Below, piece after piece: positions 1 to 64,000 of a stretch of DNA of 64,000 nt. Origin of the DNA: Octopus sinensis (Eukaryota). Every line of letters begins with the position of its first letter. Position 1 is the first letter of the stretch. Made by a program: the position numbers and the translations under genes. The notes below the pieces were generated by a model. The model worked only from the letters and a program-made list of their open reading frames with translations. It ran no database searches and was not told where the DNA came from. The stretch is taken from positions 98,580,001 to 98,644,000 of the forward strand of contig NC_042999.1 of the NCBI RefSeq assembly GCF_006345805.1. Reading direction: 5' to 3'.

Positions 1-1256
1 CCCTTCCCACAAATTTCAGGCTTTGTGCCTATAGTAGAAAAGATTATTATTATTATTATCATCATCATCATCATTGATGTTGTTGTTGTGGTGGTGGTGG
101 ATTGGTAGTATCGTTAGAACGTCGGAAAAAAAATACATTACGGTATTTGTTCCAGTTCTTTACATTCTGTGTTCAAATCGCACTCAAATCAACTTGCTTC
201 CCATCTTTTTTTTTTTTCGTGGAGTCGATAGAAATAAAGGCCCATTCAAAGTACTGGGGTCGATGAAATCGATTAATTCTGCCCCTCAGAATAGCTTGTC
301 TTGTGTGCCTCATTCAGAAACCATTGTTATTATAAATAATAATGTTGCTGTTTTGGGGTTTTATTACACAGGCAGTAGAAAGAATAGTTAGAGCGAAGAC
401 AAAATGTCTTGAAATATTTAGTGATATTCCTTTACATTCTGGGTATATATCCCACCGGAGTCAACCATCTTTTATCTTTTGGGGAATAACGAAAACAAAT
501 AAATAAATAAACAAAGCGCTGGTCGTGTGCTAGGATCGATTTCACTGACTGTTTCTTCTCCATCTTCCCAACCATTCTAGTCTTGTTCCTATTTTAGAAG
601 TAATAATGGTAATTATTATTAATATTCGACGTCTAATGAAAGAAAAATCGTGTCTATCAAACCACTTAAGCACACCAATAATTATCCTATTACGAGTGCC
701 TATCTATGTAAGTGCGAGTGTGTGTGCCTGTATGCATACGTGCGTGCGTATGTGTGCGTGTGTGCGCGCGCACGCTTTTCATTCTGTGTTCAAGCTTGCA
801 ATTTAACTGTATACTTTTGTTTGTACTTTTAAGTGTGCACTCCTTCATCGGCAACAAGCGATGCTATGCATACTGCGCGCCCTATGCCTGCTTCTGCGTG
901 TGTGAGTGCGCGCGTGCTTAAAATATGTGGTGAGGAATAAGTCCCTCTTTGTGTGTCTGTGTGTCTGTTTGTCTTTCTCCTCTTCTCTTTCTCCCTTTCT
1001 TCTTCCCTCTCACTCTCACTCTCTCACTCTCCTTCTCTCTCTCCCTACTCATTCTTCATGCTATGTAAAATCGATACTTGACGGATTCGATTTATGATTC
1101 GATATTGCCCAAGGTCAGCAAGTAAACTAGAAAATTTGTTTTCGTTTACCTTTTGTTGCGCGTGCACATACTACACGCTCTCTCTCTCTCTCCCTACACA
1201 CACATATATATATATATACATACATACATACATACATACACATATATATAATACAA

Positions 1257-1309
<53 letters not shown>

Positions 1310-3266
1310 TGCGTGTGTACGTGTGTGTGTGTGTGTGTGTATATGTATGTATGAATATGAAGTGGGGCTTAATTGATTGATTCATATGAGTTTCTGTGTC
1401 ACTGATTAGAAGAAGCAACTTTAAGTCATGCATGATTTGGTTCGCTATCAGCCAATCTTCCTTCCCTTCTTCGCATTTCCTTCTTCCCTCCTTTCCCGAG
1501 TTCCTCACGTGAAGAAAGGTATTGTAGAAGGGTGAGTTAACCTACATGTTTCTTATCATACCTTACCTTACCGACAATGCAACTGTTGTTGCTGTTAGCT
1601 GCCTCCATAAATTCTTCAATCCATCTACTTCCGCATCTTGTGTTTTCGTTAGTATAATATTTAGTATTTTCATTCTTTTTTATGTTTTTTTTTGTATTAA
1701 TTTTAATAGCATATCTTTCCCCCCATCCACAGCTGATGAAATGTCAATCGATTTCTGTTGAAGAACTAAGACATCAGAACTAACATCGAAAAGATCTTCG
1801 AATATGTGCGTGAGTGTCTAGAGAGAAAGTGGTGATGGTGACAGTGGTGATAATAGTGGTGGATATGTTGAAGATTGGCAAGAAATGCTACGGTCTGTGT
1901 CTTTATTATGACTGACGTAGAATTTCTATGCAAGATATAAATGAAAAAATTGTTAGTGAGTTCGCAGAATCGTTAGCGCGTCCAAGAAAATGTTTAGCAG
2001 TATTTCTTCCGGCTTTTTATGTTCAAATTCCGCCGATGTCAACTTTACCTTTCATCCTGTCGAGGGTCAAGTAGCGTAGCTAGCGAGGCAGGGGTGATGG
2101 TTCGCCTTTGGTCATGCTTTTATGGGTGCCTCACATAGGGCTTAAAGAATGCCATGAAGCACTGTAACTACACTTCTGTAACTACACTTCTGTAACTACA
2201 CTTCTGCAGAGATCGATTAAATAAAGAACCAGTCAAGCACTAGAGTCGATGTAATTGACTAGATTCCTCTCCTTGAAAATGCTGGTCTTGTGCCAAAGTT
2301 TAAAACCATAATTACTATAATGAACGAATGATGAAGTAGTGGAAAGAAAACATAAGAGCTGCGTTATTTAGATACATCTCTTAGCGTTTGGAGTTCGATT
2401 CCTACCTGAATTAGTGTTATCCATCATCCTTACGAGAGGTTGAAACTTGTGATGATAAAATAAAATAGTACAAGTTGTATACTATGGTTTGTAAATCAAC
2501 CCTTCCTTCATCCTTAATCAGTGTTAAAGCGTCAGGCAAACGCCTTTTGATATTTGGTTTCAACAGTTTACGTCCTAAGTTCAAATCTTGTTGAAGCTCA
2601 CTTTATCATTTCGAGGTGTTTCGTTCTTGAGACCTTTCGTTCCCAACGCCTTTCTTTAAGTTTAAAGGAAAACGATAAGTTGAAGTAAAAGCATCAATAA
2701 AATATATTATTTCCCACCCACTGCTTAATATTTTGGTCCTTGTCCATAACTAAGACACCATTCTCTAATCAATGGCATAACCATTAACGGTGGACAAATA
2801 TTTTACGGTATTTAAGTCCTTTTTATATTCTGAAGTCTACTTCCGCTGACGTCAACTATGATATTCATCCTTGAAGGTTGTCATAAATCAGATAATGACA
2901 CCACATTAAGGGGACTACCTACCCTAGTTTAGCGTTGAACTGCCTGGTTTCTGGAATTTTATCTAGAGTAGAAAATCGTTATCATTATTGTTCTGGTTAA
3001 TGAATTTAAAAATCCGCCCTAACCTAGATCAAATATTTATTTCCGGTTTTCTTTAGTGTAACATGGATTAGTGCCAAATAATAGTTTCTGCAATATGTCA
3101 AGGGCGAATAGTGTCACAAGGAAATGGAACAAGGAAAGCGACAAAATAAATTGCCATTGTTGTTGATACAGACACCTTTCCACTCTCACACACATACATG
3201 CATACATATATATATAGCATATGTAAGCACGTATATACGCATATATGTATCTGTCAGTCTGTTTCC

Positions 3267-3493
<227 letters not shown>

Positions 3494-3957
3494 GTGACAA
3501 CAAAAGAATGAGACCTCGTTATAAGGTAAATAGAGGATTATTTATATATGTATAATTTAGGACAATCAATAAGTTGTCATTATAGTACTCGATGTTTCGA
3601 ATGTCGGCGCGAAGAGCTACGACGCATTCTCGTCGGCTATTAATGGCATCAGACCCTATGAAAAACCGTTGAATAAAAGGAAAGTTACTCTAATAGGTAG
3701 AAAGAAAGAAAAAGGATAAAAGGTTAAAAAAATACATGCAACCCTATTCTCACAATGCATAGACATAAAACTTCCTGTGTTCATAACGTCTACATGCGTA
3801 CACACTCACAAAACATTTATACGTACATGTACATACACTCACAAACATACACACACACATGTATATATATATGTGTGTGTCTGGGTGTGTCTGTGTGTGT
3901 GCAACTTCATATTCATATACACATAGGTGTCTGCATGCATACATATATATTTAGACA

Positions 3958-4187
3958 GGCGGCGAACTGGCAGAAACGTTAGCACGCCGGGCGAAATGCG
4001 AAGCCGTATTTCGTCTGCCGTTACGTTCTGAGTTCAAATTCCGCCGAGGTCGACTTTGCCTTTCATCCTTTCGGGGTCGATAAATTAAGTACCAGTTACG
4101 CACTGGGGTCGATGTAATCGACTAAATCCGTTTGTCTGTCCTTGTTTGTCCCCTCTGTGTTTAGCCCCTTGTGGGTAGTAAAGAAAT
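3958..4187 (+). mobile_element. SINE family A (aaggcggcgagctggcagaa...), full copy
   Basis: A/B-box-like head (GAGTTCAAATTCC); 17-bp TSD acatatatatttagaca at 3941-3957 and 4188-4204. Other copies: ~1953-2310 +, 4379-4580 -, 8904-9118 +, 12660-12860 -, 13750-13950 -, 24115-24310 +, 25490-25745 -, 54330-54480 -, 54620-54740 +, 62727-62926 -. Confidence 0.9.
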
Positions 4188-6029
4188 ACATATATATTTA
4201 GACACTTATACATATAAATATACGTGTGTGTGTGTGTGTGTATGTATATATATATATATATATATTGTCACATGTGGAGATGATCCAAAAAGCGCTGTCT
4301 TTCTAATATGGAAAGAGGGCTCATCTGGAAAAGTGCCTTGCACCCCGCTACATGTGTAATATATATATTTCATATTTCGGCACAAGGTCACCAATTTTGG
4401 AGGGAAGGATTAAGTCGATTAAATCGACTCTATCTCTGAAGTGGTACTTATTTTATCGACCCCGAAAGGATAAAAGGTAAAGTCGAACTCGGCGGAATTT
4501 GAACTCAGAACGTATAGACGGATGAAGTGCCGCTAAGCACTTTACCCAGTGTGCTAACGATTCTGTAAGCTCACTGCCCTGAATTCCAGACTAATATTGA
4601 AATTGTTCAGTGTAGGAAATCCAGGTCTCACAAGGATAAAACCCTTGTGTGGATTAAGCGAAGAGCAAAATAAAATCCAAATAAGAACACAAAGAAAGAT
4701 TTTGACACATCCTTAATGTTCAGTTACAATTGTTTCTGTACCAATACACACCAAAGCGCCAAGTGAAAATTTACGTAATATTTGTAGTTTTAAATATTGG
4801 AATGGCACTTTCTCGGACCAGTATCAAAGATGCGCTCTTATATTGTAAGATTAATTTGCAATACAAGAATGAAACTCTGATACTGTAAATATTGTGAATT
4901 TCATACCACAACACACAACAGTGCTTCTAAATTCTCCTTCTATACTCAACTTGTGCCATATGTATCTACGAAGTTGCCCATTGCCAACAATTTCGAGGAA
5001 ACTCTAACCCAACATGTTACCGGTCCCGACAGTGTTTTGACTTTACTCCCAAAAATATACCCCAGGGCTAAATTTTATCTCAAATAAACTCTTCAGTATT
5101 TTTTTTTCAAAAATTTATTCCGATCTATGGCACATGCTACAGTGTGCCATTTACAAAACGACAATCCTTTTGATCTGGTCACATTACTCACATCACTAAA
5201 ATCATATCAAATCTGTTGTAAACAACCATATCTTCTTAATTTTGACTTAATTTCCTTTCTTGCGGAGTATCGTTATGCTCTCCGTGAAGCAGATTCTAAC
5301 AGAAGAGTGATTCTCAATCGTTTTGATCTTTGCTGCCCACTGAAGAGCAGATAGAACATCACTAACGCATTTCATATAGAAATTAAAAAAAAAAAGAAAG
5401 CTAATTTAAAGATAAATATTTTTGAAAATATAGGAAACTATTGCTTACTATGTTTCATTCCCCATACTTCCGTATAACAAAAGTTTGAATAACTCGCTTT
5501 CAAGATGTCTACACCGTTAAGTATGGACTTTTGAAAACCATAAGTTATATTTTTTAACATCAACGGTGCACATTAATACTTCAGTATGGTGCACTATGGT
5601 ATCGTGAGATGTATTGTTAAGAACAACATTAGTAGTGACTCTCAGTCGTCACATTCCAGCTGTCAATATGTTTTGAGAAGTACTGTTGTTGCACTTGCTA
5701 TCAACAGAACCTGAAACTATATCTTGATGAGAATGTTTTAGCCAAGTTGCTCGCCCATGTAAACCATCTGTTTATCATCTCTTGAATTGCAAATTTCCTG
5801 TTAGATGACTTCATTGCAGCGACCCATACTCTATCAACACTGGTGTACCCAAACTTTGTTGTGTTTCACTCATTAATAACCTGCTTTTTTATTATTGCAA
5901 ACCACAAACTCTTAAAATACATGATACCATCCTTCACATTCGCTTCCTTAATTTCTCACACTATGTCACACATACGAACTCAGAAACGCACGCGCACGGG
6001 CTTACGCACACACGCACACACACACACAC

Positions 6030-6072
<43 letters not shown>

Positions 6073-6465
6073 CACGCACACATATATACACACAACATAG
6101 ACGACAATGGGGAAACATGTAATGCTTCCGTACAAGAGATACCTTCACCAGGACATCCATATCAGAGTGACGCTGAAGAAAGATGATGAACATAAAATCA
6201 CATCGTACTGTCTTAAAAAAGGAAGTGCAACTCGACCAATATATTTCTAGGTATACAGCGTGGACGAAAACCACACCTCGAGCAAAAGGGCAAAAAGCTC
6301 GCTCGATCTCCGTTTTCAGTACAGGATCATCATGGCTGCAACGATTTTTATCATCACTCCGTTTATTCAGAATCCTTAAGGGGTAGATAAGATACCAGTC
6401 ATGGCTGGGGTTTGATTCTTTTCCCTCTGTACGCTCCCTCTGTCCCTCTGTCTGTCTGTCTGCCC

Positions 6466-6500
<35 letters not shown>

Positions 6501-7539
6501 GAATCAGCTACGATACATTTTGAGAACTTTCTTTAATGACCCGTTTCAGCAAAATGACCTTTTTGCTATCAATCCTGCCTTCTTCTCTTAGAAGAACAGA
6601 AATTAATCACCCTCGAAAATGGTCCAGCGCGCAGTGCAGTACAGAAAAGGAAATACAGAAGCAGAGTATACATACAGGAAATTTAAAGAGAAATCCAAAT
6701 AAAGGAAGCACAAAAAATAAATGGAAAAAGTGAACTTTGCGCATATATGTATGTGTCTTAAAAAGAATGGTAAGGACTATACAGCAAAGAAAAAGTAGTG
6801 AAAGGTAGATTCTCATTAGAATTAGTGAAAGAAGAGAAGATAAAGGAGTAAGAAGAGAAGTGTAGAAGTGGTTGCTGTTGTTGGTGGTGGTGGTCGTGGG
6901 GAATAATTGACAGTTGATGATGTTAGTGGTGGGCGTAAAAACCTAAACAGCTAATGCACTTATAGGGTGGTATGGTTCATTTTCTGCAGAAATAGCATGA
7001 TTGAGTAATTAAATGCACATACACACACTCACACACACACACGCCTACATACATACATACAATCATGCGCGAGCACACACATAATGGACTCAATAGAACT
7101 GATCCATTGAGTGGAAAAGAAAACACGATAAAATATGAAAAAATTGCTACTCTTCAAATAAGTAATTTTTTTTAATGTTTCTTTTTTCCCGTTTTATGTT
7201 TTATTTGAGTAGATTCATTTGTGTGTGTGTGTGTATGTGTCTGTCTGTCTGACTGTCTCTGTCCCACTTCGTTTTTTCTTCTCTCTCTTTCTATACAAAT
7301 GCAATGAAGTAAGTTTATAAACGGCAGGGGAAACTAACGAAAATCTGCCAATAATCATTGTGATTGTTTCACAGAACAGAATGTTTAAAAGAGATCACAC
7401 ACACACACACACACACATATGCGTATACGCGCGTGTGTGTGTGTGTGTGTGGTGTGTGTGTATATGCAAATATAAAAAAGCATCAACATTGATTTTTAGA
7501 CTGAACTTAACTCTACTGCTTCCGATACATCTTAATTAA

Positions 7540-7588
7540 AAATAATAATAATAACAAGAAGAAGAAGAAGAAGAACAACAACAACAAC

Positions 7589-7625
<37 letters not shown>

Positions 7626-7830
7626 TAATAATAATAATAATAGTGATTTCATTTATTTGCCACAAGGGCGAAGGATGAAGGGGACAATACAAAGACAGAC
7701 ATAAAGTGTTGGGGTTTACATATAATGAAATGATAAAAAGAAAAGAAAGTATACACGGTATACACTGAAGGGACATATGCATAAGATACAAAGGTTGAAA
7801 AAAAATAGCAGCAGCAGCAGTAGTAGTAGC

Positions 7831-7870
<40 letters not shown>
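7540..7870. repeat. Trinucleotide microsatellite cluster (AAG)n(AAC)n(AAT)n and (CAG)n(TAG)n
   Basis: Directly visible. Confidence 0.95.
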
Positions 7871-10199
7871 AAAACTCATGAAACACCGAAGCAGAAATTA
7901 AAAGCCATTTACCTGTACTTAGCAACGATTTGTTACATATAAATGGATATTATAATGAATTTTGTTTGTGAGTTTTTTGTATAAAGAAGCAATTTAATTA
8001 ACTCATGTATGTATGTATGCATGCATGTTTGTATGTATGTGTGTGTAATACATTGTATTTCGTTTAAAGTTGTGTGTTCCTATTTGACTCCATACTTACC
8101 AATCTATGAAAGATGAAAAAAGTTTTAAGCCTATCTCTAGCGTAATGCATCAATGAACTACATAGTCTATCTACTTTCAAACTTTACAAAGCAATTTTTT
8201 ACTACCGTTAATGTTAATTGCATATATCTTTGCCAGACAAAATCTACTTTTTCTGAGAAATCTCTTTTCATATTTGTTTATATTAGCTAATATAGTCGCA
8301 AGCGCGAGTCTGTATGGTTACGAAGTTCATTTCAAAACCATGTAACTCCATGTTCAGTTCCACTTCACCGACACCTTGGGTGAAATTTTTCGATCGTCAC
8401 GTTAGTCAAACTAAACCATAAGAACGAAAGTAGATGGGCAGAAACTGCGGACATATGTAAGATTGAGTTTACCTGTTTCCGAGTGGAAGACTGAATTAAT
8501 CTTCTCGTTTAACAGTACCAACTTGGAATCCTTTCGTGTGCTGGATAATAGTAAGTTTATTGCATAAAGTGCTCAGGTGCACTGCAGCTTATCGAAAATT
8601 GGTAAAAAAAAAAGTGGGGTGACAGAAAGCACCACTAATTTATGTGAGAAAAGAGATCAATGAAAGCTAAAAGTACGTGCACAGTGCACAGGATAAAGCA
8701 CCAAAAGGCAGAAAAACGAACAGTAAAAGAGCAACTAGGTGTACATTCTGATAATGCCAAGATCATTCTTTCGTTTTCATACCAGCCTTTTGAACTCTGG
8801 AAATAGGTCAACTGTAGCCCCACCCGTTTCTAAAAATGTTATAATAAAATTTCTGTGATATGCCCTACAACTGTAATGTCCATTAATATTTCAGGTATGC
8901 TGTAAGGCGGTGAGCTAGTAGAATCGTTAGCACGCCCGGCAAAATGTTCAGCGGCATTTCGTCCATCTTTATGTCTTGAGTTTAAATTCCGTCGAGGTCG
9001 ACTTACCCTTTCATCCTTCGGGATCGATAAAATAAGTACCAGTTGAGTACTGGGGTCGATGTAAACGACTTATCCCCTTACCCAAAATTACCAGCTTTGT
9101 GCCAAAATTTGAAATCAATAGTTCAGATATGCTGATGTTTCTGTTATTCTTATTGCTGGTAGCTTCGAAAATTGAAAATTTCGATGACGGAAAAGTAAAA
9201 AGTATGGTTTATTCATTAATTTTCAGAAATCTGAATCAATGATTATTTCAGAATCGTATCAAAATAATCCTCCAATAATTGATAATCAAACTGTCAAAAT
9301 GGTGAATGACGTTTGCAACATTGAAAGTATTATTACAAAACAATGACAGCGTAAACATAATTAGAGTTGTATTAACAAATCTTACTGTTATTTCTTTAAA
9401 CCGTATTTATATTAATCAATCAGTAAAGAGACAAATTTAAATTTGACATTCCAACAGTAAGGTATGGATCGGACTTGAAAAATGTTTAAGAAAAGAAACC
9501 GTTTCCATGTTTTGTATTGTAGAAGATTGTTAAGAATTAGTTTAATAGAGAAAATGAAAACGGAAAATCAGAATAGACGTGAGAGGAGCCTTGTAAAAAG
9601 AGTTGGGCAAACAAGAACACTGATATTTTGAGCGTATCATAAAGGCAGATGGTCTACATAGTGTTAAGTGTTAAGTGAAATTTGGCAATCGAGGATCGGA
9701 TCCACTGTATGCCTTCATAAAGCCACTACAAATACGCTGTGGAATAAAAAATTTATCTACTGTCATCGAAAAAGTGTAACTGTAAAAATATGTATGTATA
9801 GAAATGTATGAATGAAGTCTTTAAGGTTTAAGATTCAAAATATTAGTAATATGTAGTAGATAGAAAAATCCATTGGAGGGACCCTATTATCGATATTTTT
9901 CAACAATCTAAGTACGTCACGAGGTTTTCAGGCATGAGTTCTACTCCCGCGTGAAATAAAGTATAAAAGTGATATTATCTGCAAAAATTAGAAATTGGGC
10001 ATACAAAAATTCAATATTTAAAGTAATCGAACATAAACAATAAAATTGCTATACATAAAATGCAAAATATCTTTTTTTTTTTGTAAATTAGGTAGGCATA
10101 ATTCATCCCTGCCTTTCAATTTCAGTATTAAAACTACGTATAGTACTGCTGTAGTACACGTGCTGTGTATATTCCCGCAACAACGTTTTCTTTACGCGC

Positions 10200-10336
10200 T
10201 ATAAAGGAAGAAGTAATTCTATCTACAACTCAGCGCGCGCCTGTGTTTCGCTTTGTTTTTGCTTGGTTGAAATGGATTATTTCCCTTGAGTGTTTTTAAA
10301 AAATGCCGTGCAGGTGTTTAAAATTAGCTATATGAG
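10200..10336 (+). promoter_or_regulatory. Candidate TATA promoter and non-coding first exon for the GPCR gene
   Basis: TATAAA at 10200; Inr-like tcagc ~30 nt downstream; CpG-containing unique sequence; possible donor gag|gtagat at 10337. Speculative. Confidence 0.2.
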
Positions 10337-10399
10337 GTAGATATCAAGGTCTCTTCCAGGGGTCGAATTATCGATATTTTCAGCAATCTAAGTATGTCA

Positions 10400-10511
10400 T
10401 GAGGTTTCCAGACATGTCTTCTACTAACGTGTCAAGTTTCATCAAAATCAATAAAAGGATGTAGGAGGAGTTAGCAAACAAAGACACACCAATTTTCCAC
10501 ATGTAGTAGAT
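10400..10511 (+). mobile_element. Possible Helitron/Helentron-like 3' end relic
   Basis: 'aagtttcatcaaaatc...acacaccaattttccacatgtagtagat' resembles Lep1/HINE-type ends; a related segment lies at ~9850-9950. Recall only. Confidence 0.25.
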
Positions 10512-10518
10512 ATATATA

Positions 10519-10689
10519 GACGCAGGAGTGGCTGTGTGGTAAGTTGTTTGCTTCCCAACCACATGGTTCCAGGTTCAGTCCCACTGCGTGACACCTTGTG
10601 CAAGTGTCTGCTACTATAGCCTCGGGCCGACCAAAGCCTTGTGAGTGGATTTGGTAGACAGAAACTGAAAGAAGACCATCGTATATATG

Positions 10690-10760
<71 letters not shown>

Positions 10761-10970
10761 TGTGTTTGTATGTCTGTGTTCGTCACTCCCCATCATCGCC
10801 TGACAACCGATGCTGGTGTGTTTGAGTCCTCGTAACTTGGCGGTCCGGCAAAAGAGAGCGATAGAATAAGTACTAGGTTTACAAAGAATAAGTCCAAGAG
10901 TCGATTTGTTCGACTAAAGGCGGTGCTCCAGCATGGCCGCAGTCAAGTGACTGAAACAAATAAAAGAATA
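10519..10970 (+). mobile_element. SINE family B (ggcgcaggagtggctgtgtggtaag...), tRNA head + CORE-like block + internal (TA)n(TG)n + 3' tail
   Basis: tRNA-like head with GGTTCAGTCCC; CORE-like 'accttgggcaagtgtct'; tail '...gcatggccgcagtcaaatgactgaaacaagtaaaaga'. Other copies: 12907-13069, 14002-14320, 17560-17965 (-), 26353-26710, 27356-27746. Confidence 0.88.
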
Positions 10971-12049
10971 GAAGATAGACTTTTAAGACAAAACCGAATT
11001 CCTTGTTCAAAGATGATAGCAGTTAACATAAACAACGGCGAAATTTTCCTTTGAATGAAGTTTGAGACCAGACAGAAGAAGTGATCCAATTTTACATTGA
11101 CCTTTCATAGACTGGTGGGTGTCTAGTTAAAGAGAAATATAAAACTTTTAAAACAATGTATAACATTATGTACACATATAAACACAATTGAATATATATA
11201 TACTTAGTATGGCTTTCATCTAATAACAGTGATAACTAATAATATTTAACATTTATATTTCTTTTTATCTATATCGGAAATAAAGTGAAACAAACAAAGG
11301 TCAGCTTCCGTTGTAGCTGTAATAATATGAAGGGACCTTAATGTGGTTGGTAGAAATAGCAACCAAATTTGTCTCCTCGTCATAAAAAAAAAAGGGAAAA
11401 GATATATTTGATAATGTGATTGATACATTGTCTGCACGAAAAAGAAAATGTGGTCCCACCTGGAATAACTTATCAAATAGGCTCACTTGGGTCTCAACAA
11501 TAACAAAAACAATAGCATAAACAACTGCAGTAAATCAACTATTCCAACACTTTAGTATCTGTGACAATATCCATCAACAATGCTTGAAACAGCAGTCAAA
11601 TCTCTCGTATCTCACAACTCTTTCATCTTCATTAAAAATGAGAAAGATATATAGGATGCGGTGCTAAACACTCTGTGTCTCAACAGAAAGAAATATCATG
11701 GTCACAACTGGATTGGCTTTGATCGCAGGACTGCTCAGTTAGGACTTAGATCTCACCTGGGTCTAAACAACAACAGCAACTAGCTCCCCTTGTGCTACCA
11801 CCAACATACATCTTGCGGTAGGAGGATTATTTGGCATACTATAACATTATTTGGCACACTGACTTACTATTGTGTTATTTTCCTTTTAATCTGATATAGT
11901 TTATGATTTTCTTACCGGTCCCCAGAGATACATTGTTTGTCTGCTATATACGGAATGGAGCTGAATGTTTCTGGCCCCTAGAGACAGACATTTGCATTTT
12001 AAGATAATGATATATAATATGTGCGTGTCTAATATGTGTATTACTACAT

Positions 12050-12067
12050 ATGTGTGTGTGTGTGTCT

Positions 12068-12144
<77 letters not shown>

Positions 12145-12328
12145 CATATGTTTTTATGCATGCATATTATGTACGTGTGCGTATGAGCGCATGTCTGCAT
12201 GTTCTTTATGTACGGATAGAATGATATATATATATATATTTATATATTATATAATGTACGCATATATAACCATAAATACATACACACGTATATATACATA
12301 CATATACGTGCATATATATGCGCATATA

Positions 12329-12386
<58 letters not shown>

Positions 12387-12427
12387 TACATATACATACA
12401 TACCCCCACACACACGTATATATATAT

Positions 12428-12489
<62 letters not shown>

Positions 12490-13405
12490 TGTATGTATTA
12501 TTAAGCTAATAATGTTTTAAAGTACTCTCAGACTTGTTTCGTGTGTAAACTACTTTGAAATTCTTTGGATATTGCTTACACCTCAAGCTCTAGGATCCTG
12601 CATAATTCTTAAATTATTTCTATTTCCAAATTAATGCATATGTAATATTTTCTAATTTGAGTATAAGACCAGCGATTTTGAGAGGAAGTGACAAGTCGAT
12701 TACATCATTCCCAGTATTTGACTGATACCATATTATATCGATCCCGAAACTATGAAGGGCAAAGTTATCTTCGACGGATCATGAACTCAGAACATAAAGG
12801 GTCGGATGAAATGGTGCTGAGCATTTTGTCCGATATGCTAACGATTTTGCCAGCTCGCCAATATAAAATAAAGAAAAAAAAAAGAAAAAGAAAAAATGTT
12901 ATGTAGAGGCGCAGGAGTGGCTGTGTGGTAAGTAGCTTGCTTACCAACCACATGGTTCCGGGTTCATTCCCACTGTGTGGAACCTTGGGCAAGTGTCTTC
13001 TACTATAGCCTCGGGCCGACCAAAGCCTTGTGAGTGGATTTGGTAGACGGAAACTGAAAGAAGCCTATCATATATATATATATATATATATAATATATAT
13101 ATATACGCGATATATGTGTGTGTGTGTGTGTCTGAGTGTGTGTGTGTGTGTGTGTGTGTTGTGTGTGTGTGTGGTGTGTGTGTGTGTGGTGTGTGTGTGT
13201 GTGTGTGTGTATACATATGTTTTTATGCATGCATATTATGTACGTGTGCGTATGAGCGCATGTCTGCATGTTCTTTATGTACGGATAGAATGATATATAT
13301 ATATATATTATATATTATATATTATATAATGTACGCATATATAACCATAAATACATACACACGTATATATACATACATATATACGTGCATATATATGCGC
13401 ATATA

Positions 13406-13459
<54 letters not shown>

Positions 13460-13502
13460 TATACATATACATACATACCCCCACACACACGTATATATAT
13501 AT

Positions 13503-13587
<85 letters not shown>

Positions 13588-14161
13588 TATTAAGCTAATA
13601 ATGTTTTAAAGTACTCTCAGACTTGTTTCGTGTGTAAACTACTTTGAAATTCTTTGGATATTGCTTACACCTCAAGCTCTAGGATCCTGCATAATTCTTA
13701 AATTATTTCTATTTCCAAATTAATGCATATGTAATATTTTCTAATTTGAGTATAAGACCAGCGATTTTGAGAGGAAGTGACAAGTCGATTACATCATTCC
13801 CAGTATTTGACTGATACCATATTATATCGATCCCGAAACTATGAAGGGCAAAGTTATCTTCGACGGATCATGAACTCAGAACATAAAGGGTCGGATGAAA
13901 TGGTGCTGAGCATTTTGTCCGATATGCTAACGATTTTGCCAGCTCGCCAATATAAAATAAAGAAAAAAAAAAAAAAAAGAAAAAAAAAAAATGTTATGTA
14001 GAGGCGCAGGAGTGGCTGTGTGGTAAGTAGCTTGCTTACCAACCACATGGTTCCGGGTTCATTCCCACTGTGTGGAACCTTGGGCAAGTGTCTTCTACTA
14101 TAGCCTCGGGCCGACCAAAGCCTTGTGAGTGGATTTGGTAGACGGAAACTGAAAGAAGCCT

Positions 14162-14208
<47 letters not shown>

Positions 14209-14225
14209 GCGATATATGTGTGTGT
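12050..14225. repeat. Tandem duplication, ~1089 bp unit, bounded by (TG)n tracts
   Basis: Non-repetitive parts are near-identical (ORF track 12688 vs 13777 gives the same peptide apart from a poly-A length difference); the junction lies inside a (TG)n at ~13115-13135. Confidence 0.9.
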
Positions 14226-14479
14226 GTGTGTGTGTGCGTTTGTATTTCTGTGTTTGTCCCCCCAACATCGCTTGATCGCAGTCAAATGACTGAAACGTGT
14301 AAAAGAGTAAATGAGTAAAAGAGATTGCTAGAAAAAAATACGGTTAACTAGCACAAATTACCAGAAGCTTACGTTTTCGCTTTTACAAATACACTTAGAC
14401 ACATAATAATTATTGTTTATTTCAGTCAAGTTTCCTCCAGCTGTCACAATAATATTATTTCATTTTTTGTTATTGCAGC

Positions 14480-14753
14480 ATGAAGAAGTCTCAGAGAAGA
14501 TGTTTGTTAGTGGTAGCCTTCCTGGTGTGCTGCTTACAATTCTCAGCTTCAGCACTCAACGAGACTTCCCATGAACCTGTATTTGACGTACAACCATACA
14601 ATGGTTCAACAACGCTTGTTCTCTTGGATATTAATCAGAAGTTGAACACCAATGGAAGTTGCTCACAGCCGGACATTCGCTCACTGTTAGTAGCTTATTC
14701 AGCACTTTGGACCCATGAATACGTCAACATAGCTTCTTCACAAACGAACCGTG
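14480..14753 (+). CDS. Coding exon 1 of a divergent class C GPCR-like gene (signal peptide + start of Venus-flytrap domain)
   Basis: ATG at 14480; MKKSQRR + hydrophobic LLVVAFLVCCLQFSASA looks like a signal peptide; N-glycosylation sequons NET, NGS, NGS. 'CSQPDIRSLLVAYSALWTHEYVN' aligns by eye with mGluR 'CG...GIQRVEAMLHTLERIN'. Ends CGT G|gtaagt (phase 1 donor at 14754). Acceptor ttttttgttattgcag lies 1 nt before the ATG. Confidence 0.8.
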
Positions 14754-15789
14754 GTAAGTTATCCTCCTTTGAAATATCTTTTATTCTTATATATAACTAA
14801 CATGGCTTGAAGAAGAATGGGCCATGCCATGTCTATTTACTGACCTTTTCTCTACGTGAGTTCATTAGCAGTCCACATAAATTATGTCCTTGTGATTCAT
14901 TAGGTTAGAAAGAAATTCACCTTAAATAGTAACACCTTATGATTCTTAAACACCAATTATTTCATTTCTAATTTCTCAAAATCCAGTTTCTATTTCAGGC
15001 TTCGTAGTTAGGTTTCCCTGGTACTTAAAAAGTTTCGCTATTTTCGCTTACCGTTTCTTCAGGCTTCTGAGTTTTGACAGCTTGAACTGCACTTCGTTGT
15101 CATCGCTGTTTAAATATGGCTAAGAATTGTTTGTTTTTTTAAAAAAGACAAAGAATTTTTATTAACTATTTTATTTTTGGTACCATTTCATTTAATCCAT
15201 TAAAAATAAAATAAAATTGCTTCTGAACATTATTGTTTTTTTTATCATACAACATAAGAAAAGGCGTTATATTATTGTTTTGAAACTAGAAAACAACTAT
15301 CCCAGACTCTCCGTACAAACAATTGTTAAAACGATAAAAATACATTCTCTTTATAATTCCAGTAAATAACAGTTCTTTAGAATTAATGCGATGTGAGGAA
15401 AAAATACGGAAGCAATATAGAACATAACTTACATTAAAAAATACATACGGGAGTAATGTGTTCCCGAGAGTTTACCGTAAAGTGAAATCCCGCGACGCGA
15501 AATTAGCTTTCCTATCGATTTTCATGATATAAAATGATGATGCTTTCCGACAAATATGTTCGAAAAGACAAAAGAAAAACAAAAAATAAAAGAGAAAAAA
15601 GCAAGAAATAAAAAAGAGTATAAAGAAAAGAGAAAAAAAGCAATATGATCACTCTTTTAAGCATGAAAATAACACACATTGCAATATGTATACATAAAGA
15701 TATTTCAAGTGAAATATATTAGAATCGTCATATCGTAGTAGGATATGTACTTACCACAAAAAAAATGTTGACTATTGTCTGAGAGGTAG

Positions 15790-16215
15790 TGATGGATAAG
15801 AGTTACTTAGAGGATGAGGTACGCTATCTTCTATATTATAGTCAACAACTACTTGAGAGGCGAACTTATTCGAAATTGTTTGATGTTTATGACCTATCAA
15901 GTTTTTGTACAGCTCGGTATAGAAATTGAAGTCGTTGTAAAAACCCTTTGTAATTACATTCACGATTAGGGTTGTGAGTTGTCATTGGCAAAAACTTGCT
16001 GATCTTCCTCTACAAGTTACAATATTTAACAATATTCTTTGCAGTCAGCTTAAGTGCATCTGTTGGAATTTCTGTATTTTCAACGGCATCCTTAGTTTGC
16101 TTTTGTTTTAACAATATCAGCCCATTGTTAAATAAAGTTTCCCTAAGGGGCACGAAAAACTCAACTATGTCATCCTACATGACTTTTTCCTGCAACATTA
16201 CATAATTCTTAAGCT
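15790..16215 (-). pseudogene. pogo/Tigger-like transposase C-terminal relic
   Basis: Minus frames give 'DDIVEFF...LKLTAKNIVK' and 'FYTELYKNLIGHKHQTISNKF', like the Tigger tail 'D..EL.....LT.K.L' / 'Y.E.YK....QT.I..FF'; stops and frameshifts present. Confidence 0.4.
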
Positions 16216-18068
16216 TAAGATCAGTAGCCATTCCCTACTCTCTGAAAAAAATACAAATATCCTTGTATAGAACTGTGTGCTTCACAGTTCCAGCGAAGCG
16301 GTATTTGGCTGTTGTGCGCATGCTCACATGTCCGAGATAAGAAGCTTCACGGTAGGGAGAGAGATCACTGTCGTTCATGCAGTACCGGTAAAAGGTAGTG
16401 TTTCTTTTTGACTTTGCGTGTGTTGTTTTTTAAAAACGTGTTTGTATTCTTGAATGTGATAAAGTGTAGAATTAAATTATTATCCTGCTTGCAACTTCAG
16501 TGTTGCTATCAGGATTTGAAAAATAGGACAAATTTTCCCCCTTATTTTGTGATTTAGGGGGGATTTTTGAAAAGCAAGGGGTAATTCGCGGCGGTATTGA
16601 GTGAACAAATTAAACACATTATATGGCAGTAGCTAAAATGCAAACCGATTAACTTTATGTATAAACATTCTTTTTATATGTTTGTTTCCTTTTACACAAT
16701 ATTAAAACAACGGCTACAAATTTTCTGAAGCAGCACCCCAACTAATTTTATCTACGAGCCGCTACTGTACTTTATAATTCTAATAAGTGCAAAATCACGT
16801 AAACTGAAGTAGCCGTAACAGGAGATACCTGTATTTAGTTATTTGAATTGTTGCGTCATGAAATACTGGATGTTTAGAATCGCTTTGTCTGCATTCCTGG
16901 CGAAAACATCTCTTAACAGTCTCCTTCACATCCAGATCTTCTCTAATTGTAGCTGAAGCTTATAACGTGGGTGGGAAAAAAAAGCAGCGATGTTGTTGTT
17001 GTTGTTAGCGGTGTTAATATTTGTTTTTCTTTTTTGTACTGGAAAGAAAGACGGAGACGAAAACGTATGTAATAATCGACAAACGTCTCAACTGTCCAAC
17101 ATTAAGCATAAAAAATAAAAGCGTCTAAGTTATGCGCACTAAATTTTCTGCAATAGTCAGTAATCTTGTATACGTTCATCTACGTTATAAATTCATATGA
17201 AACGCATTTGTAACAAGCAAAATCCCAGTAGAGACAAGTGATGATAATAAGAGATGTCAGTAAACGGTGACAGCAAAAGAAGACATAAGAGTGCGTTAAT
17301 ATGACAGAAATGCATTCATTAAATGGCTCATTGGACATGTGGATTTATCAACGAGATAGTTTCAAAATCAATAATGATTTCGAATACATATTACCCTGGA
17401 GCTGTATTTCTCTCGTGAAACTGTCTTGGTGACCAGATCGCTGTTGAGCAACGAAATTTTGGCAATAGAAATTAGTGCAAACTAAATTGAAAGATTTTGT
17501 GGAGCTTTAAATAGCTGATAAGGCTGTTCACCAATGTAATTTATCAGTTTAGTTTTATAGTTGTTTCAGTCAAGGGACTGCGGCCATGCTGGGACATCGT
17601 CTAGAAATGTTTAGTTGATCAAATCGCCCCCAGTACATTTTTAAAAAAGTCTGATGCTTATTCTATTCGGTTCTTTTGCAGAAACTTAAACTAGACAACA
17701 TCAATTGTCGAGCTTTGGTGGAGGACAAACGCACATACATATATTAGTCACACACACACACATACACATAGACACACATTTATATACACACAATGTGTTT
17801 CTTTTAGTTTCCGCCCACCAAATCCACTCACATCGGCCCGAGGCTATAGTAAAAGATACATAATCGGTCCGAGGCTATAGTAAAAGACACATGTCCAAGG
17901 TGCCACGCAGTGAGACTGAATCCGAAACAATATAGTGGGGAAGCAAACTTCTTATCACATAATCACTTACTCAATTTAATTATTGTTATATTTATGAAAA
18001 TTAGCTTTGATTGAATTCATCTTGTATGTATTTCTGTCTAAGACTAAATTTAAAATGTTTACACACTC

Positions 18069-18161
<93 letters not shown>

Positions 18162-19772
18162 GCTGTCTGTCTATCAATCTATCTACCCATCTACCTATAT
18201 TTTCTCCCTTTTCATCTCTCTCTCTCTCTCTCTCTCTATGCACACTCATATATACGTGTATACTTGTATATAATTTACACACACTTGTGTATAAATATAT
18301 AATTACTCATATGTATGTATATATTCATGTATATGCATATGCATATATGTGTGTACATCAACGCGCGCGCACTCTCATATACATACACAAATATATAAAA
18401 ATAAGTCTGTCTGTAAAATATGGTTATTCCTTAAATAATCTATGAGACTCAGAGGAAAGTCAGCATTCTCACTTTTCATAGGAAACAAAGAAGCGGAAGT
18501 TGACCTCTGTAATTTGTCCGCCTACAGAGGACGTTCTCTTAGGAGGCTCTAGGATAGAAAATAAAAGTCTATTCTTGGATATAAACAGAAATACATGACT
18601 TTTATACTGGTGAATTGGAATCAGTATCTGAACTATATTGGTTATTGTAACAGTTGTTGAGATTAATGGTTTTTGTAGCCTGTTACAGACGGGTTGAGAA
18701 TCTGGACCTAGAAAACTCCTAGCTAAGATGTAAGCTTGTCTAAGACTTATGGAGGAAGACAAAAAGTAGCTCATGCAATGAAGTTTTTAATCTCCACACC
18801 ACCGATGTGGTCAAAGGGAAATGTATCTTCGATGCAGGTTGGCACCAGTTTTGTTTGAGGACGTAATACCCAAATGCTGAACATAGGAACAAATATCGTC
18901 AGGTCTCCATTCTGACGCTCTAATAAATCCACCAATCTAATAAATCCACCAATCATACTAACGACGTAGTTGCTACATGGTCGCTCTTGCTAGATATAGC
19001 TGCAAAATATCCGTGAAGCCTCCACAACTCTGTTATAAAATATAGGAAAAATTTCTGTGCAGTTTTCAATACATTTACCCCTAAAAACACAAAATGACTA
19101 TAATTGTATACTATGTTCCTATAATAACTTTAACAACGAGGGTCCTTGCTCTGAAGAAAAGTTGTTACAGTCGTTAGAGTGTTGAATTGAATAAATCTAA
19201 GGCACTTGTTCCGACTCTTTACCTTCTGATTTCTAATCTCGCCGAGATCAGATTTGACTTTCAGTATCTAAGGGAGATGAAAATCAAAAAATTATTCAGA
19301 TGTCTTGAACACTGGTTATACATAGTGAATATCAGTAAAATGTATAGTCACTATAAACATACATATGCTGTTTATAGTGAACACTATAGTGGATAGTTTT
19401 CAGATGTTCACTCGCCAGTGTGCAGGTATCCAGTGAACATTGAAAAGTGCCTAGTTAGTACTATTTATATTGAGCCTATAAATGGTCACACGACCAGTTA
19501 GAAATAGCAACTAAATCTGTTGCAAGGCACATCCGACATCTTAACAATCGAAGATACATAGAATACCAGAATCCCAGATACACTGCGGTCAAAGTTATAA
19601 GTCGAATGATTTTTTTCTTATCTCCTCAATCAGGGTTGAACTGGGGCTAACAACGACTAGATTATTGTCTGAATGTTTAATCGACAATATCCAGGTGTGT
19701 TATCAATTTTTTCCAAACGTTAACTCAAATTTAAGCAGATATGTAGTGAATGATGGCTTGTGTTTAATCAGT

Positions 19773-19995
19773 GAAGGCACACGGCTTAGCGGTTGGGGGT
19801 TTTCAGCTCACGATCATAAGGTCATTAGTTTGATTCCCGTTGTCCTTGAGCACTTTATTTCACGTTGCTCCACTCCATCCAGCTAGCAAAAATGAGTTCT
19901 ATCTACATTCCAAAGGGCTAGCCTTGTCGCATTCAGTGTCACGCCGAATAGCTATGAGAATTGCGTTGAGGATATGTGTATCTGTGGTGTGCTCC
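19773..19995 (+). mobile_element. Degenerate tRNA SINE sharing its 3' part with family C
   Basis: Head gaaggcacacggcttagcggtt...tttgattccc; CORE-like 'gttgtccttgagcacttt'; then 'attccaaagggctagccttgtc...gtgtcacgccgaat', matching the minus strand of ~50650-50705. Confidence 0.6.
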
Positions 19996-20658
19996 TGAAG
20001 CAACTTCTCAGCACTGAATGCATATCTATAGATCACAAAATAAGTAACGATACAACTTTGACAGACCAATTGATTAACTATTTGATCAATTAATTAGCTA
20101 CCTAATTGATTGGTAATAAAACTGAAGTAAAAACATAGCCAGTGTTTGTGCCTTTATTGGCACTATGTTGCTCCTAAAATATAGTAATGAGTGTCTGTGT
20201 GTGTACAGAAATGCACACACATATTCCTCTTTTGCAATGAGTCACTTGCATTTCATTTGCAACAATAAAGTCCTTAAAGTCTTAAAAATTATTAAGCTTT
20301 CTAGATTTCATACTCTCATTTTCAGGATTTACATTGTTATTAGCGCTCGTAACTGCTTCGTTGTCATGACAGGTCAATCTTACTTTCGCTGTTTTGCCCA
20401 GTTTTCGAGATTTGATTGTCAGATGTATACATCCTTACACTCTTTTTAATTTTGCTTGTGACTTGTGAGAGTTTTGTGTGACTTGTCCGTTTTAACATTG
20501 GCCATACAGGCACAACTAGTTCCACCTTTCTCTCTCTCTCCCTCTCTCACTCACTCACTCGTATATTTCACATACCCTTACAAGAAGCATAAAACAAAAC
20601 TAGATATCAAGAGATTTCTGGGTAGTAAATACATCTGTACTATATGGATGTGTTGGAC

Positions 20659-20893
20659 CAGTATTTCTCAACCAGGGTTCATATAAGATTCTGTTCTTAA
20701 ATTTTTTCTGCTATAAACTGGATATGTTTCTACAATAAACAAAATATTTTAACAATTTTTTTTATACAGTTCCTAATATTTACACATAATTATAGGACGT
20801 TGTTTTTAAGCGTCAACTGGTTATGGGGTCCATCCAAATAAAATGGGAATCAACGGGATCCATAGGTTAAAAAACAATGGCTGAGAAACACTG
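20659..20893. mobile_element. hAT-type MITE
   Basis: TIRs CAGTATTTCTCAAC / GCTGAGAAACACTG; 8-bp TSD tgttggac (20651-20658) / tgttagac (20894-20901). Confidence 0.8.
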
Positions 20894-23800
20894 TGTTAGA
20901 CAATGATGGAAGTATTACTCTTGACCTGCAAGTAAATGAAACAGAAGAAAAGTTGAGCAGGGCTTGAATCAAAAGCATATAGAATTACTTGAATAGAAAA
21001 CAGAAATAAATCCTGTCATTTTTTATTGGTACTACACTATCGTGTATGTCATTGCGTGTGAATGTGTTAGTGTGTGTATGCATGAAGGGAGAAATAGAGG
21101 AGGAGGAGAGAGATGAGAACAGTGTTGGTCTCTTTGTATAAATACAAAGGCTTGGAAGAAAAAGTCTGTCCCAAAGGTATTGGCATTGTATGTGAGAGGA
21201 AATTGCTTCAATCGGGAATTGAAATTCAATGACGGTTTGAGCTTTGCTCTAGTTCATTTTAGACGGTGTGACTTTCTCTTTGAATGAATTCTTCTGAAAA
21301 TTCTGGCACGGAATAAAAAAAAGAAAGAGATTTAAGCTTTCACTTTACGAGCTTCTAACATGATTTAATGTAAACAGCCTTGATGATAAATTAACAGGAT
21401 TTTGATAAAAGCGAATCTAAAACCCCAATCTTTAGAAGTACGATAAGAATAATAATGGACAAATAACCGTTTTGAAGTCGATTCTGAAAGTTATCTTTTG
21501 CAATTTTGAAGGTTTGAATTTTTAATTTTATAGTGAGATATAATATTTGATAATTAGCTGCTTGATTTGTTGGTTGGTCGCTTGGTTGTTTGGTTGGTTC
21601 GTTGGTTGGTTGGTCGTCGTTGTTGTTTAACGATATGTCTGTGTTAATTTAACGTGTTAATTTGACCCAGGTCAACCTTCGCTCAAGCAGGTCTGTAATC
21701 AAAAACATTCAAATTCTCTTCATGTGACACTTGAAAACGTTTGCAAGGACTTAACCGAAGAGGAAAGTCCTTAATAATTTATAATTACTTTCTTCTATTT
21801 ATATAGTAGATATATCTGTACTCACTGTTTCATTTGTATTCATCGATGCAGTTAATATCGATGTTTTCTTATTTATTGAAGCATGAATTATTCATTTGTA
21901 ATTCATAATAACACTATAATACTCTGTTCAAATAATGTAAATACAAGGATAAAAATTCATAATTCTTATGCAAATTAACATCCCTAATCAAAAATTTATG
22001 TAGATACAAATAAGTGACAGATGGCTGTGTTGAAAGCAAGTCAGTTTCCAATGCATAAAAGTTTCACAACTTTCACTTTCCTTTTGCAAATGCTTTGGTG
22101 TTCATCGCAGTTATAACTAACTGTTAATTTACCCAATGTATCAAACAGTAAATTGATAGCATGTAGGCAGCAGTGGTGGTAATGTTGATGTTGTTGGCGG
22201 TGACAGGAAATAGCAAAGTATGGAAATGAAGAATAGCTAGATTGAATCAATTACGTTTGTTACTTGAGATGGTAATGCTGAGCTCTAGGTCTTCCATAGA
22301 GTCGGTGACAATGTGAGGATGGGTTCTAAAAGATTGACCTTTCCTCTAAATATATCAGCCGACGATGATATCTACAATGCTGACCCAGTAATCTATAAGC
22401 GTGTGCATCACCTTTTTATATTTCCAGTGTAGCTTTACTGTTACAAGCACTGAAAATAGAATATCTGGAAAGGTTTCAACCTGTTATCAATTTCATATCA
22501 AATAGTGTGTATACCAAATACATGTGCATATCAAGTGATGTGATACTTTTCGAAGTATCGTAGAATATCAAATCATTGTCAACCTTTTACACTTCACCCG
22601 AAAATGTAAGGCTTTCTGTATAGTGAAACCTGTGAGTGCTGAAGATACCATATGGTGCTCACTATAATGTATATGATTATAATATTTGTGGCTACCTATG
22701 TATAGACCTTGTGTTCATATTGCTGTACACCTCTTTGTTTTGTTTCTAGGAGAAAACTTTTACTTGGAAGGATCCTTCGTCGATCTTGCTGATGAACAAT
22801 CAGTTTTTCGATGGACTAAACATCTATGTCGTTAAATTAGCGTTTAACGGACAGTAATTTACAGATACGTATACAGTTAATGTAAATTCATAAGCAGAAC
22901 CAGCGTGACAAAATGTAACAAGGCTGTTTCTCTGAATTACAGATACAATCCATCTGACAAGCTTTCACTAACCCGATTCCACTCACAAGAGTTGGGTTGA
23001 CTTGAGGCTTTGATAAAGATATGAGCCCATGATACCACGCTGTATGATCGAACCAAAGAGCTTTTGAATTGCGGAGCGAAAGTCTTAATCCTTCAGTTAT
23101 GCTTGCATTAACACTTTATTCTAGACTGCATCAATTCACCTAACTTCGGAGACAAGACATCGAGCTGCTAGAATTAGAAATCCGATTTCTTTAATATCAC
23201 ACACTAACGTTTGCAAGAAAGAAAAATCTCTTGCATAAGAGATATTGTCGTAGATAAATAAAAAGATGAAATGGCGACAACAGGAACGTCAGAGCTGACC
23301 TAGGGATAAACAATAAGAACAATAACAAAAACAGCAACAACAACAACAACATCATATCAAGTCAATCAAGTCAACAACAACATTGCATCAAGTCAATCCA
23401 GTCCTTGACAAGGATCTCTCAGTCGTTTTTGTCTTTGCCGCTTTATTACTAGATTTGACTCTTGCTCTGTTTATAGGGTGGTATGTGATGGTTGGATATA
23501 TACTTAACAGTTTTAATCGTAGTTAAAAGTTTTATGCACGGACCATGTGGGTTAAGGGTTTTCCTTAAACAGATATAGATAACCAGCAAAAAATAGACAT
23601 CGGTTGATATTATTGGATTACCTGATCGAGAGTTCAACCTCTACTGCTGAATTTTCACTGTTGTAGCTAAATGTACGTCATTTAGCTACAATAGCGTAAC
23701 TAAAGTTTTCGGTGCCCGGGTATAGATACACTTTTGGTGAAATCCACTATCACCTTGACAAACAGGCAGGATAACTAAAGAAACATTTACCCCTGCATCG

Positions 23801-24324
23801 GGAGTGACTGTCTGTTCAATCGTCCCCTTCTTACGGAAACTCTAGTTTTATCAAAAGGGTAATTTATCACTTCTATGTTTGACGTCATAAGACCAGGACT
23901 AACCACCAGTAATTTGAACCCTTCTTGAAGCTAGTTACATTTTTTCCTATACCCGAAAGTACAACGAAGTTCCAGTCCTTGTAGGTTGCTACATTTCATG
24001 TGTGTTGATGCTCTTAAAAAAGATACGAATGTTACAATTCTTTATTATTATTGTTTTTTTAATATATTCTTTGTGCGAAGTCCAAAATATCTTAATATGT
24101 AAAAGTGAAAAAAGAAGTGAGCTGGCAGAATCGTTAGCGCGTCGGAGAAAATGTTTCGTGGTATTTCTTCCGATTCATTACATCCTGAGTTCAAAATCTA
24201 CCGAGGTTGACCTGTTTTTCATTCTTTCGGAGTCCATGAATTAGGTATCGGTCATGTATTGAAGTCGATGCACTCGACTATTCCTCCTCTCACTAAAATT
24301 GCTGGTTTTGTGCCTATAGCAAAA

Positions 24325-24870
24325 CCGAACTGCCAGAACAGTTAGAGCGTCGAGCAAAATGCTTAGCGGTATTTCGTCTGCCGCTACGTTCTGAGGTCAG
24401 ATTCCGCCGAGGTCGACTTTGCCTTTCATCCTTTCGGGGGTCGATTAAATAAGTACCAGTTACGCACTGGGGTCGATGTAATCGACTTAATCCGTTTGTC
24501 TATCCTTGTTTGTCCTCACTGTGTTTAGCCCCTTGTGGGTAGTAAAGAAACAGGTATTTCGTCTGCCGCTACGTTCTGAGTTCAAATTCCGCCGAGATCG
24601 ACTTTGCCTTTCATCCTTTCGGGGTCGATTAAATAAGTACCAGTTACGCACTGGGGTCGATATAATCGACTTAATCCGTTTTCTGTCTTTGTTTGTCCCC
24701 TCTGTGTTTAGCCCCTTGTGGGTAGTAAAGAAATAGGTATTTCTTCTGTCTCTTTATGTTCTGATCAAAATTCCACCGAGTTCGATTTTTACCTTTAATC
24801 TTTCGGGATCACTGGAGCACTGGAGTTTATCCTTCTCCTCAAAATCGATGGCCTCGTGCCAAATTTTGCA
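24325..24870 (+). mobile_element. SINE family A tandem multimer
   Basis: Units restart at ggtatttc at 24368, 24553 and 24736, the latter two directly after the tail aaagaaa(t/c)a. Confidence 0.85.
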
Positions 24871-26250
24871 TAACGACACATTACATAATTTCCCCGTGGG
24901 GAAGATCACAAGCTATGTAACGATCACTAGAGTTTGTTCTCTTTAGGTCCACATAGAAAGATTAAGACTATTATTTACCTACAAGTATTGTAAAAGACAT
25001 TTGAAAACTTTAGAATAATTGTATAAAATACTACAGAAATTTGAGAAAAATGGATGGTTTCCAAGAAAATGTAAATGTAAAATTTTAGATTCTATATTTG
25101 TTAATTTCATGCTTTTCTTTTTATCAAGTTCGGCTTAAACTATTTTCTACATGACTTGGATGCAAAACTTCTGACTGAATCAATATTTGCAGTCCAAGTG
25201 AAGATTGTCAGTATCTTGTTGAATTAATTTACCGAAACTTAGGGAATTCATGTGGTTATATTTATTTTATACGTTGATATAACGAGATAAGGTCATGTGC
25301 AATAGTTTATGAGTGTGTGTGTGTGTGTGTGTGTGGTACTGTACCTAGATAAAATATTACTACCACTATTACTGACGAAGCATTGAGAAAGTTGGGAGCT
25401 GCTGGCTTCATTCTGTACAGTTTAGCATTGTAGTCCATTTCCTCTTGTGGAGGAAGGAAATAACACAAACAATAATAATTCTTTCTAATGTTGGTACAAA
25501 CTAGCAGTTTTGAGTGGGTGGCGGAAGTCGACCATAGTACTTGACTGGTATTTTATTTTATGAACCTGCGAAAAGAGGAAAAGTAAACTTACACCTGCGG
25601 GATTTGAACTCAAAACAAACAAAAATAATTCCCCTAAAGGATAGACAGCACAATAGACACCGGCGGAATCTGAACTCCGAACCTAAAGAATACGGATAAG
25701 CATTTTTGTCTGGTTGATTAACTGTTCTGCCAGCTCACCGCTTCACAGCAAAGTATTCAACTATTGGGAGCTAAAATATTTCGCTTGCTTTCAAAACGTC
25801 TACATGAATGAAATATGTTTTACTTTTTTTTTTCCGACAGAATGAGATTTCTCTTTCTCTGGTATTTTAGGAAACTGGAATGCTAAAATTTATTAATCCT
25901 TGTGGTACCATCGGGAATTTTTCCAGGTCATATTATTGTTGCAACTTATTTTCCATTTTTGTTTTTTCAGTTTTATATGACACTCAGCCAGGGAGGTGTT
26001 GTAGCAGAAATGGTTGAGTGTCGAACCAAATGCCATGCGAGATTTTTTACTTACATCATCTTAACTTTTAAGTTCAACTTCCACTGGGGCTGATTTTGTC
26101 TGTGGTTCTTCCAAACTCAATAAAATTAATACCACTTGAGCGCTGGCATTGATATAGTCGTCCGTATCGCCCATTAGACTTCGTTACCTTATAAGAATTC
26201 ATGATACACAGTGTTGATTTGCTAAAATCTCACGTATACGTAACAAGTCA

Positions 26251-26355
<105 letters not shown>

Positions 26356-26839
26356 CGCAGGAGTGGCTGTGTGGTAAGTAGCTTGTTTACCAACCACATA
26401 GTTCCGGGTTCAGTCCCACTGCGTGGCACCTTGGGCAAGTGTCTTCTACTATAGCCTCGGGCCGACCAAAGCCTTGTGAAAGAAGGAAACTGAAAGAAGC
26501 CCGTCGTATATATGTATATATATATATATATATGCGTGTGTGTGTTTGTGTTTGTCCCCCTAGCATTGCTTGACAACCGATTTTATAGCGAGACCGATAG
26601 AATAAGTACTGGGCTTACAAAAGAATAAGTCCCGGGGTCGAGTTGCTCGATTAAAAAAAGGCGGTGCTCCAGCATGGCTGCAGTCAAATGACTGAAACAA
26701 GTAAAAGAGTAATATATATATATATATATATTACTCTATATATTACAGGATGTGTTAGTTATTTGGGATAAAAAAGTTAAGAGACATGAGTAGCCCAAAC
26801 TTTAAATATTGTCCCTGTTTTCAACCCCAACACAACTTG

Positions 26840-27235
26840 GATGCTTCTTATGCGGAGATGAACAAGCATATCCTTCTCGTCGCTCTAACCCTAAACAACA
26901 GTGATTCTGAGATTGGCACCCTCACTAATTGTCACCAGACCCTTCATACTTTAGATCAGAAAAAACCACCTGGTCTCTGCTGGGAATGTGTCTTCACAAG
27001 TTACAAACAAAATAAAAAAGCGAAAAACATTCTCGACGGTCAGGCGTTGTCAGAAAAATTGAATTTGTCGAACAAGTCCAGGTTATCATCAACGAGAATT
27101 GCTAATTATCTCCTTGAGTCAACGATTAGACGTGTAGTGAGCGAAAACAACAGGTGCAAATTCTATGTCATGAGAAGAGGGCAGTCCATATCCGATAAGA
27201 CTCGGAAGAACTACATTCCAAAGGAAAACATCGTT
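26840..27235 (+). pseudogene. maT/DD37D-like (Tc1-mariner) transposase N-terminal relic
   Basis: 'EMNKHILLVAL..NNSDSEI' and 'ESTIRRVVSENNRCKFYVMRRGQSISDKTRKN' resemble maT-type 'EMKRHA..VAL....SD.EI' and 'E.TIRR.V.ED.RYKSYVMRRGQF.S.KT.EN' (recall, not searched). Confidence 0.6.
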
Positions 27236-27554
27236 TTCTGGTCCTTAGTTCTGAAAGTTTTCAGAATCTATCTATCCATTCGTCCGCAAACAATCACTAT
27301 TTTGGGGATAAGTACTTGAAACGATGCATTTTTGCTCATTTAAGTACCCAGATATAGGCACAGGAGTGGTTGTGTGGTAAGTAGCTTGCTTACCAACCAC
27401 ATGGTCCCGGGTTCAGTCCCGCTGCGTGGCACCTTGGGCAAGTGTCTTCTACTATAGCCTCGGGCCGACCAAAGCCTTGTGAGTGAATTTGGTAGACAGA
27501 AACTGGAAGAAGTCCGTCGTATATGTATATATATGTATGTGTGTGTGTGTGTAT

Positions 27555-28949
27555 GTGTGTGTGTGTGTTTGTACCCCCAGCATCGCTTGACAACAGATGC
27601 TAGTGTGTTTACGACCCCGTGACTTAGCAGTTCGGCCTAAGAGACCGATAGAATAAGTACTAGGCTTACAAAGAATAAGCTCGGGGGTTGATTTGCTCCA
27701 GCATGGCCACAGTCAAATGACTGAAACAAGTAAAAAGAATAAAGAGATTACGCACAGAAGGTGACTGGGATTTCCATTCCTTCTGGTTCGAAATATGTTT
27801 GTTGCAGCGTTGGCACAAGCTGGTTTACAGTGAATAGGGCGGAACTTTCCTGCATTAAATTGCATGTTGTTTTATTCATCCCATTTATGTATGTCATCTT
27901 GATCTTTCAGTAGATTAGGGTCAAAAGGTTTCGTGACCGCTTGCGCTATTTTTTGAATCATTAGCATAGCAAGCAGGAGTGGCTGCCAGAGATCATTCAC
28001 AAACTCCTTAGGCACCCCACTCGCTATAAACATGTCAGTTGAGAGGGATCGATTAGCTGCAACAGCCTTTTAAGTTGTCATGTGACCACTCCCTCAGTTT
28101 TCCAACTATGCCAAGTCCACGTAGTTTGTGACATAACATCATCCCGTGATCAATCTTATTTAAGGCCTTAGCAAAATCGAGATAACCCACATCGACGTTT
28201 AAGCGATTCATGAGTTGTTTCAACACTCAGTCATAATACTGCCGAAGCATTATGTGTGTGTGTGGTTTGTACCCCCAGCATCGCTTGACAACAGATGCTA
28301 GTGTGTTTACGACCCCGTGACTTAGCAGTTCGGCCTAAGAGACCGATAGAATAAGTACTAGGCTTACAAAAGAATAAGCTCGGGGGTTGATTTGCTCCAG
28401 CATGGCCACAGTCAAATGACTGAAACAAGTAAAAAGAATAAAGAGATTACGCACAGAAGGTGACTGGGATTTCCATTCCTTCTGGTTCGAAATATGTTTG
28501 TTGCAGCGTTGGCACAAGCTGGTTTACAGTGAATAGGGCGGAACTTTCCTGCATTAAATTGCATGTTGTTTTATTCATCCCATTTATGTATGTCATCTTG
28601 ATCTTTCAGTAGATTAGGGTCAAAAGGTTTCGTGACCGCTTGCGCTATTTTTTGAATCATTAGCATAGCAAGCAGGAGTGGCTGCCAGAGATCATTCACA
28701 AACTCCTTAGGCACCCCACTCGCTATAAACATGTCAGTTGAGAGGGATCGATTAGCTGCAACAGCCTTTTAAGTTGTCATGTGACCACTCCCTCAGTTTT
28801 CCAACTATGCCAAGTCCACGTAGTTTGTGACATAACATCATCCCGTGATCAATCTTATTTAAGGCCTTAGCAAAATCGAGATAACCCACATCGACGTTTA
28901 AGCGATTCATGAGTTGTTTCAACACTCAGTCATAATACTGCCGAAGCAT

Positions 28950-28958
<9 letters not shown>
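27555..28958. repeat. Tandem duplication, ~699 bp unit (SINE 3' half + LINE RT relic), bounded by (TG)n
   Basis: 'gtacccccagcatcgc' at 27571 and 28269; 'gccgaagcattatgtgtg' at 28241 and 28940. Confidence 0.9.
27790..28235 (-). pseudogene. CR1/L2-like LINE reverse transcriptase relic (duplicate at ~28489-28934)
   Basis: Minus translation NVDVGYLDFAKALNKIDHG..CHKLRGLGIVGKL.EW, then IASGVPK, YANDSK, WDE*NNMQFNAGKF: decayed RT motifs (D..YLDF.KAFD, SGVPQG, YADD, N.M.FN..K). Confidence 0.8.
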
Positions 28959-29014
<56 letters not shown>

Positions 29015-29128
29015 GTGTGTGTACGCACGCATGTGTTTGTGTGTGCATCGGTATAAGCTAAATATTAAAATATATATGTATACACTCACACACACACATA
29101 CGCACCGTGCGCGCACACACACACACAT

Positions 29129-29183
<55 letters not shown>

Positions 29184-29185
<2 letters not shown>

Positions 29186-29401
29186 AGGGATGGGTGCCGA
29201 AAAGTTCTTGGACTTAAGAGTACTGCGAAAGGGCCGGCTGGAGGCCCAGCCTTCCGAATACTTTTACAGGGCTAAGGAAAACTTAAGGACCGCTGCAATA
29301 AGTTTGTGAATCTGAGAGGGGAATACGTTGACTAAAATTATTATCAACTGATCCTATTGTATTTCCTTTTACCCAAAAGCCAGGAACTTTTCAGCAGCCT
29401 C

Positions 29402-29404
<3 letters not shown>
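29184..29404 (+). mobile_element. Mariner-derived MITE, older copy
   Basis: Decayed TIRs tgaggg...tgccgaaaagttcttgg / ccaggaacttttcagcagcctcttg; interior encodes KDRCNKFVNLRGEYVD*, like the mariner C-terminus 'RW.KC....G.Y.E*'. Confidence 0.8.
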
Positions 29405-29443
<39 letters not shown>

Positions 29444-29467
29444 TGTACGTGCGTACGTATGTGTGCG

Positions 29468-29517
<50 letters not shown>

Positions 29518-29807
29518 CACGTACATTCGCACACATACAGGTACACATTATATAACTCGTTATTTTCCCCTTTTCTATCTATCCATCTATCTATCTATCT
29601 ATCTTTTCTTTTTTTTTTCCCTCTACCCCCTTTTTTTAAAAAATCCTCCACTTTTTTTGACCTCTTTCTTTCCTTTTACGATCCCCTTTTGATCGAAAAC
29701 CAACCCCCTTTTTTTTTACCCCCAAAAGAAAAGCTCTACCTTGTAATTTGTTCTGTCTGTGTGCAGCCCTGTGTGTCTAATAAAGAAACATATCTATCTA
29801 TCCATCT

Positions 29808-29866
<59 letters not shown>

Positions 29867-31344
29867 ACCAAACATCCACTTAACTGTCTTTCTTCAGCTT
29901 TCCTTCCACTATACTTAACATTCAAAGTTTCTTGTATTCTCTTAAAACAAAGCATTTTCTTTTCTTGTCTATTCGTTGCAGCAATTCAATCCGCGTTTCT
30001 GAAACTCGACTAAATTCGTTATTCTATTTTACTGTTAATTTCTCTCTCGCACACATATATATGAATGAATAAAGAAAACCGTTATTCTTTCTTTCGGTTC
30101 CTACATAATGTTTCTTCCCTTCTTTCCTTTTTTTCCTTTTTTTCTCTCTTCTTTGTGTCTTTTTTTTTGTCGATTCTTCTGTTCCTTAATTTTTTAAAGT
30201 TCTCCGTCCCTTATCTCTCTCTTGCCTCTCGACCACTTTCCACATAAATCCAAGTTTTTATCTTTGTCTCCCCACCTCTCTCTCCCTCTTGGTCCCTTTC
30301 GGCGTCTCTATCTTTTCCTCTCCCTTTTCTCCCTTACTTTCTCTCCTTTCCTCTCCCCCTCACTCTCCCTCCCTCTTCCTTGCTCTTTCCACATGCGTGT
30401 GAATGAATCTGCATATCTGTTGCATCCTTTCTCATTACACACACCTCCCTCTGTCCCTCACTTCTCTCTGCCTATTTTTCTCTTTACTTCTTTTTCTCTC
30501 TCTTCTTTTCTCTCATTTGTATTCTTGCTTACTTTATCCCTGTGTGAGTGTGTTTGTGCGCGTGCGTGTACATGTGTGTCCTCCTTTGACTTTCTATTAT
30601 GTTTCTCTCACTATCACCCTCTTTCTCTCTCTCTTTGCCTCCCCCATTTTTCTCTATCACTGAACTCTCTCTCTCTCTCTCTCTCTTTCTTCCATCTCTA
30701 GTTCCTTTATTTTCTCTCTCTCAATGAATGTTTCTCTCATATGCTCTTCCTTTCTCGCCATACCACTGTCCTACTTCTCTTAAGTCTCTCTTGCTCTCTT
30801 TCTCTCCCTCCCTCTCCCTCTCCCTCTCTCTCTCCTTCCGTCTCTTCAACCATTAAATCCTGTTAACACTAAACACCTCCCCACCTCAACTCTATCACTT
30901 TTACACAAGATTGAATTTGTTCCATACACCAATTCCATTACACAATAAAGTTACACAAACACAACACAAACTCACACACAGTACATACATACACTCATAC
31001 ATCGCACATGATACATACACATGCAAAATAATCCATATACACACACACACTTATAATACATACACATACACATAAATAATGCTCGCGCGCGCGCGCACAC
31101 ACGTTCATTAATTTCACTTGAAGAATTTTTTTCTCAGTTTAGCACTAAAGATGGCTGTAAAAGGGATGATGAGATGGGGGCTGGAAGGAAGCAGGGGATA
31201 TGGAGTGAAGAAGTTCTTGAATCATAATTTCTTACACCCTGAAGTAAACAGCAAAACTGATAGATATAAAAGAAATAAAGCAAAAAAAAAAAAAAAAAAC
31301 AAAAACGAACGAACAGAAACATATAAAACGAAGAAGGCAAAACA

Positions 31345-31830
31345 CGAATAATAATAATAATACTAGCGACAACAACGGCAATATCAACAACAACAACAAC
31401 AATATCACCATCAGTACCAGCAACAGCAGCAACCATCGTCAGCATCATCATCAGTAGCAGCAGCAGCAGCAGCACCAGCACCGCCTCTATCACCACCATC
31501 ACCATCAACATCAACAGCAGCAACACAACAAAAACACCATCACCACCAGCACTACAGCAGCAGCAGCATCCATCATCACCACCATCACCACCACCACCTC
31601 TACCACCACCACTACCACCATCACCACCACCACCAGCATTAACAAAACCAACAACTTCAAGACCAACAACACCGCCACCTCCAACAATATCGCTGCCACC
31701 AACACCAGCACCAGTGCCAACCACCACTAAGACCGTAGCCACCACCAAAATCAACACCATCCACCACCAAAATCAACACCATCCACCACCAAAATCAACA
31801 CCATCCATCAACACAACAACAACAACAATG
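31345..31830. repeat. (CAN)n low-complexity tract with a 22-bp tandem repeat x3 (ccaccaccaaaatcaacaccat, 31739-31804)
   Basis: Directly visible. Confidence 0.9.
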
Positions 31831-33855
31831 TGTATATCTCTTCTACCTATGTTGCTCTTTCAAAGATTTTACAGAAATAAACAGATCTGATATGATTTCT
31901 CAGTTTTCCAAGAGCGTAACAGTTTGGATGGTTGAAAGTGGAGGTTGTGATGCTGGCTGGACGGATGGTTAGGTGAGCGAGTGAATGGGATGGGTGGGTG
32001 GCTGGTTGAATTTGTTTTGCACAGTTCCACCCTTTCCTGTCGCTTTCCCGCAAGCTCTGACTTCCATTTTATCCTTTTCCAACCATATTAAGCGTAAAAG
32101 TGAGAAAATTAAAGTGTAACAGCTATGTATGTATGTATGTATGTATGTATGTATGTATGTATGTATGTATGTATGTATGTATGTACGTATGTATGTATGT
32201 ATGTATGTACGTATGTGTTGTGTATTGTTTTGTGTCTTTGTGTATGAGTGTGTGTATTATGTGTTCATTGAGTCTTTGTGTGTGTATTGTGTGTGTATAT
32301 GTATGTGTGCATGTATGCATTGTGTAATGAAATTGATGTATGGAATGACATAACTTGAAATAAATTCGGAATAGTGGAAGAGGAAGTGTTAACCAGATTT
32401 AATGGTTGAGAAAAGATTGGGAGAAAGAGAGACACTGAGAGAGAGAGAGAAAGAAACAAAGAGTGGAAGTAAGAAAGAAAGAAAGAAAAGAGAGAGAGAG
32501 GGAGAAAGAAAGAGAGGGTGAGAGAGAGAGAGAGAGAGACATCGCAGGGGAGAGATTGAGAGAGGGAAAGAAAGTGAGAGAGTTAGAGAAGCATGGATGA
32601 GAAGAGAGAAATGGAGAGTGATATGGGACAAGTAATATAAAGAAAATTAAACAGTTGTAGAACAGAAAAAATTAAAACGATAAAGGAAATAATGAGAAGG
32701 ATGAGACAGAAGAAGAAGAAGAAGAAGAAGAAGAAGAGGGATGATGAAGTACTGGAGAGAGGAAAGCAGAGAGATGAGAAAGAGAAGCGGGTGGAAAAGA
32801 GAAAAAAGGGGAGACAAGAAGAGCAAAACGTGAAGAAGACTAAGCAAAGGAGAGGATAAAACAAAAGGAATAGATAGATAGATAGAGTATCAAAAAAAAA
32901 AATTGGAAGTGAAAGAGTAAAAGTAAGAGAGGTAGAGATAGAAAAAGAAAAGGGAGGCGATGAGAGAGTGGTGGAGATGGGGCAAAGAGAAAGAGAGGGG
33001 GAGAGGGGTCGGAGAGAAAGAGAGAGGAGGAAACGGAGAGAAAGAGAGAGAGGAGGACACGGAGAGATAGAGATAAAGAGAAACGGGGGAGGAGGGAATC
33101 GGAGAGAAAGCGAGAGAGGAGAGGGAGAGGCGGAGAAAAAGAGAAGGACTTTTGCAAAAGAGCAAAGAAGGAGGGAGAGATGAAAACAGAAAGCCAGTGA
33201 GAGAGAAAAAGAGAGATGCACGCACATGCACGCGCGCGCGCACGCACACACACGCACACCACACACACACACACACACACATGCACACACGCACACACAC
33301 ACGCACACACACACACACACACGCATGCACGCATGCACGCACCATAAATATGGAAAGCAAGGCAGTGAGAAAGTGGGCTGTGACAAAAATAGATGCAATG
33401 ATAGATTGGAAAAAAAGGAGAGCGTGAATAAGAGAGAGACAAGTATAAAGTAAAGAGTGAGACATTGAGACATACACATACACACACACACGTGTGTGTG
33501 TGTACACATACATACGTACCGCAACTACGTGCGTGTGCACGCAAACATGCACGCACGAATGCGAGCATGGAAAGCACGCCCGCAAACGTGCACGTATGCA
33601 TGCAAATAGTCGCACTCAGCCACGCAGATGAAAAGCTGAAAAGCAAGCAAACGTGCACAGAAGTGAGACAGAGCGGGAGAAAGAAAGAGAGAGAGAGAGA
33701 TGGATGGAAGGGAGAGATAGAGAGGGAAAGAATAGAGAGAGTGACTGCACGAGCGACAGATATAAGTGAGAGTGAGACACACGCACACACATACACACAG
33801 AGGCACAGACACGCACATGCAGACACATACGCACGTCGATATACACAGTGGAGAA

Positions 33856-33887
<32 letters not shown>

Positions 33888-34654
33888 CAGGAGTGACAGA
33901 TATAGTAGAGAGTGACATACACACGCGAGTGCGCACGCACACGCACACACACACATGCAAACACAGGCAGACACATGTGCACGTGGATATACACAGTGAA
34001 GAGGGAGAAAGACTGAGTGTGACAGACAAAGAAAGAGACAGATAAAAAGAGAAAGAGAGAGAGAGACAGAAAGACAGAAAGGGAAGTGAGAGAGAAAGAG
34101 AGAGAGAGAGAGACATATAGAGATGCATATGCTGTATTGCCGACTATATACCATTGTAGTTGCAGCATGCACTGAAGCAGAATGCAGTAAAGCATAATTT
34201 CTCTGTGAACTTGCAACAACAGCTGCACTAAATCTTCAATAGCAGTCATATGATGACAACCGCTTCTTTACTCAAAAATTTCTCTTCTTTTTATTTTCTT
34301 TTTCTAGAACAAACTTTTTTCTTTCATTTTTGTTGTTCCTTTCTTTCATTTGTTTTTTTTTTTTCATTTTTCTTTATATGCTTTTTCCGATTCTTTTTCC
34401 AAGCTTTGGAACATGTTGCTGCTACTGCTGTTGCTGCAGTTGCTGCTGTTTTTGTTGTCGCAGTCTTGTTCGTATTCTTTTCTCCTTCAGGCACAAGGCC
34501 CGAAATTTTGAGGGGAGGGGCACCCGTCGATTAGTTCGACTCCAGTACATATGTGGTACTTAATTTATCGATCCCGAAAGGATGAAAGACAAAGTCGACC
34601 TCGGCGGAATTTGAACTCAGAACGTAAAACAGTTCCTCCCCTTGTTTGTTCTTA

Positions 34655-34699
34655 ACACAACGTTTCGGTTGATAAACCCTCCAGCTTTCATCAGGTGTC
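34655..34699 (-). ncRNA. Minimal type I hammerhead ribozyme motif (Penelope-type), left arm, stem II decayed
   Basis: Minus strand reads GACAC CTGATGA A AGCTG gagggtttat CAACC GAAA CG T T GTGT: core CUGAUGA/GAAA, stem I ACAC/GTGT, palindromic ACGT stem III, GUU triplet. Confidence 0.6.
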
Positions 34700-34776
34700 T
34701 TGGGGAAATTTCGAACGTGGGTTTTTATTTCTACGGTATTTTTTCTTTTTTTTCTTTCTCTTTTTTTCTTTTTCGA

Positions 34777-34839
<63 letters not shown>

Positions 34840-34955
34840 CATCATCATCATTATTATTATTTAGGTCACTGCCTGGAATCGAACTCAGAATCTTGGGATT
34901 GGTCGCCCGCGTTCTTAACCCCAAGGTTCCGAGTTCGATTCCAGGCAGTGACCTA

Positions 34956-35016
<61 letters not shown>

Positions 35017-35072
35017 TCGAAAAAGAAAAAAAATGCCTTAGGAATGAGAACCCAGGTTCGAAATTTCCCCAA

Positions 35073-35111
35073 GACACCTGATGAAGAGTATATCAGCCGA
35101 AACGCTGTGTT
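35073..35111 (+). ncRNA. Minimal hammerhead motif, right arm, degenerate
   Basis: GACAC CTGATGA A gagtatat CAGCC GAAA CG C T GTGT: 5' strand of stem II deleted and U16.1 changed to C, so predicted inactive. Confidence 0.5.
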
Positions 35112-36795
35112 AATAACAAACAAGATGAGGACAAATATCCGTCAATTGTAAATAATGCAAACTCAGAACGTAAAGACTGACAAAATACCTATTTCTTTAC
35201 TACTCACAAGGAGCTAAACACAGAGGAGACAAATAAGGACAGACAAACGGATTAAGTCGATTATATCGACCCCAGTGCGTAACTGGTACTTATTTAATCG
35301 ACCCCGAAAGGATGAAAGACAAAATTGACCTCGGCGGAATTTGAACTCAGAACGTAGCGGCAGACGAAATGCCGCTGAGTATTTCGCCCGGCGTGCTAAC
35401 GTTTCTGCCACCTCGCCGCCTTACAATTTATGTTCATATTGTTGATGTTGATGTTGCTGATGAAGTTATTGTTCTTGATATTGTTATTGTCGTCCTTTGG
35501 TTGTTGTTGTTGTTTAGTTTCACAAAGTTGGCACGGCACTGATCGAGTAGATCTTTGAATCATAGGCGTTCCAACTGAGACAATAGCATCTTATTTTGGG
35601 ACGTTGTGTATCTAGGATCTTAGTGTTTATTGAGATACTTTAAGTCAGTCAGGTGTGATTATAAGGACATTTTTGCCGATGTCTCAAGCAGAGATTATAT
35701 AAAGAATTCATTGTAGGCACATGTTGGGGTGCTTGTGTTGTCTAGCTCAGGGTCATCTTTGGTCAAAGCAGAACTGTGATCGAAGACATTCCAGCTGTTG
35801 ACTATTTCGTCACTACCTGTGCAGTTGATCCAGGAGATTTGAGGGAAATTTGGTTTATTATTTCTAGCATGTTGAAAAACCTCGTAGAGGATCCCTCATT
35901 GTTTCATGTTACTTTGGTGGTTGTCCCTGAACGAGCAGGCCTACAATCAAAGGCGTTTCATCCGTAACTACTCAATTCTTTTGTATATCTAGGTGTGTCC
36001 AATGTTGACTTTTGCTCAGACTGCATGTGAAATTTTGGAAGGTGGATGAGGGTACATATAGGTACTATTTTTAGCATTTTGTGTGACCACATAAGCCCCC
36101 ACCCTCCTCCTTACCTTGTAGCTGGCTTCAATGTGGTTTCTGGAACTGTTTAGAAATTATAGCTAAATCTCCCCCAAAGCAGACTCTACCGTCTTAGAAT
36201 ATAAAGCACACCAATAATATAGCCTATTGGCTATTAGTTGTTGTTGTTAATGTTGTTATTTAACCCTAGGTCAGCATTGACCAAGCAGATCTTTGATCAA
36301 AGCATTCTAACCGTGACCATCACTTCTTTTATCCTATGTGCAGAGAAATCAGAGTAAAATTATCCAGGATCTTTTTCTGAAACAGTACGATGTGATTTGA
36401 TAGAAATTTGGTGATAATTTCAAGAAGGTCAAACGATCTCCAAGGTGTGCCCTTGCTGCTGTTAAATCTCTAATTTGGCCTTAATAAAACAAGGGGGTTA
36501 TACCCGTTTCCGTCTCTTCTTTTTAAATATGTAATATATCCAGTTCTATATTATCTTAAATGCAAATTGTTTTACTAACAAAACCTAGTGCTCCAATTAT
36601 TATTGGTATGAATATGAATTCATAGTCTGGATATAGAAGCTGGAGGTTTCGAAGCAGTTGTCCACAGATATCCTCTTTTTCTTTGATTTACAAAGAGATA
36701 TTTATATCTGCAGTGACGGTACATACATTTGCCCCTCTGTCCCAAACAACAATATCCAGCATATTATGTTTACATTTGACACAAGTTTTGATGGA

Positions 36796-36826
<31 letters not shown>

Positions 36827-36858
36827 TGTATGTATGTATGTATGTATGTATGTATCTT

Positions 36859-36907
<49 letters not shown>

Positions 36908-37068
36908 CAAATCCTGTTCTGTTGTTCTATTCTGTTCTATTCTATCTGACTCTCCCTCTCGCCCCGTTCTCTCTCTCTCTCTTTCTCTCTCTCATTCTCC
37001 CTCTTTTACTCTCTTTCTCACACGCTCTCGTTCTTTCTTTTCCTGTCTTTCTGTGTGTGTGTGTGTGT

Positions 37069-37112
<44 letters not shown>

Positions 37113-37973
37113 TGTGTGTGTGTGTGAATTGGCTACGCCGAAGAGAGACAAGAAAGGCACGTTCGCATTGCAACCCCACCAATCACATGATCCCTTATTA
37201 TATATGAGGGCACGATAACGATTGGATGAATTCTAGTTCGAAGAAGTAAAACTTCACAAAGCCAACGACAGCAACAACATCAAAAACGACGAGTCAATAA
37301 AGAAACCTCAACGCAATCATCGAATCTTTTGGAAACAACAGCTGCATTCTACACTCAAATCACACACTACTATCTCCAAAACAAGAAATGCACATTGGAT
37401 AATACATTTCTAGGTTATACAGTATGGTCATGGTCGTAACGCTTTTGATCTAGGTCTTCTCGATCAGACCATATCTAAAAAGCAACAACAACAACAACAG
37501 AAACAACTTATGCATTCCTCCCTATTACACTGCCATAAGTATGTAGAGTAGAAAAATGGTTAAAGAAATGCTAGGCGTAATCAGAATAAACAAGGTATTG
37601 ACAACATTCTAGGATCGAATGAACGCGATAAATGTGACGGTTTAATATATGTTCTTTGTTTTGTTTATACGTGTGCGTGTGTGAGTGCGTGTATGTGTGT
37701 GTGCGTGTGTGCGAGCGTGCTTGTCTAACTTATGCATTGGGGTTGTACGCTTTTCCTTTCTATTTTTTTCCAAGTTTCGTTCTTATCAGCTCTGGAGAAA
37801 GGTTGTCTGTTTATAACATGAGGAGATGAAGTAAAAGTTGGGGTGAGTATATATATATATATATATATGCACATACATACTTATACATATATATGTATGT
37901 GTCTGTATGGGTGTGTGCACAAATGTGTGTGTTTGTGTGTGTATATATATATATGTGTGTGTGTGTGTGCGTG

Positions 37974-38028
<55 letters not shown>

Positions 38029-38155
38029 TGTGTACACGTGTATGTATACGTACATATGAATACATGTATGCAGGCATGTTTATATACGTATGTATGAATG
38101 ATGTGTGTGTGTGTGTATGAAATAGAGAAGGAAAAGGAGACTGTTACGTAGGTAA

Positions 38156-38245
<90 letters not shown>

Positions 38246-38635
38246 TGGCAGTCAGGTAGACAGATAGACAGAGAGATAGGTAAAAATAAACAAATATAGG
38301 TATGATAGATAGTTGAATGAATGGATGCACGGGTGACATGCATGTGTAGATGGAGCAACTGCGAGATGAATGTATGAACGTTTGTCAGGCAAGATAGATA
38401 TTAAAGATGTAAATAAATAGACGGGTGGTTTGATAGAGAAATAGATGAATAATTAGACATATACGGAAAGAAAGAAGTTAAATATGAAAGCCAGAAGTCT
38501 ATGAGTAAGAGACAAGAGAATAAAATGGTAGGAAAAGATCATGTATCTGTAAACGGGTTTACGTACAAGATGAATCTATGAGCAAAGCAGAACTCAATAC
38601 TTGTGTTGAATATGTATTTAATAAGTGGAGATATA

Positions 38636-38848
38636 CGAGGGTGTGCTGAAAGGTTCCTGGCTTTAGGTAAAAGAAAATACAGGATGTTCCGTTAATTATG
38701 ATTTTATTCAACATATTTTCTCAGATTCACACACTTATTTTAGCGGTCCTTCAGTTTTTTTTAAACCCTGTAAAAGAACTCGGAAAGTTTGGCCTCCAAC
38801 CAGGCCTTTCACGATACTCTTAAAGCCTGGAACTTTTCAGCACGCTCG
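38636..38848 (-). mobile_element. Mariner-derived MITE (213 bp)
   Basis: TA TSD; TIRs CGAGGGTGTGCTGAAAGGTTCCTGGCTTTA / TAAAGCCTGGAACTTTTCAGCACGCTCG; interior is the decayed reverse complement of the 29184 copy. Confidence 0.85.
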
Positions 38849-40975
38849 TAGTTCTGGCTTGCTCATAACTTTGTCTTCTGGTCTGGACATTTCTCAGATG
38901 TGGTTGGTTGATTGAAAACCTTCATAGTCCATTTCATCTCTCCTTCACACATTTTCTTTCTCACTATCATAAACACACGCACACACACACATACATGTAT
39001 ATACACACACGTTTATACATATATGCATACATACATATGCATATACTTACAGATATACATTCACATACATATAGTTACACGCACACACACGCAAACACAC
39101 ATATATTTATGTATGTATACACATACATACACACACACACACACATACACACACACACACACACACATATGCATACAAAGAGTATGAGTGGTGGAGTGTA
39201 GGGGCGGGCTGGCAGAGATATCATCATTTTTAAAAATCGGTTTTAATGTGTTACAATCAGTTGCCCTTTCTGACAATAACACTTTCTATTACTTCTTACG
39301 ATAAACAAGAATACAGTGTACTTGTTCTGCAAGCCTCTGATGAAGGCTGCATGGTAATTTTCTTTTTATAGATGAGCCTCTGGCAGATTTTCCTTCGTTG
39401 ATTCTTATGCTAGTAGTGGCCAAGATGGACTCAGTTGAAATGCAACTGTTGATGTTTTCTCTATATCTTTCCTTGATAGTTTTCATCCAATTGCACTTTT
39501 TTCCTCATATTTATAAGTTTTATTGTTGGTATTTTTGTGTGGATATTATTTTTGTGGTTGTCTAAGGCTGAGTGGGATAGTATTTCTTAATTTAATGTTA
39601 TAGTAGCGTCACCAAGATGAGTTGTTGTTTAGCGTCAGGTCAACCCTAATCGACCAGATATATGATAAAAGATATTTCAGTGGTTTCGTATTTCAGAGTT
39701 ATTTAGGATTACATTATCCAATGTTCTGTTACAATTTTCTTAGAGTTGTAGAATCTGATTTGTGATAGATTTTTTTTAATTCTTGAAAATCGAGTGACTG
39801 CTTAAAGAATACCTCGATTACTTGAGTTTTTGTAGATCGGATAAGGGATGGGTTGATAATGTTTCCAATAATAAAGTTGGGAGGATTCATTTGATTGCAT
39901 CCGCTCCCTTTCAAATCAGCGCTTTTGTGCCCATTAAAGAAATACTTATCACTGTGACATTGCTGTAAACTACATCTCTTACTAAATTATTTTTGTCTTA
40001 TTCCCTAGAATAACATCTGTCAGTTACTTTCAGGGCTTCCTTTAACTGAAGAAAGCTTTATAGAGAGTAAAAGGAGAAATTATATCAGTTGTTTGCTTGT
40101 TTATTTTGTTGTGATATCGTAGAAGATATATAGCAAGCGGGAAATGTCAAGCATTTCAATGAAAAGATAAGATAAAAAAGCAAAGCTTGAAAATCAGAAA
40201 AGAAAAAAAATCTATAAAAATTTTGTAGGTGAATGATTAAAAAGTTAACATAAACAAAATGATGGCGTTAAAGAAAACCACTTCAAGAGAAAGACATAAT
40301 TTATTTGAGTTGGATAATAAAAGTCAATAGAAAAACGAAACAAAATATTGCGCACTGCTACCATAGTTTCTCTCTCCATCCAGCATGTTCAACCACCAAA
40401 ACATTAGTTACACTGTTTTGTCTCATTTTCTGTTTTTCTCTTGGCCTGCTTTCTTGATTAATTGAATATTCACTCTGGTATCTCAGAGACTAGTGAAGCT
40501 AGAAAGTCGAGATTTTTTTTAATGATTATTTTTTAGAGATAGAAAAATAAAGTATCTTTTAGTTGTTTTGCATAATTTTGCTTTATCAAGTTGTTTGAAT
40601 ATTAAATAAGCAACTCCGTTCAACATGAAATTTACATAGGAAAAGAAATTGCATTAGAAATACATCCATGCACACAGTTACAAGGCAACATCATTTATTT
40701 CAGACACTGGTGGTTGTAATAGTAGTGCGAAATATTCAGATATTGACCACATATGTAGAGAGAAATCTTAGTTCCTGTTTGTTCGTTAACATGTGGGTTA
40801 ATTTTGGGAGAATTATTACTCCAGTTAACGTAAACCTACGAAGGCATAAGTGAATCCTTACGATTATCTTTTCACAACCATGCCGTCACAGATTCACCCA
40901 CACACGCAGTATCTTTGTCAAAAGGTTTTACCGTTATCTCGGGTACATTGGCCGGAGTAAACATGTTTGTGAAAG

Positions 40976-41038
<63 letters not shown>

Positions 41039-41102
41039 TATGCATACACGTACATCTGTGCTTGTATGTGTGTATGTGTGAATATATGTGTGTGCATGTA
41101 TG

Positions 41103-41146
<44 letters not shown>

Positions 41147-41337
41147 CATACACAAGAGCGCATCAAAGAACTCTTATTTTAGTGTAACTGTATCCTACGT
41201 TGGTTTTTGTGCTTAAGTGCATGGTTTACCTACGTGATCTTGTGAACGTATGCGCTTGTGTGTAATATTGTACAAGTCACTGCAAAGTTTTATGTCTATC
41301 GGTATGATTATGCGTGTAAGTGCGTGTATGTGTATAG

Positions 41338-41422
<85 letters not shown>

Positions 41423-42145
41423 TGTGCACGCGTGTGAATTCTAAATACAAAACCTCAGGAAATTGGTTTTGTTTTTATGCGTCGTCAGTGAAGTCGTACG
41501 AGAGAATGAAAAAAGAAATATTGATTTATTATTAACTCCACTAAAATCCTTGTTATAAAAGAGAATATAGAATTCGATTTGCAGCTATTTGCGAATGTAG
41601 ACGATATTTAGATATAGCTGACGTTAGATTTCAACGAATGAAAAAAGAACTTTTCCATTACCTTGCATTACAATACATTCGACAACATTTCTTTTGAAGA
41701 AAGTCGTCATCATAAGCATAGCATTATTAAAGTATGTTTCATTTTGTTTTATACCTCAACGCACTACATTTTCATTATTTCCTTTGACATCACTATCAAC
41801 ATCAACTGCAATTATAGCAGAGACATATCTGTAACATCGGCAGCATGTAAGAATAAGAACAATTATATCAACAGAACTGTAACTTTATTAACCTCTCAAA
41901 TTCTATATTGAATAATAAAATATAATTTATCAGAATCTCTGGATCAATTTCTAACAAGTAAACCATCTGCAAACCGACGAGAGAGAGGAGAGAGGGAGAG
42001 GAAGATAGGGTGAGTGGAAGAGAGTAAGAGCAGGCAGGTAGAGATATCACCGCTATTACAATCTGTTTTAATACTGGCATAGTTTGGAGGGCGGAGAAAC
42101 TTAATACTACGATATAACTGTAAGTGCAAAAGAATCCGTAACGTC

Positions 42146-42668
42146 ACTTAAGGCGGCGAGCTGGCAGAAACGTTAGCACGCCGGGCGAAATACTTAGCAG
42201 TATTTCATCTGCTGTTACATTCTGAGTTCAAATTCCACTGATGTCGATCTTGCCTTTCATCTTTTCGGGGTCAATAAATTAAGTACCAGTTACGCACTGG
42301 ATTCGATATAATCGACTTAATCCGTTTGTCTGTCCGTGTTTGTCCTCTCTGTGTTTAGCTCCTTGTGGGTAGTAAAGATATAGGTATTTCGTCTGCCGTT
42401 ACGTTCTGAGTTCAAATTGGGTGGTAAAGAAATAGGTATTTCGTCTGCCGTTACGTTCTGAGTTCAAATTGGGTGGTAAAGAAATAGGTATTTCGTCTGC
42501 CGCTACGTTCTGAGTTCAAATTCCGCCGAGGTCGACTTTGCCTTTCATCCTTTCGGGTACGATAAATTAAGAACCAGTTACGCACTGGGTCGATGTAATC
42601 GACTTAATCCGTTTGTCTGTCCTTGTTTGTCCCGACTATGTTTAGCCCCTTGTGGGTAATAAAGAAAT
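42146..42668 (+). mobile_element. SINE family A multimer inserted as one unit
   Basis: Full monomer, two 52-bp deleted units (42383-42434, 42435-42486), then a headless unit; 16-bp TSD aagaatccgtaacgtc at 42130-42145 and 42669-42684. Confidence 0.88.
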
Positions 42669-43409
42669 AAGAATCCGTAACGTCTCTACTGTGCTGAGAA
42701 ACATATCGAATCTTTTAATTTTACAATTTCCTAGGTATACCTCTTACACAAAATAATCATTTTGGTTTCAGAGCTTAACACTATTTTTTAGGGTTTTTTT
42801 CTGTCTTTTTTTCCCTGCATTTTTAAAAGCTTCGTCAAGGCGCAGTTTCGGAATTATGCGCGTAGCCGAAGGTTTCTTTACCCGAACTCTACAAGAAATT
42901 ACATTTTAGTTTCTGTCTAATCACAGCATAAAATATTAGAAAAAAAGATATGAGGTATTAGATATTGCTTTATTTCCTTTTCACAATAATATCAATATCT
43001 ATCCTAAGTAGAAAGTCACAAATTTTAAGAGATAGAACACAAACCCCTTTATTTAATGCACAATGTATTTATCTGTGTCGACGAAATCAAATTTATACTG
43101 TAATTGTACGTAACTGAGTACGTAAGGGATTTTTTCCGACCCTTAATCAGTTCTGCTAGATGTTCCTTCTTTCAAAATAATATGAAATTTCGTTCATGAA
43201 ACACGCACACGTACTCATGGCATTTTCAGTTTTGTTCACTAAATCCTCTACTAATTCACTGCTAAAGAGTACAGGAACACTACTAGTAATTCCTGTAAAT
43301 TAAAAGATCCAGTCAACTTAAAATTCCATTACCGATAGACGATGCAAATATATATATATATATATATATATAGACTACGCTTGGTGGTATTTTGCTTATG
43401 GGTGCAAAT

Positions 43410-43570
43410 GTTGCTGTTTAGCCCCAGGTTAATCCTTATGGTCAAAAGCCTTCCATATGTGACCAACTTGTCTTTTTGTATAGGTCAGACTACTCTGTCC
43501 AACGTGTCTTTTAAAAGACTGCATCAGTGGGAATTGCGGGATGTTTAGCTATATTTAACTGGTCGAGTAT
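43410..43570 (+). repeat. Unclassified dispersed repeat family D (gttgtttagccccaggtca...gatcaaa...ttccagc.gtgacc)
   Basis: Decayed copies at ~11450-11780 (-), 19440-19660 (-), 21650-21740, 23140-23310 (-), 35505-35800, 36255-36460, 37410-37490 (-), 39620-39725, 47915-47990. Confidence 0.55.
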
Positions 43571-46500
43571 AGTTTAACAGGGTGAGTGTATATAGTTTGG
43601 TAAGCCTTACGCGAGTTTGTGTGCGCACGCGAGTGTGTGTGTGTGAGTGTACGTGTGTGTGTGCTTGTGTGTCAGCTACTGATATACTTTCGTGTTTTAA
43701 CATTGTACGACTAAAAAGATATTATCCCAGGCCGAATACAACAGTTAATTAGGCTTCCAATGATGTTCTGCTTTAAATATGACAGGCAGAGCTTGATACA
43801 CCGCCTCTCCACGCATATACATTTTACAGAAAGATTTAGGAAGAGTATGAGTGTGTGTGTGCGCATGCAGATATGTGGATGGTGTGTGTGTCTGCGTGTG
43901 TGTGTATGTGTACGATCTATCTATTTACTCCTCTGTCTATGTCTGCCATCCTGCTTCTATCATACATCCGTTTTACGCAAACCAATGCTGTACTAATGCG
44001 AAAGATCGTTTTACTGTCGTTTTTCGCATGATTTTGCTTTCGACTTGATTTATTTATTTATTCATTCATCTATTTTTTTGTTGTTTTTTTCTTCATTCGA
44101 AAAATATCATCAAAGTGCCAGTCAAGCACTAGGTCGATTTATATTTCTATATTGTATCCGAGATATAAATGGAAATATAATAGAAGACCGCTTTTTATGA
44201 TCTTACATTCATAAAATACCCATATTAATCATACGGGGCTCATTCCTTTGTTTCCCAACTTTTACAATTACACACAAAATAAGAAGATAAATAAAGACAA
44301 ATAAAAGAAAATTAATTGAAGCAATAAATGATCTCCGGTGTTCTGACACTATTGAGGTCGCCTTTCAAACGATACTGATACAAAACATTCCTCGTTGCTT
44401 TGTTCCGTCATCATAACCAACAGCCTGGAAATACCCGACTCTCAGTTACATCAATATCGAGGGAATCAATTTTGTTCTCTACAATTAATCTAACATTAAT
44501 TATATCAGTAGGAATTCCATATGCTTCATTCTGCAATCTATTTCAGCACGTTTCGTTCTAGTTTTTCACATAAATGGCAATATTTCACTGAGAATTTCAA
44601 CGTTTAAGAATATTACATTCATTTTCATTTGGGAATATGGGTATAAATATTCAAAGAGCAAGCTTACAAAAATTCACTCCTACCTATAAATGAAACAACA
44701 ACTGTTCAATTTTACGCACGATTTCTTTCTTTTTATTTCATATTTAATTTTGTTCAAAGTTTTTACTTTTACTTTCACTTTCACTATTTCCTTCATTTTC
44801 TGTTTTTATATTTTTATATATTACTTCTACCAACCCGCACACACATGCGCACTACACACAGCGGTATTCCATATCGTTTTATTCAAGGTCGTTCGTACAT
44901 CTTATTTACTTTTCCATTAAATCAGTTCACTGTTTCTTTGTCACCCTCTTTCTCTCTCTTTCACGTACACACACACACACACAAACGCGCGCGCGCGCGT
45001 GCACACACACACACATACATTCGTCTATCTCTCTCCTTTCTCTCTCTCTCTCTCTCTCTCTCGCCTTTATTGATTTTAATAGTCTGAAATCAAATACCTT
45101 TATATAACTCTAGGTTTCTACCTCTGTAGGTAAAAAATAAGCACTGCTTATAAATAGACAATGCTTATAATCAATGCTTATAAATAGACACAGAGAATGT
45201 TTATAAGATGGTAATAAATTGGTTGTCTGTATTCTCTCTCCTCTCTCCCTACCCCACTCTCTCTCTCTTATCGCTATCTCTCTCATTCTCTCTAAATTAT
45301 TCATGTCTTGTGAAGGGGTCATGGGAGAACCTCTTCCACGTCTTTTTCTCCTGAAAGGGAGACGAGTTGAATGAGGGCTTAGCAACCTATCGGAACCGGC
45401 CAAGTACAAGCCTATGTGCAGTGCGATACGGCACAGAAATAAAGTAGAAAAGAATAGAATATGCTTACTAGAGATTTGCATTTTGTCATCAACCTGACGT
45501 TGACACCAAACTTTCGACGACCTCGATTACTTTATTGTGAATTGGTTCCAACAGAATATAAACATTTTAACGATAAGCAAGGCCCTATCCTACTGTGTTC
45601 GCAAAGTGGCCGCCGCATTATATATGAGTGTTTATGAAAACGCTTTGAACATCCAGGGTTGGATTTGGGTTTCAACCCACTAAACAAATTTCGTTCCCGC
45701 ACTTATGATTGAATAAAATATATCACTCGGAAATCGAAACTGCATCGCTAACAGAGTTATTGGGGAGTTTAACATAACTAACATTTGCATAGATTTCCTT
45801 AGATAATCTGTGTGACTTTAAAATGTGAGGTGTTAAGTGTAAAATACAATCAGGTGAATAATGGAACCTTTACATGGTCTATCGATCTGATAGCCATAGA
45901 AGTCAGATTTCCATGGAGTTACCCTCTCCTCTCTCAAGTAGGAAAAGGACATATTTGATAATGCAGTTGTATATGTAACTAAAAAAAGATTTAAATCATA
46001 CTTAACGTCTTTGCTCCTAGGTATATTTAATCAATTTTTATCTGTAGCTAGACAAACTCTCTCTGGACCAGCATTAAGCTTGTGGGAATATATGTAGCGC
46101 AACATAACTTTCGAGAAGATGAATATATTCGACTCCCAAGCTGCCCACTCATAATCATCTTTGATGAAAAATTATCAACCATCTGGCTGTGATTTGAACT
46201 TATCCTCTCACAGTTTACAACATGCACGGAATGCCTGTAAAAAACACATCCGTATATTGATAAGTATTTATTCATAATAGCTATTTTATATGTATTTCCC
46301 ACATATTCTCGCAATGATATGTTAATACATAAATGCATTCAGACAGATAGACAAGCAGGTAGGCAGAATGGCAGTCAGGCAGTCAGGCAAACAGTTGGTT
46401 AGGCAGGCAGTCAGGCAGTCAAGAATACGCATATATTTAATCGTTTTGTAGCGACCAAACAGGTCATACAATAAGTTTCGCAGGAAATAGACATATCATG

Positions 46501-48324
46501 TATTGATGTCTTAAATGAGTCTAAGCAATCATTTGATGTCTTATTGCAATCACGAAAGTTTGATTCATCCCTATCTGGCTCTATCTTCCTTCCTCTTTTA
46601 TTCCTACCTCTTCAGCCCGCATCATTTCTGCAAGAATGGTCACACGACCTTATTACATAAATTGTCGTCAAAATGATTAATAGGGATAACAAAAATCCTT
46701 CTGTCTCGAAAACATTTTCCTACAGATATATTGAGTGGGAATAAATAAAAATTAATGAAGCATCGATTCAAACGTCTATACTAATTTCTTTTTACAACAC
46801 TGATTTCGTCGTAGTTTAAAATAGATGAAACATGATCAATAGTATCTATAACGAACTGCTGCTCTTTCTTATAAGTGTGTGTGTGTGTGTATAGGTGTGT
46901 GTGAGAGAGTGAGTGAGTGTATGTGTGTATGTATGTGTGTTTGTTATATTTATTGCGAGGATATGGTGAAAAAAGGTCTCAAATGTACGAAAATAGGTTA
47001 CATGACAAAAAGTAATTTTTTTTTTAAATGTTAAAAAATTATAAATTTAGACCTATTTCCCTGAAAGGGAAATAAATGACAGAAACGAACACCGAACAAT
47101 AACCGCAAAGACACTTCCTCGTTTTATATAATTCTCACATCACGTTCTGTCTTCTTTTTAGACTATAGTTCTCAGGCCTGAAGGCCAGCAATTGTGAACT
47201 ACAGCTGAAAATGGTAAAAAGTTTTTAAATCTATCTATAAGACGATTGTCATGATAATGAAATGTGAAGGCAAACAAAATACGTTACCTTGAAATAAAAA
47301 TGTTGCTTAAAATAAAAGATTTTATTATATGTTTATATATATTCCATCAGTATCTTATTTGTTTTCTTATTTCATACATAATGATATTGGACCGTACTTT
47401 GCACAAATTTTCTTGGTTACGTCTATAAATAGACTAGATATTGTTTGTAGTTGGTATTGGAGAATATTAACGCTAATTTATTCTTATTTTATCAGATTTT
47501 GTTCGCAAGATCGTGCTTGATATACAAACAAAGAGACAATGGGCTGGCATAGAATATTCTAAACAGATAGTTTACAATTAGCTGAACACACGAATAATCT
47601 GCGTTCTTTACTGAACCAGTGATTAATCTCGTTTGAAAGAATGATTAATTTCATAGAAAGAGTGATTAATCTCTTTAAAAATCTCCTTGATTAATTTTAT
47701 TGAAAGAGCGATTCTTTTCACCAGTCTGGGAACTTTTGCAATGGCTATGGGTATTGACTCTCCTCTTCGATCTAGAATTTTAAGAAATTTCGTACAATAG
47801 TAATTAATTTCGATGAAAGATAACCAGTTAAGAGTTCTTTCCTGTTTTTAGTGATTAATAATTTTTCTGACAGGTTATTAGTGTTCTTGATGACTAATAT
47901 TCTCACGTTTATCTGGAGTTGTTTAACTCATAGCTACACCTGATCGAGCAGACCTATGATTTAAACATTCTGGGGTTACCCATCGCAGACTAAATTACCT
48001 AATTTCACCTTCCTGACGAAAGGCGGTAGCATATAAAACTTTGACTTACACACTGAAACTGTACACACCGAACTGACAAAACTAAAATGAATTTACATAT
48101 TAGTGAGAAGAGTTACAGGCAACAGCCATTATGTTTCCAAACAGTTATGGATTCGAGAAATTTATGATGGTAAAGATTAGTGGATAGACGTCACAAAGTA
48201 AAACACATATATATACACACTCATCACGCACAAACACACACATAAATATATATATACTCAAATATTTATATATATATATGAATATATATTCATATATGTG
48301 AATATGTATGTATATATTTTCATG

Positions 48325-48361
<37 letters not shown>

Positions 48362-48391
48362 GCATATACATTCATATATATATGCATATAC

Positions 48392-48475
<84 letters not shown>

Positions 48476-49523
48476 AAACTATGTAAATGTATTTCTCTCT
48501 GAAGAGAAGTAGAGTTGTTTATAAATGCTCATCAATATAGAATTCCATTATAGGGACAGCACTTCTGCGAAACGATCGTAATATGCTTTAAAAACTTAAT
48601 TCGAAACTTTTAAACTATCATATTTATTATTATATATTTATACTTATACACATTTACATATTTATATATATATTCATAATTTTAATACAACTATTATTTT
48701 ACACACGTATATATCTTCCTGGAGAATGTTCTAATATTGATTTCTTGATATTAATATTAATATATTATATAAAATATACATAGTTGCATGTATTTATGTA
48801 TGTGTATGTATGTATGTATTTATGTTTATATGTATGTATGCTTATTTGTCTAGGCTATATTCTTTTTTTTTTTTCGTTTGGAGAATTCAGGCTGGCCACA
48901 AACCAAGTGGTAAGGCTCTTTTCTTTCGGTAAAAAAAAATGTTGGGCATTTGTGGTTGTCTGAATCGGCTGATGTTTGTACATATACATATTTATGCTCA
49001 TGGATAACTTGTATTTTAGGAGCAGACATTCGTTTCACTTAAGTATTCAAATATCTGTGCTTCTCATATTTTACTCCTCAGTATACAAGTGTTTGGGCTT
49101 CACTCTTCTGTGTGCTTATGCATGATAAATGTAAACACGTGTGTATGTATGTATGTATGTATTTATTATGTACGTATGTATGCATGTATGTATGTATGTG
49201 GTGTGTGTATGTGTGTGTGTTCTTTGAATTTTAAATTCTTCTTGAGAGGTTTCAAACCGGTTGCTCACAAAGCAACAAGACCTTTTGAGTTACGAGAGTT
49301 CCCTGTGTTTGTGAATATGTGGTTGAGTTGGTGTGTTGGTTGAGCTGTCGACGCATACACCCAAGTGTGTGCATCTATTCACATAAGAATCTCACATGGA
49401 GAATTTCTGAAATGCCTTACAAAAATTTTCGCTGTACCGCTAATAGATTGGATTTGGAGAATCCGCTTCAGTTTCTTTTGCTCTTTTTTGGGGAAACCAA
49501 ATGTTTCAAGATTTTTGTGCAAA

Positions 49524-49942
49524 TGTATGTATGTATGTATGTATGTATGTATGTATGTATGTATGTATGTATGTATGTATGTATTTATGTATGTATTTAT
49601 GTATGTATGTATGTATGTATGTATGTATGTATGTATGTATTTGTGCAGATTTTTATGTTTTGTTTTATGTATGTATTCTCATGCATATTGTTCTATGTCT
49701 AGTCATGCTCATGTACAATTAAATGATAAACTTCTGGAAAGTTTTACGGATTTTTACAGTTCTAGTGATGGCTTGGATCTGTAGTCATTGAATCAGCTTT
49801 TACCTTTCTAGTTTTGAGAAGCCTAATTTCTCAAGATTGGTATTTAGGCAGTGTGTTACATATCCCACTGCTCCAACAACCTGAGCTTTTAATCTGAATG
49901 GAGTAGTTGTAGATTCCTCAATAGTTCAGCATAGGTATTTTC

Positions 49943-49979
<37 letters not shown>

Positions 49980-50990
49980 ATGTATGTATGTGCGTATCTG
50001 TGTGTGTGTTTTATGTATGTATGCATGCATATATTTGTATGTATGTATGTATGTATGTATGTATGTATGTATGTATGTATGTATGTATGTATGTATGTAT
50101 GCATGCATGTATGTATGTGTGTTTGTATGTGCGTGTATATTTGACTGGCTAGATATGTGGGTAGATGTGAGTTTCCCACGATGATTAACTAATAAAGTAG
50201 CATACACTGTAACGGAGGCTTATCTCTAGCGATTTTTAAATCTTATTTCATAAGAATTTTATGAGAATTTGTGCACGAAAAATGCCTTTTGGCTATTTAA
50301 TGACTAAGTATATTTTACGTGGCAAGAGGTAGATTTTATTATCGGCTACCAGGTGATTTCTTATAATTCTATAGAAAAAATAAGGTTTTGTGAGATTCAT
50401 TCAGAAATTTCAGTGATCAGTGTATTAGGGGCTCTGCTGATAGCGGGGTGTTATACCTATACATGAGAATTAATTAATTAATACATACATACATACATAC
50501 ATACATACATACATACATACATACATAGCGTGGTACTCCGTCGGTTACGACGACGAGGGTTCCAGTTAATCGATCAACGAAACAGCCTGCTCGTGAAATT
50601 AACGTGCAAGTGACTGAGCACTCAACAGACACATGTACCCTAACGTAGTTCTCGGGGAGATTCAGCGTGACACAGAGTGGGACAAGGCTGGCCCTTTGGA
50701 ATACAGGTACAACAGAAAGAGTGAGAGAAAGTTGTGGCGAAAGAGTACAGCAGGGTTCACCACCACCCTTTGACGGAGCCTCGTGGAGCTTTAGTTGTTT
50801 TCGCTCAATAAACATCTATGTATGTATGTAATTGTGCAGATAACGCCCGGTCTGGGAATCGAAACCGCCATCCTACGACGGCGTGTCTGCTGCCCTAACC
50901 ACTGGGCCATTGCGCCTCCACCATACATACATACATACATACATACATACATACATACATACATACATACATACATACATACATACATGA
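49524..50990. repeat. Cluster of (TATG/TACA)n tetranucleotide tracts
   Basis: Tracts at ~49524-49640, 50030-50110, 50481-50527 and 50923-50990; also 32124-32210 and 36798-36855. Confidence 0.95.
50527..50919 (-). mobile_element. SINE family C (ggaggcgcaatggcccagtggttagggc...)
   Basis: Minus-strand tRNA head with GGTTTCGATTCCC; body interrupted by (TACA)n; 3' part shared with the 19773 element. Confidence 0.8.
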
Positions 50991-53869
50991 TGGCTGCAGA
51001 CTCGTGCTCAATTATTGCCTTCACCTCATCGAAAGCTCCACACATGCGAAAGCTACGATCAACCATTTTTGTGATAGTTCTTAATCTTTTATCAAGCGAT
51101 GCCTGTGCAAGAGGATTTATTTTTATAGTGGGGAAAGTATTTGTACAAATCCAATCCCACTCTCTGAACATGGGCAACATAAACTCGAAAAGAACTAGTC
51201 TACATCATCGAATATTATCAGTGTCGCAGGTTTTCTCTCAGAGATACCCTCTCCTAGAGAGATGTTGGGACCACAACAGAGGGCCTCCCATTCCCAGTGG
51301 GCCAACTGCGCGCCTGGATACCAGTCCAGGTATTTCCACGTCCCCGCACATACATACATGCATACATACACATGTACACATACATACACATGTTGGATGG
51401 CTGTTGACTGCTCATGTGCTCTTCCGCCCTTTGACAGGTCTTATTTTACGTCCAACAATCACCCTCCTCACCAAGCAAACAAGCTTGATGGGGGTGCCAG
51501 TTTAGTCACCGACGATCCAACCATGCAACAGGTTGTACTGGGTTACATGTTACCAGTAGCGCCCGAGAGTGACCTGACATAACATACATACATGTGCACA
51601 CGTGCATGTACATGCACACACACGCTACTTCATCATACGAAGCACTCAAATAGCCTCACTATCTCACAATAACTCCATATGTTGAGGCTGACTATCTCCG
51701 AAGATCTCATCCGGTAAAAGCATATCCCTAACATTGCAAGGAGAGCTTCCCAATGACTAACTCAATTCTTCAGGCGAAAAAATACTTTGGTCCTCAAAAA
51801 TTTCTGATTCATTGCTACTCTACAAAATTCAGATGAGACCCGAAATAAAGAATTGCTCTCACATTTGGGATTATCACTAGTGCTACCCACACAGATATCC
51901 CTACACTGCATCTGGAAAAGGGCCACGGATTCGCTCCTGTCCCTGGCACGGGCGCATTTTATTCTCTCTCCGTCATTTCTGTCAGTACTGTCATATAACT
52001 GGTGTTGTTACGTGGCATCCGTTTATGTCGCTTTAATATAGTGATACAACAAATAAAGATTGGGAAAAAATAGGTAAAGGACAGAAATGAGTACTGGAGT
52101 TGGTATGATTGATTAAATCTCTTGGTGGTGGTGCATCAGAGTGACCAGAGGTTGAAGCCAGCAGAGGGTTCAAAGAATATGTATGTATGTCTTATTATAT
52201 GATAATAATAAAACAGAACTCAATATAGCGGTGTTTGTATCAGCACTTGCATATATATACATGTGTGTGTGTGTGCGTGTGCGTGTGTGCGTGTGTGTGT
52301 ATGTGTGTGTATGTATGTGTGTGTGTGTGTGTGTGTGTGTAATAGATACATAACAATGAAAATTTAATTCTTCCGAAGATAGAAAAAAATGAAGAAAAAC
52401 CTTAATCGATTTTTGAACCTTATTGGGTTCTCATCAGAGGTGTCTACATCAACTTGACCTTTTCTAGAGAAACAAGAAGCCAGCCCGTTTATATACTCAA
52501 CAAATCCAACAGCTACGGTGAACTGGAGCTATTGCTTTGCATGTCCCTGCAAAAGCTCTACTATGATACAAAATTTTTTTATTCTTCATATATATCTTTG
52601 TATATTCGTTTACGGAGATAGCTAACAAACTTTTGGTAGATCTCAAACAAAGCATCACGGTGCCATATGTATATTAATGCACTGTGAATTCCAGAAAATA
52701 TAAGTTAAGTCTTTTGAAATTACATATTGATATCAGAATGTCTTGAAAAGCATATTACTCATAATTTAGCTTAACACAATTATGATTAGTAAAACAAAAT
52801 TTGTCTTTGACTTTAAAAGAGTATTCCAAGCGAAGGGCGCCGAAATTCTTTTCCATTTACTCCTTAATGCGCCTGTAATTGCAGCACAAAGTGAAAAACA
52901 ATGAAAAGTATTGTTTAACATTGACGTTCGATTCATGTTCCTGCAATATTTCACGTGCCTGGTTAATTTGACCTTTTTTTGTTGTTATTATTTACTGAAT
53001 CTGGTGTAATGAGGTTTGTCCATAACTTTTGCAGGACCTCTATTACTGATAAGCTTAGAGCCGCTAATGTTCCATTTAAAGTGTTGCCGGTCAACATCTA
53101 CAGGAAAGATATCGGAATTGTCAATATTCTAGAGGGCTGATGTTCTGGGGAGAAAGGACTAAGAAGAGCGGTTAGTGCGGCGCCTGGGAGGTTATCACGA
53201 CAAGAATGAAGAAAGGTGGAGTTGGTGGGGGTATCTAACTGATGGAAGTACGAGAATAATGTGTTCCGGGAAGCAGAGGCCATTATAATCGCGATGCAAA
53301 GGACTGACCAATGATTGACGATACCTGTTACTGAGCCTCACGGCCCATAGGCATTACTCAGAAATTCTATTTCAGAATTACCACTTTAATCTGGATTCAT
53401 AATAAAGTTTAATCCTGGGTTCAAGTTTAAGCTGAAATTGTATAAAAGTACATGCTTAATAGAAATCAAAAAGAAGAAAAAGAGAATTTCCCTTTCACCT
53501 AACAACAATTCTTAGATCTTTATTATTTCTAAAGGAGGAAAATATGAAACTATCCAAATAACTTGTAGCCCCAGGGAGATTTTTAAAAACTATATCCCAC
53601 ACTTTTTTTAAGCGGAGAAAAGTTAAGTGTGTTTTAAGATACATCACATTAAGATGAATTTTTCGCTGATTGACCATGCTTTACAATGACCATTTTAAAT
53701 TATACAAAATTAGTTTGCTTAAGTATTAACAGAATTGTGCAGATAAGTCTCCTTCCTTGTCTCCCCTTTTCTGAATCTTTTCCCTCCCTCTTCTCTCCTC
53801 TTCTCTCTATTTATCTCCCTGTCTGTTTGTCCGTTTATCAATCTCTTCCTTCTTTTCTCAATTTACAAG

Positions 53870-53965
53870 GTTTGAAGGTCTTTGATTGCTGTAGTTCTCC
53901 AAAAAGAGCAGTGGATATTCTGTTGAGCGAGATCAAAGGTCATGGATGTTCAACAACGATAAATG
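53870..53965 (+). CDS. Coding exon 2 of class C GPCR-like gene
   Basis: Long polypyrimidine tract + caag| acceptor; 96 nt, phase 1 to phase 1; encodes (G)LKVFDCCSSPKRAVDILLSEIKGHGCSTTIN(G), matching the class C 'G.EIRD(S/T)C...A' motif; donor G|gtaagt at 53966. Confidence 0.8.
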
Positions 53966-55122
53966 GTAAGTATGTTTATAATACATTCATGAGTTTAAAA
54001 ATTAGTTTCAAACTATTAGTAATTCTCACTTGCAGTGTCGACTTTATATTTCTGTAACGATTACAAATCCTTTGAGTGACCAGGCTTGAATCGAACTCAG
54101 AACACCAAGAAACACAACTAAACACCATCAGGCACTATGTCAAAGTACTTCTACAAATTCAGGCAAAGAGTACGGTCGATTTAATCAGCATCACTTCTTA
54201 AACAGTACAATTCAAAGATCTCACCGAAACTAAACAAACATAACGAAGTGCAGTGAATCTGTTTCTCTGCCACCCTACCAGTTCTACCATCCTCTGTTCA
54301 TTTTAGTATTATCACAACAGCATTATTAATAATCCTTTCTAATATAGACACAAGGCCTGGAATTTGGGCGAAGAGACAAATCGATTACATCGGTTCCACT
54401 GCTCAACTAGTACTTATTTTATCGACCCTAAAAGGATGTAAAGCAAAGTTTACCCCTGTGGAATTTAAACATCCTATTATTAATAATAAGTATTATAATC
54501 AATAATACGTCAAAATTGGGAATATGAGTTTTGTTGTTGCATAGCTTTAGACGAAGCAGGTTAATGATAAAACGACATTTCGTCTTTACTTATTATTTTC
54601 AGAATTAGTGTAACCCTGAACTGGACGGTGAATTAGCTGCAACGTTAGAGCATGAAACGAAATTCCACTGACATATTTATTCCGTCCCCTTGCGTTCTGA
54701 GTTCAAATCTCAATGGGGCCAACTTGGTCTTTCGTTTTTGGGGACCAACGAGTAAAAGTGTGATAGTCTGTTCGATACAATGATATATAGATAGATAGAT
54801 ATCATACATGCCGTATTTATTCGCAAAGAAGTCTCATCTTTTGGACATAGCTTGTTGCTTTTTTCTTGTGTTCCTTTGGCACGTATAATGCGTAATGTTT
54901 AATATAACTTATATTCAATCCTCAACACTTAGCTGGTAATATAAAATAATTATTTGAGAGTTGATACGTATATTTTCCAGGCGTTAAGTTACAAAAAAGT
55001 TTTTTTCATTTTTTTTTCTATTTCTTATCTTGTTTATAGTGTCATCCGTGTGTAAGAAACACATTACATGCATTAAGCTTTCATTGAATATTGATAAGCA
55101 CGATTTTGTTTGCATTTTTCAG

Positions 55123-55283
55123 GTATTGTCATATTCACTTCTTTAGAAGTGTTTTCCGAAATGAAAAATTACCTGCAGAGATTTCAGATCCCTCAAGTTA
55201 TTATTTGGGGAGAACTTCAAAAACCGCCTAATCCAACACCATTCCAAACGATCATACGACTGAAATCAATTAAAAAGTCAAAG
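55123..55283 (+). CDS. Coding exon 3 of class C GPCR-like gene
   Basis: tttttcag| acceptor, phase 1; encodes (G)IVIFTSLEVFSEMKNYLQRFQIPQVIIWGELQKPPNPTPFQTIIRLKSIKKSK, resembling mGluR '[26 protein letters not shown]...F.R'; donor AAG|gtaact at 55284 (phase 0). Confidence 0.82.
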
Positions 55284-55332
55284 GTAACTAATAAGTGTCA
55301 ACATCATATTTAATCGAAACAGATGAAATTTC

Positions 55333-55405
<73 letters not shown>

Positions 55406-55706
55406 TTATGGCATACAGAAAGTAGCACTGCTGCTACCGCATACATCCGACGAAAAACACTTTCAATGCAGTAAAAATTACAACCCTAAAACGAACTTCC
55501 GTGCATACCCAAGGCACACAGAGCGCGTTCTGCAGTGCAGTAAAAGCACGTAATAGAAATGAAATAGAAATTACTGAACACGCATACACACGCATGCACA
55601 CACGCATACACACATATGGTTCAAAATTAGATTTTTAAAGAAGTCAGATAAGCGAGGGAACGACAAACAAGGTGTATTAGTTTAACACTCAGAAAAAATG
55701 GAAGTG

Positions 55707-55742
55707 TCTTTCACGTTTCGAGCCTATGCTCTTCTACAGTAA
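55707..55742 (-). ncRNA. Degenerate Penelope-type hammerhead motif (different family)
   Basis: Minus strand CTGTAGA A GAGC atag GCTC GAAA CG T G: perfect 4-bp stem II and GAAACGT, but core A6->T and G at the cleavage position. Confidence 0.4.
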
Positions 55743-56415
55743 GGAATGAGGGAGAAAACAGATGGAGAGAGGGAAAAAAGAGAAACATGCATCGACTAAT
55801 AGTTATGCGTGTTGAATATTATATATTCTATCTGTTATACTAAAGTGCTAACGATAGATTCATGTGGTACAAAAATCTGTCACGTAGTAGAAAGATGTGC
55901 GAAAAAGAGAGAGAGAAAGGGAGAGAGAGAGAGAGCGAAAGAGAGAGAGAAAGCGAAAAAGCGAGAGTTAGTTGAACGCATACACGCAGTCACATAAGAA
56001 CTCTATTGGCGCGCACATGCGCTAACTCACACAAGCAACAATTAACTATGTATATATGTGTGATAGAGTGGTGGTGGGATATCTATATATGTGCTCACTC
56101 CAGCTATGTTCGTCTGTGTGTGTGTGTGCACGTGCCAATAGCATTATTTTGTGTAAGCACCAAGAAATTCATCATTTTGTGCAAGCACCAAGAGATTTGT
56201 ATGCTTGTGATATTTCTTGATAACAATCATGGTGGCAAAAATACACTTTCACAGTTACTCATTACAGGACGCGTAACACTTTTAGTAATTATATAAATAC
56301 AAGACTTCTACTGTTACATAAACATGCATACGTAAACACGCACACATACACACATAGGCATGCATGTCCTCATATGTGGTCTTATTAAGTTTTAATTTTT
56401 TCTTGTCTTTTACAG

Positions 56416-57162
56416 GCTCTGGTGGAATTAAGCCAATCTTTGGATTGGTCGTATATTAACACTCGAGTGAGTGCAAGTGCTGATGCTTTAGAAGAATATA
56501 AATCCTTTTTGGAACAAGTAGCTCTTAGTGAAACGAAAATATGCATATCAATGGAAGAACCCGCCAGTATTAACCAACAAAGTCAATCCTCGACAGTTCT
56601 CTTCTTTAACAATGGATTAACTAACTCCGGACAACACGAAGCTGCTATGCTCAGCGATGCCACAAGTAAAATTACACTTTTCATTTCGGATAGTAATTCA
56701 GATCTAAAACAGATCGTCTTAAACGCAACAACGAATGGACTTCTACTACGTGAAGATTTGCCACCCCTAAAGAACTTTCCATTGGCTGATGTCCTTGTAA
56801 ATAGATCAAACTTAATGATCGACCAGGCTGGCGAAATTTCTCGTCATTGGCTTACCCAAAACCATTTCTGTAAAATAAACAACGATGTCCTTGGTAATTG
56901 TGATGTTCCTAATATTCAGAGCGTTTTGTCGGAGGCTTTGAACTTGAAATCTATCCATGGTGTGATTAAAGCTATTAAAATGCTATCTGGTGATTCTAAT
57001 GTCACTTTAAACGACTCAACAACAGCAAATAACAATGTTACAAATATCACAAGAGCAGACGATAGCTGGAATGACGTTTTCAAAATGTCGAATATCGAGA
57101 ACATTTGGGAAATGAACACGGATTTCAGTCTATTTGCTACTGTCGGACCTGTTTTTGAAAAG
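56416..57162 (+). CDS. Coding exon 4 of class C GPCR-like gene (rest of Venus-flytrap / ANF_receptor-type domain)
   Basis: ttttcttgtcttttacag| acceptor, phase 0; 249 open codons of non-repetitive sequence. 'ALVELSQSLDWSYI...KICIS' matches class C 'A.VD....F.W.YV...ICIA'; 'WLTQNHFCKIN...NCD' matches the 'W...F.C....C' pattern; many N-X-S/T sequons; donor AAG|gtaggt at 57163. Confidence 0.85.
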
Positions 57163-57668
57163 GTAGGTTGCTAATGTAACTGTAAACTAGTTTAAAGGAA
57201 TAATGGTGAAGTGGCAAAATGAAAGATACACTATTTGTAGAATTCCAATATTTTACATTGAATAAAAGTAGTATTCAAAGATATTTACATATATAGAATG
57301 TCTGCATGGACAGCTCAGCGTATAAATTGTAGAAATTAAACTCTCATTTCAAAAGGTTCTTATTCTAGTTTTAAAATAATCCTTAGAGGCAACTATCATA
57401 TGAGATAATAATAGCTAGTCGATAAAAGATGAATAAAAACCAATATTTTTTCTAAATTCAATAAATAAAGATATAACTAATAAAGAACTTAAAATACACA
57501 AACTCGTACGTAATATTGTTCGTGTTACTTTGACATATTACACAAAGCTATTTATCCTTTTCTTACTAATGCCAAAAAGTATCATTCATATGTGTGTGTG
57601 TATGTGTGTGGGTGTGTGTGTGTATGTGTGTGGGTGTGTGTATGTGTGTGTGTGTGTGTGTGTCTGTA

Positions 57669-58944
57669 CAGGGATTGTACAAAATAATGGAAACACCTAG
57701 CATCATAGCATCATAACTTTGAAATATATAAAAAAAAACGTCAAAAGCTTGTTTATTTTTATGTTTTTTTTTATTTAATATTAGTTTTGCTTAATATGTT
57801 TTGCTAAAATTACTGTTTCTTTTCAAATATCATTAGAAAAAAGTAATTAAAATTCATTTAAAATGACAGATCTATCGGACTTTCAAAAAGGTCAAATTGT
57901 TGGTGCTCGTATGGCAGGCGCTAGCGTAATGATAACAGCCGAAATGTTTGGTGTATCAAGAAGTGCTGTCTCGAAAGTAATGACAGCCTTTGAGAAAGAG
58001 GGGAAAACCTCCTCGTCGAAATCGGAAGAAAACCAAAACTTTCAGATAGGGACTTCGGACTCTTACGCGAATTGCTAGAAAGGATCACTAAAGTACAGTT
58101 CCCAAAATTACTGCAGAGCTTAATGACCACCTCGAGAACCCAGTTTCCACAAAAACTGTTCGCCGGGAGCTGCACAAAGCCGAATTTTGCGGGAGGGTTT
58201 CAATCAGAAAACCACTACTTTCAAAAACAAACGTTGCAAAGCATTTAGAGTAGTGTAGAAACCTACAGAATTGGTCCCTAGAGCAGTGGAAGAATGCTAT
58301 TTTCTTGGACGGGACATCCTTTACTTTATTTCCGACCACCAGCCGAGTATACGTGTGGAGACAGCCAAAAGAAGCATTTGACACAGACTGCCTTCTTCCA
58401 ACTGCTAAACACGGAGGAGGATCTGTGATGATCTGTTGGGGTGGGGCTATATCTTGGAAATCCGCTGGCCCAATGGTTTCCTTTCATGGCAGAATTAATA
58501 GTCAAGACTATTTACGCATTTTATCCTATCAAATTCATCCTATGGTTGCGGAACTGTTTCCGGAGGGAAACGCAATCTTTCAGGATGATAATGCACCAAT
58601 TCTCACAGCTAAAGTTGTTACTGAATGGCACGAGGATCATTCTATTGAAGTTGAACATCTTATCTGGCCACCACAGTCTCCAGATTCCAATATTATTGAA
58701 TATTTATGGTGCATTTTAGAAAAACAAGTAAGGAGTCGATATCCTCCACCATCATCACTTCAAGAAATGGAAACTGTTTTAGCTGAAGAATGGACAAAAA
58801 TTCCTTTGGAAACAATTCGAACTTTGTACGAGTGCATACCTCGTAGAATTCAAGCTGCAATTACTGCCAAAGGTGATCCTACCCCATATTAAAATAAATG
58901 TGTTTGAAATTTTAAGGTGTTTCCATTATTTTGTCCAACTCCTG
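57669..58944 (+). mobile_element. Tc1-like DNA transposon, copy 1, defective, DD36E spacing
   Basis: TA on both sides; 30-bp TIRs CAGGGATTGTACAAAATAATGGAAACACCT vs (revcomp) CAGGAGTTGGACAAAATAATGGAAACACCT (27/30). Transposase from ATG 57863 (MTDLSDFQKGQIVGAR..., HTH) to TAA 58892 with KHGGGSVM, FQDDNAP, WPPQSPD.NIIE; frameshifts near 58020-58060 and in-frame TAA/TAG stops. Confidence 0.95.
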
Positions 58945-59118
58945 TATGTATATATATATATATATATATATACGTATGAATGACACTTCCTATTACAGAA
59001 AGTTTGTTTGCATGTGTGTGAGAGAGCGGTGGGGTGAGAGTGTAAGTGTATGTGTGTGTGTGTGTGTGTGTATGTGTGTGGGTGTGTGTATGTGTGTGTG
59101 TGTGTGTGTGTGTCTGTA

Positions 59119-60393
59119 CAGGGATTGTACAAAATAATGGAAACACCTAGCATCATAGCATCATAACTTTGAAATATATAAAAAAAAACGTCAAAAGCTT
59201 GTTTATTTTTATGTTTTTTTTTATTTAATATTAGTTTTGCTTAATATGTTTTGCTAAAATTACTGTTTCTTTTCAAATATCATTAGAAAAAAGTAATTAA
59301 AATTCATTTAAAATGACAGATCTATCGGACTTTCAAAAAGGTCAAATTGTTGGTGCTCGTATGGCAGGCGCTAGCGTAATGATAACAGCCGAAATGTTTG
59401 GTGTATCAAGAAGTGCTGTCTCGAAAGTAATGACAGCCTTTGAGAAAGAGGGGAAAACCTCCTCGTCGAAATCGGAAGAAAACCAAAACTTTCAGATAGG
59501 GACTTCGGACTCTTACGCGAATTGCTAGAAAGGATCACTAAAGTACAGTTCCCAAAATTACTGCAGAGCTTAATGACCACCTCGAGAACCCAGTTTCCAC
59601 AAAAACTGTTCGCCGGGAGCTGCACAAAGCCGAATTTTGCGGGAGGGTTTCAATCAGAAAACCACTACTTCAAAAACAAACGTTGCAAAGCATTTAGAGT
59701 AGTGTAGAAACCTACAGAATTGGTCCCTAGAGCAGTGGAAGAATGCTATTTTCTTGGACGGGACATCCTTTACTTTATTTCCGACCACCAGCCGAGTATA
59801 CGTGTGGAGACAGCCAAAAGAAGCATTTGACACAGACTGCCTTCTTCCAACTGCTAAACACGGAGGAGGATCTGTGATGATCTGTTGGGGTGGGGCTATA
59901 TCTTGGAAATCCGCTGGCCCAATGGTTTCCTTTCATGGCAGAATTAATAGTCAAGACTATTTACGCATTTTATCCTATCAAATTCATCCTATGGTTGCGG
60001 AACTGTTTCCGGAGGGAAACGCAATCTTTCAGGATGATAATGCACCAATTCTCACAGCTAAAGTTGTTACTGAATGGCACGAGGATCATTCTATTGAAGT
60101 TGAACATCTTATCTGGCCACCACAGTCTCCAGATTCCAATATTATTGAATATTTATGGTGCATTTTAGAAAAACAAGTAAGGAGTCGATATCCTCCACCA
60201 TCATCACTTCAAGAAATGGAAACTGTTTTAGCTGAAGAATGGACAAAAATTCCTTTGGAAACAATTCGAACTTTGTACGAGTGCATACCTCGTAGAATTC
60301 AAGCTGCAATTACTGCCAAAGGTGATCCTACCCCATATTAAAATAAATGTGTTTGAAATTTTAAGGTGTTTCCATTATTTTGTCCAACTCCTG
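59119..60393 (+). mobile_element. Tc1-like DNA transposon, copy 2 (tandem duplicate of copy 1)
   Basis: Same TIRs, same lesions and same flank as copy 1; the only difference I noticed is one fewer T in ctactt(t)caaaaac (offset changes from 1450 to 1449). Confidence 0.95.
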
Positions 60394-62239
60394 TATGTAT
60401 ATATATATATATATATATATACGTATGAATGACACTTCCTATTACAGAAAGTTTGTTTGCATGTGTGTGAGAGAGCGGTGGGGTGAGAGTGTAAGTGTAT
60501 GTGTGTGTGTGTGTGTATAAAAGCTTCTGTAAAGTTTCCATCCGCCAAATTCTATTCTAAATGTATGGCTTAAACCGAAGCTATATCAAAAGACGTGAAG
60601 ACACTTGCCCAAATTTCTGAACAGCTTCGCAAAATTACTTTCTTCTTGTAATGAACGTATCGAACAGTGTTGTCTTATGAAAACACGTGCATCGAAGTTC
60701 AAGTTGCCCTAGGAATCATAAAGATAAAACTTAAAAGCATTAATAGCACTGCAGATGGTAAAATCAATGAGGAGGACGGCAACAATACCAAAGGGTATTT
60801 AACTGCATCACTTCAGTTTTTTAACTCGCTTCCTGCTGAAAACATCTTGGCCTTTCATCCGATCCGGGATCAATGTGATTCCGTGCAAATATAAGAAATC
60901 AATAATATTCTCCACCATGACGTATTCAACAGCTGGCGTGGGAGAATATTATCCTTTCCTGTTCATTTTTTAGTAAATATTTGCTCACACTGAGTGTATC
61001 TGCCCAAAACATATCCTTATACAAGGATACACCTACAGACACACATAGACGGATAAACAGATAGACACACACACATACATACCCACTTACATATGCATCA
61101 TATGCATGCACATGCGCACGTACACTTTCACACACAAACACACATATGGATTCCTGAATGTTTGCGCTTTCAAACGAAGATAAGAGTAGCCAATACAGAA
61201 AGTTGAGTTTTGTGTGTTTCTGAAGCTGAAGTTTCTTAAATCATTACTTTCGGTCTCATATTTCAAACGATTCAAAAAGCAAAGCAGAGTAAAAATATGT
61301 AAGCAAAAATAGGTAGAAAAACACGTTAGAAAATGAATCGTACAATCGACTTTTCAATTGTCCTACAGAAGAACGTACACAAATATGCAATATTTTCAAA
61401 TTTTTAATATCATAAATGTAAAACTCCTGAAAAAACGGAAGTCGGTTATCGGTGACGCAGTTTTCGTGCTGGTGAAACAACCAATTCTAACAAGTTGGTA
61501 TTTGGAAATTTTCTCCACGAGTATCGTTATAAGTGTTTGAAAGACTTCGCACATTCCAATCTATTGGTCACAATTACCAAAGTGGTAATAGAATGCTATA
61601 TTTCTCCTAGAGACATTAGTAACCCAATATCATATCTTGGGTAATTGATGTAGAAGGACGTTCGTTCTCTAATGGATCCATCAATTTTATAATTCATAAT
61701 ATTATTCAATAGACTCCTGATATATTTGTGCAATAAGATGGTCTTTCTGAGTGTCTGAATACGTAAATATTTTTTAAGATTTCTTTTTTAAAGGAATTTT
61801 TGTTAAGGCCGATGTAGCTTTCTGTTTCACTGTTATTTTCAAGAGAACTTATTTCAATAAGCTAACCCGTTGAGCGAAGCCGTTGCAGTTATACAGAGGA
61901 AGAATTTTTGCGTTCTTACTGATGAATTTTCTTCTGATTTTGGTTGAGTTGTCGCTCCCGTTACCGTTATTTCTATCAAAGATATTTTAATGTTTATGGT
62001 AAACAGCTAAATGCTTATTTATAAGGTTTACGAAAATCGTGACAACACTGGGGCAAACATTTAAGCTATATGAAGTTGTATACCATAGAATATTTTGTTT
62101 CATTTGTTCTTTAGTATTAGTGCTTTTCTGCATATAATGTATTCTTTGTGCAATTGTCTTTTAATGCATCATTGTATCATGTGCTATATAGTTAAAAGAT
62201 TCTTCATCAAAGCATAAACTGAATATTCATTTACCGATA

Positions 62240-62620
62240 TTATTAACTGAGTTTCTAAGCATTATTGCGAAATAACTGGAATTTATATGAACATATTGCA
62301 ATTTCACATTTAGTTTGTTATAGAAGCCATGTTTAACAGCATCCATATCTAGAATTAGATTAGTATCTACAGTGATCTTTAATTCTTTGTGCGTTGAATA
62401 TATTGATGAACTCCTTTCTAAATGTAACCATTGTGTTGCCATTCATGCTTCGCAAAAGGAATAAACCATTATAACACCAAAGATTGCATTCTATGCAGCA
62501 GAATATCTTTCCAAGTATGTCTAAGACGCACAATCCTATCAAGTGAGTGACCAACATGTCTAAGACGCATAATCCTATAAAGTGAGTGACCAACATAGAC
62601 ACATAGTCCATTTCCATAAC
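62240..62620 (-). pseudogene. Penelope-like element reverse transcriptase relic
   Basis: Minus frames give 'LIGLCVLD...CNLWCYNGLFLLRSMNG...RKEFINIF' and 'ELKITVDTNLILDM...FYNK...LQYVHINSSY', resembling PLE RT 'ELVGLY.L...GLYRDDGL...RK.I..F...LKIT..NL...NFLD...Y.K....Y....SNH'; internal 39-bp tandem duplication 62517-62594. Confidence 0.6.
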
Positions 62621-64000
62621 TGTAACATTCGATTCCTGGTCATTACATTTAACACAAAAGCATTTTTCGTGAAATATCAAAGACTTCGTAGCATACATAA
62701 TAATGATAATATTGATTTCAAATATTGGCACAAGGTCAGCAATTTCGGGAGAGATGTAAGTCGATTACAACGACTCCAGTGCTCCACTGGTACTTATTTT
62801 ATCGACCCCGATAGGATGAAAAGTAAAGTCGACCTCGGCAGAAAGTGAACTCAGAGCGTAAAGACGGACGAAACGCTGCTAGGCATTTTGCTCGGCGTGC
62901 TAACGATTCTGCCAGCTCACCACCTTATATATACTAATAATATTAGTGTTTGAGTCACTAACTGGAATAAAACTTCAACCGAATTCTGAGGCTTTTACAA
63001 GAAGGGAAATAAGTATAGACGGATAAAACTCTACTACATTAAACTGTATAAATTTACCAAGGGGGTTTATTATCTCACGAACCACCTCATAACTGGTAAG
63101 CTATTATTCCATAGTGAAAATGAAAATACTTGTTAAATACTGCAAATTATGGAATCTAAAATATTTAAACTAAACTTACTTATCTAACTTTTTCCGGATT
63201 TATTAATCTATATTACGGTTTGGAAAAATATTATTTCTATGATCCTTATAAGTAATATATGACTCACGTTACGCAAAATATGCTTTGCTGTATATTTTTA
63301 GGTTCGAAGCTATTCATTTTGCACTTCTAAATTAATACCAGGGTAAGGATTAGAGTTGGTTTTCTTGTAGATATTGTAATATTATTGGAGAGGCGCCTGT
63401 GGTATGAGAAGTTATAAGTTTCGCTCAAATGTTTCGTTTCTTCCGAAGAAATATGCATGCATTGCCAAGTTTTTAATTGTTTTAAATCTCTGTTTAATAT
63501 GTCTCCCGTCGATATTTACCGATGAATTTCCAAGTATTAACTGGCTGAAAAAATGTTTAATTTCCGCAAAATTAAATGTTGGATAAATATTCAAAATTTT
63601 CATTCAGTTATTCGTCCTCACTAAAACTGCATTAATAGTAACCACCTTGCTTTTGTGTGTTTTACTTATATGATAAAGCAGGCAAGAAAAAATAATAAAA
63701 CCACGTGTTGCTGCATGTGAATTGGTGAATATATCACAAACTTTGCTTATAACAATTGGGTAGATGAATATGTGGCAATTTTCTAACACTGTTTTGAATA
63801 CCAATCAAATTGCAACGACTAATTATATTTCAATGTATTGCAAATATCTTTGTTTATATATTATATCGCACCACTTTTTTCGTTCAATCGTTTGAATAAT
63901 CGGTAATCGGAAACATGAAACTCAAATTAACGGTTCAAGAGACTTTCATTTCTAATTCATCACAGTTCAGCCTGTCTTTTAGGGGTTATCTGTTTAGGGC

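What the first reader, a model, noticed from the sequence alone, without database searches (positions are those of the whole stretch)
14480..57162. Highly divergent orphan class C GPCR rebuilt across a 39-kb intron; amino-acid-binding residues largely lost
Seen: four exons splice in frame (phases 1,1,0) to 426 aa with a signal peptide and ordered class C landmarks (C..., DCC, FQIPQV, LDWSYI, KICIS, FC...C). By-eye mapping to established mGluR1 ligand residues: R78 region 'GIQRVEAM' vs 'SLLVAYSA' (no Arg); T188 'SATS' vs 'WGEL' (lost); D208 'VPSD' vs 'LKSI' (lost); Y236 'GNYG' vs 'SADA' (lost); S165 and D318 ('TSLE', 'ISDSN') possibly kept. Inference: not a glutamate/amino-acid receptor, but a lineage-specific orphan, possibly a chemosensory or heterodimer partner subunit. 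The ORF track shows only fragments of it.
Basis: partly seen in the sequence, partly recalled or inferred. Interest (0 to 1): 0.7.

Follow-up and report, generated by a model that had tools for sequence, protein, structure and literature searches.

The report
First module of a triple-flytrap GPCR
[quoted passage not shown] In related molluscs this receptor carries three Venus-flytrap modules in a row instead of one, a layout that sits in databases but that I could not find described in the literature.

Summary
Observation confirmed. Exons 14480-14753, 53870-53965, 55123-55283 and 56416-57162 have GT-AG borders and phases 1,1,0, and splice to 426 aa. This product aligns without a gap, at 76% identity, to residues 1-426 of a 1776-aa Argonauta hians protein. 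It is also colinear across all three junctions with a spliced transcript contig from another cephalopod. Exon 4 has dN/dS 0.27 against a sister species.

Interpretation partly right. The product is a class C, mGluR-type Venus flytrap (VFT): Pfam ANF_receptor above the curated cut-off, and best solved relatives mGluR3/5/7/2/1 then CaSR, with no iGluR or natriuretic-peptide receptor. By profile alignment the canonical amino-acid-contact residues are not conserved. But this is not the ectodomain of an ordinary receptor, and it is not lineage-specific.

Orthologues across molluscs are about 1650-1780 aa, with signal peptide, VFT1, VFT2, VFT3 and an mGluR-like 7TM. Short 3-4-Cys linkers replace the usual cysteine-rich domain. 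The window holds only VFT1, the most distal and most diverged module; exon 5 onward lies beyond base 64000.

Two- to five-VFT class C proteins also occur in amphioxus, a brachiopod, a horseshoe crab and a nemertean. All are uncharacterised, and I found no paper on them. Verdict: a real gene and a new variant of a known kind.

The parts
14480..14753 (+). Coding exon 1 (274 nt, ends in phase 1). Holds the start codon, the signal peptide (residues 1-25, 14480-14554) and the start of VFT1 lobe 1, including family-invariant D50, C61 and W77.
   Evidence: tblastn with the Argonauta orthologue residues 1-90 gives 79% identity. Invariant columns.
14460..14479 (+). Pyrimidine-rich tract ending in CAG one base before the ATG (tcattttttgttattgcag|c ATG). 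It looks like a splice acceptor, so a non-coding 5' exon may lie upstream. This is inference only.
   Evidence: Read from the sequence; not tested.
14754..53869 (+). Intron 1, 39,116 bp (gtaagt...acaag). It is full of microsatellites, SINE-like copies and low-complexity blocks. No further coding exon of this gene lies inside.
   Evidence: Gapless alignment of the spliced product to the orthologue leaves no residues unaccounted for. ORFs inside are low-complexity and have no Pfam hit. SINE core copies.
53870..53965 (+). Coding exon 2 (96 nt, phase 1 to 1): GLKVFDCCSSPKRAVDILLSEIKGHGCSTTIN. Contains invariant D97 and C99, the partner of C61 in the lobe-1 cysteine pair conserved in class C VFTs.
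   Evidence: hhalign puts C61 and D97-C99 on the ECG and DTC columns of VFT3, which align to mGluR3.
53966..55122 (+). Intron 2 (1157 bp), containing one SINE-like copy (about 54340-54460).
55123..55283 (+). Coding exon 3 (161 nt, phase 1 to 0): GIVIFTSLEV...FQIPQVIIWGEL...LKSIKKSK. Carries the positions aligned to mGluR3 S151, T174 and D194 (L131, E154, K174).
55284..56415 (+). Intron 3 (1132 bp). Same position and phase as in a second cephalopod genome.
56416..57162 (+). Coding exon 4 (747 nt, phase 0 to 0). Holds the rest of lobe 1, lobe 2 (LDWSYI, KICIS, FISDSN), the C329/C339 pair and an N-glycosylation-rich loop. It ends at GPVFEK, just before the last strand of VFT1.
   Evidence: Protein is 90% identical to a sister-species contig, dN/dS 0.27. 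The exon end is conserved in a second cephalopod.
57163..64000 (+). First 6.8 kb of intron 4 (gtaggt...). It runs off the window. It contains two tandem copies of a degraded Tc1/mariner element. Exon 5 (end of VFT1, Cys linker, VFT2) is not in the window.
   Evidence: tblastn with orthologue residues 427-1776 and with the downstream exons of the second cephalopod finds nothing in the window. Transposon.

Best explanation
The window holds the first four coding exons of an octopod gene for a class C (glutamate-family) G-protein-coupled receptor of an unusual type. The full protein, known from orthologues, has this layout: signal peptide, VFT1, a 4-Cys linker, VFT2, a 4-Cys linker (CxGWCPxCxxC), VFT3, a 3-Cys linker, an mGluR-like seven-helix domain, and a conserved tail (FERPYSLPGTL).

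The 426 aa encoded here are the signal peptide plus VFT1, the module furthest from the membrane. Its last strand, and everything after it, lies beyond base 64000.

Shown: the exon structure, the orthology, the VFT nature of the module, the three-VFT + 7TM layout in relatives, purifying selection, and absence of the canonical alpha-amino-acid contact residues in VFT1. The same residues are also absent from VFT2 and VFT3 of the family.

Inferred mechanism: the receptor works as a class C dimer. A conformational change in the ectodomain is passed through VFT3, the most mGluR-like module and the one next to the membrane, and a short rigid Cys linker to the 7TM domain, which activates a G protein. 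VFT1 is not a glutamate or amino-acid site. It most likely acts as a distal accessory clamshell that binds a different ligand, or serves assembly and allosteric modulation. That would resemble the amino-terminal domain stacked on the agonist-binding domain of ionotropic glutamate receptors.
For: Exon structure:
- Exons, splice sites and frame.
- Gapless 76% alignment to residues 1-426 of GAB1600313.1 (Argonauta hians, 1776 aa).
- Colinear alignment over all junctions to a transcript-like contig.
- Intron 3 and 4 positions conserved in a second cephalopod genome. There, exons 4, 5 and 6 splice GT-AG in frame into 1390 aa, colinear with orthologue residues 398-1392.

Architecture and homology:
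- Pfam finds 3 ANF_receptor stretches (2 in Mizuhopecten at the threshold used) plus 7tm_3 in the Argonauta, Sinanodonta, Haliotis, Lottia and Mizuhopecten proteins; Saccostrea is colinear in the alignment.
- Best solved-structure matches: VFT1 to mGluR3 at 2e-15, VFT2 to mGluR4 at 2e-36, VFT3 to mGluR3 at 4e-53, 7TM to mGluR2 at 1e-24.
- VFT1 is homologous over both lobes to VFT3 (probability 98.9, 411 columns) and to VFT2 (98.2).

Constraint and binding site:
- dN/dS 0.27 for exon 4.
- Ligand-residue mapping.
- Nine N-x-S/T sequons in the model, compatible with an extracellular location.
Against: - The 7TM, VFT2 and VFT3 exons of this very gene are outside the window, so the architecture rests on orthologues.
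- I have no transcript that spans the VFT1-VFT2 junction. The transcript contig stops just short of it. That junction therefore rests on gene models from several independent annotations and on the in-frame splice sites of a second cephalopod.
- The structure prediction, made with only four sequences, was unusable (pLDDT 36.8). Binding-site statements therefore rest on profile alignments, which can be off by a residue or two.
- No expression, ligand or coupling data exist. The functional role of VFT1 is inference by analogy.
Confidence: 0.8

Rival explanations
1. This is a conventional single-VFT orphan class C receptor. A cysteine-rich (NCD3G) exon and 7tm_3 exons would then follow directly downstream.
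For: The 426 aa are a near-complete VFT of mGluR type. The window alone cannot show what follows.
Against: - The Argonauta orthologue (76% identity, gapless) continues after GPVFEK into a Cys linker and two more VFTs before the 7TM.
- The second cephalopod genome has VFT2 and VFT3 exons directly downstream, in frame.
- No NCD3G hit in any family member.
Confidence: 0.03
2. The four exons make a secreted VFT-only protein. This could be a separate gene or an intron-retaining isoform: reading through the exon 4 donor adds only VGC and then a stop. Such a protein could act as a soluble binding protein or decoy. The long gene models in relatives would then be fusions.
For: A stop follows 3 codons after the donor in the window and in two relatives. 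I found no transcript spanning exon 4 to exon 5.
Against: - Early stops in AT-rich introns are expected by chance.
- The donor consensus AAG|GTAGGT / AAG|GTAAAG is conserved.
- Exon 4 ends before the last strand (VGxW/Y) that completes every VFT in the family. That strand is encoded at the start of exon 5.
- The same fused architecture is annotated in six or more species by different pipelines. Only the first module has a signal peptide.
Confidence: 0.06
3. It is a decaying pseudogene or relic exon set with no function.
For: The module is very divergent (only 31 bits to Pfam), has a huge TE-laden intron, and has lost the ligand residues.
Against: - All four exons are open, with intact GT-AG borders.
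- No indel relative to Argonauta over 426 residues.
- dN/dS 0.27, with the excess of changes at third codon positions: 13/8/25.
- The homologue is transcribed and spliced in another cephalopod.
Confidence: 0.03
4. It is a chemosensory receptor (sucker or olfactory organ) of a cephalopod-specific expanded family.
For: Class C receptors serve chemosensation in vertebrates. VFT1 and VFT2 evolve fast: about 22% mean pairwise identity across molluscs, against 46% for the 7TM. The canonical amino-acid site is absent.
Against: - An exhaustive profile search of 1.84 billion representatives found only 17 proteins at E<=0.001. Among them was one cephalopod full-length cluster and roughly one per other mollusc. 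That is a conserved, essentially single-copy orthologue rather than a repertoire expansion.
- No second copy in the window.
- No tissue data could be obtained.
Confidence: 0.12

Closest known systems
Metabotropic glutamate receptors, group II (mGluR2/mGluR3)
   Same: They are the best solved-structure match for VFT1, VFT3 and the 7TM domain. The bilobed VFT has the same landmark motifs (FQIPQ, NWTY, ICI, LCPxxxGLC in VFT2/3). The lobe-1 cysteine pair is kept. Class C 7TM hallmarks are present (NxxEAK/R, PKxH in TM7).
   Different: There are three VFTs instead of one. No 9-Cys cysteine-rich domain is detected (no NCD3G hit); 3-4-Cys linkers stand in its place. None of the three VFTs keeps the S/T/D/Y/D amino-acid contact set or the distal Arg/Lys for glutamate. 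The C-terminal tail is different.
mGluR class IV / Drosophila DmXR (mangetout)-type orphan mGluR-like receptors
   Same: These are invertebrate mGluR-like receptors whose glutamate-specific residues (R78, K409) are replaced and which do not respond to glutamate (PMC6307864, read).
   Different: Class IV receptors keep the residues that hold the amino-acid backbone and have a single VFT (PMC6307864). Here the backbone contacts are also gone and the VFT is triplicated.
Ionotropic glutamate receptors (stacked ATD + LBD clamshell layers)
   Same: This is a working analogy only. A distal ANF_receptor/LIVBP-type clamshell sits on top of the clamshell that drives the transmembrane part, and serves assembly and allosteric modulation. 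This is established knowledge of NMDA and AMPA receptors.
   Different: The transmembrane machinery is unrelated (ion channel against 7TM). The two iGluR layers belong to different clamshell subfamilies, whereas here all layers are mGluR-type VFTs. iGluR ATDs are not among the PDB hits.
Bacterial tandem-VFT sensor kinases (BvgS/EvgS family)
   Same: They are the only tandem Venus-flytrap receptors my literature searches returned. A membrane-distal and a membrane-proximal VFT lie in one chain.
   Different: They are bacterial and belong to a different periplasmic-binding-protein class, with a histidine-kinase output. The likeness is an analogy of layout, not homology at family level.
Other multi-VFT class C predicted proteins
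   Same: These are Tubulanus XP_074641006 (5 ANF stretches + 7tm_3), Limulus XP_013773119 (4 + 7tm_3), Branchiostoma XP_035691371 (2 + 7tm_3) and Lingula XP_013389729 (2 ANF stretches, but no 7tm_3 hit at E<=0.001). All have several ANF_receptor modules in one chain, followed by 7tm_3 in the first three. All were weak hits to the VFT1 profile.
   Different: Their VFTs are much closer to the Pfam consensus (E down to 1e-202, against 1e-24 for the mollusc family). The number of modules differs. Whether the multiplication is shared or independent was not tested.

Membership tests
Class C (glutamate-family, family 3) GPCR | Seven-helix domain of the 7tm_3 type | tested here: met
   Met in the orthologue, not in the window's own sequence. 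Argonauta GAB1600313.1 residues 1471-1711 hit 7tm_3 at 7.6e-23. The family 7TM profile finds mGluR2 at 1e-24, with NxxEAR and PKIH motifs. The 7TM exons of this gene lie beyond base 64000.
Class C (glutamate-family, family 3) GPCR | Extracellular Venus-flytrap module (ANF_receptor / LIVBP-like fold) | tested here: met
   Window product: PF01094 at 1.4e-7, 31.3 bits against a cut-off of 25.4. Family VFT1 profile against PDB: mGluR3 at 2e-15 over both lobes. hhalign to VFT3: probability 98.9 over 411 columns. The fold itself is not confirmed, because the AF2 model had pLDDT 36.8.
Class C (glutamate-family, family 3) GPCR | Nine-cysteine cysteine-rich domain (NCD3G) between VFT and 7TM. Present in mGluR, CaSR and T1R; absent in GABA-B. 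| tested here: not met
   No NCD3G hit at E<=0.01 in five full-length family members. Only Cx3-4CxC lies between VFT3 and the 7TM, and CxxxCxxCxxC between VFTs. This is not disqualifying for class C, since GABA-B receptors also lack the domain.
Metabotropic glutamate receptor (glutamate / alpha-amino-acid binding) | Residues contacting the alpha-amino-acid moiety: mGluR1 S165, T188, D208, Y236, D318 (mGluR3 S151, T174, D194, Y222, D301) | tested here: not met
   hmmalign of the window product and mGluR3 to the VFT1 profile gives L131, E154, K174, D200 and S270. T129/S130 and D269 are adjacent. The positions are not conserved across the family in VFT1, VFT2 or VFT3. Alignment error of 1-2 residues is possible.
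Metabotropic glutamate receptor (glutamate / alpha-amino-acid binding) | Distal Arg and Lys for the glutamate side chain (mGluR1 R78, K409; mGluR3 R68, K389) | tested here: not met
   K389 aligns to S in the octopods. R64/R68 fall outside the aligned VFT1 region. The corresponding helix reads RSLLVAYSALW, with no Arg at the aligned place by transitivity through VFT3.
   The 60 best solved-structure matches shown (of 88 at E<=0.01) for the VFT1 profile are all mGluR1-3/5/7 or CaSR. The single-sequence search also gave only mGluRs.
Molluscan triple-VFT class C receptors (uncharacterised; e.g. Lottia V4B5C7, Haliotis XP_046561110, Mizuhopecten XP_021344993, Argonauta GAB1600313) | N-terminal module colinear with family VFT1 and carrying its invariant residues | tested here: met
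   Profile search: E 2e-174 to Argonauta and 1e-18 to 1e-10 to bivalve and gastropod members, matching their residues from about 1-430. Invariant D50, C61, W77, D97, C99 and C220 are all present in the window product.
Molluscan triple-VFT class C receptors (uncharacterised) | VFT2, VFT3 and 7TM in the same gene | not testable with these tools
   The window ends 6.8 kb into intron 4, and downstream sequence of this species could not be fetched. The feature is supported indirectly by Argonauta and by in-frame exons 4-6 in a second cephalopod genome.

The most novel reading that the evidence does not exclude
The window carries the outermost module of a so-far undescribed subclass of class C GPCRs. 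In it, three mGluR-type Venus flytraps are stacked in one chain, joined by mini Cys-knots, in front of an mGluR-like 7TM. The subclass is conserved as an essentially single-copy gene across Mollusca, with 2- to 5-VFT relatives in other invertebrate phyla. None of the modules keeps the amino-acid-binding motif. That would imply a ligand class and an activation relay (three clamshell layers to one 7TM) not covered by the current class C mechanism.
Probability: 0.45. Interest if true: 0.72.

Novelty: new variant of a known kind. Interest (0 to 1): 0.55.

Why it matters
Class C GPCR activation is understood as closure and re-orientation of one VFT dimer, relayed through a cysteine-rich domain to the 7TM dimer. 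A conserved receptor with three VFT layers, no standard cysteine-rich domain and no amino-acid motif asks how a signal crosses several clamshell layers. It also asks what such receptors sense.

The family is a natural experiment for that mechanism, and a set of orphan receptors in molluscs, including cephalopods with their elaborate nervous and chemotactile systems.

For genome annotation, the case shows that a highly diverged first module split by a 39-kb intron is easy to miss. The word-indexed protein search returned no annotated protein for this module, from the window's species or any other.

Tried and rejected
- **Structure prediction.** I did not use it, so I made no fold search. 
- **Word-indexed protein search.** Run with the single product and with the family VFT1 alignment, it returned only three cephalopod fragments. 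The full-length family came from the exhaustive representative search.
- **Exon 5 onward in the window.** tblastn with Argonauta residues 427-1776 and with the downstream exons of the second cephalopod found nothing.
- **Nested genes in intron 1.** Long ORFs there are translated microsatellites or low-complexity sequence without Pfam hits. There are no Rfam families and no tRNAs.
- **Literature.** Searches for tandem, multiple, two or three VFT, ANF_receptor or LIVBP modules in eukaryotic class C receptors found only bacterial sensor kinases and unrelated uses of 'VFT'. Searches for the family's accession numbers and for the SRA/ENA sample codes found nothing. The cephalopod GPCR survey (PMC6408891) and the metazoan GluR phylogeny (PMC6307864) do not mention such proteins.
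- **Rejected readings.** iGluR ATD or NPR identity; pseudogene; ordinary single-VFT receptor.
- **Cys linkers as a remnant cysteine-rich domain.** I considered whether the CxGWCPxCxxC linkers are remnants of the CCWxCxxC part of that domain. The spacing does not match exactly, so I leave it as a resemblance only.
Full report
**1. What is in the window**

The sequence is AT-rich (30-43% G+C) and crowded with microsatellites and SINE-like copies, as in an octopod genome.

Each acceptor is an AG behind a pyrimidine tract, and each donor is GT (gtaagt, gtaagt, gtaact, gtaggt). The lengths 274, 96, 161 and 747 nt give phases 1, 1, 0, 0 and a 1278-nt open frame of 426 aa. Intron 1 is 39,116 bp.

The N-terminus (MKKSQRR, CLLVVAFLVCCLQF, SASA|L) has the shape of a signal peptide. 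This is read from the sequence; I ran no predictor. The model has nine N-x-S/T sequons.

**2. Is the gene model right?**

Three independent lines say yes.

- An exhaustive profile search of 1.84 billion representative proteins found a 1776-aa protein at E = 2e-174. It is GAB1600313.1, 'metabotropic glutamate receptor-like' of the octopod Argonauta hians. The 426-aa product aligns to its residues 1-426 with 76% identity and not a single gap. No coding exon is therefore missing or wrongly bounded.
- A 1553-nt contig assembled from a public sequencing run (L001) carries one uninterrupted reading frame homologous to all four exons. It is 39% identical, and the alignment is ungapped at each of the three junctions. 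This is what a spliced mRNA of a more distant cephalopod would look like. The contig has a 1-nt frameshift near its 3' end.
- In a 47-kb genomic contig of a second cephalopod (L002), the homologue of exon 4 starts after ...ttttacag at exactly the same codon. It ends ...CAGAAG|gtaaag at exactly the same codon.

Against contigs of a sister species (protein 90% identical), exon 4 differs at 46 of 741 bases, with 13, 8 and 25 changes at codon positions 1, 2 and 3. This gives dN/dS = 0.27. Over the whole 1296-nt overlap, flanking introns included, identity is 85.8%. The gene is under purifying selection.

**3. What the product is**

Pfam places residues 92-231 in ANF_receptor at 31.3 bits, above the curated 25.4. 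The single sequence only grazes mGluR structures (E about 0.07).

A profile of the module from eight species finds mGluR3 at 2e-15, aligned across both lobes. Next come mGluR5, 7, 2 and 1, then CaSR. No iGluR amino-terminal domain or guanylyl-cyclase receptor is among the best 60.

**4. The surprise: it is module one of three**

Pfam finds three ANF_receptor stretches followed by one 7tm_3 domain, and no NCD3G, in the Argonauta protein and in similar-length proteins of Sinanodonta, Haliotis and Lottia. In Mizuhopecten it finds two stretches plus 7tm_3 at the threshold used. The Saccostrea protein was not scanned but is colinear in the family alignment. These proteins are 1652-1776 aa long.

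The family alignment gives this layout:

- signal peptide
- VFT1
- CxxxCxxCxxC linker
- VFT2
- CxGWCPxCxxC linker
- VFT3
- Cx3-4CxC linker
- 7TM
- tail with FERPYSLPGTL

| Module | Best solved-structure match | E-value | Mean pairwise identity across molluscs |
|---|---|---|---|
| VFT1 | mGluR3 | 2e-15 | 22% |
| VFT2 | mGluR4 | 2e-36 | 22% |
| VFT3 | mGluR3 (near full length) | 4e-53 | 27% |
| 7TM | mGluR2 | 1e-24 | 46% |
| Tail | not searched | - | 51% |

VFT1 is homologous over its whole length to VFT3 (hhalign probability 98.9, 411 columns) and to VFT2 (98.2).

The second cephalopod genome confirms that the modules belong to one gene. About 3 kb after exon 4 comes a 1.46-kb exon starting ...cactcag|GTCGGCCAA (VGQISGAF...). 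It ends ...CAG|gtaaga. A further exon starts ...gcaaag|GTCGGCGAA (VGEYNT...). Exons 4, 5 and 6 join in frame to 1390 aa without a stop, colinear with Argonauta residues 398-1392.

Each of introns 4, 5 and 6 lies in phase 0, immediately before the (V/I)Gx(W/Y) strand that closes a VFT. In mGluR3 this strand reads KVGHW. That is the footprint of a duplicated exon-bounded unit.

One consequence is that the window lacks the last strand of VFT1. Nothing homologous to residues 427-1776 is in the window. The remaining 6.8 kb are intron 4, with two transposon copies.

**5. Ligand-binding residues**

I aligned the window product and the mGluR3 fragment shown by the search tool to the VFT1 profile.

| mGluR3 residue | mGluR1 equivalent | Window residue aligned |
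|---|---|---|
| S151 | S165 | L131 (the conserved T129-S130 sits just before) |
| T174 | T188 | E154 |
| D194 | D208 | K174 |
| Y222 | Y236 | D200 |
| D301 | D318 | S270 (D269 is adjacent) |
| K389 | K409 | S |

The mGluR1/mGluR3 residue equivalence comes from established knowledge of the crystal structures. I checked the numbering of the mGluR3 fragment.

These are one or two residues out of register, which is within alignment error.

Across the family these columns are not conserved in VFT1. The same test on VFT2 and VFT3 shows that they lack the motif too. VFT2 has even lost the recognisable segment that carries S151 and T174 (two separate stretches). 'Not a glutamate or amino-acid site' therefore holds for the whole receptor, as far as sequence can tell. 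The structure model was too poor to add anything.

**6. Distribution**

The VFT1 profile reached only 17 proteins at E <= 0.001 in the whole library. They comprise:

- one cephalopod full-length cluster;
- about one per bivalve or gastropod species (Sinanodonta has two near-identical copies);
- weak hits to multi-VFT class C proteins of a nemertean (5 ANF stretches), Limulus (4) and amphioxus (2), each with 7tm_3, and to a Lingula protein with 2 ANF stretches but no 7tm_3 hit.

So the gene is an old, essentially single-copy molluscan orthologue. It is neither cephalopod-specific nor part of an expanded repertoire, within the limits of a library clustered at 50% identity.

**7. How it probably works**

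*Shown:* a secreted-pathway N-terminus; three class C VFTs in series; short cysteine linkers; an mGluR-like 7TM with the class C motifs; and purifying selection.

*Inferred:*
- The receptor is a class C dimer.
- VFT3, next to the membrane and the most mGluR-like module, drives the 7TM through the short Cys linker.
- VFT1, encoded here, and VFT2 are distal clamshells. They bind something other than an alpha-amino acid, or serve assembly and allosteric control. This is analogous to the amino-terminal domain layer of ionotropic glutamate receptors, or to the distal VFT of bacterial BvgS/EvgS-type sensors.

I put about 0.9 on the identity and architecture, and about 0.4 on this functional role for VFT1.

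**8. Novelty**

The proteins exist in databases as 'uncharacterized' or 'mGluR-like' predictions. Four differently worded full-text searches, and a search by accession number, found no description of eukaryotic class C receptors with tandem VFTs. The two most relevant surveys do not mention them. The searchable library is incomplete, so I cannot exclude prior description.

I rate it a new variant of a known kind. The window itself contributes a correct but partial view of one member.

Noticed in passing
window 57667-58946 and 59117-60395: Two tandem copies of a Tc1/mariner-type element of about 1.28 kb, with 32-nt terminal inverted repeats (TACAGGGATTGTACAAAATAATGGAAACACCT). Each has an identical 195-aa ORF hitting DDE_3 (2.5e-11). 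The N-terminal DNA-binding part is out of frame, so the transposase is broken. The repeat unit is 1449-1450 bp and includes the flanking GT and TA microsatellites, so the element was duplicated together with its flank rather than inserted twice.
   Followed up: partly
window 4074, 4443, 9021, 24438, 24622, 34555, 35285, 42268, 54409, 62789 (core positions): Ten copies, on both strands, of a SINE-like repeat with core GGTACTTATTTTATCGACCC (0.01 expected by chance). They include a 184-bp unit repeated 2.4 times at 24368-24807. ARAGORN and Rfam find no tRNA or other RNA family in the window.
   Followed up: partly
window about 12050-13100 and 13116-14190: A tandem duplication of about 1.07-1.09 kb (98-100% identical blocks), rich in microsatellites, ending about 290 bp upstream of the start codon. 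It produces two near-identical spurious ORFs (12050-12439 and 13116-13514).
   Followed up: partly
window 30000-34300: A strongly strand-asymmetric low-complexity block. GC skew is -0.46 at 30-32 kb and +0.39 at 32-34 kb, and AT skew is +0.43. It gives long spurious ORFs (up to 469 aa) made of S/L/C/V repeats on both strands. It looks like pyrimidine-rich then purine-rich simple sequence and lies inside intron 1.
   Followed up: no
window 14460-14479: A pyrimidine tract plus CAG lies one base before the ATG and looks like a splice acceptor. The start-codon exon may be preceded by an unannotated non-coding exon somewhere upstream.
   Followed up: no
L002 1351/4377, 5837/8476 and about 10190: In the second cephalopod, introns 4, 5 and 6 all lie in phase 0 directly before the VGx(W/Y) strand ending VFT1, VFT2 and VFT3. 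The bodies of VFT2 and VFT3 are single large exons, while the body of VFT1 is split by three introns.
   Followed up: partly
L001 about 1490-1515: The transcript-like contig has a 1-nt frameshift just before its 3' end. Frame +1 continues ...SNQTRALEPNTTFSLFATV, as in the genomic homologue. The called protein P0002 therefore ends artificially in ...FQIKHVP.
   Followed up: yes
Family proteins P0004-P0010, C-terminal 60 residues: The cytoplasmic tail is the best-conserved part of the family (51% mean identity), with invariant KxDxxFxxExPxxLP. All members shown except the octopod end in S(L/M)SY. This suggests a conserved intracellular docking site.
   Followed up: no
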